IMG/VR virus record: IMGVR_UViG_3300050132_000038 | Location: 154,862 to 218,861 of that record | Strand: one strand, 5' to 3' | DNA: 64,000 bases | Shown here: piece after piece, positions 1-64,000 of the stretch | Layout of the letters: the number at the start of each line of letters is the position of its first letter | Position numbering within the stretch: position 1 is the stretch's first letter | Made by a program: the position numbers and the translations under genes | The notes under the pieces: generated by a model | What the model was told of the DNA's origin: nothing | The model's input: only the letters and a program-made list of their open reading frames with translations | The model's database searches: none

Positions 1-1
1 T

Positions 2-532
2 CAGCAACCCTCAGGCAAGCACAGGTCTCGCTTCTTCTACAAGCCTACTCGTTCCTTCACCACTTCTATAGAGCAGAGTAAGAAGTCTCAAGAGCGTGAT
101 GACTCAGCAGTCACTGTTCTGGATAAGGAAGTAGAGGCACGACGAAAGACCTACTCCAAGGAACTACCTAAAGCCCTGCAGTCTAACATTGCTCAGGTTC
201 GTGAGTTCTTTCTCAAGGAGATTGCCCCACTCACACTAGCGGCCCAGGCAGGCACAGCACAAGCGCGAGAGGTAGCCCAGCGTGTACTAAGCACCGAGAT
301 TGATAACACTGGGTTCTTACAATTTGAACGTATGGTGAGCCGGGCATCCACTATTAAGATGGCTCGGTTCATTGCTGCTTACCTAAAGCTCCCAGTACGC
401 ACAGTAGAAGAGCTACTGGAAATAGTCAAACCGCAGGTCCCCAAAGAAATGATACTAGTGAACAACGACCCACTAAATGAGCGTAGGATACCCAAGGCCA
501 AGGAAAAGCCAGAAACACCCCTAGGAGATTGA
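2..532 (+). CDS. Hypothetical protein, 5'-truncated by the window edge
   Basis: The frame of ORF 332..532 stays open back to base 2 (QQPSGKHRSRFFYKPTRSF...). Confidence 0.7.
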   Translation, partial: QQPSGKHRSRFFYKPTRSFTTSIEQSKKSQERDDSAVTVLDKEVEARRKTYSKELPKALQSNIAQVREFFLKEIAPLTLAAQAGTAQAREVAQRVLSTEIDNTGFLQFERMVSRASTIKMARFIAAYLKLPVRTVEELLEIVKPQVPKEMILVNNDPLNERRIPKAKEKPETPLGD

Positions 533-541
533 CCTAGGGGT
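517..541 (+). promoter_or_regulatory. Hairpin between the upstream stop codon and the terminase RBS
   Basis: ACCCCTAGG-agattga-CCTAGGGGT, a perfect 9-bp inverted repeat; no U-tract. Confidence 0.5.
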
Positions 542-563
542 AGTACGTAGTAGAGGGTGTACC

Positions 564-2801
564 ATGAAAGCTGTAAACTATGATAAGGTAAATGATGCTA
601 CTTCTAGACTTGAGCGGATTAAGGCAGACTCCTTGTTCCCCGGACTCCTTAGTGATCGCCAACTAGATGAGATTCAGCAGCGTAGGGTTAAGAAAGAAGC
701 AATCAAGCGGAAGAAGACTGGCGTAAAGACAAAAGTAAAAGACGTTACGCCAAACGAGTATATAGTCAAAGGTGGCGGAGTCGATGATAACGGTATCATC
801 GTAGACGACTTCAATATTGTTCAATACATGAATGATGCAGAAGACCCAGCTACAGGTACACTCCGTGACTTCAACGTAGACACGCGTGATCTACACCACG
901 CTAAGAACTTCTACGACTTCACAATGAACATTCTAGCCCCAGATGCTCCTAAGTACAGCATCCCGTGGGCACGGCAGATGTGGATCGGTATCATGCTATT
1001 CGCTGAGGCATGTCCTTGCTGCTCGGACAAACGAGTGTTCGACGTTCATAACATCCCCAAGAATTTAGAACCTGACCGTATGCTTAAGCGTATGGTGCTT
1101 CTTGAGTACGGCATATGCCCCAAGTGTGGTCGGCACAAATGGGAGCTTATTAAGAAGCACGGGCTGCGGAACTACCGCCAGCTAGTGAACGTGTTGGGTC
1201 AGCGAAGCGGAAAATCAAGTAGTGCTGCTCAGTACTACGCATACCTAACCCACCAGTACTTGATGTTCCCTAACATAGCGGAACTCGCACCGTCTATGTT
1301 CCAGGCGTCAACGCAGTTGACATGTACTATGGTGAGTCTAAACTTCGCTAAAGCGTTAGGCGTCATGTGGGTACCGTACAAGAAGCTAATAGAGAACTCT
1401 AGTTGGTTTGGGCAGTATTTCCAAATTCTTGATCGTGGTAAGGAGCGTACTGGGCACGAGATGTACCGTAATAGCTCGCAGTACATAACGTTCTACCACA
1501 AGAACATTAAGTTCTACCCTTCTGGTCCTAATAGCACCACTTTGCGGGGCGACACGCGGATCGGAGCCGGTCTCGACGAGCTCGGCCTCTTCCCGCTCCC
1601 AAAAGGTAATGACGAGGAAGACGAGCAGAGTGAACGGGCTAACGCAGACGAAGCACACAAGTCATTGATGAACTCGTTACTCACTGCACAGACGATTAAC
1701 ACTAAGCTATTGAAGGACGGGTATTCCTCAGCACCGTCCCCTCTCCTGCTTTGCGTATCTTCCCCTATTAGCCAACGAGATAAGGTGATGCGGCTTTTGA
1801 AGGAGTCGAAGACAGAGATTGGCTCGCAGTTCATTCTAGGCGTTAATCTCCCTACCTGGGAAATGAACCCAGGTATGGATCGTGACTTCCCCGAAATTGT
1901 GATGGCCTACGCCTCCAATCCCGAGAAGGCAGAGCGAGACTTTGGCGCTAACCCTCCATCTGTTCACTCACGATTCATCTATCCTAAGACTATTGAGGAG
2001 GGTGTGTTCATTAATGGGCAGAACTCACATACGCTTACTCACCAGTTCGATAAGCCAGGTGAGATCTATGGCAAGCTAGATAAGTTCCGTAACTTTAGGT
2101 ATCCTGCATTGGTTACTATTGATGCAGGTGCAGTTGATAACTCCTTTACCTTGATTGGCGGTCATTACGACTTCGACAATGCAAAGACGGTTATCACCAC
2201 GGTACTAGAATGTGTACCCCAGGAAGACCGTAGGGTAAACTTCAATATGATGTATCTGCATATCATACTCCCGATACTACGGGATCTTAATGCAGTAGCT
2301 CTGCTAGCTGACCAGTGGCAGTCATTAGATCTATTGAATAGGGCTCAGGATGACATGGGATTAAACCCATTGGGTAAACCTCGATGCAGAGCACGTCAAT
2401 ACAGCCCACGTCGTAAGGACTTCAACACCACAGTAGCAATGCTACAGAACAAGAACTTGATACTACCTTCCGTTACTAAGCAGGAGCAGGAATTTGTTCT
2501 CAGCGGTCAGGTGGATAACTACAAGGTGGACATGCTGAATAAACCTGTACCCCACTTGATGCTACAGATGGTTACTGTTAAAGACGTTGGAGAACTTCGT
2601 TGTCCTGAGAAAGGTGACGGATTCACCGATGACATCTTTAGGGCATGTGTACTGTTTGCCTCTAAAATCCACGACGCCCGTATAATGGAACGCTTGGTGG
2701 AGGCAAAGCACTGGACTTACGGTGAAGCTAACCAGGCGATCATGCCAGCACCTGTCTATGTGTCTCGCGGCGGCCGCGGGGCTTTCCAAGGTCTTCGTTG
2801 A
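564..2801 (+). CDS. terL: Terminase large subunit
   Basis: Walker A GQRSGKS, Walker B-like AGLDELG, SSP motif, nuclease-domain IDAGAVDNSF and C-terminal DDIFRA; extra CPCC/CPKC Cys pairs. Confidence 0.88.
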   Translation: MKAVNYDKVNDATSRLERIKADSLFPGLLSDRQLDEIQQRRVKKEAIKRKKTGVKTKVKDVTPNEYIVKGGGVDDNGIIVDDFNIVQYMNDAEDPATGTLRDFNVDTRDLHHAKNFYDFTMNILAPDAPKYSIPWARQMWIGIMLFAEACPCCSDKRVFDVHNIPKNLEPDRMLKRMVLLEYGICPKCGRHKWELIKKHGLRNYRQLVNVLGQRSGKSSSAAQYYAYLTHQYLMFPNIAELAPSMFQASTQLTCTMVSLNFAKALGVMWVPYKKLIENSSWFGQYFQILDRGKERTGHEMYRNSSQYITFYHKNIKFYPSGPNSTTLRGDTRIGAGLDELGLFPLPKGNDEEDEQSERANADEAHKSLMNSLLTAQTINTKLLKDGYSSAPSPLLLCVSSPISQRDKVMRLLKESKTEIGSQFILGVNLPTWEMNPGMDRDFPEIVMAYASNPEKAERDFGANPPSVHSRFIYPKTIEEGVFINGQNSHTLTHQFDKPGEIYGKLDKFRNFRYPALVTIDAGAVDNSFTLIGGHYDFDNAKTVITTVLECVPQEDRRVNFNMMYLHIILPILRDLNAVALLADQWQSLDLLNRAQDDMGLNPLGKPRCRARQYSPRRKDFNTTVAMLQNKNLILPSVTKQEQEFVLSGQVDNYKVDMLNKPVPHLMLQMVTVKDVGELRCPEKGDGFTDDIFRACVLFASKIHDARIMERLVEAKHWTYGEANQAIMPAPVYVSRGGRGAFQGLR

Positions 2802-2806
2802 GTAGC

Positions 2807-2815
2807 AATTTCATA
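2807..2815 (+). promoter_or_regulatory. AATTTCATA motif (candidate late promoter)
   Basis: Recurs in intergenic gaps ahead of operons: 2807, 10425, 20796 and 48769 (+); 35202, 42041 and 62308 (-). Confidence 0.55.
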
Positions 2816-2839
2816 CTATATAGAAGTATGGAGCTATAG

Positions 2840-3454
2840 ATGGCTAAGAAGAAGGGTAAAGAAAAGAAGGCTAACGCGGAATACGAGTTGAAGCCTGTAC
2901 AGTTTAAATCGGGTACCCGGTGTATAGTAGGCTTCGATCCAGGGTCTCGCAATATGGGAGTGGCGTGCGTAGCAGTTAATGAGGAGATGCAGGTCAAGGT
3001 AGTGGCGAACTCGATCATCACTAATCCAGTTAACGATCTGGTAGCCTTTACCTCTTCCAGTGAAAAGTTTATGGCTGAGGTAGATCGCTGGACTTCCTGT
3101 TACTCGCCGCACGCTCTTATAGCAGAACGATTCCAGACCAGGGGAAATTCCGGCCCGCTGATTGAGTACTGCTCAGCTATGCTGGCGCTAATTCGGGGTA
3201 TAAATAGAACGATACCCTTCAAGGCTATTACAGCTGCTACCTGGAAGAACGCTTGGCACCGACGCTTCGAGCCCTTGCAGCTAGACGATATGTACAAGTT
3301 GACTCTGACTACCCCGCACCAGCTAGACGCTATCTTCATTGGGATCTTTGGGCTAGAGCAGGGTCTACAGGTTGAGCTAGATTACGACCCATTCGATATT
3401 GTTAAGCAAGCAGAAGCAAGCTCTGCTGTGCGATTAATAAACAAGCGGAGATGA
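2840..3454 (+). CDS. RuvC-like Holliday junction resolvase / RNase H-fold nuclease
   Basis: IVGFDPGSRNMG, later IAERFQ, C-terminal HQLDAIFIG. Confidence 0.75.
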   Translation: MAKKKGKEKKANAEYELKPVQFKSGTRCIVGFDPGSRNMGVACVAVNEEMQVKVVANSIITNPVNDLVAFTSSSEKFMAEVDRWTSCYSPHALIAERFQTRGNSGPLIEYCSAMLALIRGINRTIPFKAITAATWKNAWHRRFEPLQLDDMYKLTLTTPHQLDAIFIGIFGLEQGLQVELDYDPFDIVKQAEASSAVRLINKRR

Positions 3455-3726
3455 ACATGAGTATTACCTCAATGCTGCAAAAGAGCCTAGGCGCACAACT
3501 ACTACTTGATCCTGGTAAGGCCGCTAGAGTTGGCGATCGTATGGCAACTGAGGTTCACTGTCGGTGCGAAGTCGAGGCGGGCGCGTCCGACAACGAAATA
3601 GTAAAGCAGTTAACTCTGGCCGCGAAGCGGGCGCACAAAGGCCGCATCGTAACGTTCCGCGGAGTCGAGCTATACAATGTTGATGGTGGCAAGAAGATCG
3701 CAGTCGCCTGTGTTGGATTTATTTAA
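3451..3726 (+). CDS. Hypothetical protein
   Basis: Start overlaps the upstream stop; fills the operon. Confidence 0.6.
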   Translation: MNMSITSMLQKSLGAQLLLDPGKAARVGDRMATEVHCRCEVEAGASDNEIVKQLTLAAKRAHKGRIVTFRGVELYNVDGGKKIAVACVGFI

Positions 3727-3735
3727 GGAGCACAC

Positions 3736-3993
3736 ATGATTAAGATCCCTAAAGCATTTATGGATGCTCCGGCCACTAAGACCGAGGCTAAGAAAAAGCA
3801 GGAAGCTACTAAACAAGTACAGGCTAAGACGGAAGTGAAGTCCCGTGTTGATATGAGCGCAGAGGTAGCCGGTGCTGGCCTGTGTCCTGACTGCCGCAAG
3901 CCTATGATCCCTTCGCATGCTAACGGCCACAAGGTAGTAATCTGCCAACCGTGCCGAATCGTTATTCCGGTTAAGGACGAGGAGGTTGTGTGA
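3736..3993 (+). CDS. Small zinc-ribbon protein
   Basis: CPDC and CQPC pairs; AAGGAG RBS. Confidence 0.7.
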   Translation: MIKIPKAFMDAPATKTEAKKKQEATKQVQAKTEVKSRVDMSAEVAGAGLCPDCRKPMIPSHANGHKVVICQPCRIVIPVKDEEVV

Positions 3994-4796
3994 AGGCCCA
4001 GATGAAGAAAACAAACAAGCCCCATGCTCCCAAGGGTGGGGTAAAGAAAGACCTTAGGGTAACTGTGAAACCGAAGACACAGACTCAGAGCATGGAGTTT
4101 ACGATCTCCGAGGATCGAAAGAAAAGTGTAGTTAAAACTCCTAAGCTTAAGTCTATAGAAGAACCTATCAAAAAGAAAAAGAAGAAGCCAATCGTAGTCG
4201 ATGAACTCGATGACGTTGAAGACTATAGTGAGCCAAGCACCGCACTAGTCCCGGTATCCGTTACTCTGCCTAAAGCTCCGCTAGACCTAAAGAATATCTC
4301 GAAGCTAAAGACCAAGGGCATGCGGTCGATCATTGGGGATTCGGCTGAGGACATTCAACAGCTACTTGAAGTCGGGGATAATGATAACGCTACTGCTCTG
4401 ATGTTAAAGCGTATGCTACAAGCCTTAGTAGACTTGGTCCCCTACGCAGAGCATAACGTCCGCAAGAGCAAGGGTCAGCGTGGTGTGTACCAAATCAACT
4501 CATTGATTTCTTCTATTCGTGAGTTAATGATTGATCTCCAATCCGCACAGGATCGCGGGGCTATCGGAGAGGCTTTGAACGAGAAGGTGTTACGTCCTGC
4601 ATTCCTAGACGTGGCAATGGAGTTGGTTAAGGAAACCGCGATGCTGTCTTCAGATGTTAAAGACCTGCTCTCAGTTGAGGACTACAATAATAAGTTTAGA
4701 CCGTTAGTTCTGGCACAGCGTACTCGTATCGGTCAATTCGTACAGAAGCGCTACGAGGAGGCAGCCACCGCTACCAAACAATTCATGCAGCGCTAA
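3990..4796 (+). CDS. Hypothetical protein, possibly terminase small subunit
   Basis: Basic N-terminus and helical C-terminal half, in the packaging cluster; function inferred from position only. Confidence 0.4.
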   Translation: MKAQMKKTNKPHAPKGGVKKDLRVTVKPKTQTQSMEFTISEDRKKSVVKTPKLKSIEEPIKKKKKKPIVVDELDDVEDYSEPSTALVPVSVTLPKAPLDLKNISKLKTKGMRSIIGDSAEDIQQLLEVGDNDNATALMLKRMLQALVDLVPYAEHNVRKSKGQRGVYQINSLISSIRELMIDLQSAQDRGAIGEALNEKVLRPAFLDVAMELVKETAMLSSDVKDLLSVEDYNNKFRPLVLAQRTRIGQFVQKRYEEAATATKQFMQR

Positions 4797-4814
4797 CCGC
4801 GTGCTGAGGTAACT

Positions 4815-5045
4815 ATGAAAGCGCAACTTATGTTAGACGAAGATGAAGTATCTATCGAGGATCTTATAGAGAAGTATAAGCTGTCTATAGACTACACTCA
4901 CAGAGACGGCGAGCTGCTTCCCTTCTGGACAGCTAATCTAATTAGTCCTCAAGGGGTTACTCTGGCTATAGCGGCAGGTAATACTCTTCGCGATGCCGTT
5001 GAGGGTATGGTAGGTATTATAGGCAGTATGGACCTTACCGTTTAG
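4815..5045 (+). CDS. Hypothetical protein
   Basis: GAGG RBS; in operon. Confidence 0.6.
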   Translation: MKAQLMLDEDEVSIEDLIEKYKLSIDYTHRDGELLPFWTANLISPQGVTLAIAAGNTLRDAVEGMVGIIGSMDLTV

Positions 5046-5058
5046 GAATATAGAACGT

Positions 5059-5511
5059 ATGTTGGCGCATAAATTAAAGACCGCTGTGGAGAAATACTTC
5101 CTGAAGAAGCGGATGGCCGTAACCTTCGAGCTAGGGTTATGCAGGGGCGGAAGGCTACGCGCTGACGTACTCGCTGTATCCATGAGCCGCAAGATTATCT
5201 GTATAGAAACGAAGAGTGGGGTCCAGGATTTTCGTAGAGACTCCAAGTGGCCTAAGTACAAGGACTTCTGTGACCAGTTGTACTTTGCTGTTGACCATGA
5301 AACATACCTGAAAATTAAATCAGAGATCCCAAAGGGTATAGGCATCCTAGTTGTTAAGGAAGTACCTAACCGCACAAGCACTCGCACACTACTAAAGGCG
5401 TCCGTAGTGCAGAAAGCCAAGTGGGAACCTATAGATGATGAACTTAGAATGGACTTGTTTGTTCGCATGGTGTTCCGCACTGCTGACTCCAATAGATACA
5501 GGAAGAATTAA
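5059..5511 (+). CDS. MmcB-like PD-(D/E)XK nuclease-fold protein
   Basis: RADVLAV...IETKSGVQDFRRDSKWPKYKDFCDQLYFAV matches the MmcB family pattern. Confidence 0.75.
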   Translation: MLAHKLKTAVEKYFLKKRMAVTFELGLCRGGRLRADVLAVSMSRKIICIETKSGVQDFRRDSKWPKYKDFCDQLYFAVDHETYLKIKSEIPKGIGILVVKEVPNRTSTRTLLKASVVQKAKWEPIDDELRMDLFVRMVFRTADSNRYRKN

Positions 5512-7386
5512 ATGTTTGCCAGATCTCAAATCGTAGGTGTCAACGGAGGGGCTATCAGTTATGCTAACGGGGGCGACAGCGCTCCCTTAGCATCGACTAC
5601 AACCCGCGGATTCGCCCAGAAGCAAAAGATTACGGCTAGTGTGGGCGCAGGGTACGGCTCTGGTGGTGGTTCCTCCATGAGTATTAACTCATTCTACCAA
5701 TCAAGTTATCAATATTACCTTACCGGAATCCTCCCAGCCGATCCTCACCTTATAGACACATCGACACTGGCGCTGTTTTATCGTGACATCTATCTGTTCG
5801 ACAGTACAGCTGGTTCAGCTGTAGATATCCAATCTAGCTTTCCATTCTCTGGGTGGGAACTACGTGGTCTACCAGAAGACGAACTTCAACCGTTCAACAC
5901 TGCATTAGAGCGTTTGAATCTTCAAACCATGATGCCGTTTCTTAGTACTGCCTACCTTACTGACGGCTTTTTCTGCGGCTCTCTAATCTTTGATCCACGA
6001 TCTAAAGAGTTCATCGACACGTTAATTCACGATGCGCTGTCAGTAGCTGCCATTCCCTCCCCGTTCTTCAACATTGATCCGACAATCAACGTTCGGGTGG
6101 GTCAAGCAGCACAGCAGTTCATGCACGATACGTCAGAGTATGCACGGCGTTACCTGGATGCAATGCCGAAGGACTTCATCGAGATGCTGAAGAGCGGAGC
6201 ATTTACCCTAGACCCTGTTACCACGCTATTCATTCCTCGGCGTAGTACAACAGATCGGGCGTACACCTCATGGCTACATCGTATTCTTCCAATATACATG
6301 ATTGAGAAGACGCTGTTCCGTGGAACACTAGTTGAAGCACAGCGTCGCCAACGTGCTATGACTCATGTTACAGCAGGTGATGATACGTGGACGCCTAGCC
6401 CCCAGGAGCTGAATGCCTTAATTGGTGCATTCCAACAGGCTGAGATGGATCCTATGGGTGGTTGGATTGCTACTAGAGGTTCTGTTGCATCTAATGATTT
6501 GAGACCTGGAGGTGACTTCTGGAAGTTTACAGATATGGCGGATGTGCTTGTTCCCTACAAGCTGCGGGCTCTGGGTATCAGTGAAGGCTTCTTGTCCGGA
6601 GATGCCAGCTATGGGGTGGCCGAGTCTGCTTACTCTACTTTCCTAGAGAGCATGAATTCCTACCGGACTGGTTTAACTGAGAGAGTATTCTACTCCAAAC
6701 TGTTCCCATTGATTGCAGTAGTAAATGATCTGTACAAAGACGGAGCTGATAAGGCGAAGGCAGGTAAGATCGTAGAGTTCTTATTCAACAAGAGTAATCG
6801 TAGTAACCTGAAGATGCCTGAACTCCATTGGCACAAGGAGCTGGAAGCTAAGGGCGAAGAGAACATGGCAGAACTCTTGGAGACTGCTAGTCAGAAGGGC
6901 GTGCCAATTCCACTAAAGATGTGGATGGCAGCAGCGAAAATTGATCCTGATTTGCTCCTACGTGAGCTATCGGAAGACGCGGCTCTACGCAAGGAGCTAG
7001 AGCAATTCACTGGTAAAGATACTTCACATGAAGGGGAGGAAGAAAGCCATGAATTTGATGATGACTACCAAGGTGCAGGAGACGTTCGTAATGAAACTAC
7101 TGCAGGACTAGGTAAGATTATTCGCGGCCTACCTACACAATCTTTAGTACACGGTCATCCTTCGTACAAGCAACCACTGTTGGCCCGTGAATTCGGAGAC
7201 TCAGGTGATAACTTTGCACTTACCAAGACGGGTAAGATTAAGTATGTTCCTAACAGTAGGAACTTAAACAAGCAGATGAATGATAACATCTTGAAGATTG
7301 CAGCTAAGGCCGATAAGGATCCTAACTATCGTGCAGAGTTGAAGAAACGTAATCAAGAAAAACTTGGGCGCACGACCCTTCGTTAA
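5512..7386 (+). CDS. Portal protein
   Basis: 624 aa downstream of terL; acidic then basic C-terminal tail; portal-like segment KLRALGISEGFLSGDASY. Inferred from size and context. Confidence 0.65.
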   Translation: MFARSQIVGVNGGAISYANGGDSAPLASTTTRGFAQKQKITASVGAGYGSGGGSSMSINSFYQSSYQYYLTGILPADPHLIDTSTLALFYRDIYLFDSTAGSAVDIQSSFPFSGWELRGLPEDELQPFNTALERLNLQTMMPFLSTAYLTDGFFCGSLIFDPRSKEFIDTLIHDALSVAAIPSPFFNIDPTINVRVGQAAQQFMHDTSEYARRYLDAMPKDFIEMLKSGAFTLDPVTTLFIPRRSTTDRAYTSWLHRILPIYMIEKTLFRGTLVEAQRRQRAMTHVTAGDDTWTPSPQELNALIGAFQQAEMDPMGGWIATRGSVASNDLRPGGDFWKFTDMADVLVPYKLRALGISEGFLSGDASYGVAESAYSTFLESMNSYRTGLTERVFYSKLFPLIAVVNDLYKDGADKAKAGKIVEFLFNKSNRSNLKMPELHWHKELEAKGEENMAELLETASQKGVPIPLKMWMAAAKIDPDLLLRELSEDAALRKELEQFTGKDTSHEGEEESHEFDDDYQGAGDVRNETTAGLGKIIRGLPTQSLVHGHPSYKQPLLAREFGDSGDNFALTKTGKIKYVPNSRNLNKQMNDNILKIAAKADKDPNYRAELKKRNQEKLGRTTLR

Positions 7387-7396
7387 GGAGTTCACT

Positions 7397-7669
7397 ATGT
7401 ACAGCTTTCTAACAGTAGCACGTAGGGTAGACGTAGAGGCCGCAATCAAATCTGAGGACGTGTACTCTTTCTTCACCTTCAAAGGTAGCAAGCCAGTTGC
7501 CCTGAACTTCCGAGGCAAAGAGGAGTATATCGAGAAGGGCGATAAGTTTGGTGTACGTAAGTCCGCTAACGGTAAGCAGATTCGGCTAATCCGCCCGGGT
7601 GCGGAGACTCGCGTGTTTACGCTTACGATGGATCAGGCGAATGCGTTGGCCCGAGGTATAAAGAAATGA
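7397..7669 (+). CDS. Hypothetical protein
   Basis: AAGGAG RBS before ATG 7397, a later start than in the ORF track. Confidence 0.65.
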   Translation: MYSFLTVARRVDVEAAIKSEDVYSFFTFKGSKPVALNFRGKEEYIEKGDKFGVRKSANGKQIRLIRPGAETRVFTLTMDQANALARGIKK

Positions 7670-7681
7670 AGGAGAAGTCTC

Positions 7682-8499
7682 ATGAGCTCTACAGTTGTTA
7701 GTCTCCAACCCAAGAAAGGATTTAAGCCTCAGTACTTTGGTGTAGTCTTCGACGCATACAACCCCCAGGTAGAAGCGCAGATGATGCGTGACTGCTTGGC
7801 AATGCAGAGGGTACTTCAAAATCATAAGCGCGAGCTAGTTATTGTGTGTGAGTCTGAAGCCCCTGACCGTATGCTCCGGGGTTTAAGTATTCGTAGAGTA
7901 CCTACGCCTACGCTAACAAAGTCCTGGGCGATGTACAAGACGAAAGCCGACTGGATGCCCGAACCAGAAGGTGCTGACGTGGTTGTACCCCGTGATCTGT
8001 ATCAACCACTGAAGAAGAATACACTTCGAGTATTAGACGAGGCACACACTAATGGGTACTATTTACCGCCTTTGGAAACATTCCTTAGGGCCGCTTGACC
8101 GTGAGGTCATGTGATAAGGTTTTGAATTGTCTGGAAACTCCTTAGAGCCGTGTAGACCACAACGTAGCTATGAAATATGGGCAAGCGTGAGGGTTAAGAA
8201 CTATACGGATTGGGCAACCAGCAGCGAAGTCCCGAATAGGGAAACGTTCAACGACTAGAGCGCAAGCTCGTACCCTCAAGTGAGGGGAAGCGGAACCCGT
8301 CTCTGTGAGACGAAGATATAGTCTGACCGTCTAGGGAAATCCTAGAGCAGTTCATAAGAGAACGCTTGAGTACTAACGACACTCAGGGAACACAGTGCAA
8401 GGAAGATTGAGTCCAGAAACAGTTTCACTACTTAGACCAGCACCTAATGGTTTTTCTGTAGGCTACGGTGATAACTGGTTGAGCGCGCTCTATAGTTAG
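7682..8499 (+). CDS. Intron-split hypothetical protein, exons 7682..8095 and 8398..8499 (171 aa spliced)
   Basis: Removing 8096..8397 joins ...FLRAA to QGRLSPETVSLLRPAPNGFSVGYGDNWLSALYS* in frame. Confidence 0.7.
8096..8397 (+). mobile_element. Group I intron, IA2-like, with no internal ORF
   Basis: P AATTGTCTGGAA (8125), Q AACCAGCAGC (8216), R GTTCAACGACTAG (8246), S AAGATATAGTCTG (8313). P3 GGTTTTG/CGGAACC, P7 GACTA/TAGTC, plus P7.1, P7.2, P8 and P9 hairpins. The 3' end TAACGAC...GAACACAGTG parallels my recollection of the T4 td intron end. The 5' splice site is inferred from frame; P1 is not cleanly resolved. Confidence 0.9.
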
Positions 8500-8514
8500 G
8501 GTCGAACACCCTAC

Positions 8515-8614
8515 AATTTCACAGTGAGCATAAAGCGAAAAGGTTTAGCGGCCCTGTCATGCCAATACATGACTAGCTTTATGTCTCACTTCTTAAACCT
8601 ATTGGGGTTGCCAA
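8515..8614 (+). ncRNA. Conserved structured leader / candidate guide RNA of GIY-YIG gene 1
   Basis: Outer stem 8523-8536/8576-8590, AGG-N9-CCT loop 8541-8555, inner stem GTCATG/CATGAC; homologous to 16446-16550 with compensatory changes. Confidence 0.75.
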
Positions 8615-9721
8615 ATGTCTTCATCTAAAGAGCATACTTATGCTTTCCGTGTGCCATCGTCCTCACTTTTCGATAAAGCACTCACCAAATTAGTAAAACA
8701 AGTAGAGACGAAGGCTGCCTCTACTGACTCCGAGCTCGACCCAGATCCAATCTACTATGTGTACGTACTGCTTGATCCACGAAAACCTGGAGCATTTGAG
8801 TACACACTTCCCGGTAGCAAGCTAATCGCTTTTAAGTATCAACCCTTCTACGTGGGTAAGGGTAAAGGCGACAGGCTGAAGACTCATGTGAAGTCTACTC
8901 GTAAGCGTGTGGCTAGGGGTCGGAAGCTCACACATAAAGAAAACACGATTAAGAAGATCGAAAGTTTGGGTCTTAAAGTAATTGAGAAGCGTATAAGTTT
9001 CGACCTCCCTGAGGCAGTATCATTTGCCAAAGAGATAATGTTAATCTCCACAATTGGTAGAGTCGATCTGGGTACAGGATTACTTACTAATTGGTCAGGC
9101 GGCGGTGAGGGCGTTATAGATTTATCCCCTGAGACGATTCGGAAACATAGTGAATCGCAGAAGGCCGTACGTGCTGCGTTAACTCCTAAGCAAAATGCAA
9201 AGCGTAATAAGCTCACCAGCGAAAGCGTAGCAGCTGAGTGGAAAGCTAGATCACCTGACGCTAAGAAAGTCCACGCACAGAAGACCATTGCCCAGATGGA
9301 AGCACTAACGGATAAAGAGCGGCGACAACTTACTGCCCCTGCCCGTAAAGCATACAAGAAAGTTCTAGATTCCCTAACTGATGAAGAGCGCAACAAGCTA
9401 TTAGGTAGTGGATCTAAAGCTTGGTGGGCCTCTATGACAGACGAGGAACGAGAGTCACAGAACAAGAAGGCAGGTACTGCTCTGAGTAAGAGTCTACAGG
9501 CGAGATCCCCTGAGGCAAAAGCCAAGCACTATAACAATCAGCGTAACGCGCAGCTAGCTCGAATAGCTAATATGACTCCGGAAGAGCGGGAAGCTGAACG
9601 AGCACGAAAGCGCGCCCAACTTGACGCGCTACCTATACAGCAGTGTCCTCACTGTGGATATGAGGGTAAGGGGCCTAACATGAAGAAGTATCATTTTGAT
9701 AGATGCAAGTATAAGTCTTAA
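8615..9721 (+). CDS. Free-standing GIY-YIG-like homing endonuclease 1
   Basis: YYVYVLLDPRKPG...PFYVGKGKGDR...E...LLTN; helical basic repeats; C-terminal CPHC...H..C zinc finger. Confidence 0.8.
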   Translation: MSSSKEHTYAFRVPSSSLFDKALTKLVKQVETKAASTDSELDPDPIYYVYVLLDPRKPGAFEYTLPGSKLIAFKYQPFYVGKGKGDRLKTHVKSTRKRVARGRKLTHKENTIKKIESLGLKVIEKRISFDLPEAVSFAKEIMLISTIGRVDLGTGLLTNWSGGGEGVIDLSPETIRKHSESQKAVRAALTPKQNAKRNKLTSESVAAEWKARSPDAKKVHAQKTIAQMEALTDKERRQLTAPARKAYKKVLDSLTDEERNKLLGSGSKAWWASMTDEERESQNKKAGTALSKSLQARSPEAKAKHYNNQRNAQLARIANMTPEEREAERARKRAQLDALPIQQCPHCGYEGKGPNMKKYHFDRCKYKS

Positions 9722-9743
9722 TGTATACCTAAGGAGAAAACTC

Positions 9744-10025
9744 ATGGCAATGTTCCGCAAGAAGCCTGTCGTAGTAGAAGCCATTACCTTTGATGAACTA
9801 GTAGCGTATGGTATAGACTCAGGTGCAACTATTGTCGATAGAATGCCTTGGTCGTTCCGATACAACGGTCACCCTATTACTCACGAGAACGACAACTGCT
9901 ATTTGATCCTTACCTTAGAAGGTACTATGAACTTCACTAGGGAGGATATGCTAATCACCGGTGTTCAAGGTGAGATATACCCGTGTAAGCTCGACATCTT
10001 CAACGCTACATACGAGCCCACCTAA
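9744..10025 (+). CDS. Conserved phage protein (FRKKPVVVEA...GEIYPCKLDIF type)
   Basis: AAGGAG RBS before ATG 9744; familiar small phage family of unknown function. Confidence 0.7.
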   Translation: MAMFRKKPVVVEAITFDELVAYGIDSGATIVDRMPWSFRYNGHPITHENDNCYLILTLEGTMNFTREDMLITGVQGEIYPCKLDIFNATYEPT

Positions 10026-10034
10026 GGAGAAATC

Positions 10035-10289
10035 ATGTCCCTAAAACTAAAGGCGGCGTCAAGACTGTTAGCTGCGGAGTACACGGGTGGCATTTCAGTA
10101 GGTGACTTCGTTGAGGTCGTTCCGCAGGTTCATGGTAGGACTTACGGTCGGGTGCGTGAGATCAAAGGTGACAGATTGGTGATCCTCCTAGCTGATAGCA
10201 AGTCTAATCTCCGCTTCGGTCATGGGGTAGTAGAGGAGATCCCCCGTGCACAATGTACCCGAGTCAATGTCACTGACCTCCCAAGTTAA
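10035..10289 (+). CDS. Small protein with N-terminal KLKAASRL tag and an SH3/KOW-like body
   Basis: AAGGAG RBS; ISVGDFVEV...YGRVREIKGD pattern. Confidence 0.65.
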   Translation: MSLKLKAASRLLAAEYTGGISVGDFVEVVPQVHGRTYGRVREIKGDRLVILLADSKSNLRFGHGVVEEIPRAQCTRVNVTDLPS

Positions 10290-10372
10290 CCCTCAATTTT
10301 ATTATGTAAGTCCCATACGGCGTACTCTGAGTTTTCTTCGGGAAGGGTGCTTGAAGTACGATTCGTAATTTG

Positions 10373-10416
10373 GGGCAGCTGCTAATAGGTGGGACCTTAG
10401 GCTGCCCTAATTTTTT
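10373..10416 (+). terminator. Rho-independent terminator
   Basis: GGGCAGC...GCTGCCC stem followed by TAATTTTTT. Confidence 0.65.
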
Positions 10417-10539
10417 AGTTACCAAATTTCATATACGGTATTCCGTACATAGTACTTCATATAGCCCTGGAGCCCTGGCTGGCTTCCAAGAGGTTCGCAA
10501 GTCGGCCGTTCTCCAGTGCTCTGCTTTTAGGAGCACACA

Positions 10540-11505
10540 GTGTCCCTCTCAGATGCAATAAGCAGTGCTACAGCTTCATTCAATCCTAGTGCGTTTGCTT
10601 CAACGTTTGCTCCTGCGGCCGCTACTGGTGCTTTGTCCTTCTTAGGATCTAAGTTAGCGAGTGTAGCAGGCCCAGGTGCTCTTGGTACACTAGGTGCAGG
10701 TATGGCTCCTGGCAACGATTTGGCTGGCATACAAGCACGTAGTGATCCACTCCTATCCTTCTGTTGGTATGCACAGCTACCCACAATAACTCCTAACCCA
10801 ACTAGTAGCAATACAGTCAATCAGAACACTGGATCTATACTAGGTGGTATTCAGGCAGCAGCCTCATCTATAGCAGGTGCCGCAGTGTCTAGCTTGGCCT
10901 CTACTCTAGGTGGTTCCGTGTTTGCCTCAGGGTCAGCTGTTAGTCTTCCTTGGTACTACGTTGAAGAAGCACAGCTACCCTTCAGAAACTTTAGCTCGAA
11001 GCCCATCTTTAGGGAAGGTCGTGATAGACACTACGTAGATAAGTACAGTGTAGATAACCTAACACTCCACTTCTATCTGGACTCGTCGAACACAGTACTA
11101 CAGTATTTGCAAGCATGGCAGAACGCAATGATCTCCCCCTTTGCGGCTAACTCAGCAGCTACATCGGGTGGCGGATTCGGTAGACCCTCGCAGTACAAGC
11201 AGCCGATTTACATTTACATTTTAGACGTTACGAAAAGCCAGATGGCTATTGTTGAGTACACCGAATGTTGGCCTACTAATCTTAGTGCCTTACAGTTAGA
11301 CTCCGGTGCCTCTAACAGATTGATAGCGCAAGTCCCTTTCTCAGTTGGTGACGTGTTTGTAAACATAGTAGGTGTAGCCCAATCGCTAGTTAATGGGGTT
11401 CTAGCCAACCCCTCACAATTCAAAAACCTGTTAAGTGCAGCAGGATCAAAGGTAATGGGGAATGCAGCTTCCTCAGTTAGCAGTTCCATCGGGTCCATGA
11501 TCTAA
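10540..11505 (+). CDS. Tail tube-like / tube-associated protein
   Basis: GTG start after AGGAG; core NLTLHFYLD...YLQAWQN...YKQPIYIYILD...CWPTNL resembles T4 gp19/gp54-type folds. Confidence 0.6.
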   Translation: MSLSDAISSATASFNPSAFASTFAPAAATGALSFLGSKLASVAGPGALGTLGAGMAPGNDLAGIQARSDPLLSFCWYAQLPTITPNPTSSNTVNQNTGSILGGIQAAASSIAGAAVSSLASTLGGSVFASGSAVSLPWYYVEEAQLPFRNFSSKPIFREGRDRHYVDKYSVDNLTLHFYLDSSNTVLQYLQAWQNAMISPFAANSAATSGGGFGRPSQYKQPIYIYILDVTKSQMAIVEYTECWPTNLSALQLDSGASNRLIAQVPFSVGDVFVNIVGVAQSLVNGVLANPSQFKNLLSAAGSKVMGNAASSVSSSIGSMI

Positions 11506-11528
11506 CCCTTCCGCCGTAGGAGTACTAA

Positions 11529-12632
11529 ATGAATAACGAAACAACAACTACAACGCAGAACTTTGCGTTTCCTCCTGAGCGACAAGCTCAGATTGAAGCC
11601 TTAACTAAAGCACGGCAAGCCCAGTCTCAACCGTTTCAACGGCAAGACCCGCGTCAGCAGGCAGCCCAACAGTCTAATCAACAGCCACAGCCACAGCAAC
11701 CGTACCAGCATCCTTATTTAGGTCAGCAGGTTGCACAACAGCCAGTAGTACATCAGTCCCCTGTAGCACGTCCTGGTATTACTATGCCTGTGTCGAAAGA
11801 ATTCCCTTCGGTGCCTAACGTAATGCCCGGGTTCACTGCACCTGTTGCTGATCCAGAAGGTGTTTCGTTAACCTTACCGTCGAAGTTTGCTTACTACGCA
11901 TTTAAGGATGTGTACGTTAAACCGTTTAAGGGTAAGCACCTTTCCAAGCTGAGTCGCGCACACGCAGAGGGCTCACTGCAGCAACTAGTCGAAGCCGTGT
12001 CCTCGGTGTTGAGCACCACGACTCCTGGTGTAGGTCCATTAGGTTTTGAATTAACGCTTCCTGACTTCACCTATGTGTTGTACTGGTTGCGTCAGAACTC
12101 ATACACTAAATCGTCCTTCATTCATAAGACTCAGTGTAATAACCCTGCACACATCGCACAGGTTCGAGAAGGTAAGCTAGCTCCTGAAACACTCCAGATT
12201 GCTGAGATCATTCGTAAGGGTGATCTTACTGTTGTGGAATTGGATCAACTGCCAGACCCTGATTACTTCAAGTTCCCTGCTGACGTCCCCTTCTACTTCA
12301 CTCCGCCTACAATGCGTACTGCTATTGAGTTCGCAGAAAGCCCGAGGATGCAGGCGGAAGATCATGAGGAGTTTGAGTACTTAGCCCAGCTTGGTTCCTT
12401 CATTCAGCGTACATCCTTCCTAACCGATCCACAAACTTACTGGACAGTAGATCAACGGGCGCAGGCTATGGAGGAAGCAGAAGGCGGAGAGATTCAACTG
12501 ATTAAAGAATTTGAAGAGGCTCTGAAAGGCTACGGCGTGGAAGAGAAGATTAACGTAACTTGCAAGGTGTGTGGCGCATCCAGGATGACGAAAGTCGTTC
12601 TCGATGCGCATTCATTTCTTTCCGCTAACTGA
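11529..12632 (+). CDS. Tail/baseplate hub assembly chaperone (gp26-like)
   Basis: LPSK...VYVKPF...LTLPDFTYVLYWLRQNSY pattern and C-terminal CKVC; Gln-rich N-terminus; upstream of the tape-measure-like gene. Confidence 0.55.
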   Translation: MNNETTTTTQNFAFPPERQAQIEALTKARQAQSQPFQRQDPRQQAAQQSNQQPQPQQPYQHPYLGQQVAQQPVVHQSPVARPGITMPVSKEFPSVPNVMPGFTAPVADPEGVSLTLPSKFAYYAFKDVYVKPFKGKHLSKLSRAHAEGSLQQLVEAVSSVLSTTTPGVGPLGFELTLPDFTYVLYWLRQNSYTKSSFIHKTQCNNPAHIAQVREGKLAPETLQIAEIIRKGDLTVVELDQLPDPDYFKFPADVPFYFTPPTMRTAIEFAESPRMQAEDHEEFEYLAQLGSFIQRTSFLTDPQTYWTVDQRAQAMEEAEGGEIQLIKEFEEALKGYGVEEKINVTCKVCGASRMTKVVLDAHSFLSAN

Positions 12633-12798
12633 CCCTAAAGAGATACTGGATAGGCACACGCTCATAGCTCAGGAGTTTCACTTTGCTGTGGATGACGAAA
12701 TGCCTATCTACAGGTTCATGCAGCTCTCGGAGATTGCGTACTCTAGGGCTGAAGCACGGAAAGAAGCAGCAAGGAATGGCCAACAGTACATAGGCTGA
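12604..12798 (+). CDS. Small overlapping ORF, candidate frameshift extension of the upstream chaperone
   Basis: Lies in the +1 frame, overlaps by 29 nt, has no clear RBS; TTTCTTT at 12615-12621. Confidence 0.5.
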   Translation: MRIHFFPLTDPKEILDRHTLIAQEFHFAVDDEMPIYRFMQLSEIAYSRAEARKEAARNGQQYIG

Positions 12799-12817
12799 CT
12801 AAGTAAGGATACGTGTC

Positions 12818-14908
12818 ATGGCTGACAAACCAAAAACCCCTAAGTTTAGAAGTGACGCAGAACGGAAGAAATGGGACGCGCTGCAGCACAACGCTGGCCA
12901 CTCTATATCTAAGATTGCCGAGGGTAAGGGCCAACCTCAAGACTTCCAGAAAATTGAGAAGACTCTTGAGGGCCTAAGTAAGTTAGCCAAGCGCGTATTC
13001 TCCGATGCAGTGAAGGCAGCTGAAGCACAGGTTAACATAGTACAAAAGGCTAACCTTAAGAAGACTAAAGAAGATCAGGCAGAGTTCTCCAAAGCAGTAG
13101 GGGAAGTTCTTAAGGAGCAGATGCCTGAGATCCTTGCTAAGATCAAAGACATTATTGAGATTGAGTCTCTGGATCAAGACACCCGTTTCGAGAAGACTCT
13201 TAGCTCTCAGTTGAATTCCTTTGCTTCGTTCCTGCCTCCTAAGGATATTCCCACCACAGACGATGTGATGGCTATCCACGAGGCTTCGCTAGAGCAGCAA
13301 GGTACTACCGATGATCGTAAGTGGGACAGTCGCCAACGTAAGCTAGTTGACTCCATTACTGATAGTGTGGCAGCTGTTATCAAAGCCACCATCCTTAGTG
13401 CGGCTATGGCTAGTGTTAGTCCTGCAGCTGCAGCTAGGTACAGCACACCGTTACTAGGAGCACCTCAGGCATCCTCAAGTAGGGCAGCTTCTCAAGATTG
13501 GGACTTAGACGATGAACCTACAGTAGGTCGTCGTGGTTCGTCTATGCTGAGTGGGGCACATACTAGGGACACAGCTAGTTCTCCTTGGGAATTGACGGAC
13601 GATGAACCTAGAGCTCAGACCAAATATAATACCGGGCTAACCACTGTGCATGACGTAGGGAATGCGCTGGTGAAGTCTGGTGCTCCTGGCGGTGGCCAGA
13701 GTACGGCACTAACCTCTATAGCGCAAAGCTTAGGCACCCTAGCCCTAGCTGGCCCGGCTACGGCAGCTACAGCAGCTACCACAGGAGCACCTGCAGCAGC
13801 CGGTGCAGCTGCTGAGGACGATGAAAAGACCGCAGATGTATGGTGGAGATCGTTTGGTACGTGGATTGGTGATAAGTATGAGTCTGTAGCCTCTAAAGCG
13901 GATACTGCTAAGGGTTGGCTAGCCGCTTTGGGTACTGGCTTGATGAGCATACTATTAGCTCCTCAGTTATACGAAACAATAGCGAAGAAGGCCAAGGAAC
14001 TATTGACCTGGGATAACATTAAGAAGAGTGCCGAAGGTGCGTGGAACTTAATGTACGACAAGGGCAGTGAGCTTATAAAATGGGTCACTGATAAACTCGG
14101 ACTAGGACCGGCTATCGATAAAGCAAAAGACGTATTTAAAGATATATCGGATGCCGTAGGTTGGGTCGCCAGTAAGTTAGGGTTCAGCAGTAAGAAAGAA
14201 CCTACGAAGTTTAACTCTCGGCAGGCCACCGGAGGTAAGGGAACGACTGCCGGAGGGGGTGGTGGGGGTCGACAAGCAGTACAACCACTCACACAGGCAC
14301 AGCAAGCCTCAGTTAACAAGAGTAATGCTGCAACTCTTGCTAAAGGTGAGTCATCTGTTGCTAGCGGAGCAAAACTGGTAGGTAGCGCCATAGGGAAAGG
14401 GGTATCCGCAGTAGGTCGTGGTGCAGCCACAGTTGGTAAGGCCCTGGTGGGTAGTAACGTGCCTGAATCCTCAATAGGCGGAGGGGACATAGGGGCACTG
14501 GGTACAGCTCTGGCTCCTGGATTAAAGTCTGCGGGTTCCTCTGTTGCCTCGGGAGCTAGCGCCTTAGTAAACGCTAAGAGTAGCACAGGCTTCGTCTCCC
14601 GACAGGGCGGGGCACGCCCTCCAGTAGTCAGCCAACCTGTTCCTACTTTGCCCACCTCGAGTGCTCCTGCTACCAGCTTTGGTACCTCAGGTATTACTAA
14701 AACCACTAGTGTCCCAGGTACTGCCGTAAGAACTACCCCAGCTGTTACTCATCCAGTTGCCGGGGCGGGTACTACTAGTACTGTAGGCGGGGCCTCAGGT
14801 GCTCCTAAAACTAATAGCACTAGCACGGTCGGCCTTGATTCATTCAAGATTAGCTCTGGAGTAGATGATTCATTAGCCTTAATGAATATGAGTGTTATCA
14901 CAGGCTAA
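12818..14908 (+). CDS. Tape-measure-like tail protein
   Basis: Ala/Gly/Ser/Thr-rich helical protein with WxxxK spacing, following the chaperone genes. Confidence 0.55.
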   Translation: MADKPKTPKFRSDAERKKWDALQHNAGHSISKIAEGKGQPQDFQKIEKTLEGLSKLAKRVFSDAVKAAEAQVNIVQKANLKKTKEDQAEFSKAVGEVLKEQMPEILAKIKDIIEIESLDQDTRFEKTLSSQLNSFASFLPPKDIPTTDDVMAIHEASLEQQGTTDDRKWDSRQRKLVDSITDSVAAVIKATILSAAMASVSPAAAARYSTPLLGAPQASSSRAASQDWDLDDEPTVGRRGSSMLSGAHTRDTASSPWELTDDEPRAQTKYNTGLTTVHDVGNALVKSGAPGGGQSTALTSIAQSLGTLALAGPATAATAATTGAPAAAGAAAEDDEKTADVWWRSFGTWIGDKYESVASKADTAKGWLAALGTGLMSILLAPQLYETIAKKAKELLTWDNIKKSAEGAWNLMYDKGSELIKWVTDKLGLGPAIDKAKDVFKDISDAVGWVASKLGFSSKKEPTKFNSRQATGGKGTTAGGGGGGRQAVQPLTQAQQASVNKSNAATLAKGESSVASGAKLVGSAIGKGVSAVGRGAATVGKALVGSNVPESSIGGGDIGALGTALAPGLKSAGSSVASGASALVNAKSSTGFVSRQGGARPPVVSQPVPTLPTSSAPATSFGTSGITKTTSVPGTAVRTTPAVTHPVAGAGTTSTVGGASGAPKTNSTSTVGLDSFKISSGVDDSLALMNMSVITG

Positions 14909-14911
14909 CCT

Positions 14912-16372
14912 ATGAACTCTCTAACAGACGCAGCAGCACTAGTACCTACGCCTAGAGAGCGCACTAGCGATTCTACTAAGGACCTAGAAGACCAGATTGA
15001 TAACGCAGATCTCTCTACACTATTAGCAGCCTTGGAAACTCCAGCAGTGGAAGAACACTTGACTGAAGGTGTTCAGGGGTTGGTGAACAAGTATCAGAAG
15101 AAGCAAAGCCCACCCCTTGCTGCCATTACTCTAGGGGTTGTTGAAACCTTCAGGGAGATGCAGGACTTAGAGGAGAAGTTCTCAAACGTAGAGGGTGAGG
15201 GCATTCACCTACTGAAGCGTGTAGCTAAGTGGGGAATACATAAGATCGTTAAGTACGTGTTCAAACTAGCATTAAAGCTAACGCTCAAGTTTGTACGCTG
15301 GATAGTTAAAAAGGTAATCGTGCAGGGTCTAAAGGCTCTAGTGGAATGGGTTGTACGCCCCATTCTTACGGAAGCCTTAGGATTCATCGGAGTCAACCCT
15401 GAACTGTGGCCGTTCATCGCAATAGCAGGGGGTGTTGCTGGTATCGGTCTCGCTAGTTGGAAGATGTTTTTCGATAAGCCAGCCTCTGACAAGACGGACT
15501 CTATAGATCCCACTACTGATGAGTTCCTGTCAGGTGCTCTACGTGATGTGCAGAAGGGGGAGACCGCCGGAGAGCCTACAGGAGAAACTACTGTAGCAGC
15601 TCAGGGTCAGGGTATGGTTGCTGCACCTCCTATTGCAGCAGGGTCTGTGGCAGTACCCCCAACGGGTGACGATAAAGCTATCATGGCAATGATTATGCGC
15701 CATGAGGGAGTAAAGCTGACGCCCTACAAAGACTCATTAGGATTATGGACAGTCGGTGTAGGTCACTTAATTGGAGATGGGCATAGCTTACCCCCTGAGT
15801 GGAACCGCACGTTCACTATGGATGAGATCCAGGCCTTGTTTGCCCAGGACTACCTCAAGCATAAGAAAGCTGCTATGAACATTCCAAACTTTGCACGCCT
15901 AAGTTCCGGCGGGCAGGCAGCCCTTATTGATATGACGTACAATATGGGTCCGACTTGGTGGCATGGCTGGCCGACCTTTACTAAGTTCATGCAAGATCTG
16001 GACATAGCAGACGCAGCTGCAAGTCTGGAAAGCAGTAAGTGGTACACACAGGTTGGCGCACGTGCTCAGGAAGTGGTGGCACTGTTGAAGTCCAGTACGA
16101 TTAACAGCGGAAGTACAGTAGCAGCCTCGGCTAATAAGCTTAGTGGTGCGCCTCCGGCCACCGCACCTACTACACAGATTGCTAGTAGTACACGCTCAGC
16201 TCCTAGTTATCCAGTGAAGCAGACCACCGCAGTTACCGTGGCATCGACTAATGTGCCTAGCGCACAGAGTACCCAGCAGTCCTCCGGTGCTTCAGGTGGT
16301 ATTGTTAATCCACCACCAGCAGATAAGAATTACATCCAGGGTGCTAAAGGCACTCTGATAGCAGTAAGTTAA
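14912..16372 (+). CDS. Tail-associated protein with a GH24 (T4-type) lysozyme domain
   Basis: IMRHEGVKLTPYKDSLGLWTVGVGHL...ALIDMTYNMG...SKWYTQVGARA. Confidence 0.85.
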   Translation: MNSLTDAAALVPTPRERTSDSTKDLEDQIDNADLSTLLAALETPAVEEHLTEGVQGLVNKYQKKQSPPLAAITLGVVETFREMQDLEEKFSNVEGEGIHLLKRVAKWGIHKIVKYVFKLALKLTLKFVRWIVKKVIVQGLKALVEWVVRPILTEALGFIGVNPELWPFIAIAGGVAGIGLASWKMFFDKPASDKTDSIDPTTDEFLSGALRDVQKGETAGEPTGETTVAAQGQGMVAAPPIAAGSVAVPPTGDDKAIMAMIMRHEGVKLTPYKDSLGLWTVGVGHLIGDGHSLPPEWNRTFTMDEIQALFAQDYLKHKKAAMNIPNFARLSSGGQAALIDMTYNMGPTWWHGWPTFTKFMQDLDIADAAASLESSKWYTQVGARAQEVVALLKSSTINSGSTVAASANKLSGAPPATAPTTQIASSTRSAPSYPVKQTTAVTVASTNVPSAQSTQQSSGASGGIVNPPPADKNYIQGAKGTLIAVS

Positions 16373-16382
16373 GGAGTACCTA

Positions 16383-16427
16383 ATGTCGAATATAAATCCG
16401 AACTACATGGTGACTATCGCCCCTTAG
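16383..16427 (+). pseudogene. Orphaned duplicate 5' end of gene 17615
   Basis: AAGGAG RBS followed by MSNINPNYMVTIAP*, versus MSNINPAYQVTIMQ at 17615, using different codons. Confidence 0.8.
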
Positions 16428-16445
16428 ACAACTTGCTACCCTGTC

Positions 16446-16550
16446 AATTTAATAGTGAGCATAGAGCGAAAGGGCCGGCCAGCCTCCGTCAGATCCATAT
16501 CATCTGACTAGCTTTATGTTTCACTTCTTAAATCGATATGGGGTTGTCAA
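16446..16550 (+). ncRNA. Conserved structured leader / candidate guide RNA of GIY-YIG gene 2
   Basis: Outer stem 16454-16467/16511-16525, AGG-N9-CCT loop ending at 16485, inner stem GTCAGAT/ATCTGAC. Confidence 0.75.
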
Positions 16551-17612
16551 ATGTCCACGAACTACCAGGAGCTCGCTGAGCTCTACTTCCACGAGTACGA
16601 CCAAAATTCCCTTGAAGACCCGTATGAAAAGAAGCGGCGCAAAGTCTTTAAAGAATTAGCAGCCGCTATAATAACCTCGGAATTCCCAGAGCTAGAAGCT
16701 CAGATCGCAATAGCTGCCTGGAACTTAACCGCAGAGTTAGCCGTTACTGGTAACAAAGGTAAAGGACGTAGACTTAAGTTAGATAAAATCTTCTACGTGT
16801 ACGTTCTTATGGATCCCCGTAAGCCAGGCCAGTGGATTATAGATCTCCCAGGTGGGAAAATTATTGAGCTTCCTTTCCTACCTTTCTACGTAGGAAAAGG
16901 GTACGGTGGTAGAATGAAGGCACACGCCCGACACGCCAGAGCTAAGCCCACTCCTGTAGCAGGTGAGCATAAAGCTAACACTATTCGTAGTCTTCATCGC
17001 CTTGGCCTAGAACCTATAGAGAAACGAGTCAGTGGATTCTCTATAGAGGCCGTAGCACTAATGAAGGAAGTGGGGTTAGTGAAAGCTGTTGGTCGTGGTA
17101 GGAATGGACCACTTACTAATCTTAGTGACGCCGGGGAGGGCCTAAGCGGCTACAAGCCCACTGAGGAAACTAAAGCTAAAATAGCTGCTAAGCTAGATCA
17201 GATCGTAGCCAAAAGAAAAGCTACCTATGCGGGCAAGAGTCAAGAAGAGTTAGACGCTATCAACGAGAAGAATAGCCTAGCGCATCGTGGTAAGAAACAG
17301 AGTGTTGAAACACTTGAGAAGCGAGTAGCACAATTACGTGGTACCACCCGCCCGACGGAAGTAGGTACTAAAATTAGTGCTTCTAAGATGGGGCATGAGA
17401 CCTCAGTAGAAACACGGGCAAAGCAGAGCGCTGCAAAGAAAGGTCGACCGGCGCTCAATAAGGGTACTACTCATACTGAGGAAACTAAAGCTAAGATGCG
17501 CGCAGCTAAAGCTGCTCAGCCTATAAAAATTTGTGAGCACTGTGGCACAGAAAGTAAAGGTACTGCCTTTACTAGATGGCATGGTGACAACTGTAAGTTT
17601 AAGAAGGATTAG
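16551..17612 (+). CDS. Free-standing GIY-YIG-like homing endonuclease 2
   Basis: FYVYVLMDPRKPG...PFYVGKGYGGR...PLTN; NUMOD3-like repeats (SEETKAK type); C-terminal CEHC...H..C zinc finger. Confidence 0.82.
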   Translation: MSTNYQELAELYFHEYDQNSLEDPYEKKRRKVFKELAAAIITSEFPELEAQIAIAAWNLTAELAVTGNKGKGRRLKLDKIFYVYVLMDPRKPGQWIIDLPGGKIIELPFLPFYVGKGYGGRMKAHARHARAKPTPVAGEHKANTIRSLHRLGLEPIEKRVSGFSIEAVALMKEVGLVKAVGRGRNGPLTNLSDAGEGLSGYKPTEETKAKIAAKLDQIVAKRKATYAGKSQEELDAINEKNSLAHRGKKQSVETLEKRVAQLRGTTRPTEVGTKISASKMGHETSVETRAKQSAAKKGRPALNKGTTHTEETKAKMRAAKAAQPIKICEHCGTESKGTAFTRWHGDNCKFKKD

Positions 17613-17614
17613 TT

Positions 17615-18511
17615 ATGAGCAATATTAACCCTGCGTATCAAGTCACAATTATGCAAAGCCATGTTCCAGCAGGGCAGACACCAATTATAGTACAGGCACC
17701 CTTACCTGAGACCTTTGCCTTCGACTCCAATGCTAGTTACGCTCAATCACTACCTCAGGGTCCTACCTCTGGTGCAGTTGCTCAGGTAGCCTCGGCCTTT
17801 GGTATTCGATTAGCAGTACCAGCAATGACAGCCCAGTTGTGGCAGGGTGCCTCAGAGACTACCTTAACCCTTGCTCTTGAATTTCATACAGAGAGTGATC
17901 CAGTAGCAGACGTACAAACACCTATTCTCAACTTGAATAGGTTGACCATGCCCTCTGTTAGTTCTAGTACAGGGATGTTGCAGTCTCCGGGGCCTTCCTT
18001 GAATGTGTCGCAGATAACTACACTGGTTAAGAATGCCGGTACGCAGTTAGTTAACACCGCAACGGCCGTAGGTAACGGGCAGGTGCAACCTACCGCAGCG
18101 TCGATGACAAACACCTCTGTTAGTGCTAACCAAGGTTCTAACACTCCGGTTACTCAGTCGAACACACAGAACCCGCAGTTGGGTAGCTCTCAGTATTGGA
18201 AGTCACAGGTAGCCAATCAGATTTCAATTCGGATTGGTAACTATATGTTCTTTGACTCGGTTGTTATAACAAACGTCCAGCAGACGTTCATGTCAAACAT
18301 AGATGCTGCAACCGGATTGCCGCATCATGCTACGGTGAACATAACGTTCAAGCCGTTCTTCATGCTGACTCAAGAAGACCTGTCCTCCGTGTTCATTAAC
18401 AATCAGTCGAAGGCGGGCCTACCAACTACTAGTAACATAGGTAGTGGCATTATGGGCCCTCCTGTCTCCTTGTCCCAAGCTGCACTACTAGCACAGACTA
18501 CTATTCGATAG
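17615..18511 (+). CDS. Baseplate / tail tube initiator-like protein
   Basis: Low-charge structural composition; SVVITNVQQTF...PHHATVNITF resembles gp48-like C-termini. Confidence 0.5.
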   Translation: MSNINPAYQVTIMQSHVPAGQTPIIVQAPLPETFAFDSNASYAQSLPQGPTSGAVAQVASAFGIRLAVPAMTAQLWQGASETTLTLALEFHTESDPVADVQTPILNLNRLTMPSVSSSTGMLQSPGPSLNVSQITTLVKNAGTQLVNTATAVGNGQVQPTAASMTNTSVSANQGSNTPVTQSNTQNPQLGSSQYWKSQVANQISIRIGNYMFFDSVVITNVQQTFMSNIDAATGLPHHATVNITFKPFFMLTQEDLSSVFINNQSKAGLPTTSNIGSGIMGPPVSLSQAALLAQTTIR

Positions 18512-18520
18512 GGGTACGAG

Positions 18521-18865
18521 ATGGCTATTGATACCGATTACGACTGGACTAACTACACAGTAGTAGATAACACAGGTACCGACTGGGATGTGTTCAGTTC
18601 AGCTTACAAGAATTTGAGGTTCAACGTACCAACCAACCAGCAGGTACAGCTCACTGCCTCGACAGCAGCTAACCTTCCAGGGCTTGCTTATCTGTACTAC
18701 GGGGATACGTCCTTGTGGCGTGCCCTCTTGGCGTACAACGGCTGGTCTGATCCGCTCTCGGAGGTTGCGCCGGGAGTAGTAATGAACATTCCTACAAAGG
18801 CAGCACTCCTGCAATACCTGTCTTCACAGAAGGCTACTAACGTCCCTGTGACAATTACGATCTAA
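18521..18865 (+). CDS. Baseplate LysM/tail-X-like protein
   Basis: LAYLYYGDTSLWRALLAYNG...GVVMNIP. Confidence 0.7.
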   Translation: MAIDTDYDWTNYTVVDNTGTDWDVFSSAYKNLRFNVPTNQQVQLTASTAANLPGLAYLYYGDTSLWRALLAYNGWSDPLSEVAPGVVMNIPTKAALLQYLSSQKATNVPVTITI

Positions 18866-18873
18866 GGTATAGT

Positions 18874-19995
18874 ATGTCCTATATTATTAAGGATCGCATA
18901 GAGATCAGCATTAGCATCAACGGTACTGACTACCCTATAAGCCCTGGCACAAACACGTTAAACTTTTTGCAGATGGGGTGTTCAGCGCGTCAGAAGCTTC
19001 CCACCTGTCACTTCATGGTGACAGACAATACGAAAGCCTTGGACAAGGTGTTCCTGCAGGATGGTATACCCCTCACAATAACTACTAAGGCGTATAAGTT
19101 CCCGACCCACACTTATACCTTCCGCCTGTTCCATAAGAGGAAGACGTTCGATGGTTCTTCCTTTAGGTATGAGATAGACGGCTATTGGGACTCCCCTATC
19201 TACTGGGCAGGTACTTCCGAAGCAGGGATGCAGGGAACCTCCAGTACGGTGTTGCAGACCATTGCAACACTGAGCGGCCTACAGTACAGGGGGATTACCA
19301 CTAATGATCCACAGCTATGGATGCAGCGTAATCGTAGCTATGGTGACTTCGTTAAAACCGTTTATCAACACGGGTACATCTCTGATAGCTCATACACCGT
19401 AGCCGGAGTGGATTTAACCGGAACCCTAATCTATGTAGATGCTAACAATCTGCCTAAGCCTACGACTACATTAGTAGCGTATCAGAACATCGAGGGCATG
19501 TACACCGTAGCGGATTACAAGGCAACTACTAAGTCTGGATTGAACAATAACCTAACGGGTTACAATAACGCTAGGTACACACAGAGTCAGACAGGGGTGC
19601 TCTCGACGGCTAACGACCAGCTAGCATTCACGCCGGACACTACTTCACCGGCGTTCAACACCACAGTGAAGACGCAGGCTGCTCGTGGTTATCAGAGCTA
19701 CGGCCCGATCGATGTAGGTAACGTTCATTCAAAGTACGAACGTGCTGCCTACCAGAACATGCGGTATGCTAACCTACTTTCAATGGACGTGGACTTCCTG
19801 GTGTACACTCCGACCCCGCTAACGTTGTTCGACAAGTTTACGTTCAGCTTGGAGACGGAGAATCACAAGCAAGATCCTGCATACTCCGGCGTATACACGG
19901 TATCAGGGTATGCTATGTTTGTACAGGGCACCACATATGCGCAGAAGATCAGCGCGTGCAGATCTGGCGTGGACGTCCCCTATACCAACGGATAA
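18874..19995 (+). CDS. Baseplate hub protein (gp27/gpD-like)
   Basis: Size and position between the LysM-like and spike genes. Confidence 0.55.
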   Translation: MSYIIKDRIEISISINGTDYPISPGTNTLNFLQMGCSARQKLPTCHFMVTDNTKALDKVFLQDGIPLTITTKAYKFPTHTYTFRLFHKRKTFDGSSFRYEIDGYWDSPIYWAGTSEAGMQGTSSTVLQTIATLSGLQYRGITTNDPQLWMQRNRSYGDFVKTVYQHGYISDSSYTVAGVDLTGTLIYVDANNLPKPTTTLVAYQNIEGMYTVADYKATTKSGLNNNLTGYNNARYTQSQTGVLSTANDQLAFTPDTTSPAFNTTVKTQAARGYQSYGPIDVGNVHSKYERAAYQNMRYANLLSMDVDFLVYTPTPLTLFDKFTFSLETENHKQDPAYSGVYTVSGYAMFVQGTTYAQKISACRSGVDVPYTNG

Positions 19996-20006
19996 CGGAG
20001 AACTTC

Positions 20007-20789
20007 ATGGGATTGAATAGTACCAACGATGCAGTAAAGCATGGCGAGGATTATGGTGACGGCTACTACTTAGGAACCGTTACTAACAATGTAGATCCTC
20101 TAGGTATCGGTCGAGTGCAGGCTAGTGTACCCGGCTTGTACAATCCGGCCAAGGGGCCTGTGCCTTGGGTTGGCCCTATTAAGGATTCCCCATTTGGTTT
20201 CGGAACAGGACCTAAAGGCCCCTACGGTGTGTACGGCAGCCCTTACGTAGGTTCCCAACTCATGGTGGAGTTGCAGAAAGGTGACGAGAACAACGCCCTG
20301 TACTCCCCTATACCAACTGCCCCTTCTGCTAACCCGGCGTTCGCTAATCCGTTGACCTGGGGCTTTCAAGATCCCTCGGGTAACATCCTCGTGGTCAACA
20401 TGGAGACCGGGTTATGGATGTGGACTCATAGCTCTGGGGATACCATTAGCTATGATGCAGCTGGTGACCGAGTAGTGGTGGTGAAGGGTAATGCCACGGA
20501 GAACATTACAGGGAACCTAAACATCACAGTGCAGGGTAATGCCTCCTTCGATGTCACCGGCACCGCTACGTACACTGCTGCAGAGCACCAGTTCATGGGT
20601 CCTGTTACTATGAGCGAAACACTGATGGTGGCCTCTAGCATTACAGACATGACGGGGTCTGGTAATACAGCTACCGTTATGGATATGCGTACATTCTTCG
20701 ACGAACATATGCACGACGTGGATAATGTCATGCCTGGCAACAGTACACTGACCACAACTACGCCTACCCCTCAGATTCCTAATGTGTAG
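20007..20789 (+). CDS. Baseplate central spike (gp5/gpV-like)
   Basis: OB-fold GTVTNNVDPLGIGRVQASVP, beta-helix repeats, C-terminal FDEHMHD metal-binding tip; GGAG RBS before ATG 20007. Confidence 0.8.
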   Translation: MGLNSTNDAVKHGEDYGDGYYLGTVTNNVDPLGIGRVQASVPGLYNPAKGPVPWVGPIKDSPFGFGTGPKGPYGVYGSPYVGSQLMVELQKGDENNALYSPIPTAPSANPAFANPLTWGFQDPSGNILVVNMETGLWMWTHSSGDTISYDAAGDRVVVVKGNATENITGNLNITVQGNASFDVTGTATYTAAEHQFMGPVTMSETLMVASSITDMTGSGNTATVMDMRTFFDEHMHDVDNVMPGNSTLTTTTPTPQIPNV

Positions 20790-20828
20790 TTCGCAAATTT
20801 CATAGTAACAAAACACTAGGAGTATATA

Positions 20829-21245
20829 GTGGCAGCCCTAACAAATTTTCAAATCTCTCTCCAAGGTGCGACCTGGATTGATGTAAACTCATTGTTTACG
20901 ATGAACACCTTACCTGATAGGTTACCCGATGCCTTGAGTCTACAGTACGGAAGTTTATATAATTTGTTCAACTGTAGCATCGGGGAAAGGAGTAGGACGT
21001 TCCAGCCCCAGTACGGTATGTATTGGAAAGAAGCACTTCAGGAGCCAATAGATAACATCACGGCCACCAAGATGCAGATCGGTATGATACAAGCACTAGC
21101 TAGATGGGAGCCTCGGATCACCGTGGACGTCGCTAACTCCTACGTGACTCCTGACCTTTCACTACCAGGCTATCAAGTGCAGGTTGCCTTCATGTTGAAC
21201 CTCACCTCACAGCGCCAAGCAGTTTCGTTTGCAGTCACTACTTAG
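20829..21245 (+). CDS. Baseplate wedge gp25-like protein
   Basis: GERSRTFQPQYG...LQEPID...LARWEPRITV. Confidence 0.8.
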   Translation: MAALTNFQISLQGATWIDVNSLFTMNTLPDRLPDALSLQYGSLYNLFNCSIGERSRTFQPQYGMYWKEALQEPIDNITATKMQIGMIQALARWEPRITVDVANSYVTPDLSLPGYQVQVAFMLNLTSQRQAVSFAVTT

Positions 21246-21275
21246 CAGAACAATATAGTCCACTGAGATTCTATT

Positions 21276-23084
21276 ATGGCGACATCGACCACAACTAGTG
21301 TAACCACTCCTGCCCAAGTACTTTCGTTAAGTCCACTAACCGCGGAAGTGACGGACTTTACCGGACAGTTCCATACGTACCTGCAGAACAACCCGACGTG
21401 GGTGGGCAACCTTACGACGCAGACTTCTGAGACCCTAGTTGAGCTGTTGTCTACGATTGGTACATACGCCCAAGCACGTATCACCCGTAAGTACGAGGAT
21501 GCGTTTGCGGAGACTGCTCAATCAGACGATGCTATTCTATCTATCACACAGATGCAGGGCCTCCGTATTACGCGGTACCTTCCTGCACAAGTATCAGTTA
21601 CACTGACCTCGCCTACTGAGATTTCATTCAACCCTCTAACTCAGTTCCAGGGGGCAGGCTCTTACTTCTTCAATCAGCAGCAGATAACGCTGTACGCTAA
21701 CACTCCCCTCACTGTTACTTTGTGCGAAGGTCAGATCTATGCCTATTCCATGAATGGTTTGGGCACAGAGAGACAAACCTATGTAGGGGTTCAGCCTGGG
21801 TTCGTTGTATCAGATCAGGATGTGCTAGTCCAGCTGAACGGAGTTACCATTCCTAAAGCTTATGGTGGCTTATGGAACTTCGACGGTCTTCCTGGCTACG
21901 CAGATTTAACAATGAGTGACGGTCGTCTCCTCCTGCAGTTCGGTAACTTAGGTGGCCTATCCACTATCGGACAGTTCGGTACTATTCCTAAAGCTACCGA
22001 TACCGTAGTGGTTAGTTATCCTGTAACTCAGGGCGCAACAGGTAACGGTATCGTCTCAATGGGTAACCCTGTTACTGTAGTCGGGTTCCCTATGGTAGCC
22101 GGAACATTCCTCGATAATCCTAGTGGCGGTTCTAACGCTAAACCAACTCTAGTCTACAAGAACGTGGCTTCGGGTGGATTCGGAACATATAGCTCAGGTG
22201 TTACCAAGTCACAGTACCTGAGCATACTCGCTACTTATCCAGGTATTGTTGATATTGTGACGCAGGCGCAGCGGGAGATTAACCCGATGGCGGTGCAGTG
22301 GATGAACGTTATCCGCATCTCTGCACTGACCAACAGCCCGTGGTCGCAAACACAGATTCAGGAGTTCCTGACGTACGCACAATCAGTAACGCAATACGCA
22401 CCGTACTTCATTTGGGTTGCACCGACAGCAGTTCCGCAGACTGTTAATGTTTCGGTGTACGTATTTAACACTGCAGTACCGTCACAGGTGCAATCAGCAG
22501 TGCAGACAGCGATGGTGAACCTATTCGCTATCAAGCCAGGTATCTTAGCCACTGACTTCTTCCTGTCGGACATTGAGAACGCGGTGTTCGCTGCTGCTCC
22601 TGGTTTGGTATCCTACGTAGTGGTGAATGAACCTACAGGGCCGATGATTGTAACTGCTCCTCAATCTCCAATGCCTACTTACACACTGGTTATGGACGGA
22701 GGAACATTGGGACCTCTGGTATACGCCTATGCCATATCGACCACTCTGATGAACGGTCAAGTTGGGACTCCCGTGAATTGGGTATTTCCGCAGGTTACAT
22801 CTATGGCAGATAACTACGCAGTTACCCTGACCTGGCCCCCAGTAGTGAATGCAGCTTCGTATCAGATCTGGGGGCGCTCTGCTGCTATGGTAGGACTACT
22901 TGGAACAGTAGAGGCTAATATGCCCTTAACCTTTACGGATACAGGGATGGTTATGCCTACTGGTAGCCCACCGAACGGCGTGGCGGATGTGCCCATACAA
23001 TTTAATTCACTGGCAAGTTTAACGGTGAACGTGTATCCGTCGACGAGGCAAGCTAAACTCGGTAATACATTGTTTGGGACTTGA
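21276..23084 (+). CDS. Baseplate wedge protein (gp6/J-like)
   Basis: LVELLSTIG...FAETAQ N-terminus; VTKSQY...YPGIVD pattern; follows gp25. Confidence 0.7.
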   Translation: MATSTTTSVTTPAQVLSLSPLTAEVTDFTGQFHTYLQNNPTWVGNLTTQTSETLVELLSTIGTYAQARITRKYEDAFAETAQSDDAILSITQMQGLRITRYLPAQVSVTLTSPTEISFNPLTQFQGAGSYFFNQQQITLYANTPLTVTLCEGQIYAYSMNGLGTERQTYVGVQPGFVVSDQDVLVQLNGVTIPKAYGGLWNFDGLPGYADLTMSDGRLLLQFGNLGGLSTIGQFGTIPKATDTVVVSYPVTQGATGNGIVSMGNPVTVVGFPMVAGTFLDNPSGGSNAKPTLVYKNVASGGFGTYSSGVTKSQYLSILATYPGIVDIVTQAQREINPMAVQWMNVIRISALTNSPWSQTQIQEFLTYAQSVTQYAPYFIWVAPTAVPQTVNVSVYVFNTAVPSQVQSAVQTAMVNLFAIKPGILATDFFLSDIENAVFAAAPGLVSYVVVNEPTGPMIVTAPQSPMPTYTLVMDGGTLGPLVYAYAISTTLMNGQVGTPVNWVFPQVTSMADNYAVTLTWPPVVNAASYQIWGRSAAMVGLLGTVEANMPLTFTDTGMVMPTGSPPNGVADVPIQFNSLASLTVNVYPSTRQAKLGNTLFGT

Positions 23085-23086
23085 AG

Positions 23087-24352
23087 ATGACGACACCACT
23101 TCCACCATCATTATACGAGTACACACTCTCACCTCCCACTACTGATAGCAAGGAGAATATTAGGCTAGGCTACAGGACCCCAAGATCCCTGTTGGCTCCT
23201 CCGTACATCTACCAAAATCCTTATTTTGTAGCCCTGCTGGATGCGGTAGACTATGTGTTCGAGACCACCGTCGATATTCCAACAGAAGTTTTAGGTGACC
23301 TACGTAAGATGTGGGTCACTAATCCGATGTTGGAAAACAATCAGATTGCTAACTCAGAGTTGATCCCCTTCGAGGCATGGTCGCAACCTGAGTGGGAGAT
23401 TTTGGTTAAGCAGGTCAATATGTTGGGCATGAAGTTGCAGTCAGCTTCGGTATTGACCAACGATAACTATCAGTCTATAGCTAGGTGGGTTGGTCAATAC
23501 TGGTTTGGTAAGGGGACCTCAGCATTCATTAATTTTATAAATTATTGCCTGAGTTCTAGCCTAGCTATAGAACAGCTGTGGACCGCAGACTACATTACGT
23601 TTTACCCTACAGGAGATTCCCGCATAGGAACTCCAATATGGGAGGGAGGCACTTGGTATCCTACTCCTAATGTAGCAATCACGGCTTCGGGTGGTCTACA
23701 ATCACTAGATGTGCAGACGTTGACCACATTCTTCTACGAGATTGCGAATTACAATATAGTGTTGCATGACATAGCACTAACGTTTGATATTCCAATCACT
23801 ACCACACCTACGGGTACCAATGCCCCTGTAGTAGCGTTAGGATTGAATATGGTTCAAGCGGTGCCGATCTCTAACTTGTACAGCTACGGTGCGAACTCTC
23901 CAGAGCTTACCATAACAGACGAAGTCCCCACCGCAGCGTGGACGACCAATCCAGGTAATATTGACCTTACTGGTGTGTATATGCTGGCAGCCCCTACGTC
24001 ATGGATTCAAGATACTATGGGGCGCGTCTTTCCGCTGTATGACGGCCCACAGCAAGTACCTGTACTAGAGACAGAACTCCCTACTACCCTATGTGGGCCC
24101 GTAGTAGCTGGAGCAACCTCTGTTATATATGGCCCTGTTATGTGGCAGGCTATTCCGACCGGCACGTATAGCGGCGGACGCCTTCCGGTGTTCAGCACAA
24201 TGCCTGTAGCAAAGACCGCAGACCTAGGAGAGGCCCCTACTAATCTAGTAGGGTTCCCCACATGCCTATTAGTTAATCCTACAGGCTTTGCTGAGTTTGT
24301 GCTAGGCTCCGGTTTATACAGTCCGTATTGGACAGGTTCCCCAGTACTCTAA
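23087..24352 (+). CDS. Baseplate wedge protein (gp7/gpI-like)
   Basis: Position; GQYWFGKGTSAFINFI pattern. Confidence 0.5.
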   Translation: MTTPLPPSLYEYTLSPPTTDSKENIRLGYRTPRSLLAPPYIYQNPYFVALLDAVDYVFETTVDIPTEVLGDLRKMWVTNPMLENNQIANSELIPFEAWSQPEWEILVKQVNMLGMKLQSASVLTNDNYQSIARWVGQYWFGKGTSAFINFINYCLSSSLAIEQLWTADYITFYPTGDSRIGTPIWEGGTWYPTPNVAITASGGLQSLDVQTLTTFFYEIANYNIVLHDIALTFDIPITTTPTGTNAPVVALGLNMVQAVPISNLYSYGANSPELTITDEVPTAAWTTNPGNIDLTGVYMLAAPTSWIQDTMGRVFPLYDGPQQVPVLETELPTTLCGPVVAGATSVIYGPVMWQAIPTGTYSGGRLPVFSTMPVAKTADLGEAPTNLVGFPTCLLVNPTGFAEFVLGSGLYSPYWTGSPVL

Positions 24353-24364
24353 AAGAGAAATCAG

Positions 24365-25480
24365 ATGGCATACGAACTTCCCACCTTCTATGATTCAATG
24401 GCCCAAGTAATCCGATCTATGGATACTGGAGATCAGATTCCCCCTATGCAGGTGCCCCTTAGTGCCACCATGGGAAACATTCTACAGATCCTTAGTGATG
24501 GCCTATACGTGGGGTCAACCTTAGCACTCCCTTCTGTGGTGTACATCAACAATGTAACTGGTGTAGACGCTCCCGGTAACGGCACTATGGCTATGCCATA
24601 CGCTACAATCGACTACGCTGTGTCTCAGTTGACAATGGCTTCGGTCAATCACCAGTTATCGACCTCCACCGTATTGGCATTGCAGGCAGGGCAGACCTTC
24701 CCTATAGTAAACGACATTAATCTGTATGGAGGAACCTTAACGTTTGCGTTCTACGGTGATATGAACTACGGTGCCTACTCTAGTCCGCCAGTAGGTACGG
24801 GTGCTATCCCTGCGATAATGACTGATCTCATGCGCCCGGTCCTTGTCCCTGCGGTGTCTCTGACGAGCACTAACCTTTGGCACATGTCTGGGGTTAATCT
24901 GTACGGAGGTAATATCTCACTGTTAGGTGTAGAGCTTGAGCTACCTATGGCACCCTCTGGTCCTTCTATCTCGTTGTACTCAGATGCAGCAGACTTTGTA
25001 CGTTCAATGAACTATGCAACGCCTGGGTACCTAGATTTGCAAGGGGCTATAGTAAACCAGCAGGATCCAACTGCCTTCTGGGGAGTTCTAGGCGTCCACG
25101 CTAGGTCTACCTCATTCTCCTTGATTCAATACGCATCGCAATTTCAGGTAGCAGGGATGCTTATCGACTTGGCTAATATGTCGACCAGTCCTGAGCTGAT
25201 GGCGCGTCCGTACTTCATTAAGTTCTACCCGGACTTTATTGGTAGCAATCAGCAGCAGGGTGTTCTGTATGATACAGCAATTACGGCAACGTCTGCCTCA
25301 GGTCTGCTTAAAGTTTTGTGGGCGGATACACAGAGCTATACAATTGAGAGCACTAAGACTAACCTCATGTCCTTCCCAATTGCTTATGATCTAGTGTACG
25401 GCCTCCGCAATTATTTTTATGGAATTACGTATGATTCACTAATGCGTCCAGTGAACGTAATCCCCAGTCGAACAATCTAA
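24365..25480 (+). CDS. Virion structural protein
   Basis: Low-charge composition; VYINNVTGVD...PYATI fibre-type motif. Confidence 0.5.
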   Translation: MAYELPTFYDSMAQVIRSMDTGDQIPPMQVPLSATMGNILQILSDGLYVGSTLALPSVVYINNVTGVDAPGNGTMAMPYATIDYAVSQLTMASVNHQLSTSTVLALQAGQTFPIVNDINLYGGTLTFAFYGDMNYGAYSSPPVGTGAIPAIMTDLMRPVLVPAVSLTSTNLWHMSGVNLYGGNISLLGVELELPMAPSGPSISLYSDAADFVRSMNYATPGYLDLQGAIVNQQDPTAFWGVLGVHARSTSFSLIQYASQFQVAGMLIDLANMSTSPELMARPYFIKFYPDFIGSNQQQGVLYDTAITATSASGLLKVLWADTQSYTIESTKTNLMSFPIAYDLVYGLRNYFYGITYDSLMRPVNVIPSRTI

Positions 25481-25496
25481 CCTTTGAGGTTCTTTC

Positions 25497-27281
25497 ATGA
25501 GTGGCACGCCCGTCTTCCAGATCACCTCAATTGGTTTAGCTACTGCTTCAATAGCTCTACCTACAGGCCCCTATATAAATATCACAAGCTTTGCCATCGG
25601 GAGTGGGTATGGTTATACCCCCTTACCTACTGATACCGGGCTGAGTGGTACTACGCTATTCTCCGGAACTCCCACCTCCTACCAGAACGTAGGTGGGGAT
25701 ACAATCGACATTCTGTGCTCGATACCTCCTAATGCCGGGCCTTTCCAGTTCGGGGAGATTGCACTGTATCTTCCTGGTAACGTAATGTTCGCCAAGGCGG
25801 TGTTCCCCACACCGCAGACCAAATTCAGTGCCCTAGGCTCTAACGTTGTTTCCTCGTATGAGCTCCACTGCTTGCTGACGTTGGCTCAGGGAACAGCGAT
25901 CTTCCAGGTCACTACGTCTAGTCCTACTACCCTGTTACAGGTGTTCAACTGGTCGGATATTTACCCACCAAGCTTGAGTGCTAATCCCACGGTACCCTTA
26001 CTACAGGTTATGGAGCTCTCGGAGTACGGTGATTCAACACTACTCTCTAACTCTAGTGCTGGGACGTGGACGATTGACAGCACGTATGGTCGATATTCTC
26101 AGTACAACGATACGCCGTACTTTCAAGTAGCTAATGCCTCGACCACTTGGATTGAAGTACTAGCAACTGAGTTACACCCACAGGATATAACAAGTGTTAG
26201 TGAACGGTTTGTTATTGAAACTTCCAGTGGGTACTTCCGTTCTGTAAATAGTGTAGTAGCGTCGGGTATGAACTACCGGTTTAACTTGAACGGAGCCCCA
26301 TTGCAAACTGTACCTATGGCCGGTTCCAACATAACGGTTTATCGTGATGACCTGGCAAAGGGTACTTCGTACTACTCACAGATTCTTGATCCACTGAACT
26401 ACGACATCACTAACTATGCCGCAGACACGGGTACAACTAATGCGTACGCAGCTACGTATAAGCAGAAGACTCCGGTACCACAAGTCGGGATGATTCGTTC
26501 TTTCCTAGTAGCCAATCCTAATACAGGTGCCTCTACTTTTGCACTAGACGGAGGGGCACCCTACCCGGTTTACGGTATGAACAATACGCCGTTACAGGGT
26601 GAAGAAATGAATGGTCGAGTTTGGGTAGAGTTCTCGGCTACTAGTAACTGGATTCTAATTAACAGTAGTATGGGTCCCCTACAGATTCCCAATGCACTGT
26701 ATAGTCAGCAAGCAGTTACCCTAGGGCAAGCGCAGGCGTTATCTCCTCCAGGGCAGATCATATATATGGCTGCGTCTACGCCCCCTACCGGGTTTCTCGT
26801 TGCCAACGGGTCTGCCGTGTCGCGTACTGCTTACGCTAATTTATTTGCTACTATCGGTACCTACTACGGTACTGGTGACGGAGCAACGACGTTTAACCTT
26901 CCTGACTTACGCGGTGTCGTCCCCCGAGGATGGGATGACGGTCGAGGACTAGACACTGGACGGGTCTTTGGTACGTACCAAGCTGACATGTACATGTCTC
27001 ACAATCACGGAGTTAATGACCCGACGCACAATCACTATGTTAATGACCCAGAACATACGCATACTATGACGATGGGCAGTCTTGCTCAGTCGGGTAGCTC
27101 TACCTACTGCTATGTACCCAGTAGTCTGTATGGGTTTCCTAATCCCCACACAGAAACTACTAGCCCTGCTGCTACGGGTATCTACCTTAGTGCTGCTTAC
27201 ACTGGTATTAGTATTCAATATTCGGGCGGTAATGAGACCCGAGGAAAGAATTTTTCACTGCTAGCCTGTGTGAAGTTCTAA
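25497..27281 (+). CDS. Tail fibre with collar domain
   Basis: PPGQII...PTGFLVANGSAVSRTAYANLFATIG...FNLPDLRG...GWDDGRG; HNH/HTH tip repeats. Confidence 0.85.
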   Translation: MSGTPVFQITSIGLATASIALPTGPYINITSFAIGSGYGYTPLPTDTGLSGTTLFSGTPTSYQNVGGDTIDILCSIPPNAGPFQFGEIALYLPGNVMFAKAVFPTPQTKFSALGSNVVSSYELHCLLTLAQGTAIFQVTTSSPTTLLQVFNWSDIYPPSLSANPTVPLLQVMELSEYGDSTLLSNSSAGTWTIDSTYGRYSQYNDTPYFQVANASTTWIEVLATELHPQDITSVSERFVIETSSGYFRSVNSVVASGMNYRFNLNGAPLQTVPMAGSNITVYRDDLAKGTSYYSQILDPLNYDITNYAADTGTTNAYAATYKQKTPVPQVGMIRSFLVANPNTGASTFALDGGAPYPVYGMNNTPLQGEEMNGRVWVEFSATSNWILINSSMGPLQIPNALYSQQAVTLGQAQALSPPGQIIYMAASTPPTGFLVANGSAVSRTAYANLFATIGTYYGTGDGATTFNLPDLRGVVPRGWDDGRGLDTGRVFGTYQADMYMSHNHGVNDPTHNHYVNDPEHTHTMTMGSLAQSGSSTYCYVPSSLYGFPNPHTETTSPAATGIYLSAAYTGISIQYSGGNETRGKNFSLLACVKF

Positions 27282-27303
27282 ACGAATATAAGGATAATAA
27301 ACA

Positions 27304-27798
27304 ATGACTACCAAAACCGTTTATAACTATGACTCTAAGTCCTTTCGCTATCTCGGGGAGGGTACTGCCTTTGAATCCCCGCTGGAGGAGGGGGTCTACC
27401 ACTATCCAGCTAACTCAACCACTGTTGCAGTACCCGAGTATACTCCACAAGTTGCTCATGCTGTATGGAATGGTGAACGTTGGAACGTAGTAGCTCTCAG
27501 CACCCCAGAGCCAGGTTCAGCTGAGAGTGAGATGACTTCTTGGCAGCAGTACCAGATGAACGTGGTCAAGGTACTATCTCATAGTGACGCAGTAATGACA
27601 GGTATCTTGGATGCAGTGATTCTAGGACTGAACACCTTTGATAGCCCAGATGTAGTGGCGTTCGTGCAGTGGCGCATGAAGTTGAAAGCAATACTTAATA
27701 TCCTCGAAGGAGATGCTAATATAGAGGTTCCGAAAATGCCACCACTACCAAAGGGGCTTACTCCCGAGGCCTTCAACGTATTACCAAAGAAGGGGTAG
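27304..27798 (+). CDS. Tail fibre assembly chaperone (Tfa-like)
   Basis: VYNYD...PANST...AVWNGERW, directly after the collar fibre. Confidence 0.7.
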   Translation: MTTKTVYNYDSKSFRYLGEGTAFESPLEEGVYHYPANSTTVAVPEYTPQVAHAVWNGERWNVVALSTPEPGSAESEMTSWQQYQMNVVKVLSHSDAVMTGILDAVILGLNTFDSPDVVAFVQWRMKLKAILNILEGDANIEVPKMPPLPKGLTPEAFNVLPKKG

Positions 27799-27800
27799 TC

Positions 27801-28313
27801 ATGAACAAACCTGTGTACGCACGCATTCTCTATGATGAAGTTAAGAATGCTAACCCAGAAGGTGGTCTCTATGTGTGGTGCACGCCTGACTCTAGATCAA
27901 CGCTGAAACTGCAGAAGCTTATGGCAGGTGCTCCTTTTAAAACTCGGAATACTACACAGCTGCATTGTACGATTATGTACCACCATGATGTACTTCCTGA
28001 ATCAGTTGATGTACCTGAAGACCGGGAGATGACAGGATTACTAAGGGAGTTGGTGATCTGGGATGAACCTAACGGAGAGTCGATACTGGTGGGTGTTTTG
28101 CACTCCGAAGACCTACAGGAGCTCCACCAGGAATTAGAAGGGCAGGGATTAAAGCATTCTTTCGAGGACTATACTGCTCATATTTCACTAGGTAAGGATT
28201 TACAGAAAGATGAGCAGACCTTAGCCTGGATTCAAGAGAAGAATGAACTGCTAGATGGGCTGCCAATCGTTATTGATTTTGATGCTTGCTTGAAGGGTAG
28301 TTCGATCGTGTAG
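27801..28313 (+). CDS. 2H phosphoesterase, T4 gp57B/Acb1-like
   Basis: GLYV...LHCTIMY...LVGVLHS...HSFEDYTAHISL, with two HxT/S motifs. Confidence 0.75.
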   Translation: MNKPVYARILYDEVKNANPEGGLYVWCTPDSRSTLKLQKLMAGAPFKTRNTTQLHCTIMYHHDVLPESVDVPEDREMTGLLRELVIWDEPNGESILVGVLHSEDLQELHQELEGQGLKHSFEDYTAHISLGKDLQKDEQTLAWIQEKNELLDGLPIVIDFDACLKGSSIV

Positions 28314-28329
28314 TCTAACCAGACGTACA

Positions 28330-28367
28330 AAGAGCCACACTACTTTTGATTAGGTAGTGTGGCTCTT
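28330..28367. terminator. Hairpin between convergent operons
   Basis: AAGAGCCACACTAC-N10-GTAGTGTGGCTCTT, a perfect 14-bp stem. Confidence 0.8.
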
Positions 28368-28393
28368 CTGCATTCAACCTGCTGTTGCAGAGC

Positions 28394-28819
28394 TTAACCA
28401 CTGAAGGTGTACGGTATGTAGGCCAGAAAGCCTGATACCGTTGAACCCGCAGTAGGATTAACAATGGTGACACCTGATAGCATGTCATCCGTTAAATATA
28501 GCTGAGTCATGTACACGGTGTACATTGCAACCACAGGGGACTCTAGTGTTCCCGTAGTCTTAGTCAAGTTGAGAACTAGCGGTCCTCCGTTGGATGTAAT
28601 TAGCAGCCCGGCACTGCCCGTAGGCAATACTAGGCTAGTAGTAACACTAAACTGCTGGAGTACAGCCCCCTCTGTAGCATCGAATGACGTGTAGAAGTTA
28701 CCTATGTTCCGCATGATCTGACCTTGCCCTAAGCTCCCCTTGACAGCGAAGTTCAGAGTGTTAGTCGGAGTAGCGGGTAGGCTAATGATATTACCCGTGG
28801 TGCTGAATACTGAACTCAT
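28394..28819 (-). CDS. Probable virion structural protein
   Basis: Very low charge, Thr/Ser/Gly-rich. Confidence 0.55.
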   Translation of the reverse strand: MSSVFSTTGNIISLPATPTNTLNFAVKGSLGQGQIMRNIGNFYTSFDATEGAVLQQFSVTTSLVLPTGSAGLLITSNGGPLVLNLTKTTGTLESPVVAMYTVYMTQLYLTDDMLSGVTIVNPTAGSTVSGFLAYIPYTFSG

Positions 28820-29046
28820 CTAATCCTCCCTGCAATGGTTAGGAGCCTCCTCTCGTTCGCGTAATCTTTGGCGCACTCAGAATCGCAGAAAGCTTTTGGT
28901 GAATGTACATCCGACCCACAATAGTAGCAGGCTCCTGTGAATGGTAGGCTTGGCTTCTTTGCTTCCCTCCTAATACGTTGTATCTCATACTCTCTGAGCA
29001 AGTCCTCGGTCTCAGCTGAATGATCTATGCTGTCTGAAAATCCCAT
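28816..29046 (-). CDS. DksA/TraR-like C4 zinc-finger protein
   Basis: FSDSIDHSAETEDL...CYYCG...FCDSEC; GAGGAG RBS before ATG 29046. Confidence 0.65.
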   Translation of the reverse strand: MGFSDSIDHSAETEDLLREYEIQRIRREAKKPSLPFTGACYYCGSDVHSPKAFCDSECAKDYANERRLLTIAGRIR

Positions 29047-29071
29047 GATGTTTCTCCTCAGTATGGCTAAG

Positions 29072-29359
29072 TTATTCTTCTTCATCTTCTTGTTCTACAC
29101 TGGAGATATGGGTGTCGTGATCTCCGGCTTGATTCGAGGGCATTATAGAAGCCTCCTTCTTCAACGTAACTACCAATCGGTGTGCTGCATTTAACTTGAA
29201 ATTGGTAGCATTCAATAGGATCTCTGATTTAGGATGCACTTCGGGCTCCAAGTCTACACCAGTTGGCAAGTAAGGTTCATCTAGGTTGTGATTAGGTGCT
29301 ACCGTATTGAACGAATAATCTTCTGCTGTTATCTTTAGTGTACTTCGTATCTTTTTCAT
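29072..29359 (-). CDS. Hypothetical protein with internal KLNAAHRL motif
   Basis: Fills the operon; motif shared with four other small ORFs. Confidence 0.55.
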   Translation of the reverse strand: MKKIRSTLKITAEDYSFNTVAPNHNLDEPYLPTGVDLEPEVHPKSEILLNATNFKLNAAHRLVVTLKKEASIMPSNQAGDHDTHISSVEQEDEEE

Positions 29360-29360
29360 A

Positions 29361-30443
29361 CTAGAGCTCCGCAGAACAGCCTATAAAGAGATAGCCTTCA
29401 TTGGGTGCACTATTTCTAGACGTTACTGGGTAATACGGAGAGAGTCCAGTAAACCCGGTTACCTGAGTCCATAAACCATAGGTAGTAGCTGCCCCGTTAG
29501 CCAAGACGGGAGGATTTGCTTCCCAATTGGCAGCACCTGATCGTATCCAGGCAGGCAAACCCGGTATCAAAGATACAGTCGGTATAGCTCTCATAGGAAC
29601 TATAAATTTCTCTGCTACACCGACTACCGTGGCAGCTTCTACAGAACCAAAAAGTCCATTACCTGCTAGTTGGTAGTACCTCTGGCATAACCCTAACTCC
29701 GTTGTATACAGTCTGTTCTCAAAAAGGGTTGCTACGGTCCCTGCTTCTAGCTGGAGATCAGTAACCGCTATGTAGTTACCTATCGTCATTCCCCAGTTAG
29801 TAGAACTCGTAGCTGAGAACCAATTTCCTGCCTGCCACGTGTTCAAAGTTGACGTCGTATAGTTCCCGGCATTCAATGCTCCTATAAGCACGCTTAATCC
29901 CATCATATTAGAATTAGGGACGTTAAGCGTTAGAGGTAGCACACTGATAGGTATTACTACTTTTACGGGTACACTGGCAACTGCCATAAAGGTTGAAACG
30001 TAAGAGTTAGTAGCGTTACTATCCTGTATAGTAACGCTATACATACCACTAACATCGGTCTCAAATATAAAGGATATTGCTACAGGCTGACCGAGTAGGT
30101 CATAACAGTTAAGCCCTTCTATCCGCTGATATACACCATACGTGTAGTAAGCAGTACCTAGGGTAAACGGTGTAGTTACTGTTTGGACTACTGCATTCCT
30201 CAGCACTCCATTGTAGGTAATGGCACCCTGGCTCTGTGTGAACGCACCAGTGGCTAGGCCATCAACTGCGAGGTATCTATCAGGACCTGCGTACCCTTGC
30301 GTCATCGTTTGATTAAAGGTCATGCTAGGACGTTGAGCTACGTTACATGCCCCATTTATAATACGATTACGGAACGCTACCTGAGTGGTAGCCAAGTTTG
30401 ATAGTGCTTGCGCGTCCTGCGCTATATTAGCTGAAATTCCCAT
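29361..30443 (-). CDS. Fibre-associated carbohydrate-binding-like protein, paralogue A
   Basis: FRNRIINGACNVAQR...GPDR...LQLEAGTVAT.FE.R...ELGLCQRYY. Confidence 0.7.
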   Translation of the reverse strand: MGISANIAQDAQALSNLATTQVAFRNRIINGACNVAQRPSMTFNQTMTQGYAGPDRYLAVDGLATGAFTQSQGAITYNGVLRNAVVQTVTTPFTLGTAYYTYGVYQRIEGLNCYDLLGQPVAISFIFETDVSGMYSVTIQDSNATNSYVSTFMAVASVPVKVVIPISVLPLTLNVPNSNMMGLSVLIGALNAGNYTTSTLNTWQAGNWFSATSSTNWGMTIGNYIAVTDLQLEAGTVATLFENRLYTTELGLCQRYYQLAGNGLFGSVEAATVVGVAEKFIVPMRAIPTVSLIPGLPAWIRSGAANWEANPPVLANGAATTYGLWTQVTGFTGLSPYYPVTSRNSAPNEGYLFIGCSAEL

Positions 30444-30452
30444 GAGTAATCC

Positions 30453-30842
30453 TTATGTTGCAGGGGTAGCGTTAGGATCAACGAAGGCCGGGATCAATGC
30501 TAAAGCCTGGGCTACTGTTGGCATTGCTATCGTCCCTGCCTTGATCTGAGCCAGCATTGTGTACGCAGTATTCCACACCGTTGATCTCCAGGTTAGGAAC
30601 GCCATACCCTCTGCTTGGAATGGCTGTCCTACTGCTTGGGCTGCGTAACTGCAGGCCGAGATAATATCGTTGTAACCCTTCGACTGAGCAGTTGTATCCA
30701 ATAAGTTTTGTACTGCTGATATAATCGAGGGCTCCAGGAGAGCTTGAGCCGCTGCAGCTATCTGAGCTTCCGTAGCCGCTACATCTCCTGGAACACAATC
30801 ACCTTCGTATATTTGCCCTTGTGTGTTTATCCATTGTGTCAT
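30453..30842 (-). CDS. Fibre assembly chaperone-like protein
   Basis: AVQNLLDTTAQSKGYNDIISACSYA...FQAEG..F..WR..VW. Confidence 0.6.
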   Translation of the reverse strand: MTQWINTQGQIYEGDCVPGDVAATEAQIAAAAQALLEPSIISAVQNLLDTTAQSKGYNDIISACSYAAQAVGQPFQAEGMAFLTWRSTVWNTAYTMLAQIKAGTIAMPTVAQALALIPAFVDPNATPAT

Positions 30843-33800
30843 TTACCACCTCCTGCGAGTTAGTACACGGTAATATCCAGTGGTAATTACTGTACCAGTA
30901 CCTGCAACAGTTAGCCCTACGTAATCAGCATCTGTCCATATAGCTGCACTATTTCTGGTGGTAATACCTGCCTGCCAGCCTGTGAGCGCATACCAGTAGT
31001 CAATAGCATAGCGTTCGTTAGTACCTACTGCGTCATCCGCTATGCGAACTTCCGTAGCAAATGCAGTGTACCCTAAGTTATGATTTTTGTTGTACATAGT
31101 ATTAGTCGCTACCATAAACAACCCACTATCGTACTGGCCCTTCAACGCATAGCTAATAGCACTAGTAACTAGCGTGGTGCTAGTCATTGCCTCCCCTACA
31201 TACACCCTGTTCTTCTGAGTAAACATAGGATTAGCTAAGGCTGTTGTAGATGGTCCACTCACCTGAGTCATCGTCATGTTAGGAACTGAGAAGAAGTCAG
31301 ACGAGTAACCGACGGTTGCTATGTTGGGAGCGACAGTAGGAACCGCGTAGGTCATACCATTCGGATGCTGGCAATACGGTAGGAATTCAAACTTGTCGAT
31401 GTAGCCTGCAAACCACTGGGTATTGTTAGCTCCCGCGCCGACTGCTATGTATGAGACTGGACATACCTTTATAGTACTGGCGAATGTAAAATCGAGCAGC
31501 CCGTTAACGTATCCATAGTACTTACCGTCTACTGAGTCGTATACGAGCTCTGTAAATTGCCACATTCCGCTGTTAATGGTGTTAGTTCCCGGCGTACCAT
31601 TCACTATATCCCAGGTAGTCCCTGTAGATGATAAATAGTATTGAATCTTACTCTCGTACACTACGATTTGAGCCCCATAGTTTGTAGTCGTACTTGAGCT
31701 AGCATCAAAAATATCCTGAACAGTAGTAGTCGCGGCGTTAGTGGGCCAAATCCAACATCTTAAAGACCAACTACCGTTCCCCAAACTCTTGAAACCTGAG
31801 CTCAGTATATAGTTAGATGTACCATTCAAAGCAAAGTTAGTACCAGTACCTCCTAGTGCCCCTGTACCAAACTTATACTGGGTATTCTGAATAGTTGCAC
31901 CACCCATCGCAGTCCACATGTTCCCGAAGTCATCCAGGATCATCGTAGAGCCAGAGGTACCATTAAACTGCAACACTGATTGAGCACTTTGATTGTAGGA
32001 GTACCCGTACTGCACGGGAGCTAACGTAGAGGTCCACGTAACCGAAGTAGGGCTTGTGTAGTCAGCACTAATGAACGATGTGTTGCTCATAGGTAGTGTA
32101 ACTATGTTAGGCATATCCGCACTAATAGTTGCCCCATAGTTAGTAGCCCCTGCAGCAAATGAAATCACCATAGGCTGCATAGTGGCCGAAAGATTCACCG
32201 TCATCCCTGTACCCGGGGTCAACATCGAGGCATAACCTAAACTATTAGTCACCCCCATCTGCACGGTCTGTCTTGTGTAGCCTAGAGCTTGTGCTTGGGC
32301 TAATGGAACTAGCTGATTAGAGGAGGTAGCTACCGGACCCATCACTGGCCCAGTAAAGGTACCGCCAGTTATAGGTACCATATTAGCAACAGTAGAAGAC
32401 TGCTGACTAATGATCTTAATCTCAGCTCCTAGCATCGCTGGAACATTCAGCATCACCGAGGTGCCATTACTTGCCGTGTAGTCAGTACTCAGTAATAATG
32501 TTCCATTCTCAAACACCTGTACAGCACCCGGAGTGTACCCTACGTTGAACGTTGTCTGCCCCGCAGTTGCGATGAATTCATAAATCGAGATTGCACCAAT
32601 AGCAGAGAATGCGCTAAACGCTATCACTGATATTTCATCGTTCAAATTCAAACCAAACGGAAAGGTGATGTACGCACCTGTGGTCGCTACATAGTCCGTA
32701 GCAGGTAACTCTAGACCCATTCGCGTGACGATGATGTTGCCAGGAGTGTAACTCACATCAATCTGTGTCTGGCCTTGCGTGGTAGCGATAAAGTCATACT
32801 TCGTTAGCGTGTTAGCACCCGCAGATGACGCCAGAATAACGTTTGTACCATCTGAGTACGCAATGATCGACTTACCTTGCGGAGCCACCGCGGTCATACC
32901 TCCACCAGATATAGGTGTCAACTGGAACATAGTCAACACACCGTTACCTGTACCAAACAGCATTGCAGTTACAGTACCTAACCTGCCTTCTGCATCTAGG
33001 TAGGTGCCCGTCCAGGTCAACGTATTACCAGTAGTTGGTGGCAGTGCTAACGTTACCAACCCTCCTGTAGTTATCATGTAGTCAGTGATCGTTACTGCAG
33101 TCGCAAATGTCTCAATGTATGAGGTTGCAGCCATCCCGGTCTCGACTTGACCTCCCCACAGGTACGTGCTCCCTGTCAAAGCTGGGTTAGTACTCATGCA
33201 GGGATAGTACACGAAGTTGAATGCGCCGGACACCAACGGAGTTACCTGCAACGCAATACGGTACCAGCCATTCATCAACGGGTAGACCTGCCCCATAGAA
33301 ACCGTGGGTACTCCAGCAGTCCATGTTATCTGAGAACTAGTAATCGTATCCCCGGTATCATAACATTCAAACGTACCCGTAGTAGACGTCCCCTCTTTAA
33401 CATAGATGGATGCAGTGTATGTAGTACCGGCAACTCCGTTAAAGCTGGAGTTCGATATGTACGAAGGATTCGTAGTATCGTTATCTGTAACCATCCATGC
33501 GGTAGCAGTTCCATCTGGTGCAGTGAATCCCCCCGTGATGGTCGTGGATCCGGTTAGCATCCATGGTGCTGTGGATAACGCCTGAGACTCGAACAGCATG
33601 TTGGTCCTGGGCGTTTTATACAGTAGCTGATTACCATCCCAGTTGTTGAGATAGACCATTGAGGTCTCAACGGTGTAGACCGCCCCCGCCACACCTGTCT
33701 GCAATGTTAAGGAATACGCACCACTTGTATTATTGGCGAATACCCATATACCTGAGGTGTACGGTAGCTGCACCGTACTATTCCCCATAAGCGTACCAGT

Positions 33801-34127
33801 AAAGTTAATGATGCCTGAGTTGTACTGGGTAGGCGTGAGTACAGTAGAGATCGTGGTAATGGGTACTGTCTCTTCGCTATTTTTGAGATTCAAAGCTAGC
33901 TGCGCTATGTTCCCTGTGGTAACTTGTCGAAGACCCATCCCTAGGCTAGACGGTACAGTTTCCATACCCGACAATGGGCCTACTACAGGGGGCGCTGTAC
34001 CGTTAGCAATCTCATCTAGAAAATACTTAACGGTGTTTCCGTTGTACCCTACATCGGCAGCACCACGAGTAGGGTCCGTTTCGTTAGCAATACCAAGTAT
34101 ATCGGCAGGAGATAAGAGCCCTGTCAT
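30843..34127 (-). CDS. Tail fibre / receptor-binding protein
   Basis: RTNML..S carbohydrate-binding module, two ATxGQT-YTPG repeats, LamG/ConA-like domain. Confidence 0.75.
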   Translation of the reverse strand: MTGLLSPADILGIANETDPTRGAADVGYNGNTVKYFLDEIANGTAPPVVGPLSGMETVPSSLGMGLRQVTTGNIAQLALNLKNSEETVPITTISTVLTPTQYNSGIINFTGTLMGNSTVQLPYTSGIWVFANNTSGAYSLTLQTGVAGAVYTVETSMVYLNNWDGNQLLYKTPRTNMLFESQALSTAPWMLTGSTTITGGFTAPDGTATAWMVTDNDTTNPSYISNSSFNGVAGTTYTASIYVKEGTSTTGTFECYDTGDTITSSQITWTAGVPTVSMGQVYPLMNGWYRIALQVTPLVSGAFNFVYYPCMSTNPALTGSTYLWGGQVETGMAATSYIETFATAVTITDYMITTGGLVTLALPPTTGNTLTWTGTYLDAEGRLGTVTAMLFGTGNGVLTMFQLTPISGGGMTAVAPQGKSIIAYSDGTNVILASSAGANTLTKYDFIATTQGQTQIDVSYTPGNIIVTRMGLELPATDYVATTGAYITFPFGLNLNDEISVIAFSAFSAIGAISIYEFIATAGQTTFNVGYTPGAVQVFENGTLLLSTDYTASNGTSVMLNVPAMLGAEIKIISQQSSTVANMVPITGGTFTGPVMGPVATSSNQLVPLAQAQALGYTRQTVQMGVTNSLGYASMLTPGTGMTVNLSATMQPMVISFAAGATNYGATISADMPNIVTLPMSNTSFISADYTSPTSVTWTSTLAPVQYGYSYNQSAQSVLQFNGTSGSTMILDDFGNMWTAMGGATIQNTQYKFGTGALGGTGTNFALNGTSNYILSSGFKSLGNGSWSLRCWIWPTNAATTTVQDIFDASSSTTTNYGAQIVVYESKIQYYLSSTGTTWDIVNGTPGTNTINSGMWQFTELVYDSVDGKYYGYVNGLLDFTFASTIKVCPVSYIAVGAGANNTQWFAGYIDKFEFLPYCQHPNGMTYAVPTVAPNIATVGYSSDFFSVPNMTMTQVSGPSTTALANPMFTQKNRVYVGEAMTSTTLVTSAISYALKGQYDSGLFMVATNTMYNKNHNLGYTAFATEVRIADDAVGTNERYAIDYWYALTGWQAGITTRNSAAIWTDADYVGLTVAGTGTVITTGYYRVLTRRRW

Positions 34128-34142
34128 GAATTACTCCTTAGT

Positions 34143-34802
34143 TCACCAAGTAAAAATTTTATTAGCCAAGTTCAGGACTGGAAGTCTAGAGCTCACGGTA
34201 TCGGTTGACCCATTGATAATCTCAGTTACCCGAGTAAACGAATCAGAATCCGCCAGAGCATTCAGCTTATTAGTCATCCAGAACCACCCAGCGGTTAGCA
34301 TTCCGTCTGTGTACTGACTTACCTTATCTGGGTTATTCAGGTAAACTGTAGCATCGTTATATAGGTAGGCCGAGGCTGCCTTGTAGTTATCGAGAAACGT
34401 TAGATCGAATCCTCCGCGACCACGATAAGCATAGCCGTCACCCGATGTAGCATTGCCATTACCATCTCGACTAGCATACACGAGATTAGCTAGCTTCTCA
34501 GGGGCTTCCACGAAGTCTGGTGCATACTCTTTACCGGGTGCATCCTCAGCTAAAGAAAACCGTGACGGCCACACTTCTACTAATCGCTCTGGGGTAGAGT
34601 AAACTAGATCCTCTTCCCAAACAGTGAATCCCCCTGTCTCGAACGACGACTGCGCCATGAAGTATCGAACTCGAATTGCTGAATCGCTAATTTGAAAACG
34701 ATCTAGCGTCTGGTTAATCGCAACCACTAGCTGTGCTCGATCAGCAAGATTGAGGTGGGTAGCAAACGCTGCTAGTTGAGAATTACTGATGTTGAATTTC
34801 AT
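34143..34802 (-). CDS. Endolysin, GH19 chitinase-like
   Basis: FMAQSSFETGGF...LANLVYASRDGNG...GDGYAYRGRG...LTFLDNY...INGS. Confidence 0.9.
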   Translation of the reverse strand: MKFNISNSQLAAFATHLNLADRAQLVVAINQTLDRFQISDSAIRVRYFMAQSSFETGGFTVWEEDLVYSTPERLVEVWPSRFSLAEDAPGKEYAPDFVEAPEKLANLVYASRDGNGNATSGDGYAYRGRGGFDLTFLDNYKAASAYLYNDATVYLNNPDKVSQYTDGMLTAGWFWMTNKLNALADSDSFTRVTEIINGSTDTVSSRLPVLNLANKIFTW

Positions 34803-35164
34803 TTTGCGCGGTCCTCGGGCTCACCAACTTTGAGACCGTCAACAGTTGGTTCGTACTGAACACCAAATTTTAGTTTCCAGAGGATCTCTAACTCGCGTGT
34901 CATGTGATTGCCCATAAGCCCTGAGGTAGCGATCAACACAGCAGAGAGCGGGCCACTTATATTAGTCCATTGGCACAACCAGAAGGTAATGAGGCCCATG
35001 AACCCTGCAGTCACGACATCCCTAATCAGGATGACAAAGCTAAAAGCCGCAGGTGACTTATTAAGATACTTCACTGCACCTCCAGCGCAGGCCAGCCCTA
35101 CTACCCACGCGTAGGTCACCCAAGGGTAGCCACCAAAGGGGTTGGTCTTGTCGTTTAATTCCAT
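34799..35164 (-). CDS. Holin (LydA-like)
   Basis: Hydrophobic segments WVVGLACAGGAVKYL, AGFMGLITFWLC and SAVLIATSGLMG; overlaps the endolysin start. Confidence 0.8.
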   Translation of the reverse strand: MELNDKTNPFGGYPWVTYAWVVGLACAGGAVKYLNKSPAAFSFVILIRDVVTAGFMGLITFWLCQWTNISGPLSAVLIATSGLMGNHMTRELEILWKLKFGVQYEPTVDGLKVGEPEDRAK

Positions 35165-35220
35165 CGTTCCCTCTCATTAAGTCTAAAAGTATTATTGTTA
35201 TTATGAAATTGAACAACGCA

Positions 35221-35228
35221 TGTAAATA
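35221..35228 (+). promoter_or_regulatory. TGTAAATA motif (candidate second promoter class)
   Basis: Recurs on + at 35221, 42060, 43066, 50046, 52490 and 58082, upstream of DNA-metabolism genes. Confidence 0.55.
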
Positions 35229-35249
35229 TGGGTTAACCCAGGAGTAATT

Positions 35250-35546
35250 ATGCTTATCGCCGGAATACTAATCGAGAGGAAGGTCCACCTGCTTACCAAC
35301 AGTCGTGAGCTTACCTCATTCATCAAGAACTATGTAGCTCTCAACATCGAAGGCTTAGATCCTGCCGAGATCGATGTGAACTTCATTGCCACTGACTTGT
35401 GTAAGAATCTGGACTCTGCCTTCAACACTAAGTTTCTAGTCAATCGTTTAGACGCAGATACAGGAGAGCCTGTAGACGATCTATCGGTACTGGCTATGCT
35501 TGAAGTCTGTAGCCCTTACGATGTTCCGTCTACAGGAGTTCATTAA
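35250..35546 (+). CDS. Hypothetical protein
   Basis: AGGAG RBS; precedes the exonuclease. Confidence 0.6.
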   Translation: MLIAGILIERKVHLLTNSRELTSFIKNYVALNIEGLDPAEIDVNFIATDLCKNLDSAFNTKFLVNRLDADTGEPVDDLSVLAMLEVCSPYDVPSTGVH

Positions 35547-35547
35547 T

Positions 35548-36438
35548 ATGGAGAGGATTTACGTAGCAGATGGTAACTGGCTACTTCATCGAGTGGCGTT
35601 TACTTTGAGGACCTCGCGCCCTATAGGTGAAGTGCTGCCGTATAAGTTCCTTGCGTTGGTCATGAAGGACGCATTAGCAGTTAAGGCTGACTATACTCTG
35701 GTTGCCTTCGACGGCCCTGACGTATTCCGATATAAAGTATATCCTCAGTACAAGTCAGCTAGACGTGAGAGTAAGGGCGCACCAGTTGACGCAGAGAATG
35801 CAGAACCAGTAAATGATCTGTACCAATATCTCCCTGACGTCTATGCGCTGCTTCATAAGCTAGGGATTATCTTCTTCCAGCCTAAGACGCATGAGGCAGA
35901 CGATGTTCTGTGCTCTGTTGCTAAAGCATACGGTAACGACTACAAAGTGATCTGTGGTACAGTTGATAAGGATGCCTATCAATATCTAACGCCTAAGGTA
36001 CGGCTCTACGATTCCTCTGCAAAGGGTAAAGACGGTAAATCTAAACCTCGCTATATAGATGTCGCTTACGCTGAAAAGAAAAAGGGAGTTAAGGTTTCAC
36101 AGATGGTGGACTACCAAACTTTGATAGGTGACTCGGGCGACTCAGTGCCACCTATCAAAGGTATCGGCCCAGCTAAAGCCAAGAAGATACTGGAGACTTA
36201 TGGATCAATCAAGAACTGGCATAAGCAGTGTAAAGAAGACCGAGAGTTCATTACTGCTGAAGCTGATAACATTAGACGTAACCGCAAGTTGGTCAAGCTA
36301 GTGGAAGATGTACTCCCACCTAACGAGTTAAAAGAGTGGAAGCTCCGGAAGAATCAGTCGGTAGACAAATCCCTGAGCCGGAGCTTCCATGAGTATCTTA
36401 ACTGGTTGTACCCAAAGTCAAAAGGTCTCTGGGGTTAG
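35548..36438 (+). CDS. 5'-3' exonuclease / flap endonuclease (Pol I N-terminal-like)
   Basis: ADGNWLLHR, FDG, YKSAR, EADD, DKD, GDSGDSVPPIKGIGPAKA. Confidence 0.9.
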   Translation: MERIYVADGNWLLHRVAFTLRTSRPIGEVLPYKFLALVMKDALAVKADYTLVAFDGPDVFRYKVYPQYKSARRESKGAPVDAENAEPVNDLYQYLPDVYALLHKLGIIFFQPKTHEADDVLCSVAKAYGNDYKVICGTVDKDAYQYLTPKVRLYDSSAKGKDGKSKPRYIDVAYAEKKKGVKVSQMVDYQTLIGDSGDSVPPIKGIGPAKAKKILETYGSIKNWHKQCKEDREFITAEADNIRRNRKLVKLVEDVLPPNELKEWKLRKNQSVDKSLSRSFHEYLNWLYPKSKGLWG

Positions 36439-36458
36439 GCTGAAGGCCGTACTTAGTA

Positions 36459-37157
36459 CTAGGCTGAAGGCCACACAATAGCTTGAACAGCGGCTACTGC
36501 ATCTGCTTCTGTAGTAGTCACTGTTACAGCCTGCACCTGCTGTTGTAGGTTGCTATTCTGCTGAAGTATAGCTCCGATCTTGTTGTTACCGTCTATGCCT
36601 ACCTGCCGCATCTGGGATGCAGTATGCGCTGCCCATGTCCAGGCTCCGGTACTATCCTGGCACCAGAAAGAGACAGTCCACACATTCCAAATCACTGAAC
36701 CATCATCGACCGGCGCTACACTCCAGTTCTGAGGGCTAGTGCTGGAGGTTCCCGGAGTAGTACAAATGAAGCCTTGCCCGTCCATAGTTATAATCTGCCC
36801 TTCAGGAACTACTGCACCGGCAGCCCAAGCAGGGCTAGTCAAAGCAATGGTAGCTGCGGAAGCTCGGCTATTCATGTTAAGCTGGTCTAACTGCTGGGCT
36901 GGGTAAGTATGGACTGTCCCTAAGGCTGACGAAGTGAATCCTTTGTAGATTTCATTCGAGGTAGCTGCATTAAGGATACCTGCCTGGGTAGCCTGCGCCT
37001 GAGCCAGAGTAGGTCCCGGTACCGGGGTAACTACGTTACCCGCAGCTACCCATTTAAGATAAGCTGCGTAATCCGAATTGCCCGGGCAATTCGGAATAGT
37101 TGCTCCATCCGAACGAAGAATAGAAGTCGAGTTTGCCACGAGTGTGTAAGTGTACAT
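36459..37157 (-). CDS. Fibre assembly chaperone (DUF4376-like)
   Basis: IPNCPGNSDYAAYLKWVAAGN and GFTSSALGTVHTYP...DQLN. Confidence 0.65.
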   Translation of the reverse strand: MYTYTLVANSTSILRSDGATIPNCPGNSDYAAYLKWVAAGNVVTPVPGPTLAQAQATQAGILNAATSNEIYKGFTSSALGTVHTYPAQQLDQLNMNSRASAATIALTSPAWAAGAVVPEGQIITMDGQGFICTTPGTSSTSPQNWSVAPVDDGSVIWNVWTVSFWCQDSTGAWTWAAHTASQMRQVGIDGNNKIGAILQQNSNLQQQVQAVTVTTTEADAVAAVQAIVWPSA

Positions 37158-37173
37158 GGTGTTCCTTTGTTAA

Positions 37174-38259
37174 TTAAAGTTCTGCGTCAAAGTTAATCCA
37201 GCCTAGTGTAGAAGATCCAACATATATCTCCCCTCCTTGACCACCCGTCCATGTGGCTCCGCTAGCGTTTAATACTACAGTTACCCCTTGAAGGGACATC
37301 CACACTGTGGACGTGCTTGTAGCTGGCGCCAGCTCGGTATAGGTAGCTCCCCAGATATTAAAGTATGTTAGTGTAGGTATTGTCCGCATTAACACTGGAA
37401 ACATTACGGGAACGTACATTTGGGTAGTAGTAACCACAAAACCGGAGGCTACACTAGCAGAGAGTGTTGGAGTCAACACGTTACTAATACGATAGCAATA
37501 GCGTTGGCATAGTGCAAACTCTATACCGGAATGTCGGGTCTCAAACGTAGTGGCGGAGGTCCCTGCTTCTAGCTGGAGATTGGTCAGTGCTATATAGTTA
37601 CCGGTAACTGCTCCCCAGTTAGTAGCACCCATAGCCGTGATATACGCTCCAGTTTGCCACATACCAAGAGTCGAAGTCTGGTACGTACCCGTGTTAAGGA
37701 ATCCAATAGTGCACTGTAAACCTGTAGCGGGACTATTTGGTGTCCCTAACGTTAGTGGTAACATTGATATTGGTATTAGCACTTTCACTGGAGTACTTGC
37801 AACCGCTAGGAATGTAGTAACAAAAGAATTTGTACCAGTGCCATCTATCAGCGCGACACTATACGTACCACTAACGTTGGTCTCAAATATAAAAGATACA
37901 GTTACTGGTTGTCCCAATAAGTCATAGCAGTTGAGCCCTTCTACTCGTTGCTCGATGCCTGACCAATAGTTAGTAGTAGTTGTGCTAACTATAGGGGCGT
38001 TGACTGTTTGGACTACTGCGTTGTGCACGATCCCGTTGTACATTATTGTACCCTGGGACTGTGTGAACTCCCCACCTGCGGTCTCGCCGTTAACTGCAAT
38101 AAATCGATCAGGTCCACCATACCCTGAAGTGGCTGTAGTGGCTGCAAACGCTGGTCGTTGGGCTATATTACAACTCCCATTGATAATCCGATTGCGGAAG
38201 GCCCATTGCTGAGTTACAAGTTCCGGTGTTAAATTTGCAATGTTATTTGTCGCTGACAT
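37174..38259 (-). CDS. Fibre-associated carbohydrate-binding-like protein, paralogue B
   Basis: FRNRIINGSCNIAQR; collinear with 29361..30443. Confidence 0.7.
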   Translation of the reverse strand: MSATNNIANLTPELVTQQWAFRNRIINGSCNIAQRPAFAATTATSGYGGPDRFIAVNGETAGGEFTQSQGTIMYNGIVHNAVVQTVNAPIVSTTTTNYWSGIEQRVEGLNCYDLLGQPVTVSFIFETNVSGTYSVALIDGTGTNSFVTTFLAVASTPVKVLIPISMLPLTLGTPNSPATGLQCTIGFLNTGTYQTSTLGMWQTGAYITAMGATNWGAVTGNYIALTNLQLEAGTSATTFETRHSGIEFALCQRYCYRISNVLTPTLSASVASGFVVTTTQMYVPVMFPVLMRTIPTLTYFNIWGATYTELAPATSTSTVWMSLQGVTVVLNASGATWTGGQGGEIYVGSSTLGWINFDAEL

Positions 38260-38300
38260 TTGTACTCCTTACTTAAACGTAGTTCGCTAAACGTAGTTCG

Positions 38301-41300
38301 CTACGCTGGTTCAAAGATTTCATAAGCAATCATCGAGGTATCGGTTGCGCTAGAACTAGTTATGGTGAATGACGAACCGATCGTTCTGCCTGATACTCGT
38401 ACCCACCCTGGTGTACCTCCATCCATCTGCCCAGTCAAGAATATACGACTGTTAGCAGTAACTGACGTATTGGACACCGTAATAGTGCCAGCTACTAGAG
38501 TCACCACACCCTGCTTGCCGTTAGTAACCTCCGACGCCCTGAACCCCATCTGGGCTGCACTGTACATAGTTGCTCTAGCACTTCCAGTGACCTGCAGCTG
38601 TTCTGCTGTAATCATAGGGACCGCATTACCTAACTGCATAATACCCGCAGCATAGTTAGCAGCCGTACCCATCATGTACAAATTCCAGTTACCCGGTACA
38701 GATGGCAAATTCCCGACGAACCCCATGTTATGAACAGCACCTATCAGCGTTGCATCTGCGTAGTACCCGTATTGGCTAGTTACTGTTGAACCTGTACCAA
38801 ACGTTCCCTGGGTGGCCGAGTAGTGATACAGTGTAGGTAACGTAAACGTTGATGCTGCAGTAGCGCCCATCGTTTTATAGTACGTAGCACTTGTTGTTGC
38901 TGTAGAAGGAACCATCGTCTCCGCAATGGCAGACACAGGCATCGCCGTTATACTGCTCTGCATACCGAACGTAGTTATATCAGTAGCGGTTAACGTTGTA
39001 GCCATTACCGGACCATTAAATGATCCGGCGTATATAGCACCACTAACACCTAAGCCGCCTGTAATAACCTCACTACCAGTCGTCATAGACGTTGAAGGGA
39101 CGTTAGCTTCAAGCATTAACACACCCATGCTATTAAAGCGCCCTGCCTCCGTCTTCGTCACCGACCCACTAGGCGTCACCATGAATGCCACAGCAGTTGG
39201 GTTAGAGGTATCGGTGAATGCACCCTCCGCTACTATATGCACGCTACCAGTTACTAGCGGTTGATACTCAGTAGTACCAAACCCAATACCCCCGAAAGCC
39301 GCGATCACATCTGTGCTCTGTACTGCAGTAGGTATAGCAGCTGTTCCTCTAGCTCCTCGACCTATATAACCAGACGTAGGGTTCATCGTATTATACGAGT
39401 CCAACACCATCTTAGTATTTGTGTCATCAGCTTCGGTAGCTCTAAGCATTGTCCCTACTGGTGCTGGCATCTGGCTGCCGATCGGGGTAACGTTAGCACT
39501 AACAGAAGAAGTCATACCAGCATTAACTGCCCCACTGACACCAAGACCTCCTGTTACAACACCACTACCAGTGAGAACCGAAGTAGAAGGAAGATTAGCC
39601 TCTAACATCAAGACACCCATAGAATTTAACCGCATCTTCTCGGTTCTTACTATGGAGCCTGTAGGAGTTACCTGCCAGGCTATAGCAGTAGCCATAGAGG
39701 TATCGGTGAAGTTCTCCTCAGCCACAAACTGCATAACAGCAGTGCTACCCATCTGGAACATAGTAGTACCATAACCATGTCCGGCTACCAGCCCAATAAT
39801 ATCCGTGTTCTGGATTGCCATAGGCGCTGCCGCAGTGCCCCGTGCTCCACGTAAAGAAACACCGGCCATAGGATTACCCGTGCTCACATAGGCGTCCACA
39901 TCTATCTTCGTTTCTACGCCGTCTGCATTGACCAGCCGAAACACAGTACCCGTAGTAGGTACAGGTAGCATAGACGCTTGGGTGAAGTTAAGATTCACTG
40001 AAGATAGCGATCCTACATTCAGTTCGCCTTCAACACCAAGTCCACCTACTACTGTTACTGCTCCAGTGGTAGTCGAGGTAGATGGAGTGTTATTGCTAAC
40101 GTTCAACGTGGTAAACTTTCCAGCTAGGAACCCGGCCTCTAGCTGACTGAGGAAGTATCCTACCGTGGTGAGCCCTAAGTCCATTGAATTATACCCAACT
40201 AGGGTAGCCCCTGTTGATGAAGCCAACATAGACTTCGGCACAGCATTACTAATACTGAAGATCGTAAACGACGAAATGGTTAGCACTGCACCGATCTGCA
40301 CCTGAGCAATTAACGCTGCATTAATAAGCGTAATGTTCAAGCTGTCAGTAGCCGTATAGTCTACGTTCGGGACTAATCTCAATCCCGCAATGAACACCTC
40401 TATGTAACCAGGAGTATAGCCAGTAGTAAGGAACGTAGTCTGATTCATCATGGTAGCCGTAATCGACTGCTCCATGTGAGTCATCGTGGTAGCTACTTCG
40501 TTCCAAAGGCTCCAGGTGTTCCCTGTTAATCCCCGGAAGTACATAGTCGAGGAAGTGGACACCCGCTGAATAACATCTCCAGGTCCCACCATAGTCAGGG
40601 GTACAACTTCTAACGTGGCTTCCGTTGCCACACCCAAAGGCAAATTCAGGATAGTCCCCACCGTCGAACTGGTTATGTAGTACAACCCAGTTGTCATCAT
40701 CGTGTTCAAGTCTGTATTAGCAGACAAGGCCACCGGATTAACTAAACCTGTGTACGTAGGGATATAAACTTCCACGTCACCTGTGCTAGGATCCGGATAT
40801 TGCATGTTCACCGACTTAACCGGATTGAACGCTAGATCAATCGTACCATCCGTCGCAATGGTAAGGTGCATTTCCGACGTAGCTGGTGCTTTTACTCCAC
40901 CCAACGTAGTGGTAGTAGCAGGCATTAGCGTGTATGGTGCCGGGTAATTCAGTAGGTCGTAATAGTTACCGGTAATGGCAACCTTAGCGATATCGTAGAT
41001 GTCTGAGGCCGTCAGCATCACATCGCCCATCTGCCCATTAACCATCTGCACAGGTGCTTTGGTTTCGTCTACACTAAGTAATCCGGTTGAATCTACCAGA
41101 AGACCGTAGCCCACCATTATAGCGCCCAGCTTCGTCGTGGTAGCCGGGGGCAGATTCATCACCTGGGTTGACAGAATCTGACGACCGAAGACCAGGAATT
41201 CATCACCTACCGCAGGCAACATTGCTAAGGGAGTAGCGAAACCTAGGGTAACTGTGTCTCCGCTGATGACTGCCGTCTCCACGTAGCGGACAATACCGTA

Positions 41301-42002
41301 CAGAGCACCAGTACTAAACTGCAACAGCACTTCACCGAAGTACGCAGGACTCATACCCATTACGTACTGCGACATTGCAATCGTTACGGATTGACTGTCC
41401 ACCGCAGTGATGGTGGCGGTGGTCTGCTGGGCAAAGTCGTAGGCATCAAAGTTCCATAGCCCATTCGTATCTGTATAAGCAAAGAATGCGGACTGATAGC
41501 TAGATGCACCCTGTACAATGTAGGCGTTAGGAACAGCACCGGCAGACGGGGGTAATTGATCTGCGGTTTGCAACACCCCCATGCGGAAGCTATTGCTACT
41601 CTGGTTCAAATTCAACCAGATGTTATAGTTCGTTCCTACTACCGAGACATAAACATCTATAACGATAGAGTTACCTGGGTCAACCGAGGTCAAAGCTAGC
41701 TTCTCGATAAGCTCGGATGAAGTACCCAGAGCAAACAGAGTAGTCCCTACATATAATCCGATCTCACCGAATTGGAAAGGACCAACTGGGTAGTCGATGA
41801 AGCACGACCACTTTACGATGTTAGCGTTAACGGCTAGGGGTAGGCTAGGAGTTCCAGCATACACTTCCGTACCGTGCAGCATCGTGTCGGTAGGCTCTGG
41901 AGTGTAGTTATAATCAGAACCCAACTCGAATGAGGTGAGTGTAATTGGGCCGGTAGCATTCTGTAAAAGCATCGCCCCGGCTGTCGTAAGTTGTATGAGC
42001 AC
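38301..42002 (-). CDS. Long tail fibre
   Basis: N-terminus resembles that of 25497 (GPFQFGEIGLY); two RGARGTAA repeats; C-terminal TVSNTSVTANSRIFLT domain. Confidence 0.8.
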   Translation of the reverse strand: MLIQLTTAGAMLLQNATGPITLTSFELGSDYNYTPEPTDTMLHGTEVYAGTPSLPLAVNANIVKWSCFIDYPVGPFQFGEIGLYVGTTLFALGTSSELIEKLALTSVDPGNSIVIDVYVSVVGTNYNIWLNLNQSSNSFRMGVLQTADQLPPSAGAVPNAYIVQGASSYQSAFFAYTDTNGLWNFDAYDFAQQTTATITAVDSQSVTIAMSQYVMGMSPAYFGEVLLQFSTGALYGIVRYVETAVISGDTVTLGFATPLAMLPAVGDEFLVFGRQILSTQVMNLPPATTTKLGAIMVGYGLLVDSTGLLSVDETKAPVQMVNGQMGDVMLTASDIYDIAKVAITGNYYDLLNYPAPYTLMPATTTTLGGVKAPATSEMHLTIATDGTIDLAFNPVKSVNMQYPDPSTGDVEVYIPTYTGLVNPVALSANTDLNTMMTTGLYYITSSTVGTILNLPLGVATEATLEVVPLTMVGPGDVIQRVSTSSTMYFRGLTGNTWSLWNEVATTMTHMEQSITATMMNQTTFLTTGYTPGYIEVFIAGLRLVPNVDYTATDSLNITLINAALIAQVQIGAVLTISSFTIFSISNAVPKSMLASSTGATLVGYNSMDLGLTTVGYFLSQLEAGFLAGKFTTLNVSNNTPSTSTTTGAVTVVGGLGVEGELNVGSLSSVNLNFTQASMLPVPTTGTVFRLVNADGVETKIDVDAYVSTGNPMAGVSLRGARGTAAAPMAIQNTDIIGLVAGHGYGTTMFQMGSTAVMQFVAEENFTDTSMATAIAWQVTPTGSIVRTEKMRLNSMGVLMLEANLPSTSVLTGSGVVTGGLGVSGAVNAGMTSSVSANVTPIGSQMPAPVGTMLRATEADDTNTKMVLDSYNTMNPTSGYIGRGARGTAAIPTAVQSTDVIAAFGGIGFGTTEYQPLVTGSVHIVAEGAFTDTSNPTAVAFMVTPSGSVTKTEAGRFNSMGVLMLEANVPSTSMTTGSEVITGGLGVSGAIYAGSFNGPVMATTLTATDITTFGMQSSITAMPVSAIAETMVPSTATTSATYYKTMGATAASTFTLPTLYHYSATQGTFGTGSTVTSQYGYYADATLIGAVHNMGFVGNLPSVPGNWNLYMMGTAANYAAGIMQLGNAVPMITAEQLQVTGSARATMYSAAQMGFRASEVTNGKQGVVTLVAGTITVSNTSVTANSRIFLTGQMDGGTPGWVRVSGRTIGSSFTITSSSATDTSMIAYEIFEPA

Positions 42003-42101
42003 GAACCGTTCTCCTTATGCGAATTTCATTTTGTACACGTCATGAAATTGCCTGTCTTGTGTAAATAGACAGATGGACCTAGCTCCTACTGAGAACTGAA
42101 A

Positions 42102-43070
42102 ATGATTGAACTACACGCTATAAAAACTGGCTCCAGGTTTGGGAAACGAAAAGATGTAGCCACCAAGAAGAAGCCTGATACGGTAGTCACCGATCTAATT
42201 AAGGAGTATGCGGATGCCATAGCGAACGTTACGCACTCCAGCAGAGTTAGTCCTGGACGTGTCTTGTACCTTCGCCCCTCCCAGATGCCCTTCTGCCCGA
42301 TTGAGTTTTTTATCAATCATGCAAGCAAGGGTATGTATCGCTCGATGGGCATGGCAGGTGCTATGTATGTCAACATGGGCACCGTAGTCCACACTGTCCT
42401 CCAGCAATACTTGACCAAGAGCGGGAAGATCCTCGGCAACTACAAGTGCCATGAGTGCGGGACATTCCATAAACTTTCGTTCAAGACGGAGTGCTGTGAC
42501 TTCCCTACTGAGTACCACGAGGTTGAGATCTCCGTTGGTGGGATCTCCGGACACATAGATGCCATCTACAAATGGAAAGGGAAACTTTTCATCCTTGACT
42601 TCAAGACCACTGGCTTGAAGTTGGCAGTCAAGAAAGAGAAAGACCCTGGAGCAACCTACCGGGAGCAGATTGAAACATACGCTTATCTGTTCGAGCTGCA
42701 ATACGACATGAAGATCTCGGGTATCATGGATGCGTTTATCATTCGTGATAATCCTAGTGCCGACCCTGCCGTGTGGTATCGTCCATTCACCGACAAGACT
42801 AGAGCGAAGGTAAAGAAGCGGTTAGCTCTGTACAAGAAGATGCACAGACAAACACTCGATGCTTCGACACTGAAAGAAGCTATGGCACTCCTGCAGTACG
42901 GTCGGTGTGCTAATGAGTACTGTGAGTTCTGTACGTCTTGGACGTCCGATGCTACTGTGGAACACAAGATGAAGGAGGCAGTGAGAATTGGTAACGCTAC
43001 CAAGAATACACCGATTAGAGGAATGGCGGAGCGTGCTCTTGCTCGTGAGAAGAAACGTCGAGCACTGTAA
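42102..43070 (+). CDS. Cas4-like PD-(D/E)XK exonuclease
   Basis: RPSQMPFCP, GTVVH, GHIDAI, ILDFKTT, QIETY, C-terminal C...C..C. Confidence 0.75.
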   Translation: MIELHAIKTGSRFGKRKDVATKKKPDTVVTDLIKEYADAIANVTHSSRVSPGRVLYLRPSQMPFCPIEFFINHASKGMYRSMGMAGAMYVNMGTVVHTVLQQYLTKSGKILGNYKCHECGTFHKLSFKTECCDFPTEYHEVEISVGGISGHIDAIYKWKGKLFILDFKTTGLKLAVKKEKDPGATYREQIETYAYLFELQYDMKISGIMDAFIIRDNPSADPAVWYRPFTDKTRAKVKKRLALYKKMHRQTLDASTLKEAMALLQYGRCANEYCEFCTSWTSDATVEHKMKEAVRIGNATKNTPIRGMAERALAREKKRRAL

Positions 43071-43103
43071 ATAGTACAGATGGCATAACTAACGGAGCAA
43101 TAG

Positions 43104-43328
43104 ATGGCAACGAAGAAACCAATACATGAAGCAAAGACGATTACTGTAACTGTGGCTCGCACAGTCCAGCTGAAACAATATGAGCCTGTTGTTGTTACGG
43201 TATCCGAAACTCACGAAGTACGGGAAGGTGAGAGCACCCGTGAAGTTCGTAACGCTGCGTACAACTCAGTAAGCGCTTCGGTTGTTCGTTACGTAGAGCA
43301 TGAAGTTGATAACTACTCTAAGGACTGA
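43104..43328 (+). CDS. Hypothetical protein
   Basis: GGAG RBS; in operon. Confidence 0.6.
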   Translation: MATKKPIHEAKTITVTVARTVQLKQYEPVVVTVSETHEVREGESTREVRNAAYNSVSASVVRYVEHEVDNYSKD

Positions 43329-43330
43329 TT

Positions 43331-43837
43331 ATGGGAATGTTTGATTATATTCAATGTGATCGGTTAGCTCCGGGAGAGCCGGAAGCTTTCCAGACAAAGG
43401 AGCTAGATTGCGATCTTGATATGGTGAAGATCACGAGCGACGGTCGCCTGGTTGTAACTAGCAGACAGAAATGGTTCGCGGCTACTAAAGAAAATACGTA
43501 TGTAGACGTCTATGAGGACCTTAATTACACCGGCAAGATTGAGTTCTGTGGAGACGCTGCTGGAACGTTTGGAGAGTACTACGCGCAGTTCCTAGACGGT
43601 CAACTGATTGGCATTTGGAAGCTCCGTACCTTCAGTGAGCTCTACACGTACTACAGCTGGGAACGAGAGCAGGAGTACAAAGCAGAGTGGGCAAGGCGTA
43701 AGGCACTCCCTATAGAAGAACAGGAAAGGCTGAGAAAAGAAGCTGCGGATAAATTAGGGGAGTCTATATCCTCCTATATCTTTGCCACCGCTAACCGTAC
43801 CGGCTTCATACGTAAATTCCTTAACAAGTCTAATTGA
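43331..43837 (+). CDS. Conserved phage hypothetical (MGMFDYI...FQTK type)
   Basis: Recognisable N-terminal pattern; function unknown. Confidence 0.6.
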   Translation: MGMFDYIQCDRLAPGEPEAFQTKELDCDLDMVKITSDGRLVVTSRQKWFAATKENTYVDVYEDLNYTGKIEFCGDAAGTFGEYYAQFLDGQLIGIWKLRTFSELYTYYSWEREQEYKAEWARRKALPIEEQERLRKEAADKLGESISSYIFATANRTGFIRKFLNKSN

Positions 43838-43839
43838 AC

Positions 43840-44961
43840 ATGGCAACTACAAAACCCACTCCCCAACAAGACGATGATCGTAGTTTCCATGTTAAATATA
43901 GGCCGGACTCGCTATCAAAAATAATCGGGCATGAGACTGCAGTTACTCGATTGCGGGGCATGCTCGAACGTCCACCCGCAGCACTTCTTATCGTGGGGCC
44001 CACCTCGGCAGGTAAGACCACCTTGGCCCGGGCATTCGCAGCGGAAGTAAACGGCCGCCCTGTGTCCTCGCAGCAAGATTACAAAGAGATCAACGCGGCA
44101 TCGACCCGTGGTATAGACGACATGCGTGAGCTTGAGAAGCTGTCCAAGTTCAAGCCAATGAACAAGAAACGCATAATCGTAATTGACGAATCGCAGGCGC
44201 TAGTAGCGAACCCTGCGGCAGCCGCTGTTTTGCTAAAGCCACTGGAAGAACCTAGCCGCGATACCATCTGGATTTTGGCGTCGATGGACCCATCAAAGTT
44301 TACGTCGGGTAATGGTAAAGCGATCTCCAACCGCTGCAAAATTATTTCTCTTGAGCCACACACCCCAAGTGATCTATTGAAGCAAGCACTGAGGATCTCT
44401 AAGGGTGAGAGCATGACTTATGTTCTCGACGAAGAGCGGGCCTTATTGAAGTCAGTAGTTAGGGCATCGGGTGGGGAGATGCGAACACTGGCTAACGTTA
44501 TGGAAAATCTATTCGACTACTATAACGGGCTAGAGAAAAAGCCGAAGATGTTGACTAAGGATCACATCACAGAAGTTCTATCATCCTCCGAATCTAGTGA
44601 TGATAAGCTAGCTGTAGATATGATGGTTGCTTTGTATAGCTTCAAGTACGCGCAGGTTCAACGTTGTTTGATTGACGTTGCCGATCCCTTTAGCTTCCTC
44701 AGAAAAATCGGATACCTATCATCCTTCCTGCTGAACAACACAGTACTAGAAGGAGCTAGACACAGTAAGGTTTGGTGGTCCCCAGCAAACAAAGAGTTGG
44801 TTAGCCGAACGAAAAGCCTTAACTTGAACCTCGGGGTTATAGCAGCAGTGAATGCCACCCTGGTTCGCGTGCAAGGTCAGGCAGCATCTTTCCAAGTACC
44901 GGCGACTGAACTCCTCTCAGCAGAGTTGTACTTTCTTATCAAGCAGCTATCAACGAAATGA
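43840..44961 (+). CDS. Clamp loader ATPase, DnaX (gamma/tau)-like
   Basis: KYRPDSLSKIIGH, GPTSAGKTTLAR, EINAASTRGIDD, IVIDESQ, LKPLEEP, ISNRC. Confidence 0.9.
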   Translation: MATTKPTPQQDDDRSFHVKYRPDSLSKIIGHETAVTRLRGMLERPPAALLIVGPTSAGKTTLARAFAAEVNGRPVSSQQDYKEINAASTRGIDDMRELEKLSKFKPMNKKRIIVIDESQALVANPAAAAVLLKPLEEPSRDTIWILASMDPSKFTSGNGKAISNRCKIISLEPHTPSDLLKQALRISKGESMTYVLDEERALLKSVVRASGGEMRTLANVMENLFDYYNGLEKKPKMLTKDHITEVLSSSESSDDKLAVDMMVALYSFKYAQVQRCLIDVADPFSFLRKIGYLSSFLLNNTVLEGARHSKVWWSPANKELVSRTKSLNLNLGVIAAVNATLVRVQGQAASFQVPATELLSAELYFLIKQLSTK

Positions 44962-45308
44962 CATCTGAAAAACTTGAGATTCTTAAGAAGCTTAGACAAT
45001 TAGAGTTCTTCATCAAGGATGGTAAATACGGTGTACGTACCTACTCCCTAAGCCCTATTCGGGTACACTCTCGGAAACTCGATAGTGTTGAAGCAGTGCT
45101 TGTCTACGCGCAGACTGTAATTAATGAGTGCGGGGGCAGGACACACGAGATCGGTAGTGTTAACGAGTTTGTGACCGCACACCTTAGTGAAGGTTCCACC
45201 TGTATTATCGAATTCCTGTGTGTGCCCGAATTGTGCGAGAAGTTCCTTCTCGAGCACGGACATGCTACTTCGTTAAGTGAACTAAGTAATCTTTTAACCT
45301 CAAAATGA
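44958..45308 (+). CDS. Hypothetical protein
   Basis: ATGA overlap with the upstream stop. Confidence 0.55.
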   Translation: MTSEKLEILKKLRQLEFFIKDGKYGVRTYSLSPIRVHSRKLDSVEAVLVYAQTVINECGGRTHEIGSVNEFVTAHLSEGSTCIIEFLCVPELCEKFLLEHGHATSLSELSNLLTSK

Positions 45309-45315
45309 GAAAATT

Positions 45316-45693
45316 ATGGCACACGGAATGGCACTTGTAGTAAGTAGGGACCCGCTCAGCCTCATGGCGCAGCACATTATTGATTACGATCAGCCAGAGA
45401 GTACGTACAAGGGAAAGAACTGTGATGGTGCAGGCTTGTTCAGAGGGCTCCCGAGCAAGAAAACTAAGAAGCTTAGAGCCTCACTTCTGAGCAACGACCT
45501 TGACACTGAGAAATTAGACTTTTCGTTTCTAGCAGGTATCGTTACTGATAAGGGTTGGTATAAACTAGAGGACAACGGTACGCCAGATGAGGGCTACGCT
45601 CCGATCAAGAATTTAACTATTAAGAAAGCCCTGAAGATGCTGAAAGATCTTCCTACAGGTACTTTGCTGACTTCTTTTGACTGCCACTTCTAA
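45316..45693 (+). CDS. Hypothetical protein (C-terminal FDCH motif)
   Basis: IVTDKGWY...FDCHF pattern. Confidence 0.55.
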   Translation: MAHGMALVVSRDPLSLMAQHIIDYDQPESTYKGKNCDGAGLFRGLPSKKTKKLRASLLSNDLDTEKLDFSFLAGIVTDKGWYKLEDNGTPDEGYAPIKNLTIKKALKMLKDLPTGTLLTSFDCHF

Positions 45694-45698
45694 GTAAT

Positions 45699-47945
45699 AT
45701 GAACCACCTGCACAGCATTCAGCTACAAGATAGCGGCCCCTTCAAATCTGTTTCCTTCAAAATCCCCAAAGGTCTGACTACCATCTATGGCTTGAATCGT
45801 GCGGGTGGTCCTCAGTCGAAGAATAGCAACGGGGTGGGCAAGTCGTACCTCTTCTCTCAGCTATCTGAAATTATCTACGAAGACCCAATCGTAGGTACGA
45901 AGCAGGACCGAGTGAAGGAGGGGACACGAGCCTTCTCCTTCACTTCTGCCGTCAACAAGAAGAAAGTGACGGTCATTCGTTATATGAAGGGTCGGTCCGA
46001 AAAGATGAAGATCAAGGAGGACGGGGTTGATAAAGAACTCCGTACTCCTACCATTGCTAAGAACTACCTAAGAAAAGCCTGGCCGATTACTCAAGAGGAA
46101 TATAACACGTTTGTCCACCTGGATGCACGTATTCCCCACCCTCTGGTAATGGGAACCACCACCCAGCGTAAGAACTTCTTCACTTCCTTCTTTGGGTTAG
46201 ACAAACTTGATGCAGAGCGCAAGCTATTCGTCTCAGAATTAAACAAGTTGCAAAAGACGAAGGTAGCCTTCCAGGAGTTGCGTTCCCAGTATAACAAGTC
46301 GAAGGAAGACCTACTCTCCGCAGAAGACTTAGCGAAGTATAAGACTAAGGCCCAGTCATATAAGGCTAAACTCGAAGCCCTTCAAGATCAGTTCCGAGAG
46401 ATCCAGGAAACAGTTCGCCTAGTTCACTTCGCTCAGTCGGCATCCTCGCAAATTAAGGTCTTGAACGTAGCGTGTCATTCAGATATATCAGAGGATGAAT
46501 TCAACAAGGCAGTAGAGACGAACCTGTGGGAACTCAAGAAAGCTCGCAAGGACTTAGAAGACGCGGAAGCCTGGGAACAATACAAGCGTGATAACCAACA
46601 CTATGTAGAAGCCTACGAAGCTCTGTCTGAGCCAACTCGTAAAGCCATGAAGGAACACGGTAAGGAAGTACGCAAGGTAGCAGCTACTACTGCTAAAGAG
46701 CTCCGTGGAATTAAAACGGAGATGGATGAGTTGAAATCTGAGACAGAGAGTCTTGAATCTGAAATCCAGACTCTGGAGAAAGTAGAGAAACCAGAAGGTA
46801 ACGAGGAGGATGCCGCAACTAGTCTTCGTGCCTACAAACATCAGCTGGAGCACGCTGAACAATTCTCAGAAGGTAAGTGTGAGACGTGTGGTCAGGTAGT
46901 ACAGATTAAGAATCCTGCTGTTCTACGTAAACGAGTGAAAGCACTGACCCTGTTGATTGCACAGCATAAGGACTACCGGGAATACGTAAAGGCTCGCAAG
47001 TTCCAGAAGGAGTTGAAGCTCAAGATTGACGAAGCTAACACCAACTACGATGCACGTTCTGCTGACTTAGTGAAGCTCAAGCCTTGGGCTAAGATCAATG
47101 ACGAGCTGCAGAATCTGCCTAGGAAACCTAAACCCTTCGAAGGTAAGAAACTTCAAGTCGTAGTGCTAAAGCGTATGCTAGAAGAGATCCTAGAGCGTAA
47201 GCAGTTGCTTGAGTTCTGTAAGCCGCACCTTGACTCGATTATAGCATTCACCAAGCTAACCTCTAAGGACATAGAGGCGGCCAAGGCAGGTGATGATCTG
47301 CACGGCCGCATGAATCAATTACAAGAGCTGCTGTCCAAAGCACAGGCCAAGCTGGAAGTCCATCGCACGGTGGCCTCTCGTCTACTAGAAACACGAGAGC
47401 GTCTAGTTGAACTACGAGAACAGTTGAAGGATGAACCCGCGCTTAAGCACCTGGTGCAGGGATACCAGGACAAGAACCTAAAGAAGATGGCTGTCACTTC
47501 TATTAGTGCACGGTTAATGCAATTAGTAAACAAATACGCGCGTGCCATCTTCCCAGAAGATTATACATTTGAATTTCAGTGGGGCACACAGATCTCCTTA
47601 CTAGTCCATCGTAAGTATGGCAAGAAGACCCTTACCTCTGATGTACGAAAGTTAAGTGGTGCTGAGTCGAAGCTGTTTACCATCGTCTTAGTGTTAGCCT
47701 TGTTAGCCTTTGTACCGTCACACAAGAGATGCTCTGTACTGATACTTGATGAACCATCCGCCAATCTGTCCAAAGAAATGACCGAAAGCCTTCAAGCATT
47801 AGTGCCGGTACTTTTAACCCTCATACCAAGTATTGTAGTAATAACGCCGAAGTCGGATGAACTCTGGGAGGGTGCAAAGTGCTTCACTGTGGTGAAGACG
47901 AACGGTGTATCCGTAGTTAAAGAAGGTATGCCGCACATGCAGTAG
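45699..47945 (+). CDS. SbcC/Rad50-like ATPase
   Basis: Walker A NGVGKS, coiled coils with central CETC zinc hook, signature LSGAE, Walker B LILDEP. Confidence 0.9.
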   Translation: MNHLHSIQLQDSGPFKSVSFKIPKGLTTIYGLNRAGGPQSKNSNGVGKSYLFSQLSEIIYEDPIVGTKQDRVKEGTRAFSFTSAVNKKKVTVIRYMKGRSEKMKIKEDGVDKELRTPTIAKNYLRKAWPITQEEYNTFVHLDARIPHPLVMGTTTQRKNFFTSFFGLDKLDAERKLFVSELNKLQKTKVAFQELRSQYNKSKEDLLSAEDLAKYKTKAQSYKAKLEALQDQFREIQETVRLVHFAQSASSQIKVLNVACHSDISEDEFNKAVETNLWELKKARKDLEDAEAWEQYKRDNQHYVEAYEALSEPTRKAMKEHGKEVRKVAATTAKELRGIKTEMDELKSETESLESEIQTLEKVEKPEGNEEDAATSLRAYKHQLEHAEQFSEGKCETCGQVVQIKNPAVLRKRVKALTLLIAQHKDYREYVKARKFQKELKLKIDEANTNYDARSADLVKLKPWAKINDELQNLPRKPKPFEGKKLQVVVLKRMLEEILERKQLLEFCKPHLDSIIAFTKLTSKDIEAAKAGDDLHGRMNQLQELLSKAQAKLEVHRTVASRLLETRERLVELREQLKDEPALKHLVQGYQDKNLKKMAVTSISARLMQLVNKYARAIFPEDYTFEFQWGTQISLLVHRKYGKKTLTSDVRKLSGAESKLFTIVLVLALLAFVPSHKRCSVLILDEPSANLSKEMTESLQALVPVLLTLIPSIVVITPKSDELWEGAKCFTVVKTNGVSVVKEGMPHMQ

Positions 47946-48029
47946 AGTAACCCACTAACTAGAACTAGCGTTGATGACACGTAGTACAACGTATCATAGC
48001 ACCCCTAGCCTCACTGACGGAGCAACCCC

Positions 48030-48764
48030 ATGCCAATCCTACAAGCATACGGTATTATAGATTATTCACCCCTCCAAATCTCTGAGGCCCTCAAGAGTTT
48101 AAACCTTAGTCATACCCTAGAGGGAGGTACTCGGCGTCTAGTTCACGATGGTCTATGTAAGGAACAACCAGTATGGCCGGTTGTAGTTGACCGAGTTAAA
48201 AACATACACAGGGTAAATGGAGAACGTCTTGTCCTCTTCGTTACCGACTGTAGAGCTTTGCTGTCCACGACAAACCTCAGTACCTTCCTATGGCCGGATC
48301 ACCGAGGCCACTGTTTGCAAGCTTCAATTAAGAGCGCATTGATTTCAGCCCATAGAGTTAATAGCAACTGGTCTCTAGTATCCAAGGAGCCAACAACACT
48401 TGAGTTTGTGAACTCCGCTACCAAGCCAAGCTTCTTGAACCTGATCCAGACACAAATTTATCGTGTGACGCCCTACGCCCTACGGAAGGAAGTACAGCAG
48501 GTCATCATTGCCTACCTAGCTGGTATAGAGTCGTACACTGTTATGCACCGTAAACTTAAATCTTCCTTGAAACTTCAAACTCTGTACGAGCTGCTTCATC
48601 TACAGAAGGCTAAGGACTTGAGGGAGGCCGTGTTGATGGTAGGGGATGTAGAGGAGGTGGCTAAGGCTACAGGGTTTGCTCCCTTTGAGCTTCGCTATAT
48701 TCATGCGAGCTCCGCTAAGACAGCTAATGAAGCTCGGGCTGCTGGTAAGTCTAAGGGTCGATAA
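48030..48764 (+). CDS. Hypothetical protein
   Basis: GGAG RBS; 244-aa ORF in the replication block. Confidence 0.6.
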   Translation: MPILQAYGIIDYSPLQISEALKSLNLSHTLEGGTRRLVHDGLCKEQPVWPVVVDRVKNIHRVNGERLVLFVTDCRALLSTTNLSTFLWPDHRGHCLQASIKSALISAHRVNSNWSLVSKEPTTLEFVNSATKPSFLNLIQTQIYRVTPYALRKEVQQVIIAYLAGIESYTVMHRKLKSSLKLQTLYELLHLQKAKDLREAVLMVGDVEEVAKATGFAPFELRYIHASSAKTANEARAAGKSKGR

Positions 48765-48806
48765 GTTCAATTTCATACAGTCCCCTTAGACTAACCGAGG
48801 TTCTCA

Positions 48807-49181
48807 ATGGCTTTTATTAGACTTACCCTTTTACCGATCACCCCAAACCAACCAGAACTCCTAATGGACGTTCTTGACACCGATTTCGTTTTCTCGAACG
48901 GTCAGTTTCAACCGGTACAGGTTGCTCCTACCATTACGTTGATGGGTGTTCCGGTTAGCTACGCTATCACTCCGTTCGATACGCTGCAACAGGCCGTCGC
49001 TGTCACCAACCAACAACTCCAAGAAGTGAAGATCATCTATCGTCAACCTGTAGATACCTCTGAGTACTCTGATACCTCGGCATTAGTTGAACCCGACCCT
49101 ACTAACGGTATGGGAGTGTACGGTATTACGTTGAACGAAACACGTATCACCTTCGCCCCAGTTACTATTGCCACTTCGTGA
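48807..49181 (+). CDS. Probable virion protein
   Basis: Follows the AATTTCATA motif; very low Lys/Arg. Confidence 0.5.
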   Translation: MAFIRLTLLPITPNQPELLMDVLDTDFVFSNGQFQPVQVAPTITLMGVPVSYAITPFDTLQQAVAVTNQQLQEVKIIYRQPVDTSEYSDTSALVEPDPTNGMGVYGITLNETRITFAPVTIATS

Positions 49182-49212
49182 GCTGAAGCTCCAACTTCGT
49201 AAGGACCACACA

Positions 49213-50037
49213 ATGTCGAAGATCCAATTCGGGTTGCCTTTAACGGCGCCCTCCACGCAGACCATCATTCCTATCTTGGACACCTACGGTAAAGCCTTTG
49301 GGTTCTTCCCGATCGCCTCTTTTACTTTCGAGGGGTCGGAAACTACCTACGAGCTCCCGGATGGTACAGTGGCAATCACTACCGTGACGTTGCCCCCTAA
49401 GGTCACTAACAGCTACGACATGAATCCAGTGTCCCAGTATATGGCTGCGGTGTACTCTCCATTGCAAACTCCCTTGCAGCCGTGGCTTGGCTTTAAGGAG
49501 TTCGTTAACGCCTATTCCAATCAGAGTGTTGGCTATTACTCGTGGTGGTCGATGCCTACCTCTGGGTGGCTGCAGCACTTTGGGTATGGTACGTTCATTG
49601 AAAGCCTTAAGTTCAACATGGATAAGTATGTGTATGCAGCACCTGCCGGTCAAGGAGCTCCTACTGTGACTGACGCAACAATGCGGTGGGCTACTACTAG
49701 CAACCTCGCAGCTTTCTCCTCTGGATCTTTTATTGATTTCAACTGGCTTCAGCTCTTCAATGCTACTCTACAGCAGACTCCTGGATACACCCCTGGCCAA
49801 GAAGTTATCCCTCTGTCGATCTCTACCGTTAGTAATCCAGCAGGTGGTTTCTTCAAGGCTTCAGTTGTTCAGGCTCAGGGTGCTCAGATCATTGTGCCAG
49901 GAGGTGCTGCAATGTTTGATACGGTGCGTATTCTACGCCTAGCCGATCCGACTGCTGGAACCTACTTATTCGACTTCGCGGTGTCGGACAACCTAGGCAA
50001 CACAACCCCGGTGACGCTTACCCTTACCGTAGTCTAA
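49213..50037 (+). CDS. Probable virion protein
   Basis: AAGGA RBS before ATG 49213; low-charge, Ig-like C-terminus. Confidence 0.5.
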   Translation: MSKIQFGLPLTAPSTQTIIPILDTYGKAFGFFPIASFTFEGSETTYELPDGTVAITTVTLPPKVTNSYDMNPVSQYMAAVYSPLQTPLQPWLGFKEFVNAYSNQSVGYYSWWSMPTSGWLQHFGYGTFIESLKFNMDKYVYAAPAGQGAPTVTDATMRWATTSNLAAFSSGSFIDFNWLQLFNATLQQTPGYTPGQEVIPLSISTVSNPAGGFFKASVVQAQGAQIIVPGGAAMFDTVRILRLADPTAGTYLFDFAVSDNLGNTTPVTLTLTVV

Positions 50038-50083
50038 TATAAGACTGTAAATATAAGATTTGAAACCCTTCCCGAGTACTACT

Positions 50084-51154
50084 ATGAACGTTACGATCTC
50101 CGCTCCAATTTTGCAGGAAGCACTTCGAGTTGCTCTCCGTCTTAGTCCGCCTGTTAGTGGTAACGTCACCATCATGGCCGACGGCGCTAAGTTGTTCCTC
50201 CACTCTGCCGGCGAGCTCTCCCGTTGTTCGATTCTCCTTCCCTGTGAAGTAAAAGGTAAAGCACTGTTTGCCATCGGCACCGAAGCCCTACGTGATGCAA
50301 CCAAGGGTCACGATGAACTGTCCATGACCTATGATAAGACGATGTTGAATGTTAAGAGTGGTCGTTACTCGGCATCTCTTACCACTGTTGACGCGATTGC
50401 TATGGAAGAGCAGGCTGAGGAGAAGGGTCAAGTATGGAAACTAACTGTTGACCAAGCTCAATGGTTGAAGACCGCAGTGTCTCAAGTACAGTTGAAGCCT
50501 ACAGCTAACATCACAGCATTCATGCCGGTCTCTGTTAAACTCAGCGATAAGGGAGCATTCGTTTCCTGTTACGATAACCAGCACATGGCATTCATCAATG
50601 ATAAGGAAGTCAAAGGCGACTTGGACGTCACGCTCCCTATCGAGACCCTAAATGCGGTGTTGGATACGTTCAATAAGCTGCCCTTCAAGATGACGGTCAC
50701 CCAGTCGTCGCTCTTGGTAAAGAATAAAATCGTGGACGTTACGCTTTCCTTACCTTCCACTGAGGACGATGCACAGATTGGAACCTCAGCCGTTATGGGT
50801 AAAGCTAAGGAAGCGTTGAAGGCCGATGGTACGCAGATCGAAGTTGCTAAGTCTGACGTTACCGCCTTCTTGGAAAACGCACGGTCGGTGTCCACCAAGG
50901 AACGTTCGGAAGTTCTGATTACTACTGAACCAGGTAAACTGAATCTGGTAGTCAAGACGACTAACGGTACAGCCAAGTCCACTATCAAAGCAGCGGTGAA
51001 GTCGAAACAATCGTTCGCTATTGATTATGAATTTTTGAGTGAGGCCGTATCGAAGTGCCCTGAGTCAGTTGTATTCAAGGTGGTATCGGAAGCGTTCGCA
51101 TGTTTCAGTACTAAAACTTCCCATGTTTTGGTTGCCCTTAATCAGCAGAGCTAG
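50084..51154 (+). CDS. Sliding clamp, DnaN (beta)-like
   Basis: About 356 aa with a three-domain beta/alpha pattern (VSCYDNQHMA, FAIDYEFLSEAV); near the DnaX-like gene. Confidence 0.65.
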   Translation: MNVTISAPILQEALRVALRLSPPVSGNVTIMADGAKLFLHSAGELSRCSILLPCEVKGKALFAIGTEALRDATKGHDELSMTYDKTMLNVKSGRYSASLTTVDAIAMEEQAEEKGQVWKLTVDQAQWLKTAVSQVQLKPTANITAFMPVSVKLSDKGAFVSCYDNQHMAFINDKEVKGDLDVTLPIETLNAVLDTFNKLPFKMTVTQSSLLVKNKIVDVTLSLPSTEDDAQIGTSAVMGKAKEALKADGTQIEVAKSDVTAFLENARSVSTKERSEVLITTEPGKLNLVVKTTNGTAKSTIKAAVKSKQSFAIDYEFLSEAVSKCPESVVFKVVSEAFACFSTKTSHVLVALNQQS

Positions 51155-51163
51155 GAGTAAGTA

Positions 51164-51616
51164 ATGGGCCTCTTCGACAAGCTAATAGAAAAGCAAGGAG
51201 GGGCTATTACCAAAGCCCCTCCGGTTCCCGACGTAGAGGATTTCATCGTTAAGCTGGACAGTGATCCGCACTTCTTCTATACTACCGAAGCAGGCTGTAC
51301 CCTGTATCTCCAGAAGGTGAAGCAGGGTACAGTTCTCCAGGTGGGACCTAGGATCCCGATCCTCTGCTTATTCAAAGCACATTGGCTAATGCTTGACGGG
51401 CAGAAGGTAGGCTACGTATTCGACTCCGAGTTTCAAGTCTCAAATAAGGGTGGGTACATAATGGCCTACCTCGAGAAGGGTGTTGGTAAGGCTTCGACTG
51501 TAGAGGTCTTGGTTAAGACTGATACGCTCGTGATTTACTCGTTCCCGAACCGTGGGACTTTAATCGTGAGTCCTCATATAGGAGAGGATATGAAAAGTGT
51601 CTTGGACGAACAATAA
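51164..51616 (+). CDS. Hypothetical protein
   Basis: AGGAG RBS. Confidence 0.6.
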   Translation: MGLFDKLIEKQGGAITKAPPVPDVEDFIVKLDSDPHFFYTTEAGCTLYLQKVKQGTVLQVGPRIPILCLFKAHWLMLDGQKVGYVFDSEFQVSNKGGYIMAYLEKGVGKASTVEVLVKTDTLVIYSFPNRGTLIVSPHIGEDMKSVLDEQ

Positions 51617-52167
51617 TGGCTAGAGCACCGAAGGAAGAATTTAGCGTTGATAATCTGCTTAAGACAATTCGCGCTGATCCAAAATATAAGAAGTTCAAGT
51701 TGGTTGTTCAGCGAGCAAGCGAACGTCTAAAGATTGAGAATGATCGCAACGAGGCACTAGCCCTACACTTGGCCAGAACCTCAGGCACACTGTACGGCAA
51801 GAAGCAGTATAGCGCACGTTCCCTACTCGAAGCAGAAGCTAACGACATGGCAGCACGGAGCCGTTGGGTACACATTCGGGTGCAGGCTTCAATTCATTTG
51901 AATCTGTTAGATGAAGCCTGTGACGCGATCAAGCGGCATATCTTTACTCAGTACTACGACGAACTTCGAGGCTTCTCTAACGAGCAACAACGAAAGGCTT
52001 TGGTAGAACGAGTTCAGGGTGTGGCAATGGACTTGATTACGGACGGTAAGTCCCTACTGGAAATGCTGGACCAGTTGATAAAAGATGTGGACCAGTCGAA
52101 CTTTAGCATGGGCCGCATGGTAGACTTGCTTGAACTAGTAATGAATGCAAAAGGAAAAACCTTATGA
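51616..52167 (+). CDS. Helical protein, possibly UvsY-like
   Basis: All-helical pattern and position near the UvsW-like helicase; inference only. Confidence 0.35.
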   Translation: MARAPKEEFSVDNLLKTIRADPKYKKFKLVVQRASERLKIENDRNEALALHLARTSGTLYGKKQYSARSLLEAEANDMAARSRWVHIRVQASIHLNLLDEACDAIKRHIFTQYYDELRGFSNEQQRKALVERVQGVAMDLITDGKSLLEMLDQLIKDVDQSNFSMGRMVDLLELVMNAKGKTL

Positions 52168-52586
52168 CGTACCTCACAGTAGACGCACGGCCCAACCAGT
52201 CATTAGTTATGCTGGTGGATGATACCGACTGGAACATTCTGTGTGCTACCCAAACAGATAACCGTGGGGCAGCTACTACCTATGTTAGTTCTGCTGCTAC
52301 CTACACAGATTTTCTACAGATCTTGAGTTTCATGCAGACCCAGAACCTGGCGAAGTCAATCGTACTTACTAATCAGGTGGCGCTATCTGTACTCCCATTG
52401 ATTGCACAGACCTACACTAACAGCGCGGTGCCTGCCGGAATGCACTTCACGTTGAAGGCTTCGGTCAATGGTTACAATGGGAATGCAAATGTAAATAGCT
52501 ACAATGCAAGTGACGCAGCACTGAAGAGCTTGGATATTAGTTCCCTGGCTAATGCCAATAGCCTCACACTAACGATCACTCCCTGA
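52164..52586 (+). CDS. Hypothetical low-charge protein
   Basis: ATGA overlap; Asn/Thr/Ala-rich. Confidence 0.55.
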   Translation: MTYLTVDARPNQSLVMLVDDTDWNILCATQTDNRGAATTYVSSAATYTDFLQILSFMQTQNLAKSIVLTNQVALSVLPLIAQTYTNSAVPAGMHFTLKASVNGYNGNANVNSYNASDAALKSLDISSLANANSLTLTITP

Positions 52587-52623
52587 TCGCTTCTTAGCTT
52601 CACTGACTTACATCGAGTACACT

Positions 52624-54168
52624 ATGATTACCCTACAGGCTCGCGAGGCCATATACATCAAAAGAGAATCAATCCCTCGGGAGCTACGTGAGGAGTTAAT
52701 CGATAAGTTCACCTTTAGGTTCTATGAGGAGAAGGCGTGCGCCCAGTGTGAGTTCTATCAGGAGCGGCTAGAAGCCCCTGGTAGGCATCTCGAGACGTGC
52801 GATGAATGTGCAGCGTATAAAGGTGGAGCGCAGTTAGCCCAGGAAGTTAAGCTGGGCGATTCACGTTACATTAAGACGCCTATTGGAGACTCAGCTGGCT
52901 TGGTCAAGGTGTTGAACAAACATGACATTGAGTTCAAGGTAAAGAAGCACTACCCTCAGCACGAGATGAAACGGAAGTTCAAGTTCACTGGTGTTCTTAA
53001 GGACTTCCAACGAGAGGCGGTGGATGCTATCAAGAAAAAGAAGCGAGGTGTTGTTAAGGCACCGCCGCGATCTGGTAAGACTGTGTTGAGCACCGCTGCC
53101 ATTTGTGAGATTGGTAAGAAGACAATCATCATGGCTTCACAGCGTGACTGGCTTGTAGGATTCCAAGAAACCTTCATTGGTTCAGGTACCCAAGCACCGC
53201 TAACCAACTGCAAGCCCTCTCAGATTGGATTCGCTAAGACGCTAGAGGATTTCAAGAAGTACGATGTATGTCTGGTAACGGTACAGACCTTCTGGAGTGA
53301 GAAAGGCCAGAAGCTACTCCGCAAGATCAGGGATTGGTTCCCGGTTATCGTGGTCGATGAAATCCATACAGGCGGTGCTCCAAAGTATGCACGAGTGTTG
53401 GCCTCGATCAATTGCGAATACAAGATTGGTTTGTCCGGTACACCTAATCGTAAGGACGGTCGCTTCTCGTTGATGCGTGCCCTCATGGGTCCGAATCTAT
53501 ATGAGGCTAAGGTAGAGCGGTTACGCCCACACGTTAGATTAGTACGCACAGGCTATGTGCAGAAGAGTAAGGGGCAAGTGCCTTGGGTTCGCATGGTATC
53601 CTCCATCGAGAAAGACCCAAAGCGTTTGAAGTTGATAGCGCAGTGGGCGGTGAAGGACGCTAAAGCCGGGCACATGATTATCATACCCCTGGCGCAGATC
53701 ATTCCAGTCAAAGCATTGGTTATGGCTATAAATAAACTGGCAGGGAAGACAATAGCAGTAGCCTTCTGGGGCGGCTTGGGCAAGGACAAGAATGGCAACA
53801 AGCTCCGTGACGTCTATATCCAGAAAGCTCGCGAGTACAAGATCAAGGTGATCGTGGGTAATGCGAAGATGGTATCCACAGGTATAAACATCCCTAGAGC
53901 ATCGTGTCTATACGATGTGACGCCGAGTTCAAATTTGGAGAACTGCGAGCAACGAGTGTCGCGCATATTGACGCCGTACGCTGATAAACCCTTACCGGTA
54001 GTGCGCTACTTTTTGGACTCAGTGGGCGTACGTAGAAATTGTTTACGCAATGAATGGTATCATTGCGTACTACCAAAGTTTAGACCTGTTGTCTCAGAAG
54101 TAGATACGCAAGTTTTAAAATCCTATCTTTCCGGTAAAGAGTCTAGACAGGAGTACACAGAGTTATGA
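52624..54168 (+). CDS. SF2 DEAD/H-box helicase, UvsW-like
   Basis: FQREAV, APPRSGKT, VVDEIH, GLSGTP, TGINIP, QRVSR. Confidence 0.9.
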   Translation: MITLQAREAIYIKRESIPRELREELIDKFTFRFYEEKACAQCEFYQERLEAPGRHLETCDECAAYKGGAQLAQEVKLGDSRYIKTPIGDSAGLVKVLNKHDIEFKVKKHYPQHEMKRKFKFTGVLKDFQREAVDAIKKKKRGVVKAPPRSGKTVLSTAAICEIGKKTIIMASQRDWLVGFQETFIGSGTQAPLTNCKPSQIGFAKTLEDFKKYDVCLVTVQTFWSEKGQKLLRKIRDWFPVIVVDEIHTGGAPKYARVLASINCEYKIGLSGTPNRKDGRFSLMRALMGPNLYEAKVERLRPHVRLVRTGYVQKSKGQVPWVRMVSSIEKDPKRLKLIAQWAVKDAKAGHMIIIPLAQIIPVKALVMAINKLAGKTIAVAFWGGLGKDKNGNKLRDVYIQKAREYKIKVIVGNAKMVSTGINIPRASCLYDVTPSSNLENCEQRVSRILTPYADKPLPVVRYFLDSVGVRRNCLRNEWYHCVLPKFRPVVSEVDTQVLKSYLSGKESRQEYTEL

Positions 54169-55415
54169 TAATAACTAAGGCGCAAGAGAAGGCGCTAGAG
54201 CCTTACGAGAAGCGGTGGAGACACTCTAAGTACCCTGAGGTAGACGGGCAGGTACTAGCTATTGCTTACAATCTACTAGATGACGCAAATACCAGGGGGC
54301 ATACACTCTCTTTGAAGAAAGAGTTCTACGCCTATGCCCTACTGGATCCTCGAAAGCCGGGTCCCTATACGTACTGGATTGCGACTAAGCAAATAACATT
54401 CTCCTACGAACCATTCTATGTTGGGAAGGGGAAGGGCAATCGTATGTACAACCACGAGAACGCTGCTCATAAGTACAGGGAGAAGAACCCACATAATCCT
54501 AGTTCCAAGGTAGACACTATACTAGCTATTCAGGCGGCAGGATTAAAGGTGATAACTTATAAATTCTCCGATGCTCTTATAGAACCTATCGCCTTAGGTA
54601 AGGAAGAGATCCTTATAGAGGCCTTAGGTCAATTAAACGACAAATCTGGAATACTTACTAACATAGCATCAGACGGCAGGGGCTTTACCTGCAGTGCAGA
54701 TCGACGAGAGCATGCACTATCCGCCTGGAATAGTAAGCCAGCAAAAGAGAAGAAACGTATTACTGCTAAAAGAGTACAGTCCATGCTAACTCGCCCAGAT
54801 GGGGCGAAACTAGATACCCGGCAACGTAAACAGGAAACCTGGTCGAAGAAGAGTGACGAAGAACTGGAAGAAATTCGACAAAAGAAAATTCTTACGCACG
54901 CTAGTAGAGACCCGGCAGAAGTGCTCGTAAGCACTGCCGCCACTGTAGCCAACACAGACTACGAAGAAGCAAATAGGAAAAGAGCAGAGGCATACGCTAA
55001 GAAAAGCGATGAGGAGAAATTAGTAATAAAGAATAAAAGAGCCGAAACAATGGCGAGAAAGAGTGATAAAGAAAAGCTGGAAATCAGAGAAAATCTACGT
55101 AATGCTGCCGCGCGGAAGACATCCGAGGATAAAGAGGCTGACGAGGAAAAGAGGCAAGCCACTCGGGATTCTCGTACAGCTGAATATGAAGCTGACTATA
55201 GAGCTAAGCTCAGGGCGGGTGCCGCGAATAGCAAAGTTACAAAAATAACGGACAGACAGGTTGTAGAAATATTTCTCAAATGTCAAAAGTATAAGGATAC
55301 CCTTAATGTTAGAAAGAAGTTTGCAGAACGCTTCGGGGTTAGTTTAAAGACTGTTAGTGACATAGCGAGTGGCAAACAACGTAAGTTTGTTCTACAGGCA
55401 CACGGACTTATATGA
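54165..55415 (+). CDS. Free-standing GIY-YIG-like homing endonuclease 3
   Basis: FYAYALLDPRKPG...PFYVGKGKGNR...ILTN; helical repeats; C-terminal HTH-like RFGVSLKTVSDI. Confidence 0.8.
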   Translation: MIITKAQEKALEPYEKRWRHSKYPEVDGQVLAIAYNLLDDANTRGHTLSLKKEFYAYALLDPRKPGPYTYWIATKQITFSYEPFYVGKGKGNRMYNHENAAHKYREKNPHNPSSKVDTILAIQAAGLKVITYKFSDALIEPIALGKEEILIEALGQLNDKSGILTNIASDGRGFTCSADRREHALSAWNSKPAKEKKRITAKRVQSMLTRPDGAKLDTRQRKQETWSKKSDEELEEIRQKKILTHASRDPAEVLVSTAATVANTDYEEANRKRAEAYAKKSDEEKLVIKNKRAETMARKSDKEKLEIRENLRNAAARKTSEDKEADEEKRQATRDSRTAEYEADYRAKLRAGAANSKVTKITDRQVVEIFLKCQKYKDTLNVRKKFAERFGVSLKTVSDIASGKQRKFVLQAHGLI

Positions 55416-55422
55416 AATGCAG

Positions 55423-55563
55423 GTGCGTAAACGCTGCCTTGCTAATGAGATCCATCGAGTACTGATCCCTAAGTTTAGGCCAGTCATTCAGGATAAGGAC
55501 TTTGAAGCCCTCAAGTCATATCTGAAGTCTAAGCCAGCTAACACTCAACACTACGAGCTATAA
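55423..55563 (+). pseudogene. Displaced duplicate helicase C-terminus
   Basis: VRKRCLANE...PKFRPV...LKSYL...YEL* aligns without gaps to helicase 54028..54168. Confidence 0.8.
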
Positions 55564-55565
55564 TA

Positions 55566-55829
55566 ATGGTTACGATTACTAAAGAAGATTTGGAATGTCC
55601 TGAGTGGTTGAAGCAGCACTTAGGGGAAACTCGTGAGCAGTATCGCCAACGACTGGAGTCCTATTGTAAGTTCCCTGGGGATGAAGCAAATGTACAACTC
55701 TTCGTTATGGACATTGAGGAAGAAGAGGATGAGCGGCTGCATTTTAAGATAAAGACCTACATTACAGCTTCACGTAAGAAGATGAACAAGCGTAAGAAAC
55801 AACGTAGGGCTACTACAGGGAGACGCTAA
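55566..55829 (+). CDS. Hypothetical protein with Arg/Lys tail
   Basis: Ends NKRKKQRRATTGRR. Confidence 0.55.
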   Translation: MVTITKEDLECPEWLKQHLGETREQYRQRLESYCKFPGDEANVQLFVMDIEEEEDERLHFKIKTYITASRKKMNKRKKQRRATTGRR

Positions 55830-55973
55830 TGACTACTCATTTACGGATGCGATGGAGGTTCAATACAAATGCTAACTGGTTTTACGATAGTGCTCTCCTA
55901 CGTCGTAGGCAGCGTATGGCGTTCAACAAGCGTAAGAAACAACGTAGGGCTACTACCGGGAGACGCTAATGAC
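55785..55973 (+). repeat. 49-bp direct repeat pair with 140-bp period
   Basis: 55785-55833 and 55925-55973, one mismatch. Confidence 0.9.
55829..55969 (+). CDS. 46-aa basic peptide sharing the NKRKKQRRATTGRR tail
   Basis: TAATG coupling at both ends; MTTHLRMRWRFNTNANWFYDSALLRRRQRMAFNKRKKQRRATTGRR. Confidence 0.5.
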   Translation: MTTHLRMRWRFNTNANWFYDSALLRRRQRMAFNKRKKQRRATTGRR

Positions 55974-56715
55974 CTATAAGGTACTCCGACAGATAAACGT
56001 CACCAACGTATTCCCTACCGAGCAGGCTCCTCCGGGTTTGAATTACTATGTACCCATAAAGGAACTTCCGTACTCCTACGTATGGGACTGGGATTTTTTC
56101 CTTAACGCGGTGTATAATGAAACCCCGGGCATGGCAGGTCTCAAGACTGTTAGGGCGTTTGGCCCTGAGTGGGCTAACCTAGAGTACCTACCTGGGATAG
56201 AGCGTGACCAAGTGCAGGCCCTAGGATACAATCCTATCTTCAACATGCACTACGTAGGTAATGTAGTATGGGGCAATGAGGTTCAAGGGAGCCCTTGGCG
56301 TCTTCCCGATCTTATGTCAGGACACGAAGTAGTAGAGGATGTAAGTACCGCTGTTAACTATTTGATAGCAAAGAAGCAGTTCGAGTTGTTCCCTGAACTG
56401 GGTCAGCAGCTTAACATGACAGCAGCTAAGGTCTCCCATGTTATACGCGGTCACCAAGAACTTCAGAACCTCTACAGCATAGACCCTAATGATCCGTACT
56501 GCTACAAGATAGTAGAGGATTGGGGATGGCGCATAGAAGTTCCTATACTACCTCTCATGGCGATTAAGCCAATTGTTTTGGACATTCGGTATGAAACGAA
56601 GACTGGTAAGGTAGCGTTCGTCATGCCTAACGATTGTAAAGAGACATACGCGATGTGGAACCTTCTATTCCTAGGTGGTGCTCCTCGTGACCTGGAGATT
56701 CTATGCGCGAGATGA
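55969..56715 (+). CDS. Hypothetical protein with tail-sheath-like motif
   Basis: QVQALGYNPIFNMHYVGNVVWG resembles the sheath GINPI...G..VWG motif. Confidence 0.45.
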   Translation: MTYKVLRQINVTNVFPTEQAPPGLNYYVPIKELPYSYVWDWDFFLNAVYNETPGMAGLKTVRAFGPEWANLEYLPGIERDQVQALGYNPIFNMHYVGNVVWGNEVQGSPWRLPDLMSGHEVVEDVSTAVNYLIAKKQFELFPELGQQLNMTAAKVSHVIRGHQELQNLYSIDPNDPYCYKIVEDWGWRIEVPILPLMAIKPIVLDIRYETKTGKVAFVMPNDCKETYAMWNLLFLGGAPRDLEILCAR

Positions 56716-57494
56716 AAGCTGGACCTGCAAAGAAGACTGCGCCGTATAAGAGAACACCACGTATTCCTAAGTATGATCCTTCGCAGGAAGCAACTGCAGA
56801 AGACCTACAGGCAGCATCGGCTAAGGCTAAGGTAGCTACCAGTGAACGTCGAGTAGTCCCTGGACAGAAGCCTACCCAGTGGGGACCCAAGGTTGGTGAA
56901 CTCCCAAAGCGTATTGAGGTTAAGCAGAGTTCGGGTCTGCGGGAAGTTGTACCGGGTTCAGTATGGAGGCAATCGGCATTCAAGTGGGATCCCTTAACGT
57001 TCGCTTGTGAGTCGGAGAAGTTGAACGAGCATATAGTTGAGCCTCGTGTACAGAACGATTCGTTACTACGGTTCATGCGAGACCCTGATACCCCTATGGT
57101 GTACGGTGTATCAGGTAATCCTGACGACCAGAAAGCTAAGTTGTTTGCGGCCTATCTAGTAAACATTCACCAGCAAGCACTAGGGCTTAAGGCAAACGTT
57201 GTGTGGCATACGGTGTACGGAGGTTTCGATAATCCGTTACTCAAGGAGTATGACCCAGTAGACGGTAAGACTGATCCGACTATGCTGGTGCTCTCTAACC
57301 TGACACCTAACGCTACGGGGTTGAAGTTGGATAAGACTCGAGACTTGATTGAACGATTTGCGACAATCCCAATTGTTATTGTCTCAGCAGGTGAAGACCC
57401 AATGAGCTTTCTTACAACAAAATTGTTTTCGCCCGTAAATGCACTGGCCTACTTCAGTGAGAAGCTGGTTAAACGCCGTATCGAGATCATTTAA
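56703..57494 (+). CDS. Hypothetical protein, possibly a degenerate DnaC-like helicase loader
   Basis: Beta/alpha core with an atypical P-loop region (YGVSGNPDDQKAK), upstream of DnaB; weak. Confidence 0.35.
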   Translation: MREMKAGPAKKTAPYKRTPRIPKYDPSQEATAEDLQAASAKAKVATSERRVVPGQKPTQWGPKVGELPKRIEVKQSSGLREVVPGSVWRQSAFKWDPLTFACESEKLNEHIVEPRVQNDSLLRFMRDPDTPMVYGVSGNPDDQKAKLFAAYLVNIHQQALGLKANVVWHTVYGGFDNPLLKEYDPVDGKTDPTMLVLSNLTPNATGLKLDKTRDLIERFATIPIVIVSAGEDPMSFLTTKLFSPVNALAYFSEKLVKRRIEII

Positions 57495-57763
57495 TGGACC
57501 TCCCTAATTTCACCTACCTCGGACAAGGGTTCTACGTGTGTCGAACCCAAGCAGGATTCAAACAGGCACTCCGCCATTACGCGGGTACGGACTATCCGGA
57601 TTTTGCTAGAGCCGATGACATAGTAGGATACCCTGATACGTACCCCTCAGTGGTAGCGTTGAGTATAGGCTACAGAGGTTCACAGTATATCCGAGCCAAC
57701 TGTATGCACGTTAACGAGATGCGTACCAAACTTGATAAAGCTGATCCTAAGGAGATTATTTAA
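57494..57763 (+). CDS. Hypothetical protein
   Basis: TAATG coupling. Confidence 0.55.
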   Translation: MDLPNFTYLGQGFYVCRTQAGFKQALRHYAGTDYPDFARADDIVGYPDTYPSVVALSIGYRGSQYIRANCMHVNEMRTKLDKADPKEII

Positions 57764-58086
57764 TGGCACATGATCTAGCGTTGTACAGGAGTATAGGAAC
57801 GAAACTCATAGCGGCTTACGTTACTACAGTGACCTCCTTTAGGATAATCGACAATCAACTGTGGGACGAGTTACGTGCCAAGCTCCTTCAGGTAAGCCAG
57901 GCTATTCCGGAAGCTCTAGAGATTACAGTTACCTGTGACGCTTCTAATAACCCACCTAATGTTGTTGACCGACCTGACGTAGTAGCCGAAGTGTATATAA
58001 GGGTTACTGAGGATCTAGGTGCCCACTTTGAGCTATCGACCTCTGGGTGTAGTGTGACTTCCTGGAAATTTCCACCTTACCTGTAA
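57763..58086 (+). CDS. Small protein resembling a tail-sheath C-terminal domain
   Basis: VTCDASNNPPNVVDRPDVVAEVYI. Confidence 0.5.
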   Translation: MAHDLALYRSIGTKLIAAYVTTVTSFRIIDNQLWDELRAKLLQVSQAIPEALEITVTCDASNNPPNVVDRPDVVAEVYIRVTEDLGAHFELSTSGCSVTSWKFPPYL

Positions 58087-58134
58087 ATAAGTAGACATTA
58101 GGTATTAGACTCATAGAATAATTGGAGCCAAGAG

Positions 58135-59475
58135 ATGCTCAAGATTGTAAGCCCCTCAGCCGAGTTAGCCGTATTGAGAGGGATGACCCACAAGAACAAG
58201 AAGATAGCCGGAGCACTTCTCTCCACTACAGATAGTTCGTACTTCTACAGTGAAGAATCTATAGAGGTCTACGAGGCTATCAAGAAGCACATGCAAGAGT
58301 CGGGGGAGTCCCCGACATATAGATTATTAATTGAAGACCCAGATCTTTCTGAGGAGGCACGATCCCATTTCCGGTCCTCCGTCGCGACAGTACAAACCAC
58401 AGCCGATGCAGACAAGGCAGCACGCATACTAAACAAGTATCGTCAGCGCCGAGGTATGTATAACTTAGCAGCACATATCAACTCGAAGATGCAGGGATCT
58501 CGAGTTGACCTTGACGGGCTACTAGAGGAAACAGCAACAGCGTTCAACGTGATCCGCTCGAAGAAGACTACTTCTGAGGCATTCTTGCATTTTGGTCGTA
58601 ACAACAATGCCGACGCGGTAATTAAGTCGTTACTGTATGATGACAATTCTGAGAACGTCATACCTACGGGTATTAAAGCATTCGACACTGTAAGTGGGGG
58701 ATTTGCCAGAGGATCACTTGTGACCTTGGGTGCTAACTCAGGAGGAGGCAAATCAGCAGTTGCCTCCGCCATGGCAGTGAAGATGGCGAGTTTAGGGTAT
58801 AAGGTACTGCTAGTGCCTCTTGAAATGTCAGAGCGAGAGATGTCCGGTCGCATCATGGCGAACATCACTAAGATGAATTTGTCAAAGATCCTACTTGGAC
58901 GGTTAGCCAGCGGAGAGAAGGATCTAGCATATAAACGCTATAAAAGGTGGAAGACCCGAGTTAAAGACGCTGGTGGTCGATACACTATATTCAAGCCGAA
59001 AGAGGATATGACTATTGAGGAGATCATGGCCTCAATAAGTGCATACACGGTCGATGTAGTTATCATCGACTATATATCACTACTTAAGGGGGTGGACGGC
59101 GATGACATGTGGCAAGCACTTGGTGCCGTAGCCAGATACGCAAAGATCAATGCCGAGGTAGAGAACCGGGTTTCGATCTTACTTTGTCAGGTGTCTGATG
59201 AGGGGAAGATCCGTTATGCCCGAGCGATCTCCGAGCACTCTAGTAATAGCTGGATCTGGATCAGCTCGAAAGAGTCAAAAGAGACCGGGATCACTAAGAT
59301 CGAGCAGCCTAAGTCTCGAAACTCTCTGTCCTTCCCCTTCTCTATTAAGATTGACTTCGAGCACATGCGTACTGAGGATGTTGCCCTAGAAGACAACAGC
59401 GGCCTAGGTGAGGTCAAGCCTGAGCAGGGTAAGAAGAAGCGCACAGACATTCCCAATTTAGCGAGCGATATATAG
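58135..59475 (+). CDS. Replicative helicase, DnaB-like
   Basis: IPTGIKAFD...GANSGGGKS...LEMSERE...VIIDYISLL...LCQV. Confidence 0.9.
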   Translation: MLKIVSPSAELAVLRGMTHKNKKIAGALLSTTDSSYFYSEESIEVYEAIKKHMQESGESPTYRLLIEDPDLSEEARSHFRSSVATVQTTADADKAARILNKYRQRRGMYNLAAHINSKMQGSRVDLDGLLEETATAFNVIRSKKTTSEAFLHFGRNNNADAVIKSLLYDDNSENVIPTGIKAFDTVSGGFARGSLVTLGANSGGGKSAVASAMAVKMASLGYKVLLVPLEMSEREMSGRIMANITKMNLSKILLGRLASGEKDLAYKRYKRWKTRVKDAGGRYTIFKPKEDMTIEEIMASISAYTVDVVIIDYISLLKGVDGDDMWQALGAVARYAKINAEVENRVSILLCQVSDEGKIRYARAISEHSSNSWIWISSKESKETGITKIEQPKSRNSLSFPFSIKIDFEHMRTEDVALEDNSGLGEVKPEQGKKKRTDIPNLASDI

Positions 59476-59499
59476 CAGTATTGATTACCCAACTACTTA

Positions 59500-59808
59500 A
59501 TGAGGTTAATCATGCCAGAGCAACGTGTTGAAGTTCGTCCCTTCGGTGTCCGTTATATCTGTGATGCTTGCAAGCAAGGGGAGATGATGGCGCTCTCCGG
59601 AGCCCAGGCTCTTTTTCAAGAGGGTGAGAAAGTATTAGTACGGCATGTGTGTAACGTGTGCCGCACACTCATGGCGTTCCCTGAGAAGTACCCTACAGTT
59701 AGGTATGAAGATGTCCCACAACAAAGCTACGGTCAACAGGGTTACGGACTTCCGCAACAACAGGCGCCACAGGGAGCAGGTAATCAATTGGCGCCTCAGG
59801 CTAAATAG
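59500..59808 (+). CDS. Zinc-ribbon protein with Gln-rich tail
   Basis: CDAC and HVCNVC. Confidence 0.6.
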   Translation: MRLIMPEQRVEVRPFGVRYICDACKQGEMMALSGAQALFQEGEKVLVRHVCNVCRTLMAFPEKYPTVRYEDVPQQSYGQQGYGLPQQQAPQGAGNQLAPQAK

Positions 59809-59923
59809 TGTGTAAACGTTACCCGATAAACCCGTTCATTGCAGGTAGGCTACGACGCTGTAGCCCCTATCCTACGGGGTCAAAATCGGGTTTGTAGGCA
59901 AATACCCATGAGGGAGGCTAAAA

Positions 59924-60214
59924 GTGCAAATTAGCAGTATTGAAGCTCTATCTAGTCAGCTAGAGGAATTGCAGCGGGAGAACGCGCTCTTAAGGTCAAT
60001 GGTTCCAGCAACAGATCGGAAGAAGGCAATTGCTTTGTTCTACGAATCGCAGACCTCTAACGTTAAACCCTTCGATCCGTTAAAGATTAAGAAGTTCCTT
60101 AGGGAAGCTGTACGTAGGACTCCGTTGGAAACACCGGAAGATCTGGAAGTCATTATTCGAGAAGGGTTGTGCTCTGCCCATCGTTTCCTAAAGGCGGAGT
60201 ACCTCAATGTCTGA
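59924..60214 (+). CDS. Hypothetical protein
   Basis: GGGAGG RBS, GTG start. Confidence 0.55.
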   Translation: MQISSIEALSSQLEELQRENALLRSMVPATDRKKAIALFYESQTSNVKPFDPLKIKKFLREAVRRTPLETPEDLEVIIREGLCSAHRFLKAEYLNV

Positions 60215-60488
60215 CCTACTACACCTGGCTACACAATTAGTTGAACGAGTTAAACACCTGGAAGCGGAGAATCAACGACTAAGGGAAGTCCCGAAGTATC
60301 CAGGGCACATGGGAGGCAACCCTGTTACTGCTCAGGTTAGTGAGTATAACTACGATATGGAAAGCGCACCCGTAGGAGGTAAGCTGATCGTACTCAATCA
60401 TAGTGGATGCGCTACCTTCTCAGTGTTGACTTCAGACGATAAGCAATACTTTCAAGCGTGGGCCCCAATGCCTAAAAGGAAGAAATGA
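60207..60488 (+). CDS. Hypothetical protein
   Basis: GGAG RBS; ends AWAPMP. Confidence 0.55.
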   Translation: MSDLLHLATQLVERVKHLEAENQRLREVPKYPGHMGGNPVTAQVSEYNYDMESAPVGGKLIVLNHSGCATFSVLTSDDKQYFQAWAPMPKRKK

Positions 60489-60739
60489 AAATTCGAGAAC
60501 ACCGTGGTAGTCGTGCTGAGTCTATGTCTACTGAGCGAGAATGTGAGCCTACTATGGAAGCTTTAGCGTGTGCAGTTCAAGCTACCACGGCGTTTACAGG
60601 TCGAGGTATTAACGCAAGGGATGTACGGGTAACTCCATACGGCGTGGACATCTTTACCGGGAAGTTGATGTTCGTTGTTACCGTGGTAGGGTACGGCGTG
60701 TGGGGCTCCTGTGACATGCTACCAGGGAGGAAGACATGA
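60485..60739 (+). CDS. Hypothetical protein
   Basis: ATGA overlap. Confidence 0.55.
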   Translation: MKIREHRGSRAESMSTERECEPTMEALACAVQATTAFTGRGINARDVRVTPYGVDIFTGKLMFVVTVVGYGVWGSCDMLPGRKT

Positions 60740-61164
60740 GAATCCTAGAGCTACCTGAGTACGATTCACCGAGGATCGATTACTTACACGGCGGGCATCT
60801 ATCGTTGTTCATTAGTCGTGGGGATATGACTAGGGTTGAGCACGTACTGCAGCATGGCACCACATCAACTCAGCCTTTCGATAAAGTCATAGATGTACAG
60901 GTGGTGCTAAAGAATAAGGGAGCAGACGTTATTGTAGTTCGCAGTGTCTGCTCGTTGTGGCTAGCTGAACCTGATAGGCATTTTGAGAACATCGGGTATA
61001 GTGTTACCCGAGTTACCACAAAGCATTGGGCTACTAATGATGAACTCCCTAGTGTGTTTGCGGAGATTAAAGAGCTTAGGGAATTCTATGCTCCAGCTAC
61101 AAGGGTAGTGAATGAGCGGCAGGATATAGTATCAGGCCTCGGGGACATTAATCTTAGATGCTAA
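60736..61164 (+). CDS. Hypothetical protein
   Basis: GGAGG RBS, ATGA overlap. Confidence 0.55.
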   Translation: MRILELPEYDSPRIDYLHGGHLSLFISRGDMTRVEHVLQHGTTSTQPFDKVIDVQVVLKNKGADVIVVRSVCSLWLAEPDRHFENIGYSVTRVTTKHWATNDELPSVFAEIKELREFYAPATRVVNERQDIVSGLGDINLRC

Positions 61165-61173
61165 GGAACACAA

Positions 61174-61374
61174 ATGAAAGTTGAAATTGACGGCGTTAGT
61201 CACGAGATGATAGGCCGCGGCAAGCTCATAGAGCTATTGAGAAAGCTTGACGATGACGCCTTAATTGCAATTAAGGATAACCATATGGTTGTTGTCCACG
61301 GCGCCGAACAGGAAAGCATCGCAACGATCTTTCTGGATCAAGAGAAGACTGTATACTACGACGAGGGATTCTAA
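61174..61374 (+). CDS. Hypothetical protein
   Basis: AAGGA RBS. Confidence 0.55.
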   Translation: MKVEIDGVSHEMIGRGKLIELLRKLDDDALIAIKDNHMVVVHGAEQESIATIFLDQEKTVYYDEGF

Positions 61375-61605
61375 ATGAGAGTTGATATTGAACGAGTCAG
61401 GGAGCTGAAAGCAGAGCTTAGGAAGATCAATGACTGCAAGCTAGAGGATCTTCAAGTCTTTGAGAATGGTAAGGAGATTGTACCCAGCCCTAAGATGCTA
61501 AATCGGTGGCGGTACATGGGGTTAAACAACACCGACTACATCCTCATGGAGTACTATAAGGAAAACGACGAGCCTGTAGAGAAGGCATGGATTATAGTCG
61601 AGTAA
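61375..61605 (+). CDS. Hypothetical protein
   Basis: Abuts the upstream stop. Confidence 0.55.
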   Translation: MRVDIERVRELKAELRKINDCKLEDLQVFENGKEIVPSPKMLNRWRYMGLNNTDYILMEYYKENDEPVEKAWIIVE

Positions 61606-61615
61606 CAAAGTAGAA

Positions 61616-61643
61616 GAGGGACACCAATTGCTCAGTGTCCCTC
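61616..61643. terminator. Hairpin between convergent operons
   Basis: GAGGGACAC-N10-GTGTCCCTC. Confidence 0.7.
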
Positions 61644-61646
61644 GAT

Positions 61647-61883
61647 TTACTCTTTTCCGCCTTCTGGTTTACCGCCTTCCTTCTTACGCTTCACTTGCTC
61701 TTTGGTACGTTCTAGTTGTTCCTGCGTATCCAAGATAGACTTCTTGTCCCCAAAGCTTTGATCTTCAGTTGGCTTCTCCTTCTGAATTTCCAAACGCCTC
61801 TTCAAAGATTCCTCTGCGGGATCTTTCTGTGCTTCACCCTCGGCGGCTAACAACCGTGCTGCTGCATTCAACTTGATTTTCAT
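61647..61883 (-). CDS. Charged small protein with KIKLNAAARL tag
   Basis: ATG 61883 after AGGA; Lys/Glu-rich. Confidence 0.6.
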   Translation of the reverse strand: MKIKLNAAARLLAAEGEAQKDPAEESLKRRLEIQKEKPTEDQSFGDKKSILDTQEQLERTKEQVKRKKEGGKPEGGKE

Positions 61884-61888
61884 TTCAG

Positions 61889-62287
61889 TCATCCTAAGGT
61901 TTGAATAAACTGTTGTACGTCGTCCGTAGAAGTCGGCATGTACAGATACGAGTGATCGTCATCTACACAACATACAAGAGGACAGCGCTGCCCTGAACCA
62001 TACCCTAGAACAATACCACTAGGGCAGGTCTTGAGACATTCAATAGACGACACATCCACCTCTGCTACTTCAACGTAGCCTTCTGCCTGCAACCTCTTGT
62101 ATAGTGCTTCGTAGCTATCCTGATCGAACTGCACGCAGCACTCTTCCATGTTATCGAAGAAGCCTTTGTCTTCTAGCTTCTGCCACTTCACAGAATCCAA
62201 ACATTTAATGAGATCGGTGAACTCATCTAGTGCTTGGCTATCAACAGCTGCCCTAAGTCGTGATGCTGCGTGTAGTTTGACCTTCAT
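61889..62287 (-). CDS. Acidic protein with KVKLHAASRL tag
   Basis: AAGGA RBS, with an AATTTCATA motif upstream. Confidence 0.6.
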   Translation of the reverse strand: MKVKLHAASRLRAAVDSQALDEFTDLIKCLDSVKWQKLEDKGFFDNMEECCVQFDQDSYEALYKRLQAEGYVEVAEVDVSSIECLKTCPSGIVLGYGSGQRCPLVCCVDDDHSYLYMPTSTDDVQQFIQTLG

Positions 62288-62314
62288 TAGAAATCCTTAA
62301 AATATGTTATGAAA

Positions 62315-63049
62315 TTAGGATACGCTCTCAATGGCGTACATCCCATGAGCCAAGCTAGGACTCAGTACGTAGGCAAACGGCATCCAGCAGTAACCATTGA
62401 TCCCCCAATCAGGTCCCCAGCTGTTACGGATTAGAAACATCTGCTTCGCCAAGTCGTAGCCTACTATACACACGCAATGGCCACCTAGCATTTCCTCCGT
62501 AGAGTTCGGCATAGGCACAATACCAGAGGCCGCTACCTCTTGCGATTCAAACGCGGGGTACACAAGGAACCCTAATACTACTGGATAGCCATTAGACAGG
62601 GGGGTCATCACAGAGGTTTGATCCTGGGCTACACGCGAATACTTTAACGCCTTACGTTTAGTTGCATCGGCGTAGGCAGCATCTGAGGGCTTGGTGTAGA
62701 GGTCATCCTTTGAATACGGCCACAAGGATAGCTCACAGGCCCCGTAGGTCAGAAGGACGTTTATTCCATCCTCTACGAAGGCCCCGTCATCTGAAGCTAC
62801 AGAGCCGTTTAGGACTCGTTCATTGTAGTACACAAACTGCTGAGACAGAGAGATCGTAGAGTTGTGCTGTACGTTTTCTAGGTACTCCATTGCACTGATA
62901 ACGGCAAAGGCAACACAGCTACTCATATCACCCTGATTGGCTATGGGGCTACACTTCGGCCTCAAGTCTACTACAGACGGTAGGGAGGACTGGGTAATAC
63001 CCAGAGCGTATCTAGCGGGAACTGGTAGGTAGTTCATTAGGAACCTCAT
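62315..63049 (-). CDS. Papain-like C1 cysteine peptidase
   Basis: VDLRP...NQGDMSSCVAFA (catalytic Cys), GGHCVCIVGYD (His), IRNSWGPDWG (Asn). Confidence 0.9.
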   Translation of the reverse strand: MRFLMNYLPVPARYALGITQSSLPSVVDLRPKCSPIANQGDMSSCVAFAVISAMEYLENVQHNSTISLSQQFVYYNERVLNGSVASDDGAFVEDGINVLLTYGACELSLWPYSKDDLYTKPSDAAYADATKRKALKYSRVAQDQTSVMTPLSNGYPVVLGFLVYPAFESQEVAASGIVPMPNSTEEMLGGHCVCIVGYDLAKQMFLIRNSWGPDWGINGYCWMPFAYVLSPSLAHGMYAIESVS

Positions 63050-63104
63050 TGAGTTCTAACGGGGTCAATGAGGCTAGGACTACAAGGTAGTCAAGGATAA
63101 CAGA

Positions 63105-63596
63105 TCAGTCGTACAGGCTAGACGGACGGACCTTCGACCGCTTCAGAGGCTTCTTCGGTGCAGGTTCAAACGTCGTAACCCTATAGTCTCCGTCGGACGT
63201 TTTCTTGATCGTTACAGAATGATCTCCCTTGCTGTAGTGCGTTCCGTCGGACCCCCAGTCCTCTTGCTCAAAGCCTTGTTTAATTAAATCTTTAGACATT
63301 GAGTCCACGGCTTTCTGATCGGTGTACCCCTCGCCAGAACGTTCACCATCCCGGACTACGTATTCCCCTAAGTCGATCTTGTGCTTCTTACCTAAATCGC
63401 CACTGAAGCTGGCGGCTGGCGTAGGCTTTATTGGTGCAGGTTTTGTAGGCACTGTCTTTACCGGAGCAGCCTTACCTCCACCCTTACCATACTTACTACC
63501 AGGATGCTCTTTGAGGTACTTCTGTTGACGTTCTTTAGGCCAGTCTTCAAAGCCTGACTCTACCAAACGGGCTGCGGCATTGAGTTGAATTTTCAT
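63105..63596 (-). CDS. Protein with KIQLNAAARL tag
   Basis: AAGGA RBS; WPKERQQKYLKEHPGSKY segment. Confidence 0.6.
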   Translation of the reverse strand: MKIQLNAAARLVESGFEDWPKERQQKYLKEHPGSKYGKGGGKAAPVKTVPTKPAPIKPTPAASFSGDLGKKHKIDLGEYVVRDGERSGEGYTDQKAVDSMSKDLIKQGFEQEDWGSDGTHYSKGDHSVTIKKTSDGDYRVTTFEPAPKKPLKRSKVRPSSLYD

Positions 63597-63601
63597 TTGG
63601 G

Positions 63602-64000
63602 CTATTCCTTAGGGAGTATAATTTTGTCCATCGTAATCGGAAGATCACGAACTCGTACACCAGTAGCATTGTAAACCGCGTTAGCAATGGCTGCTACTAT
63701 GCCAGTGATACCGATCTCACCGACACCACGAACACCCATCGAACTAATATGGGGATCGGGCTTGTTTAGAAACGTTATATCGAGATCACCTATATCCAAG
63801 TTAACCGGCACATGGTAGTCAGCTAGATTAGCATTAACGAAGTGCCCACAGTTGGTATCGAATATAGTCTCTTCTTCCAGTGCGGCACCAATGCCCCATG
63901 TTATGCCGCCCATCATCTGGGAGTGAGCAGTCTTCTGGTTTAATATACGACCTACATCATAGACGGCTACAACCCGTGGAATACAGATGGTCCCCAGATC
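63602..64000 (-). CDS. C-terminus of a xanthine dehydrogenase/aldehyde oxidase family Mo-binding subunit (partial)
   Basis: Open to the window edge: PRVVAVYDVGRILNQKTAHSQMMGGITWGIGAAL...NLADYHVP...RGVGEIG...AIANAVYNATGVRVRDLPITMDK. Confidence 0.85.
   Translation of the reverse strand, partial: DLGTICIPRVVAVYDVGRILNQKTAHSQMMGGITWGIGAALEEETIFDTNCGHFVNANLADYHVPVNLDIGDLDITFLNKPDPHISSMGVRGVGEIGITGIVAAIANAVYNATGVRVRDLPITMDKIILPKE

What the first reader, a model, noticed from the sequence alone, without database searches (positions are those of the whole stretch)
8515..8614. Conserved covarying ~100-nt RNA structure upstream of two endonuclease genes
Independent of any guide role, the fold is supported by compensatory change. 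The outer 14-bp stem is AGTGAGCATAAAGC/GCTTTATGTCTCACT in copy 1 and AGTGAGCATAGAGC/GCTTTATGTTTCACT in copy 2, where the changes keep G-U pairs. The inner stem is GTCATG/CATGAC versus GTCAGAT/ATCTGAC. Both copies start at a variant of the AATTTCATA motif (AATTTCACA, AATTTAATA) and end in GGGGTTG(C/T)CAA-ATG. The two proteins are much more diverged than their leaders. I do not recognise this as a known riboswitch or Rfam family. A simpler role is translational or autogenous control, as known for RBS-sequestering hairpins of T4 endonuclease genes.
Basis: partly seen in the sequence, partly recalled or inferred. Interest (0 to 1): 0.8.

Follow-up and report, generated by a model that had tools for sequence, protein, structure and literature searches.

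The report
Structured RNA leader of phage homing-endonuclease genes
The two ~100-nt repeats are copies of a previously uncatalogued, strongly covarying three-way-junction RNA that sits immediately upstream of free-standing homing-endonuclease genes of several nuclease families in large phages. It most likely acts as a portable leader that controls expression of these selfish genes.

Summary
The window is the last 64 kb of a 218.9-kb phage from peat, distantly related to phiRSL1 and BCSR5. It holds two copies (8515-8617 and 16446-16553), each ending at the ATG of a GIY-YIG homing endonuclease (HEG).

I found 20 distinct copies, including two in cultured phages: Burkholderia phage BCSR5 and Erwinia phage pEa_SNUABM_22.

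All 20 fold into the same three-way junction:
- P1, variable in sequence and length (4-15 bp).
- A GAAAA joining strand.
- P2, a 12-nt hairpin.
- A CU joining strand.
- P3, a 6-7 bp hairpin.
- A UA joining strand, then the 3' strand of P1.

After the junction come a G-poor linker and a short hairpin that holds the 3' half of the Shine-Dalgarno (SD) sequence.

Covariation is strong: 93.5% of cells are paired, 24 of 27 pairs change on both sides, and no shuffle reaches this. G·U pairs outnumber A·C 25 to 5, so the sense RNA is what folds. Nothing in Rfam 15 matches.

The downstream genes are GIY-YIG, HNH and phrog_3339/DUF7487-type endonucleases. The RNA is therefore a module shared across nuclease families, not the partner of one protein.

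The function is inferred. The best guess is a cis-acting insulator or attenuator of HEG translation. Factor binding and RNA processing remain open.

HEG1 is free-standing and lies just downstream of an ORF-less group I intron.

The parts
8515..8523 (+). AATTTCACA box: a one-mismatch variant of the AATTTCATA promoter-like motif of this phage. Its last base is the first base of P1.
   Evidence: the exact motif is enriched, and 6 of 8 genomic copies lie 20-37 nt upstream of an SD plus start codon on the coding strand. The box is absent in 7 of 20 family members.
8523..8590 (+). Copy 1 three-way junction. P1 is 8523-8536 paired with 8576-8590. J1/2 (GAAAA) is 8537-8541. P2 is 8542-8553. J2/3 (CU) is 8554-8555. 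P3 is 8556-8573. J3/1 (UA) is 8574-8575.
   Evidence: Fold with z = -4.5. Covariation in 20 sequences. An independent MAFFT/RNAalifold run recovers the same core.
8591..8614 (+). G-poor linker (TCTTA), then the short SD hairpin: 8596-8600 pairs with 8605-8609. The SD (GGGG) is at 8604-8607.
   Evidence: The hairpin covaries with the SD type.
8615..9721 (+). HEG1: free-standing GIY-YIG homing endonuclease, 368 aa.
   Evidence: Pfam PF22945, E = 1.7e-11.
16446..16454 (+). AATTTAATA box of copy 2.
16454..16525 (+). Copy 2 three-way junction. P1 is 16454-16467 paired with 16511-16525. J1/2 is 16468-16472. P2 is 16473-16484. P3 is 16488-16508. J3/1 is 16509-16510.
   Evidence: Fold with z = -3.9. 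CM score 129 bits.
16526..16550 (+). Linker and SD region of copy 2. The SD (GGGG) is at 16540-16543.
16551..17612 (+). HEG2: free-standing GIY-YIG plus NUMOD3 homing endonuclease, 353 aa.
   Evidence: Pfam PF22945 and PF07460. PHROG 'homing endonuclease'.
16384..16428 (+). 14-codon remnant ORF (MSNINPNYMVTIAP*) that duplicates the N-terminus of gene 17615-18511 (MSNINPAYQVTIM...). It is a footprint of the HEG2 cassette insertion and marks the cassette's 5' boundary.
8072..8397 (+). Context: an ORF-less group I intron in gene 7682-8499, a homologue of phiRSL1 ORF209. Exon 2 (8398-8499) ends 15 nt before the leader.
   Evidence: Rfam RF00028, 65.3 bits. The spliced protein aligns across the junction with phiRSL1, BCSR5 and BcepSauron homologues. 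A relative's contig diverges exactly after 8071.

Best explanation
The repeats belong to a conserved structured RNA: a compact three-way junction followed by a short hairpin that occludes the SD. This RNA forms the 5' leader of free-standing homing-endonuclease gene cassettes in large phages.

Shown:
- It is the sense strand that folds.
- It lies in the gap between an upstream co-directional gene and the endonuclease ATG.
- It lies inside the inserted cassette.
- It is shared by endonucleases of different catalytic families.

Inferred:
- It acts in cis on the polycistronic or promoter-initiated mRNA.
- The stable junction placed right after the upstream stop codon insulates the endonuclease cistron from ribosomes and from the unfolding that comes with translation of the highly expressed upstream gene.
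- The small SD hairpin keeps initiation weak, so the selfish nuclease is made at a low level or late.
- The module spreads between cassettes by recombination.

In this phage lineage a promoter-like AATTT box abuts the junction. The leader may therefore also be the 5' end of a dedicated late transcript.
For: Structure:
- 20 distinct sequences give 93.5% paired cells, 24 of 27 pairs with changes on both sides, 155 such cells, 0 of 500 shuffles as good, and slid controls of 0.094 or less against 0.694.
- De novo MAFFT plus RNAalifold recovers P1, P2 and P3.

Strand: 25 G·U pairs against 5 A·C.

Position:
- In 18 of 20 copies the model ends on an ATG, and in every locus that continues past the leader an ORF opens there or within a few tens of nt. 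L091 and L100 end before one can be read.
- In about 15 of 20 a same-strand ORF stops from 2 nt inside to 40 nt before the model start.

Downstream genes:
- 14 of the 18 readable downstream ORFs match GIY-YIG: 13 above Pfam's cut-off and L092 weakly. The Erwinia protein is counted from a tblastn match to HEG1.
- HNH in L098. The phrog_3339/phrog_559 type in L104 and in BCSR5 QRE00280.

SD hairpin: predicted in 8 of 10 tails, and its C-G changes to U-A when the SD changes from GGGG to GGAG.

Cassette membership: the remnant 5' end of the target gene lies upstream of leader 2.

Leaderless relatives are instead overlapped with or tightly coupled to the upstream gene: the third HEG at 54165 (ATGA overlap) and L077 (15-nt gap).

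Precedent: T-even HEGs are held down by RNA structures at or next to the RBS, including a stable hairpin just upstream of the RBS of seg43(25) (PMC2988022).
Against: - No expression data exist. No RNA run was listed, so the transcript ends and any effect on translation are untested.
- A mere insulator does not need an invariant junction (GAAAA, CU-G, UA) or a nearly invariant P2 loop (CGGCCA in 15 of 20). That pattern suggests a specific tertiary fold or a binding partner.
- The junction does not contain the SD. The SD hairpin is weak (-2 to -8 kcal/mol).
- Predicted SD accessibility is low in all transcript models and does not differ systematically between long and short forms.
Confidence: 0.45

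Rival explanations
1. The junction is a binding platform (an aptamer) for a trans factor common to these infections: a host or phage RNA-binding protein, or a small metabolite. Binding would switch endonuclease translation, as in a riboswitch or an r-protein-leader mechanism.
For: The junction strands and the P2 loop are nearly invariant, while the helices covary freely in sequence and length. This is the conservation pattern of aptamers. The core is about 45 nt, a typical size. The SD hairpin follows within 5-10 nt.
Against: There is no conserved alternative pairing that competes with P1. P1 ranges from 4 to 15 bp, and at the long end it is too stable to switch. The complementarity between the P2 3' strand and the SD is not compensated when the SD changes to GGAG. 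Nothing in Rfam is similar. Binding by the endonuclease itself is unlikely because several nuclease families share the RNA.
Confidence: 0.2
2. It is an RNA processing or stability element. An endoribonuclease such as RNase E cuts in the G-poor single-stranded linker, or in the AAUUU box. The junction then remains as a protective 3' cap on the upstream mRNA, or as a 5' cap on the endonuclease mRNA. This uncouples the selfish cistron from its essential neighbours.
For: The linker between P1 and the SD hairpin is consistently U/A/C-rich and G-poor, and it is flanked by structures. The element sits right after upstream stop codons. AAUUU fits the RN|WUU RNase E preference (my own knowledge, not tested).
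Against: There are no RNA ends data. The AATTT box is missing in 7 of 20 copies. P1 can be as short as 4-6 bp, so RNase III is an unlikely cutter. A simple hairpin would serve as a cap.
Confidence: 0.17
3. It is a T4-type temporal switch. A C-rich anti-SD just upstream of the promoter-like box pairs with the SD, clamped by the junction, in read-through transcripts. Transcripts started at the box lack the anti-SD and are translated late.
For: L073 (CAACUCC with GGAGUUG) and L072 (UAGCUCC with GGAGUUA) have 7-bp anti-SD/SD pairings with a compensatory difference, p = 0.02 and 0.05 against shuffles. MFE folds of long forms of copy 2, L055 and L068 sequester the SD. The T4 precedent is described in PMC2988022.
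Against: Across the 10 sequences tested the mean z is -0.3. Copies 1 and 2 are no better than shuffled upstream sequence. The box, and hence the promoter logic, is absent from many members. If the box were a -10-like element, transcripts would lose part of the covarying P1 5' strand, and all of it in L056.
Confidence: 0.1
4. It is a DNA-level signal (an operator, homing-site mimic or cruciform), or a catalytic or guide RNA for the nuclease.
For: I-TevI uses a DNA operator that overlaps its promoter (PMC2988022). P2 in 13 of 20 copies contains the 8-bp palindrome GGCCGGCC. The three-way junction, with possible loop-loop contact, superficially recalls a hammerhead.
Against: Helices covary in sequence rather than being conserved. 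The excess of G·U over A·C points to one folded strand. The leader is the same at different insertion sites and with different nucleases. The hammerhead CUGANGA core is absent (direct reading), and Rfam ribozyme models give no hit. Both strands of the variable P1 are paired, which leaves no free guide.
Confidence: 0.05

Closest known systems
RBS-sequestering regulatory hairpins of T-even phage homing-endonuclease genes (I-TevI, I-TevII, I-TevIII, segB, Aeh1 mobE), and the stable pre-RBS hairpin of seg43(25) (review PMC2988022)
   Same: A cis RNA structure immediately 5' of a phage homing-endonuclease ORF. The SD is partly buried in a hairpin. A phage promoter-like element is next to it. The presumed purpose is low or late expression of a selfish nuclease embedded in polycistronic late mRNA.
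   Different: Here the main element is a branched three-way junction with invariant joining strands, not a simple hairpin, and it lies upstream of the SD rather than over it. It is homologous across distant phages (hosts Burkholderia, Erwinia and uncultured peat or soil bacteria) and across nuclease families. The T-even hairpins are gene-specific and not homologous to each other.
Three-way-junction aptamers and ribozymes (purine riboswitch, hammerhead)
   Same: Size (about 45-70 nt). Two hairpins on a closing stem. Conserved joining strands with covarying helices.
   Different: No sequence or CM similarity. The hammerhead core is absent. No ligand or expression-platform competition was identified.
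HEARO / omega-RNA and other nuclease-associated RNAs (IscB, TnpB)
   Same: A conserved structured RNA genetically linked to a mobile nuclease gene.
   Different: Those RNAs are guides for RuvC or HNH-RuvC nucleases, and they are larger. The nucleases here are classical protein-guided HEGs (GIY-YIG, HNH, phrog_3339 type), and no guide segment is visible.
Collaborative / trans homing arrangements (cyanophage psbA intron plus free-standing F-CphI; T4 mobE with the nrdB intron)
   Same: A free-standing HEG next to a gene that carries an ORF-less group I intron. This is seen in the window, in G001 and in L081.
   Different: This concerns the locus context, not the RNA leader itself. The target of HEG1 is not known.

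Membership tests
Any Rfam 15 family | A covariance-model match at or near the gathering score | tested here: not met
   In gathering mode the whole window gives only Intron_gpI at 8072-8345. In E-value mode both leaders give only noise, E > 1.
Group I intron (as a peripheral domain) | The element lies between the 5' and 3' splice sites | tested here: not met
   The intron is 8072-8397. Exon 2 (8398-8499) and its stop codon separate it from the leader. Copy 2 and most other copies have no intron nearby.
T-even HEG RBS-sequestering hairpin | The regulatory helix includes the Shine-Dalgarno sequence | tested here: inconclusive
   The short hairpin after the junction pairs the 3' half of the SD and covaries with it. 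The large junction does not touch the SD.
T-even HEG RBS-sequestering hairpin | A late promoter placed so that late transcripts lack the inhibitory 5' strand | tested here: inconclusive
   The promoter-like box lies 5' of both the junction and the SD hairpin. An upstream anti-SD is significant only in L072 and L073. Transcription starts are unknown.
T-even HEG RBS-sequestering hairpin | Translation restricted to late infection | not testable with these tools
   No RNA or ribosome data. No RNA run was listed.
Hammerhead ribozyme | A three-way junction with CUGANGA, GAAA and UH core strands | tested here: not met
   GAAA(A) is present, but the third joining strand is only UA and CUGANGA is absent in all 20. 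No Rfam hammerhead hit.
Riboswitch | A conserved ligand pocket plus a mutually exclusive expression platform | tested here: inconclusive
   The junction is conserved. No conserved alternative pairing with P1 or the SD was found. Ligand binding cannot be tested here.
Guide RNA of a mobile nuclease (omega-RNA / HEARO) | Association with IscB or TnpB and a free variable guide segment | tested here: not met
   The nucleases are GIY-YIG, HNH and phrog_3339 types. The variable P1 is fully base-paired.

The most novel reading that the evidence does not exclude
The junction is a new class of portable riboregulator specific to selfish nuclease cassettes. It would have a defined tertiary fold that binds a host or phage factor or metabolite, or that is cleaved. 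It would license endonuclease expression only in the right cellular state, for example late or replicating co-infected cells. It would have been exchanged horizontally between GIY-YIG, HNH and PD-(D/E)XK-like homing endonucleases in phages of different hosts.
Probability: 0.25. Interest if true: 0.8.

Novelty: new variant of a known kind. Interest (0 to 1): 0.62.

Why it matters
Homing endonucleases are abundant selfish genes in phages. How they are kept harmless is known only for a few T-even cases, and each of those has its own simple hairpin.

A single homologous RNA module shared by several nuclease families and by phages of different hosts implies a common, transferable solution to that problem. 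It also adds a new structured-RNA family with unusually clean covariation.

Two practical points follow. The motif marks free-standing HEG cassettes in metagenomic phage genomes, and assemblers break contigs at it. And it is present in two cultured phages, BCSR5 and pEa_SNUABM_22, so the function can be tested directly.

Tried and rejected
- blastn and megablast of the leader and of the locus against 50,697 phage records found nothing. Only a 51-nt core query at E <= 10 later found BCSR5 and the Erwinia phage.
- An exact 24-nt pattern in viral contigs found nothing.
- My first gapped pattern was mis-registered and wasted one scan. The corrected versions worked.
- Most metagenome pattern hits were a conserved GTPase gene.
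- All 97 genome-contig hits failed a structure screen, being coding sequence or chance. I have no evidence for the motif in bacterial genomes.
- No RNA-seq run was listed. Read laying gave only DNA contigs.
- HEG relatives in 37 viral loci and several metagenome contigs have no leader.
- Long-range anti-SD helix: not significant family-wide.
- P2-to-SD pseudoknot: 11 of 12 complementary in copy 1, but not compensated in the GGAG-type members.
- Box-to-linker pairing: present in copy 2, L073, L055 and G001 only.
- No sigma-70 promoter or intrinsic terminator falls on the leaders.
- AATTTCATA is not enriched in G001 or G002.
- The leader shows no similarity to the intron insertion site (direct reading).
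- The supplement of the 8,495-motif IMG/VR catalogue (PMC10690425) is not held. I could not check whether an unnamed automatic prediction overlaps this motif.

Full report
**Where the window lies.** The window is the last 64 kb of a 218,861-bp virus record with direct terminal repeats. DNA runs that hold it are peat metagenomes. Its proteins find distant relatives in the jumbo myoviruses Ralstonia phiRSL1, Burkholderia BCSR5, BcepSauron and Achromobacter Motura.

**The observation.**
- The sequence at 8515-8617 recurs at 16446-16553, with 78% identity by blastn and 88% in the trimmed alignment. Neither blastn nor a covariance model finds a further copy in the genome.
- Both copies fold into a three-way junction: a 14-bp outer stem with one bulged U, and two inner hairpins. 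The cores fold better than dinucleotide shuffles, with z = -4.5 and -3.9.
- Each copy ends at the ATG of a GIY-YIG endonuclease ORF: 8615-9721, and 16551-17612 (which also has NUMOD3). The two proteins are 34% identical.
The two outer-stem differences are one-sided changes to G·U. Only the inner hairpin shows true double changes between the two copies.

**Context, corrected.**
- Rfam finds one family in the window: a group I intron at 8072-8345.
- Aligning the interrupted protein with uninterrupted homologues places the 5' splice site after 8071 (…YYLPP) and the terminal G at 8397. Exon 2 (8398-8499) continues QGRLSPETVSLLRPAPNGF…. A relative's contig is identical up to 8071 and then diverges.
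- The intron therefore carries no ORF. The leader and HEG1 lie downstream of the host gene's stop codon, so HEG1 is free-standing.
- Copy 2 follows a 14-codon ORF whose product (MSNINPNYMVTIAP) duplicates the N-terminus of the gene after HEG2 (MSNINPAYQVTIM…). This is the footprint of a cassette, leader plus HEG, inserted into the 5' end of that gene.

**More copies.**
- A model built from the two copies found a third in a related 215-kb phage contig (G001). It sits at the same genomic position, after the same intron-bearing gene and before a GIY-YIG ORF, and its outer stem has a completely different sequence but is still paired.
- Pattern scans based on the junction core gave further members, as did look-ups of contigs that encode HEG2 homologues.
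- A second model (R2) then found the element in two cultured phages:
  - Burkholderia phage BCSR5, MW460245.1 149335-149435, upstream of QRE00280.1.
  - Erwinia phage pEa_SNUABM_22, MZ443785.1 106265-106372, upstream of UAW96630.1.
- A broader pattern in viral contigs, screened for structure by script, added eight more types. In total there are 20 distinct sequences.
- The same pattern in 185,579 bacterial and archaeal genomes gave only coding or chance matches.

**The structure.**
- On the 20-sequence alignment, 93.5% of cells are standard pairs. 24 of 27 pairs have changes on both sides, in 155 cells. No shuffle out of 500 reaches any of the measures. Sliding the 3' partners drops the covariation score from 0.694 to 0.094 or less.
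- That alignment was fitted to the model, so I also ran MAFFT plus RNAalifold on the raw sequences. This independently recovers inner P1, P2 and P3, and 11 of its 14 pairs keep pairing through double changes.
- P1 varies from 4 to 15 bp and in every position.
- The nearly invariant parts are the joining strands GAAAA, C(U/C) and UA, the first G-C pair of P3, and the 12-nt P2 hairpin, whose loop is CGGCCA in 15 of 20.
- In the junction helices G·U pairs outnumber A·C 25 to 5. It is therefore the strand sense to the endonuclease gene that folds, as RNA.
- Neither gathering-mode nor permissive Rfam searches give any match.

**What follows the junction.**
- After P1 comes a short G-poor linker (UCUUA and the like), then a 4-6 bp hairpin whose 3' arm is the 3' half of the SD. 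Folding the tails alone predicts this hairpin in 8 of 10 sequences.
- Where the SD is GGAG rather than GGGG, the partner changes from AACC to AACU. The SD hairpin is therefore selected for. It is weak, at -2 to -8 kcal/mol.

**The AATTT box.**
- AATTTCATA occurs 7 times in the window against 0.52 expected. Of the 8 exact copies in the genome, 6 lie 20-37 nt upstream of an SD and start codon on the coding strand. In this phage it is best read as a late, structural-gene promoter.
- The leaders begin with one-mismatch variants that abut P1.
- 13 of 20 family members have an A(A/G)TTT-like box. BCSR5, the Erwinia phage and five others do not. The exact motif is not enriched in G001 or G002.
- The box is therefore a lineage-specific addition, not part of the conserved RNA.
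- If it works like a -10 element, transcripts would start inside P1. That conflicts with the covariation of the P1 5' strand. Either the start lies at the very edge of the box, or the selected structure forms in read-through transcripts.

**The genes served.**
- In 18 of 20 copies the model ends on an ATG, and in every locus that continues past the leader an ORF opens there or within a few tens of nt. L091 and L100 end before an ORF can be read.
- 14 of the 18 readable ORFs match GIY-YIG: 13 above Pfam's cut-off and L092 weakly. The Erwinia protein was not scanned itself and is counted from a tblastn match to HEG1.
- L098 encodes an I-HmuI-like HNH homing endonuclease.
- L104 (phrog_559 and phrog_3339, E = 1e-118 and 1e-101) and BCSR5 QRE00280 belong to another homing-endonuclease type. 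The BCSR5 protein matches DUF7487 and phrog_3339 and has a PD…EVK motif by my reading.
- The L088 type, found in 8 contigs, encodes a protein with a ParB-like DGGNR motif. That is my reading, and no family hit supports it.
- In about 15 of 20 copies a same-strand ORF stops from 2 nt inside to 40 nt before the model start.
- Relatives of these HEGs that lack the leader are overlapped with or tightly coupled to the upstream gene. Examples are the third GIY-YIG gene at 54165-55415 (ATGA overlap) and L077 (15-nt gap).

**How it most likely works.**
- Shown: a sense-strand structured RNA, carried inside free-standing HEG cassettes. It lies between the upstream stop codon and the HEG start, and an SD-occluding hairpin is attached to it.
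- Inferred: it acts in cis to keep the nuclease cistron weakly or late translated, and to uncouple it from its highly expressed neighbours. The logic is that of the T-even HEG hairpins and the pre-RBS hairpin of seg43(25) (PMC2988022).
- I hold this at about 0.45. An insulator would not need an invariant junction and P2 loop. That pattern is what a specific tertiary fold that binds a factor would show (rival 1, 0.2). The G-poor linker between two structures would also suit an endonucleolytic processing site (rival 2, 0.17).
- The T4-type switch pairs an anti-SD upstream of the promoter with the SD. It is convincing in L072 and L073 (7-bp helices with a compensatory difference, p = 0.02 and 0.05). 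It is no better than shuffled sequence in copies 1 and 2, and the mean z over ten sequences is -0.3. I keep it as a sub-family feature (0.1).
- Autogenous control by the endonuclease, DNA-level roles, a hammerhead-like ribozyme and a guide role are all disfavoured. The reasons are the multi-family association, the strand-specific wobble pairs, the missing CUGANGA core and the fully paired variable stem.

**Novelty.**
- The functional kind, a cis RNA structure that limits expression of a phage homing endonuclease, is known.
- Four things are new: a branched, homologous, widely distributed RNA family; sharing across nuclease families; spread across phages of different hosts; and absence from Rfam 15.
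- An automatic catalogue of 8,495 unnamed candidate RNAs from IMG/VR exists (PMC10690425). Its main text does not discuss endonuclease-associated motifs, and its supplement was not available. An unnamed overlap cannot be excluded.

**Limits.**
- There are no expression data of any kind.
- E-values of my models are rough.
- The collections were reached only through patterns and protein relatives. The true distribution, and the fraction of HEGs with the leader, are therefore unknown.
- The L088-type and DUF7487 nuclease assignments rest on family names and on my reading of motifs.

Noticed in passing
window 7682-8499 (intron 8072-8397); L052:1059-1348; L081:1975-2247: There is an ORF-less group I intron in the homologue of phiRSL1 ORF209, with free-standing HEG1 about 115 nt downstream of the host gene. 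This resembles collaborative or trans homing. The related phage G001 has an intron in the same gene, but inserted 6 codons further on (after QGRLSP), again followed by leader plus HEG. L081 has an intron about 260 nt downstream of its HEG.
   Followed up: partly
window 16384-16428 vs 17615-17660: A 14-codon remnant ORF with its own RBS duplicates the N-terminus of the gene downstream of HEG2. About 10 of 13 residues are identical, and the DNA has diverged at synonymous sites. It is the footprint of the cassette insertion or of a co-conversion tract.
   Followed up: partly
window 2807, 10425, 17880, 20796, 35202(-), 48769, 62308(-); genome position 6111(-): The AATTTCATA motif is enriched and mostly lies 20-37 nt upstream of SD plus start codon, so it is a candidate late promoter of this phage. 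The copy at 10425 is followed by a 106-nt leader before the gp19-like tail tube gene (10540-11505). I did not examine that leader.
   Followed up: partly
window 54165-55415: A third GIY-YIG endonuclease gene (416 aa). Its start overlaps the stop of the upstream gene (ATGA), and it has no leader.
   Followed up: partly
L074:1-17, L075:1-17: Two metagenome contigs that encode HEG2 homologues begin only 16 nt before the ATG. Assemblies appear to break at the repeated leader, so the motif is probably under-represented in contig collections.
   Followed up: no
window 9725-10019: A relative in run X4 has a contig that skips 293 nt, which removes most of the small ORF 9745-10025 after HEG1. Other contigs diverge just before 9745. 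This looks like a variable segment next to the cassette.
   Followed up: no
L084:1599-2516 (BCSR5 QRE00280.1); L104:7018-8481; L088:2666-3550: Several annotated 'hypothetical proteins' behind the leader look like homing endonucleases of less familiar families. They are DUF7487 with a PD…EVK motif and repeated GV.NP.Q modules, DUF723 plus zinc ribbon (phrog_559/3339), and a protein with a ParB-like DGGNR motif. The leader could serve as a flag for finding new HEG families.
   Followed up: partly
P2 hairpin, e.g. window 16473-16484: In 13 of 20 copies P2 reads GGCCGGCCAGC(C/U), which contains the 8-bp palindrome GGCCGGCC. Together with L081 (GGACGGCCAUCC), 14 copies have the self-complementary GGCC in the P2 loop, and L078 has AGCU there. 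A loop-loop (kissing) contact between two RNAs, or with the C-rich P3 loop, is conceivable. I did not test it.
   Followed up: no

What the first reader, a model, noticed from the sequence alone, without database searches (positions are those of the whole stretch)
10035..63596. Shared KxxLxAAxRL peptide tag on five otherwise unrelated small proteins
MSLKLKAASRLLAAE (10035), MKIKLNAAARLLAAE (61883-), MKVKLHAASRLRAA (62287-), MKIQLNAAARLVES (63596-) and internal FKLNAAHRLVV (29072..29359-). The bodies share no similarity and the genes are scattered. Established analogue: T4 internal proteins share an N-terminal capsid-targeting sequence that is removed by the prohead protease. Inference: this is a head-packaging or processing signal marking proteins ejected into the host.
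Basis: partly seen in the sequence, partly recalled or inferred. Interest (0 to 1): 0.65.

Follow-up and report, generated by a model that had tools for sequence, protein, structure and literature searches.

The report
Shared N-terminal tag on phage proteins
A giant bacterial virus puts the same 12-residue tag on the front of about 22 otherwise unrelated proteins whose genes sit among its head-building genes, so the tag is most likely an address label that loads them into the virus head, though no experiment has tested this.

Summary
The window is the last 64 kb of a 218,861-bp uncultivated jumbo phage related to Ralstonia phiRSL1, Burkholderia BcepSauron and Achromobacter Motura. The core L-N-A-A-x-R-L (fuller form M-K-[LI]-[NQ]-A-A-x-R-L-x-A-[ST]) occurs 24 times in the genome against 1.4 expected, and 5 times in the window against 0.3. 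About 22 ORFs carry it, 20 of them within 2-6 residues of a start codon. Codons vary freely, so the peptide is what is conserved. The bodies are unrelated: NUDIX hydrolase, homospermidine synthase, a weak kinase-like match and many orphans. Orthologues of two bodies in sister phages lack the tag, while NUDIX keeps it in three genera. Variant tags occur in Motura, BcepSauron, phiRSL1 and many IMG/VR relatives. Nearly all tagged genes lie in the tightly packed head/tail gene block, often beside the prohead protease. Best reading (about 0.5): a capsid-targeting or cargo-loading propeptide that works like the T4 CTS but is not homologous to it. Not shown: packaging, cleavage or ejection. A glutamate cleavage site after the tag is not enriched. 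Verdict: a new variant of a known kind.

The parts
10035..10289 (+). Tagged 84-aa ORF. The tag MSLKLKAASRLLA is at 10035-10073. The gene lies in the + strand structural operon, between portal (5512-7386) and a tail-tube-like gene (10540-11505).
   Evidence: start ATG preceded by AAGGAG; 24.0 bits. No Pfam or PHROG family. Only two 82%-identical metagenomic homologues.
61647..61883 (-). Tagged 78-aa ORF, MKIKLNAAARLLAAE..., with a charged low-complexity body. It is the last gene of the long minus-strand block.
   Evidence: 32.3 bits. AGGA lies 8 nt upstream of the ATG at 61883. An alternative ATG at 61892 would add only MTE.
61889..62287 (-). Tagged 132-aa ORF, MKVKLHAASRLRAA..., with an acidic, Cys-rich body.
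   Evidence: 24.4 bits. No family.
63105..63596 (-). Tagged 163-aa ORF, MKIQLNAAARLVES.... A second motif (DWxKERQxKYLKEHPGSKY) follows the tag, then a Lys/Pro-rich tail.
   Evidence: 26.9 bits. Five metagenomic homologues keep the first ~45 residues and diverge after them.
29072..29359 (-). 95-aa ORF at the end of the tail-fibre operon with an internal tag copy (FKLNAAHRLVV, 29168-29200). It is probably a fused or decayed tagged gene. A strong RBS plus ATG at 29143 starts a 23-codon frame just after the tag.
   Evidence: 26.9 bits at residue 55. No canonical start with an RBS lies next to the tag.
7397..7669 (+). Possible degenerate instance: a 90-aa protein just downstream of portal (MYSFLTVARRVDVEA...). 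Its phiRSL1 orthologue begins MYSFISAAVQRLQATD, which is the phiRSL1-style tag.
   Evidence: The own copy scores below threshold, so membership is uncertain.
5512..7386 (+). Portal protein. Listed as context only, as the head gene nearest the + strand tagged ORF.
   Evidence: phrog_16240, 8e-194.

Best explanation
The tag is a short N-terminal helical address peptide, that is, a capsid-targeting or cargo-loading propeptide. It docks its bearer onto a component of the assembling prohead (scaffold core, protease or inner shell surface). In this way about 22 different proteins, small charged proteins and enzymes alike, would be enclosed in the head with the late structural proteins, and probably delivered with the DNA at the next infection. 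The tag may then be removed by the head maturation protease. Shown: the tag exists, is selected at the peptide level, is modular, is conserved across at least four phage lineages, and sits in the head-assembly gene block. Inferred: binding to the prohead, cleavage and ejection.
For: (1) The tag is far above chance and positioned at N-termini. (2) Selection acts on the peptide. L, A, A, R and L are invariant in 20 of 20 copies while using 4-6 codons each, and third-position identity is 0.34. (3) The tag is modular. The NUDIX domain starts at residue 25 and the homospermidine synthase domain at residue 23. The phiRSL1 and Motura HSS orthologues, and the Motura orthologue of the 465-aa protein, lack the tag, and the Motura protein starts exactly where the own body begins. 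(4) It is conserved on orthologues: NUDIX and a second family are tagged in this phage, phiRSL1 and BcepSauron. Variant tags occur on about 11 Motura, about 6 BcepSauron and about 10 phiRSL1 genes, and on dozens of genes in IMG/VR relatives. Motura's independent annotation uses the same starts. (5) Context. In this genome the tagged genes interleave with tail tube, sheath, major head protein, head maturation protease (phrog_18299, 6e-90) and connector, with operon-like gaps. One tagged gene ends 3 nt before the protease gene. Synteny holds in phiRSL1, Motura and IMG/VR contigs, and the gene(s) directly downstream of the protease are tagged in L089, L090, L094, L096 and phiRSL1 ORF133. (6) The tag matches the T4 CTS in length, position and role; in T4 a 10-20-residue CTS brings unrelated internal proteins and Alt into the core and gp21 removes it (PMC5694885). 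(7) A at +2 (64%) and S/T at +3 (52%) after R-L are conserved, and the MCP N-terminus in the clade carries a similar V-A-A-[ST]. This is a possible common processing site and is only suggestive.
Against: No proteomic or structural evidence shows that any tagged protein is in a virion. Glutamate after the tag is at chance level (21 of 75), so the T4/phiKZ-type cleavage rule is not met. A metabolic enzyme such as homospermidine synthase is an odd capsid cargo. One tagged gene (genome 87701-88063) lies outside the structural block, among small orphan genes. The block also holds non-structural genes (topoisomerase IB, a molybdoenzyme operon), so location alone does not prove late expression. More distant relatives with a homologous head module (Erwinia Alexandravirus, Xanthomonas PhiXhv-15) show no tag near their head genes. 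The docking partner is unidentified.
Confidence: 0.5

Rival explanations
1. The tag is a docking helix for a hub that is not the capsid, such as an assembly chaperone, a multi-enzyme complex or the host DnaK system. It would gather or fold many phage proteins without packaging them.
For: The tagged set includes metabolic enzymes (HSS, NUDIX). The heptad-like L..A...L spacing and invariant Arg suit helix-groove binding to any partner. The tag resembles helix II of J-domains: the phage's own DnaJ-like protein scores 17 bits on the tag matrix.
Against: The genes are consistently embedded in the head module next to protease and connector across genera. No tagged protein matches the DnaJ model even at E<=10. 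No candidate hub was found to co-occur with the tag.
Confidence: 0.2
2. The tag is an N-terminal degron or protease-recognition signal that times the turnover of many phage proteins through a host AAA+ protease or a phage protease.
For: It is N-terminal, basic plus hydrophobic, and shared by unrelated proteins. The block encodes extra proteases: a papain-family enzyme at 62315-63049, and a Motura homologue of the neighbouring 542-aa gene is annotated as SprT-like.
Against: No ClpP family member is present in the genome. Rapid turnover of proteins encoded in morphogenesis operons has no obvious purpose. The invariance of five positions across genera is stricter than known degrons. The papain-like gene has no tblastn hit in phiRSL1, BcepSauron or Motura, which all carry tags.
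Confidence: 0.08
3. The shared 5' end is a nucleic-acid feature (a translation-initiation or operator element, or a recombination handle for swapping gene cassettes), and the peptide is only a by-product.
For: It lies right at the start codon of many genes sitting in insertion-prone slots between conserved structural genes.
Against: Every invariant residue uses 4-6 different codons. Third-position identity is 0.34 against 1.0 at second positions. The phiRSL1 variant has an extra residue but keeps the amino-acid pattern.
Confidence: 0.03
4. The tagged proteins are diverged paralogues of one ancestral gene, and the N-terminus is simply the part that has not yet drifted.
For: Five proteins share a second motif after the tag and two are full-length paralogues. 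Homologues of the 163-aa protein keep about 45 N-terminal residues.
Against: The bodies include unrelated folds with their own cellular families (NUDIX, saccharopine-dehydrogenase-type HSS), and their orthologues elsewhere lack the tag. All other body pairs show no similarity at E<0.01.
Confidence: 0.04

Closest known systems
Phage T4 capsid targeting sequence (CTS) of internal proteins IPI-III, Alt and gp24
   Same: Both are 10-20-residue N-terminal peptides shared by otherwise unrelated proteins. In both, the genes accompany head genes and the phage encodes a prohead protease. T4's cargo includes small charged proteins and an enzyme (Alt). In T4 the peptide targets proteins to the scaffold core (PMC5694885).
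   Different: There is no sequence similarity to the T4 CTS (MKTYQEFIAE as I recall it from the literature; not verified here). T4's L/I-x-E cleavage rule is not a general feature here. The family is far larger (about 22 proteins, roughly 7% of genes) and includes metabolic enzymes. Packaging and cleavage are untested.
Head-protein propeptides of phiKZ, 201phi2-1 and SPN3US giant phages
   Same: These jumbo phages load many head and ejection proteins. Their N-terminal propeptides are thought to target the prohead, and some paralogues keep identical N-termini, for example SPN3US gp53 and gp54.
   Different: Those propeptides are mostly longer than 100 residues, are cut at S/A/G-x-E, and are not one short consensus spread over unrelated bodies. 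They also belong to a different phage lineage.
Encapsulin cargo-loading peptides
   Same: A short conserved terminal peptide on unrelated enzymes docks them to the inner face of an HK97-fold shell, and cargo genes lie next to the shell gene.
   Different: As far as I know, encapsulin peptides are usually C-terminal, have a different consensus and are not cleaved. Here the compartment would be a DNA-filled virus head. One C-terminal tag-like copy does exist here (genome ORF 23834-24304, 19.9 bits).
MuF-type polymorphic toxins and effectors of temperate phages
   Different: The MuF module is a whole domain of several hundred residues, not a 12-residue peptide. No MuF homology was seen here.

Membership tests
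T4-type capsid targeting sequence | Short (10-20 aa) N-terminal peptide shared by proteins with unrelated bodies | tested here: met
   The tag spans about 12-14 residues, with invariant L, A, A, R, L. The bodies are unrelated apart from one paralogous pair.
T4-type capsid targeting sequence | Phage encodes a prohead maturation protease, and the cargo genes accompany head genes | tested here: met
   Head maturation protease at genome 15905-16723 (phrog_18299, 5.9e-90). Tagged genes flank it in this genome and in relatives.
T4-type capsid targeting sequence | Peptide ends at the protease's cleavage motif (T4 L/I-x-E; phiKZ group A/S/G-x-E) | tested here: not met
   A first Glu falls within +2 to +6 of R-L in 21 of 75 tags, about the 28% expected by chance. 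About 12 of the 23 own-genome copies do end in L-x-E or A-x-E (my count from the sequences). A-[ST] at +2/+3 is conserved instead. The protease's specificity is unknown.
T4-type capsid targeting sequence | Sequence homology to the T4 CTS | not tested
   No alignment was run. By eye there is no resemblance to the T4 CTS as I recall it, and Pfam and PHROG give nothing for the tagged window proteins. If the function is shared, it is by analogy.
T4-type capsid targeting sequence | Bearers are present in proheads and virions, and the mature form lacks the peptide | not testable with these tools
   The genome is an uncultivated IMG/VR record. The phiRSL1 virion-proteome paper is not held.
T4-type capsid targeting sequence | Peptide is sufficient to package a foreign protein | not testable with these tools
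   This needs a tag-reporter fusion in a cultured relative.
Encapsulin-type cargo-loading peptide | Peptide binds the inner surface of the HK97-fold shell protein | not tested
The shell protein was not tried.
J-domain (DnaJ) proteins | Match to the DnaJ profile with helix II and the HPD loop | tested here: not met
   PF00226 finds only two untagged ORFs in the genome, even at E<=10. The resemblance of the tag to helix II is superficial.

The most novel reading that the evidence does not exclude
One portable 12-residue peptide serves as a general cargo-loading signal for a whole clade of jumbo phages. It would load more than 20 different proteins per phage into the capsid for co-injection, including a NUDIX hydrolase, a kinase-like protein and even homospermidine synthase. 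Cargo would be gained and lost simply by adding or removing the tag. The peptide may be processed at an A|S/T site like the one in the major head protein's own N-terminus, rather than at glutamate.
Probability: 0.35. Interest if true: 0.8.

Novelty: new variant of a known kind. Interest (0 to 1): 0.66.

Why it matters
If the tag is a packaging signal, the injected protein set of a whole jumbo-phage lineage can be listed from sequence alone. That set would include enzymes that could act on the host before any phage gene is expressed. The tag would also be a compact, natural handle for loading foreign proteins into large capsids, as the T4 CTS has been used. It shows cargo recruitment evolving by simple tag gain (HSS and the 465-aa protein) on otherwise conserved genes. 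Even if the packaging reading is wrong, a strictly conserved peptide on about 7% of a phage's genes marks an unknown shared partner worth finding.

Tried and rejected
- Complex prediction of the head protease (alignment A2) with the adjacent tagged 98-aa protein returned 'no answer' (score 0.01). This is neither for nor against binding.
- The AlphaFold model of the protease from a 7-row alignment was unusable (mean pLDDT 34), so no fold search was run and the protease class is unresolved.
- Pfam S77, S78 and ClpP models find nothing in the genome, and the protease has no Pfam or PDB sequence match.
- Pfam and PHROG give nothing for the five window proteins. ESM Atlas gave no usable hit.
- The own-genome tag HMM missed phiRSL1, because phiRSL1 uses a variant with one extra residue. 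That variant was found only by reading the N-termini.
- Glutamate cleavage site after the tag: not enriched, so this is dropped as a general claim.
- Tag derived from the MCP N-terminal propeptide: the MCP ranks only 25th of 347 on the tag matrix (3.4 bits). This is kept as a weak lead only.
- An internal tag-like hit in the scaffold-like 523-aa protein lies in a non-conserved stretch and is treated as chance.
- The nucleotide-level explanation is rejected on codon data.
- Literature searches for the motif and for clade proteomics found nothing relevant. The phiRSL1 genome and proteome paper is not held.
- The IMG/VR pattern scan's 34 hits are close to my rough estimate of about 20 chance matches, so only loci with several tagged ORFs plus synteny were counted.
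- The large profile search and the read-mapping tools were not used. No alternative genetic code was needed.
Full report
WHAT THE WINDOW IS. The window is bases 154,862-218,861 of a single 218,861-bp contig with 48% GC. It is an IMG/VR virus record rated 100% complete. Its 127-bp terminal repeat is an assembly overlap, so the map is circular. Tail-fibre and major-head-protein searches place it with Ralstonia phage phiRSL1, Burkholderia phages BcepSauron, BcepSaruman and BCSR5, and Achromobacter phage Motura. Major head protein identity to these is 60-75%. Positions 1-28 kb of the window, on the + strand, hold terminase, portal, a tail-tube-like gene, baseplate and lysozyme genes. Positions 28-42 kb, on the - strand, hold tail-fibre genes.

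THE OBSERVATION. Four start ORFs that have good Shine-Dalgarno sites. The fifth is internal to the 95-aa ORF 29072-29359. The motif is far above chance: 5 copies against 0.3 expected in the window, and 24 against 1.4 in the genome.

The family is much larger than reported. About 22 ORFs in the genome score 24-36 bits on a tag matrix, and the next best protein scores 9. Twenty of these have the tag within 2-6 residues of the start. One sits behind a non-canonical GTC codon, and one is the internal window copy. L, A, A, R and L are invariant. Over 75 distinct tags from this phage and its relatives, the consensus is M-K-[LI]-[NQ]-A-A-x-R-L-x-A-[ST].

THE PEPTIDE IS SELECTED, NOT THE DNA. Each invariant residue is written with 4-6 different codons. 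Pairwise identity is 1.0 at second codon positions and 0.34 at third positions.

THE TAG IS MODULAR. With the tag removed, only one pair of bodies is paralogous, and five proteins share a second short motif, WW..L...QK.YI.EHP.SKY. Recognisable bodies are:
- a NUDIX hydrolase (Pfam 6.6e-9, PHROG 1.3e-20; the domain starts at residue 25);
- a saccharopine-dehydrogenase-type homospermidine synthase (domain starts at residue 23);
- a weak T7 gp0.7-like kinase match (PHROG 3.4e-6);
- a weak GNAT match.

The homospermidine synthase orthologues of phiRSL1 and Motura have no tag. The 465-aa protein carries a 37-residue tagged extension, and its Motura orthologue starts exactly where that extension ends.

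CONSERVATION IN RELATIVES.
- The NUDIX orthologues of phiRSL1 (MKINSAFRLL) and BcepSauron (MEAAYRLL) are tagged, and so is a second family.
- Motura has about 11 genes starting M-[EQI]-I-Q-A-A-x-R-L-x-A. They are packed around its connector gene, and the GenBank annotation uses the same starts.
- phiRSL1 uses a one-residue-longer variant, I-x-A-A-V-x-R-L-x-A-T-E-V, on ORF111, 112, 123, 124, 127, 133 and others.
- An IMG/VR pattern scan returned 34 loci, near my rough estimate of about 20 chance matches. About half of them are syntenic relatives carrying 2-10 tagged ORFs each.
- More distant phages with a homologous head module (Erwinia Alexandravirus, Xanthomonas PhiXhv-15) show no tag near their head genes.

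CONTEXT. The three tagged genes at 61.6-63.6 kb in the window are the tail end of a long minus-strand block. That block continues across the contig junction into genome positions 1-40 kb. Within it, tagged genes alternate with the following genes:
- tail tube (5575-6081);
- sheath (7038-8975);
- major head protein (10682-11770);
- an acidic scaffold-like 523-aa protein;
- head maturation protease (15905-16723, phrog_18299, 5.9e-90);
- a 1525-aa conserved protein;
- the connector (26511-28037).

Intergenic gaps are mostly -4 to about 80 nt, and sigma-70-like promoters are not in excess. One tagged gene ends 3 nt before the protease gene. In L089, L090, L094, L096 and phiRSL1, the gene or genes directly after the protease are tagged. 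The window's + strand copy (10035) lies between portal and a tube-like gene. A small portal-adjacent protein (7397-7669) has a phiRSL1-style tag in its phiRSL1 orthologue.

MECHANISM. The best fit is a capsid-targeting or cargo-loading propeptide working like the T4 CTS. In T4, a 10-20-residue N-terminal peptide brings unrelated internal proteins and Alt into the scaffold core, and gp21 then removes it (PMC5694885). The steps that are shown here are existence, peptide-level selection, modularity, conservation and head-module context. The steps that are inferred are docking to the prohead, cleavage and ejection.

The glutamate cleavage rule of T4 and the phiKZ group is not met as a general feature: 21 of 75 tags have a nearby Glu, which equals chance. 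What is conserved after R-L is A at +2 (64%) and S/T at +3 (52%). The major head protein N-terminus in the clade has a similar V-A-A-[ST]. I note this as a possible common processing site, no more. The head protein's overall resemblance to the tag is weak (rank 25 of 347).

RIVALS. Four alternatives remain:
- A non-capsid docking hub or chaperone recruitment. The tag resembles J-domain helix II, but no tagged protein matches the DnaJ model.
- A degron. No ClpP is present, and the block does contain an extra papain-family protease.
- A nucleic-acid element. This is rejected on the codon data.
- Plain paralogy. This is excluded by the NUDIX and homospermidine synthase bodies.

LIMITS. No virion proteome for any tag-bearing phage could be read, and nothing on the motif was found in the library. 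The one complex prediction gave no answer, and the protease model was too poor to use. The tag matrix was trained partly on the sequences it scores. Gene calls outside the window come from a crude caller of my own.

VERDICT. I file it as a new variant of a known kind: it works like a CTS but is not a member by homology. Interest 0.66.

Noticed in passing
window 63602-64000 (-), continuing across the contig junction to genome 1-3375 (L001:1-3375): The phage carries a three-subunit molybdenum hydroxylase operon of the xanthine dehydrogenase / CO dehydrogenase type. It comprises a 2Fe-2S subunit (L001:2893-3375), an FAD-binding subunit (L001:1918-2892) and a MoCo-binding large subunit whose C-terminus is the window ORF 63602-63916. 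The operon follows a strong terminator hairpin at genome 3388-3419. This is an unusual auxiliary metabolic gene set for a phage.
   Followed up: partly
window 62315-63049 (-): An untagged papain-family cysteine protease (Pfam Peptidase_C1, 1.1e-20) sits between two tagged genes. It is conserved at about 51% identity in several IMG/VR relatives, but no tblastn hit was seen in phiRSL1, BcepSauron or Motura.
   Followed up: partly
window 63105-63596 (-); also L001:3438-3788, L001:4950-5558, L002:16845-17780, L002:17777-18808: A second conserved motif, W(W)..L...QK.Y[IL].[ED]HP.SKY, follows the tag in five proteins. It recurs three times inside a 576-aa BcepSauron protein. It loosely recalls J-domain helix I/II plus HPD but gives no DnaJ match. 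Its function is unknown.
   Followed up: partly
L096:2579-4564: In one IMG/VR relative the head maturation protease is 661 aa. It has a large insert ending ...VHN|CEHDNE, right at the conserved LEHDNE motif. This looks like an intein in the protease active-site region.
   Followed up: no
L002:8656-9219 (-) (genome 28656-29219): A full-scoring tag (VKLNAAHRLLAAAE, 30.5 bits) with a good RBS starts at a GTC codon. The nearest canonical in-frame start is 46 codons upstream. This could be non-canonical initiation, a mutated start or a fusion.
   Followed up: no
L002:3834-4304 (-) (genome 23834-24304): A conserved 156-aa head-block protein ends in a tag-like sequence at its C-terminus (LKLGASARLLATAK*, 19.9 bits). 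The NUDIX protein also ends ...KMSAAYRLTHFD. This hints that the signal may work at either terminus.
   Followed up: no
L001:12562-14133 (-): The 523-aa protein between protease and major head protein is labelled 'ATPase' by PHROG. It looks instead like a scaffold: a conserved N-terminus, a (G)STHFxNE motif seen two or three times (three in this phage), a long Asp/Glu-rich low-complexity stretch and a conserved helical C-terminal half. The repeats could be protease or binding sites.
   Followed up: partly
window 8615-9721 (+) and 16551-17612 (+): A LEM-3-like GIY-YIG nuclease gene and a homing-endonuclease-like gene are inserted in the structural operon. The first lies just upstream of the tagged gene at 10035.
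   Followed up: no
window 29143-29072 (-): Inside the ORF with the internal tag, a very strong RBS (AAGGAGG) sits 8 nt before an ATG and opens a 23-codon acidic frame (MPSNQ...EEDEEE). The locus looks like a rearranged remnant.
   Followed up: no
window 29361-30443 (-) and 37174-38259 (-): Two similar ~360-aa tail-fibre genes (both phrog_4492) flank a 1094-aa tail protein and a chitinase/endolysin-like gene (34143-34802) within the fibre operon.
   Followed up: no
genome 120854-121033 (+), outside the window: The phage encodes a bona fide J-domain (DnaJ) protein (80.9 bits). Its helix II is the best non-tag match to the tag matrix.
   Followed up: partly

What the first reader, a model, noticed from the sequence alone, without database searches (positions are those of the whole stretch)
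20007..42002. Virion-exterior proteins are unusually Met-rich and Lys-poor
My hand count for the 1233-aa fibre (38301..42002) is about 59 Met and 15 Lys. Met occupies positions where familiar fibre motifs have small polar residues (VQMVNGQMGDVMLT, ATMMNQTTF, TDTSM). Internal paralogues show T/M swaps: GMYSV vs GTYSV, GTIMYNG vs GAITYNG, PMAIQ vs PTAVQ. Replication proteins in the same window are Lys-rich. Inference: low charge suggests an acid-stable particle and an acidophilic host. The Met excess could be selected (oxidant or metal sink) or arise from ACG-to-ATG transition bias.
Basis: partly seen in the sequence, partly recalled or inferred. Interest (0 to 1): 0.6.

Follow-up and report, generated by a model that had tools for sequence, protein, structure and literature searches.

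The report
Methionine-rich tail fibres in a jumbo phage
A small clade of uncultivated phiRSL1-like jumbo phages has three to four times the usual methionine in its tail fibres and outer baseplate proteins, apparently through selection rather than mutation bias, while the low lysine that suggested an acid-loving host is normal for this protein family.

Summary
The window is the last 64 kb of a complete 218.9-kb uncultivated jumbo myophage (GC 48%) related to Ralstonia phiRSL1, Burkholderia BcepSauron and BCSR5, and Achromobacter Motura.

- **Counts:** The fibre at 38301-42002 has 59 Met and 15 Lys in 1233 aa.
- **Lys and charge:** these are ordinary. Lys is 1.2% and charged residues are 9.1%. 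Medians in the two sets of homologous fibres (196 proteins in all) are 1.5% Lys and 9.4% / 8.7% charged. Relatives that infect neutrophiles look the same, so the acidophile inference has no support.
- **Met:** the excess is real. The fibre has 4.7% against a homologue median of about 1.0-1.1% and a maximum of 3.1%. The 1094-aa tail protein, a 371-aa tailspike-like beta-helix protein and three baseplate proteins are also enriched. The tube, other inner tail proteins and the replication proteins are not.
- **Clade trait:** sister contigs L105, L055 and L107 share the trait to varying degrees. The window and L105 have similar Met counts at mostly different sites, so gain is parallel and continuing.
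- **Type of site:** gains fall mostly at variable T/A/S/P/Q/G positions.
- **Mutational causes rejected:** few ACG precursors, no GC-Met correlation, no out-of-frame ATG excess, and no gain in non-virion genes.

Best reading: composition-level selection on the adsorption apparatus. Its function is unproven.

The parts
38301..42002 (-). Long tail fibre, 1233 aa: 58 internal Met (4.7%), Lys 1.2%, charged 9.1%. It is the most Met-rich of 196 homologous fibres.
   Evidence: tblastn gives 51-52% identity over residues 1-503 to the phiRSL1 ORF171 and BcepSauron gp288 tail fibres.
40473..42002 (-). Conserved N-terminal shaft of the fibre (residues 1-510). It has about 22 internal Met against about 6-8 in most homologues. 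Met replaces invariant Ser (320), Ile (296) and Thr (325), and Pro (360) and Gly (400) that most relatives conserve.
   Evidence: Alignments.
39033..40112 (-). Two internal repeats of about 170 aa (residues 631-815 and 816-990), 55% identical. They carry 10 and 9 Met, of which only 2 are at shared positions.
38313..38522 (-). C-terminal K1-lyase_C domain of the fibre (residues 1161-1230).
   Evidence: Pfam PF24146, E = 1.7e-26. It is 58-69% identical to the C-termini of Streptomyces and Ralstonia phage tailspikes.
37174..38259 (-). 361-aa fibre-associated protein, paralogue of 29361-30443 (56% identity). Lys 0.3%, Met 2.2% (not enriched).
   Evidence: phrog_4492 tail fiber.
36459..37157 (-). 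232-aa tail fibre protein. Low charge, Met 1.3% (not enriched).
   Evidence: phrog_1348.
30843..34127 (-). 1094-aa tail protein. Met is 3.5% against a homologue median of 1.04% and a maximum of 2.50%. Its C-terminal half resembles LamG-like proteins annotated in Herbaspirillum genomes.
   Evidence: phrog_5939.
29361..30443 (-). 360-aa fibre-associated protein, paralogue of 37174-38259. Lys 0.6%, Met 2.2%.
   Evidence: phrog_4492.
28394..28819 (-). 141-aa low-charge protein (charged 5.7%, Thr 15.6%, Met 2.9%). It has 5 Met against 2-4 in three sister orthologues.
25497..27281 (+). 594-aa tail-collar fibre protein. Low charge, Met 2.2% (little or no enrichment).
   Evidence: Pfam Collar PF07484, E = 3.6e-21; phrog_523.
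24365..25480 (+). 371-aa tailspike-like right-handed beta-helix protein of the baseplate periphery. Met is 4.9%, higher than in all 31 orthologues (median 1.9%, max 3.3%).
   Evidence: AlphaFold2 model with pLDDT 84.6. VIA-align Z = 14.3, rmsd 2.8 A, 186 residues aligned to CBA120 TSP1..
23081..24352 (+). 423-aa tail protein. Low charge, not Met-enriched (higher than the orthologue in 8 of 36 comparisons).
   Evidence: phrog_14098.
21276..23084 (+). 602-aa baseplate wedge subunit (gp6/J-like). Met is higher than in 39 of 41 orthologues.
   Evidence: phrog_219.
20829..21245 (+). 138-aa gp25-like baseplate wedge subunit. Met is higher than in 40 of 45 orthologues.
   Evidence: phrog_261.
19956..20789 (+). 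277-aa baseplate hub/spike protein with an OB domain. Met is higher than in 35 of 42 orthologues.
   Evidence: Pfam Phage_base_V (weak); phrog_9992 and phrog_430.
10540..11505 (+). Contrast: tail tube protein. Low charge but not Met-enriched (higher than the orthologue in 3 of 13 comparisons).
   Evidence: phrog_45.
52624..54168 (+). Contrast: DEAD/ResIII helicase. Lys 10.7%, Met 1.6% against 2.8-3.8% in orthologues.

Best explanation
Two separate things are present. (1) Lys-poverty and low total charge are the normal composition of fibre and baseplate proteins in the phiRSL1-like jumbo myophages and of the shuffled fibre modules they share with other phages. These are T/S/G/N-rich beta-structured proteins, and the composition says nothing about pH. 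(2) On top of that, a small clade (this phage plus the metagenomic sister contigs L105/L106, L055 and L107) has been replacing small or polar uncharged residues (T, A, S, P, Q, G) with Met. The replacements fall at variable, probably exposed positions in proteins of the distal tail: the long fibre, the 1094-aa tail protein, a tailspike-like beta-helix protein, and the hub and wedge proteins. Specific sites are not conserved and sister lineages gain Met at different positions, so the force acts on composition rather than on particular residues. It is absent from replication genes, from inner tail proteins and from out-of-frame ATG, so it is selection on the protein class and not a mutation bias (inferred). 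The most likely function, held at only about 0.3, is to make the already uncharged surface of the adsorption apparatus more hydrophobic and pliable for contact with the host envelope. This fits the parallel rise of Val and Leu and the fall of Arg, Asp and Lys in the same proteins. A sacrificial oxidant sink is the main alternative.
For: Fibre Met is 4.71% against a median of about 1.0-1.1% and a maximum of 3.13% in 196 homologues; Lys and charge are near the medians. The 1094-aa protein has 3.48% against a maximum of 2.50% in 29 homologues, and more Met than the homologue in 29 of 29 aligned comparisons. Baseplate proteins exceed their orthologues in 31/31, 39/41, 40/45 and 35/42 related loci. 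Pooled, they have 2.9-4.2% Met against 1.1-2.7% in all 41 loci. The sister contig L105 has a fibre with 3.6% Met and a homologue of the 371-aa protein with 4.3%. L107 has a gp25-like protein with 5.8%. Over the first 640 fibre residues the window and L105 have 25 and 24 Met with only 9 shared. The two internal repeats share 2 of 10 and 9 Met. Of 57 window-specific gains, 72% lie at T/A/S/P/Q/G sites and 18% at L/I/V/F sites, and site conservation is 0.47 against 0.63 overall. The neutral expectation for Met is 1.7%, or 2.3% if charged residues, His and Cys are forbidden. In-frame ATG o/e in virion genes is 1.38 against 0.54-0.92 in relatives, and out-of-frame ATG is not raised. Lineage-private Met per 1000 columns is 15.5 in the window's virion proteins against 6.0-12.9 in relatives, and 7.1 in its other proteins against 9.5-16.2. 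Net composition shift in the enriched baseplate proteins: M +1.8, V +1.6, L +1.1, I -1.3, R -1.1, D -1.0, K -0.6 percentage points.
Against: No structure-based exposure measurement was possible, so exposure is inferred from residue type and conservation only. Enrichment is heterogeneous: 23081-24352 is not enriched, and the tail-collar fibre and the 360/361-aa proteins show little or none. Within the clade, L107's homologue of the 371-aa protein has only 2.7% Met. The sheath and a 508-aa low-charge protein outside the window also show a modest rise, so restriction to the adsorption apparatus is not clean. Comparisons among metagenomic loci are not phylogenetically independent. No habitat, host or experimental data bear on function.
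Confidence: 0.6

Rival explanations
1. Mutational origin. CpG deamination or a GC-to-AT transition bias converts Thr ACG (and Ala GCG, Val GTG) into ATG, and this shows mainly in fast-evolving fibre genes.
For: The genome is 6-10 GC points below its four named relatives. CpG o/e is 0.87. ACG falls from 36-47% of Thr codons in relatives to 22-23% here. M/T is the fourth most frequent exchange between the 360/361-aa paralogues, at 6 sites.
Against: At the window's Met sites only 2 of 85 homologue codons are ACG. Against close sisters the figure is 12 of 179, and 80% of sister codons differ from ATG at 2-3 bases. Thr is no more frequent at gain sites than in the background (13% against 11%). ACG usage is the same in virion and non-virion genes. 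Met does not correlate with GC across 41 related loci with GC 0.37-0.59 (rho = 0.12, p = 0.45). The close relative L056 has GC 0.469 and a fibre with 1.6% Met. Out-of-frame ATG is not enriched, and non-virion orthologues have the lowest rate of private Met gain.
Confidence: 0.05
2. Acid adaptation. The charge-poor exterior reflects an acid-stable virion and an acidophilic host, and Met-richness is part of that syndrome.
For: Acid-stable proteins are known to have reduced surface charge (general knowledge). The window's virion proteins are somewhat lower in K, R and D than those of the four named relatives (K 1.3-1.4% against 1.9-3.8%). For 17615-18511, charge is below that of all 30 orthologues (6.7% against a minimum of 9.3%).
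Against: The fibre's Lys and charge are near the medians of 196 homologues. phiRSL1, which infects Ralstonia solanacearum, is nearly as charge-poor. The nearest bacterial matches to the receptor-binding region are in Herbaspirillum genomes. Met-richness is not a recognised marker of acidophiles (my knowledge). Close relatives with equally low charge, such as L056, lack the Met excess.
Confidence: 0.08
3. Oxidant sink. Exposed Met residues are selected as sacrificial scavengers of H2O2, HOCl or singlet oxygen, protecting the adsorption apparatus.
For: Gains lie at variable polar positions, without site conservation, as a purely compositional role predicts. Cys and His are lower than in orthologues (-0.32 and -0.18 points). 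The concept of surface Met as an antioxidant is established for cellular proteins (general knowledge).
Against: The genome encodes no MsrA or MsrB, and outside the cell there is no recycling, so each Met scavenges only once. The capsid-side proteins and the sheath, which have the largest exposed area, are only modestly enriched. Val and Leu rise as well, which an antioxidant role does not predict. No literature precedent for phage fibres was found.
Confidence: 0.2
4. Neutral drift under relaxed constraint. Fast-evolving fibre proteins wander in composition, and one clade happens to be Met-rich.
For: Enrichment is heterogeneous among proteins and among sister contigs. Gain sites are poorly conserved.
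Against: 4.7% is two to three times the neutral equilibrium of 1.7-2.3%. At least six proteins shift in the same direction. Sister lineages gained in parallel. Gains outnumber losses 76 to 11 in virion proteins.
Confidence: 0.12
5. Metal binding. The Met residues form Cu(I)/Ag(I) 'Mets motifs', as in CopC, PcoC or CusF.
For: Local strings such as MVNGQMGDVM and MTHMEQSITATMM look motif-like.
Against: Met-Met spacings of 1-7 residues do not differ from shuffles of the same protein (P = 0.5-0.95). His is depleted. Met positions are not conserved between sisters or between the internal repeats.
Confidence: 0.03
6. Artefact or recoding: an assembly error, or ATG read as something other than Met.
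For: None was found.
Against: The ORFs are intact and homologous along their whole length. The trait recurs in four independent metagenomic contigs. The genome's only tRNA is Gln-UUG. Many different residues are replaced by Met.
Confidence: 0.02

Closest known systems
Long tail fibre of Ralstonia phage phiRSL1 (ORF171) and tail fibre of Burkholderia phage BcepSauron (gp288)
   Same: The N-terminal ~500 aa are 51-52% identical. The gene neighbourhood is syntenic. Lys is similarly low (2.0-2.2%), charge is similarly low (8.4-10.9%) and Thr is similarly high.
   Different: Met is 1.4-1.6% against 4.7% here. The C-terminal receptor-binding parts differ: here there are two ~170-aa repeats plus a K1-lyase_C domain.
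Metagenomic sister contigs L105/L106 (JGI 3300064019 and 3300063443), L055 (JGI 3300063407) and L107 (SRR29078250)
   Same: Proteins are 60-81% identical and the fibre cassettes are syntenic. The sisters share the Met-rich trait: fibre 3.1-3.6%, homologue of the 371-aa protein 4.3%, gp25-like protein 5.8%.
   Different: The window is the most extreme member. Most Met positions are private to each lineage.
Phage T4 long tail fibre proteins gp34-gp37
   Same: The fibres are poorer in Lys than the replication proteins of the same phage, so the direction of the contrast is general.
   Different: T4 fibres have Lys 3.8-5.0%, charged residues 16-20% and Met 0.9-1.5%. The phiRSL1-like family has about half that charge, and this clade has three to five times the Met.
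CBA120 TSP1-type tailspikes and pectate-lyase-like right-handed beta-helices
   Same: The fold of the 371-aa protein at 24365-25480 (Z = 14.3, rmsd 2.8 A, 186 residues aligned).
   Different: Sequence identity is only 13-14%. No catalytic residues were examined, and the protein is much shorter than typical tailspikes.
Surface methionine as a sacrificial antioxidant (concept from cellular proteins) and methionine-rich pliable binding surfaces (calmodulin, SRP54 M domain)
   Same: In both cases the enrichment is of exposed Met, and the Met residues need not be conserved site by site. This comparison rests on my own knowledge and was not tested here.
   Different: Those cases are intracellular and, for the antioxidant role, rely on Msr recycling. 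Here the proteins are extracellular virion parts and the phage has no Msr genes.

Membership tests
phiRSL1-like jumbo myophages (relatives of Mieseafarmvirus, Sarumanvirus and Moturavirus) | Shared core gene set and synteny with the named members | tested here: met
   112 genes have reciprocal best hits in at least one of the four relatives. The block of replication genes, fibre and lysis genes is syntenic.
phiRSL1-like jumbo myophages (relatives of Mieseafarmvirus, Sarumanvirus and Moturavirus) | Genome of about 220-265 kb with a contractile tail module | tested here: met
   218,861 bp, complete, with direct terminal repeats. Sheath, tube and baseplate genes are present.
phiRSL1-like jumbo myophages (relatives of Mieseafarmvirus, Sarumanvirus and Moturavirus) | Burkholderiales host | tested here: inconclusive
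   The only clue is 45-50% identity of the C-terminal half of the 1094-aa protein to loci in two Herbaspirillum genomes and one MAG scaffold.
Acid-adapted (acidophile-associated) extracellular proteins | Surface charge reduced relative to homologues from neutrophiles | tested here: not met
   The fibre's Lys (1.22%) and charged residues (9.1%) are near the medians of 196 homologues, and phiRSL1 has 8.4% charged. Some baseplate proteins are modestly below their orthologues.
Acid-adapted (acidophile-associated) extracellular proteins | Origin in an acidic habitat or an acidophilic host | not testable with these tools
No paper mentions the sample identifiers.
Transition-driven (CpG deamination) amino-acid drift | Precursor codons one transition from ATG (ACG, GTG), with an equal effect in all gene classes and reading frames | tested here: not met
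   ACG accounts for 2 of 85 and 12 of 179 precursor codons. 80% of sister codons differ from ATG at 2-3 bases. There is no excess of out-of-frame ATG. Non-virion genes show the lowest gain.
Cu(I)/Ag(I)-binding Mets-motif proteins | Clustered MxM, MxxM or MxxxM motifs | tested here: not met
   Met spacings do not differ from shuffles of the same protein.
Sacrificial surface-Met antioxidant proteins | Met solvent-exposed and dispensable for the fold | tested here: inconclusive
   Proxy evidence only: 72% of gains are at T/A/S/P/Q/G sites, with conservation 0.47 against 0.63. No model coordinates were available to measure exposure.
Sacrificial surface-Met antioxidant proteins | Recycling by methionine sulfoxide reductase | tested here: not met
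   PF01625 and PF01641 are absent from the complete genome.
Right-handed parallel beta-helix tailspikes (for 24365-25480) | Beta-helix fold | tested here: met
   pLDDT 84.6. Z = 14.3 to CBA120 TSP1 and Z = 9-12 to PL6 lyases and pectin methylesterases.
Right-handed parallel beta-helix tailspikes (for 24365-25480) | Glycan-degrading active site | not tested
   Catalytic residues were not examined. There is no Pfam or PHROG hit.

The most novel reading that the evidence does not exclude
A phage clade is under sustained positive selection to coat its adsorption apparatus (fibres, tailspike-like protein, outer baseplate) with exposed methionine. This would be a previously undescribed compositional adaptation of virions. 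It could act as a one-shot oxidant shield, as a redox-sensitive switch in which Met oxidation tunes adsorption, or as a pliable hydrophobic contact surface for a particular host envelope.
Probability: 0.3. Interest if true: 0.65.

Novelty: new variant of a known kind. Interest (0 to 1): 0.42.

Why it matters
The proteins are ordinary tail fibres and baseplate parts from a known jumbo-phage group. The unusual part is a three- to four-fold Met enrichment that is specific to one protein class and one clade and has been gained in parallel. I found no description of this in the literature searched. If it is selected, it would show that virion surface composition, and not only receptor-binding sites, can adapt to habitat or host. 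That would offer a compact system for testing what exposed methionine does outside a cell. It matters for reading environmental adaptation from viral metagenomes and for engineering more robust phage particles. The negative result is also useful: low Lys and low charge in fibre proteins are a family property and should not be taken as a marker of acidophily.

Tried and rejected
- **Sample metadata:** A full-text search for the sister contigs' sample identifiers found nothing.
- **Kinship search:** The genome search 'relatives' is not available for a virus record.
- **Host scan:** the first genome-contig scan, with a single sequence, found nothing. The alignment-based repeat found only three loci.
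- **Internal repeats:** self-BLAST of the fibre missed them. A direct pairwise alignment recovered them.
- **Literature:** searches for Met-rich fibres, Met oxidation of phage capsids and Lys depletion in fibres gave no relevant precedent.
- **Recoding of ATG:** considered and dropped. The only tRNA is Gln-UUG, and many different residues are replaced. No alternative genetic code was used anywhere.
- **Repeat amplification as the source of Met:** rejected, because Met is spread evenly and not shared between the repeats.
- **Horizontal acquisition of a Met-rich module:** rejected, because the vertically conserved N-terminal shaft and several neighbouring genes are enriched too.
- **Low GC as the cause:** rejected.
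- **Not run:** the exhaustive protein search (search of protein representatives), because the word-based searches gave ample homologues, and complex prediction, because no binding claim is made.
- **Not possible:** solvent exposure of the Met sites, because model coordinates are not returned by the tools.

Full report
**What the window is.** The 64-kb window is the 3' end (bases 154,862-218,861) of a single-contig genome of 218,861 bp with GC 48.3%. IMG/VR classes it as complete, with direct terminal repeats. Protein and DNA searches place it among the phiRSL1-like jumbo myophages. The fibre's first ~500 residues are 44-52% identical to tail fibres of Ralstonia phage phiRSL1, Burkholderia phages BcepSauron, BcepSaruman and BCSR5, and Achromobacter phage Motura, and the replication genes match the same phages. 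112 genes have reciprocal best hits in at least one of four fully fetched relatives.

The finding's coordinates cover the baseplate and fibre module:
- hub/spike protein, 19956-20789
- gp25-like wedge, 20829-21245
- gp6-like wedge, 21276-23084
- a tail protein, 23081-24352
- a 371-aa protein, 24365-25480
- a tail-collar fibre, 25497-27281
- on the minus strand, two cassettes, each a large fibre followed by a ~360-aa protein: 30843-34127 with 29361-30443, and 38301-42002 with 37174-38259 and then 36459-37157.

The 371-aa protein had no family hit. It folds confidently (pLDDT 84.6) as a right-handed beta-helix, with Z = 14.3 (rmsd 2.8 A, 186 residues aligned) to the phage CBA120 tailspike TSP1. 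It is therefore a peripheral, tailspike-like part.

**Checking the observation.** Every quoted motif and T/M swap is present. Pooled over the 13 low-charge virion ORFs between 19956 and 42002, Met is 3.32% and Lys 1.25%. In the window's other ORFs Met is 2.14% and Lys 8.01%. The proteome is bimodal. Thirty-three proteins of at least 100 aa have under 13.5% charged residues. They are depleted in K, R, D, E, H and C, not in Lys alone, and enriched in T, G, N, S and Q.

**Lys-poverty is ordinary.**
- The homologous fibres of phiRSL1 (K 2.0%, charged 8.4%), BcepSauron (2.2%, 10.9%) and Motura (1.8%, 12.1%) look the same.
- Among 85 homologues of the N-terminal part and 111 of the C-terminal part, median Lys is 1.48-1.49% and median charged residues 9.4% and 8.7%. 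The window's 1.22% and 9.1% lie near those medians.
- T4 shows the same direction of contrast, with fibres at K 3.8-5.0% and replication proteins at 7-11%. It is less extreme.
- In aligned columns the window's virion proteins are somewhat poorer in K, R and D than the four named relatives (K 1.3-1.4% against 1.9-3.8%). phiRSL1, a phage of a neutrophilic plant pathogen, is nearly as low.
- The only host clue is 45-50% identity between the C-terminal half of the 1094-aa protein and loci in two Herbaspirillum genomes.
- The composition therefore gives no support for an acidophilic host. Habitat metadata could not be obtained.

**Met-richness is real and unusual.**
- The fibre's 4.71% internal Met exceeds all 196 homologues, whose median is about 1.0-1.1% and maximum 3.13%. 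Binomial P is 1.5e-19 against the family median and 2.5e-8 against this genome's own 2.1%.
- Met is spread evenly from about residue 200 to the C-terminus.
- The 1094-aa protein has 3.48% against a median of 1.04% and a maximum of 2.50% in 29 homologues. It has more Met than the homologue in all 29 aligned comparisons.
- Across 46 related IMG/VR loci, the window exceeds its orthologue in aligned columns in 31/31 (371-aa protein; 5.0% against a median of 1.9%), 39/41 (gp6-like), 40/45 (gp25-like) and 35/42 (hub) comparisons.
- There is no excess in the tube (3/13), the 11529 and 12818 proteins (2/17 and 0/12) or 23081-24352 (8/36).
- Replication orthologues have equal or lower Met than their relatives.
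- Genome-wide and per gene, the low-charge class is not significantly richer in Met (p = 0.17).
- The accurate statement is therefore that a subset of distal-tail proteins is Met-rich. It is not true of every exterior protein.

**It is a clade trait with continuing, parallel gain.** Four metagenomic contigs are close sisters, with 60-81% protein identity and syntenic fibre cassettes.
- L105 has a fibre with 3.6% Met and a homologue of the 371-aa protein with 4.3%.
- L055's fibre has 3.1%.
- L107's gp25-like and gp6-like proteins have 5.8% and 3.0%.
- Another close relative, L056/L057 (exonuclease 80% identical, GC 0.47), has a fibre with only 1.6%.
- The window and L055 share derived Met at four sites where the other relatives mostly carry Pro, Gly or other non-Met residues.
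- Over the first 640 fibre residues the window and L105 carry 25 and 24 Met with only 9 shared, and 14 are private to the window.
- The fibre's two internal ~170-aa repeats carry 10 and 9 Met with 2 shared.
- A high Met level is therefore maintained while individual sites turn over.

**Where the Met residues go.** Of 57 window-specific gains in the fibre shaft and four baseplate proteins, 72% lie where relatives mostly have T, A, S, P, Q or G. Only 18% lie at L, I, V or F positions, which is where Met usually exchanges. Gain sites are less conserved than average (0.47 against 0.63). Some gains replace residues that all or most relatives share in fibre motifs: Ser-320 and Ile-296 are invariant in the ten relatives aligned, Thr-325 is present in nine of them, and Pro-360 and Gly-400 in seven each. 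By proxy only, it suggests that the gains are on the surface.

**Mutational explanations fail.**
- At the window's Met sites only 2 of 85 codons in distant homologues are ACG, and only 12 of 179 in close sisters.
- 80% of sister codons differ from ATG at 2-3 bases, and Thr is no more frequent there than in the background.
- ACG makes up 22-23% of Thr codons in both protein classes. CpG o/e is 0.87 and TpG o/e 1.05.
- Met does not follow GC across 41 related loci with GC 0.37-0.59 (rho = 0.12, p = 0.45).
- In-frame ATG o/e in virion genes is 1.38 against 0.54-0.92 in relatives, while out-of-frame ATG is not raised.
- Lineage-private Met per 1000 aligned columns is highest in the window for virion proteins (15.5 against 6.0-12.9) and lowest for other proteins (7.1 against 9.5-16.2).
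- The neutral expectation from base composition is 1.7% Met, or 2.3% if K, R, D, E, H and C are excluded.
- Recoding is unsupported. The genome's only tRNA is Gln-UUG, and many different residues are replaced.

**What it most likely is.** The evidence fits selection acting on the composition of distal-tail proteins in one small clade. In the enriched baseplate proteins the net shift against orthologues, in percentage points, is M +1.8, V +1.6, L +1.1, P +0.9, I -1.3, R -1.1, D -1.0 and K -0.6. That is a move toward a less charged, more hydrophobic surface. My preferred functional reading, at about 0.3, is a more hydrophobic and pliable contact surface for the host envelope.

The oxidant-sink reading, at about 0.2, fits the lack of site conservation and the lower Cys and His. 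It is weakened in three ways. The genome has no Msr genes, and outside the cell each Met can scavenge only once. The sheath and a 508-aa low-charge protein show only a modest rise. Val and Leu rise as well. Metal binding is disfavoured because Met spacing is random. Neutral drift is disfavoured by the level reached, the common direction in at least six proteins and the parallel gains.

**Limits.**
- Exposure was not measured on coordinates.
- The metagenomic loci are not phylogenetically independent, and no tree-based test was run.
- Habitat and host remain unknown.
- No experiment bears on function.

Noticed in passing
window 8615-9721, 16551-17612, 54165-55415 (+): Three paralogous LEM-3-like GIY-YIG genes, probably homing endonucleases (one also has NUMOD3). 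They are inserted in the tail and replication modules and are very Lys-rich (12%). They inflate the Lys contrast between 'replication' and virion genes.
   Followed up: partly
window 29361-34127 and 36459-42002 (-): The fibre cassette is duplicated. Each large fibre (1094 aa, 1233 aa) is followed by a ~360-aa protein, and the two ~360-aa proteins are 56% identical paralogues. Sister contig L105 carries three tandem copies of about 340 aa after its 947-aa protein.
   Followed up: partly
window 38313-38522 (-): The fibre ends in a K1-lyase_C domain that is 58-69% identical to the C-termini of tailspikes from Streptomyces phages and Ralstonia podophages. This is a module shared across phages of different bacterial phyla.
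   Followed up: no
window 30843-32300 (-); loci L109, L110, L111: The C-terminal half of the 1094-aa tail protein is 45-50% identical to LamG-like proteins in two Herbaspirillum genomes and in one scaffold binned as Mucilaginibacter. This is the only clue to the host.
   Followed up: partly
window 48807-50037 and 52164-52586 (+): Three low-charge, Thr-rich proteins of unknown function (charged 9-13%) sit inside the replication module. Two of them are conserved in phiRSL1 (ORF158 and ORF159). They may be unrecognised virion or envelope-facing proteins.
   Followed up: no
genome G000:C1:7038-8975 (outside the window): The tail sheath has only 4 Lys in 645 aa, against 11-26 in the four named relatives, and 9.0% charged residues against 17.2% in BCSR5. 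This is the clearest case of extra charge loss in this lineage.
   Followed up: partly
genome G000:C1:64348-64422: A 219-kb jumbo phage carries a single tRNA gene, tRNA-Gln (UUG).
   Followed up: no
locus L105:9315-9974: The sister phage's endolysin homologue has no Lys at all, against 7 in the window's endolysin (34143-34802). This suggests that Lys avoidance there extends beyond virion proteins.
   Followed up: no
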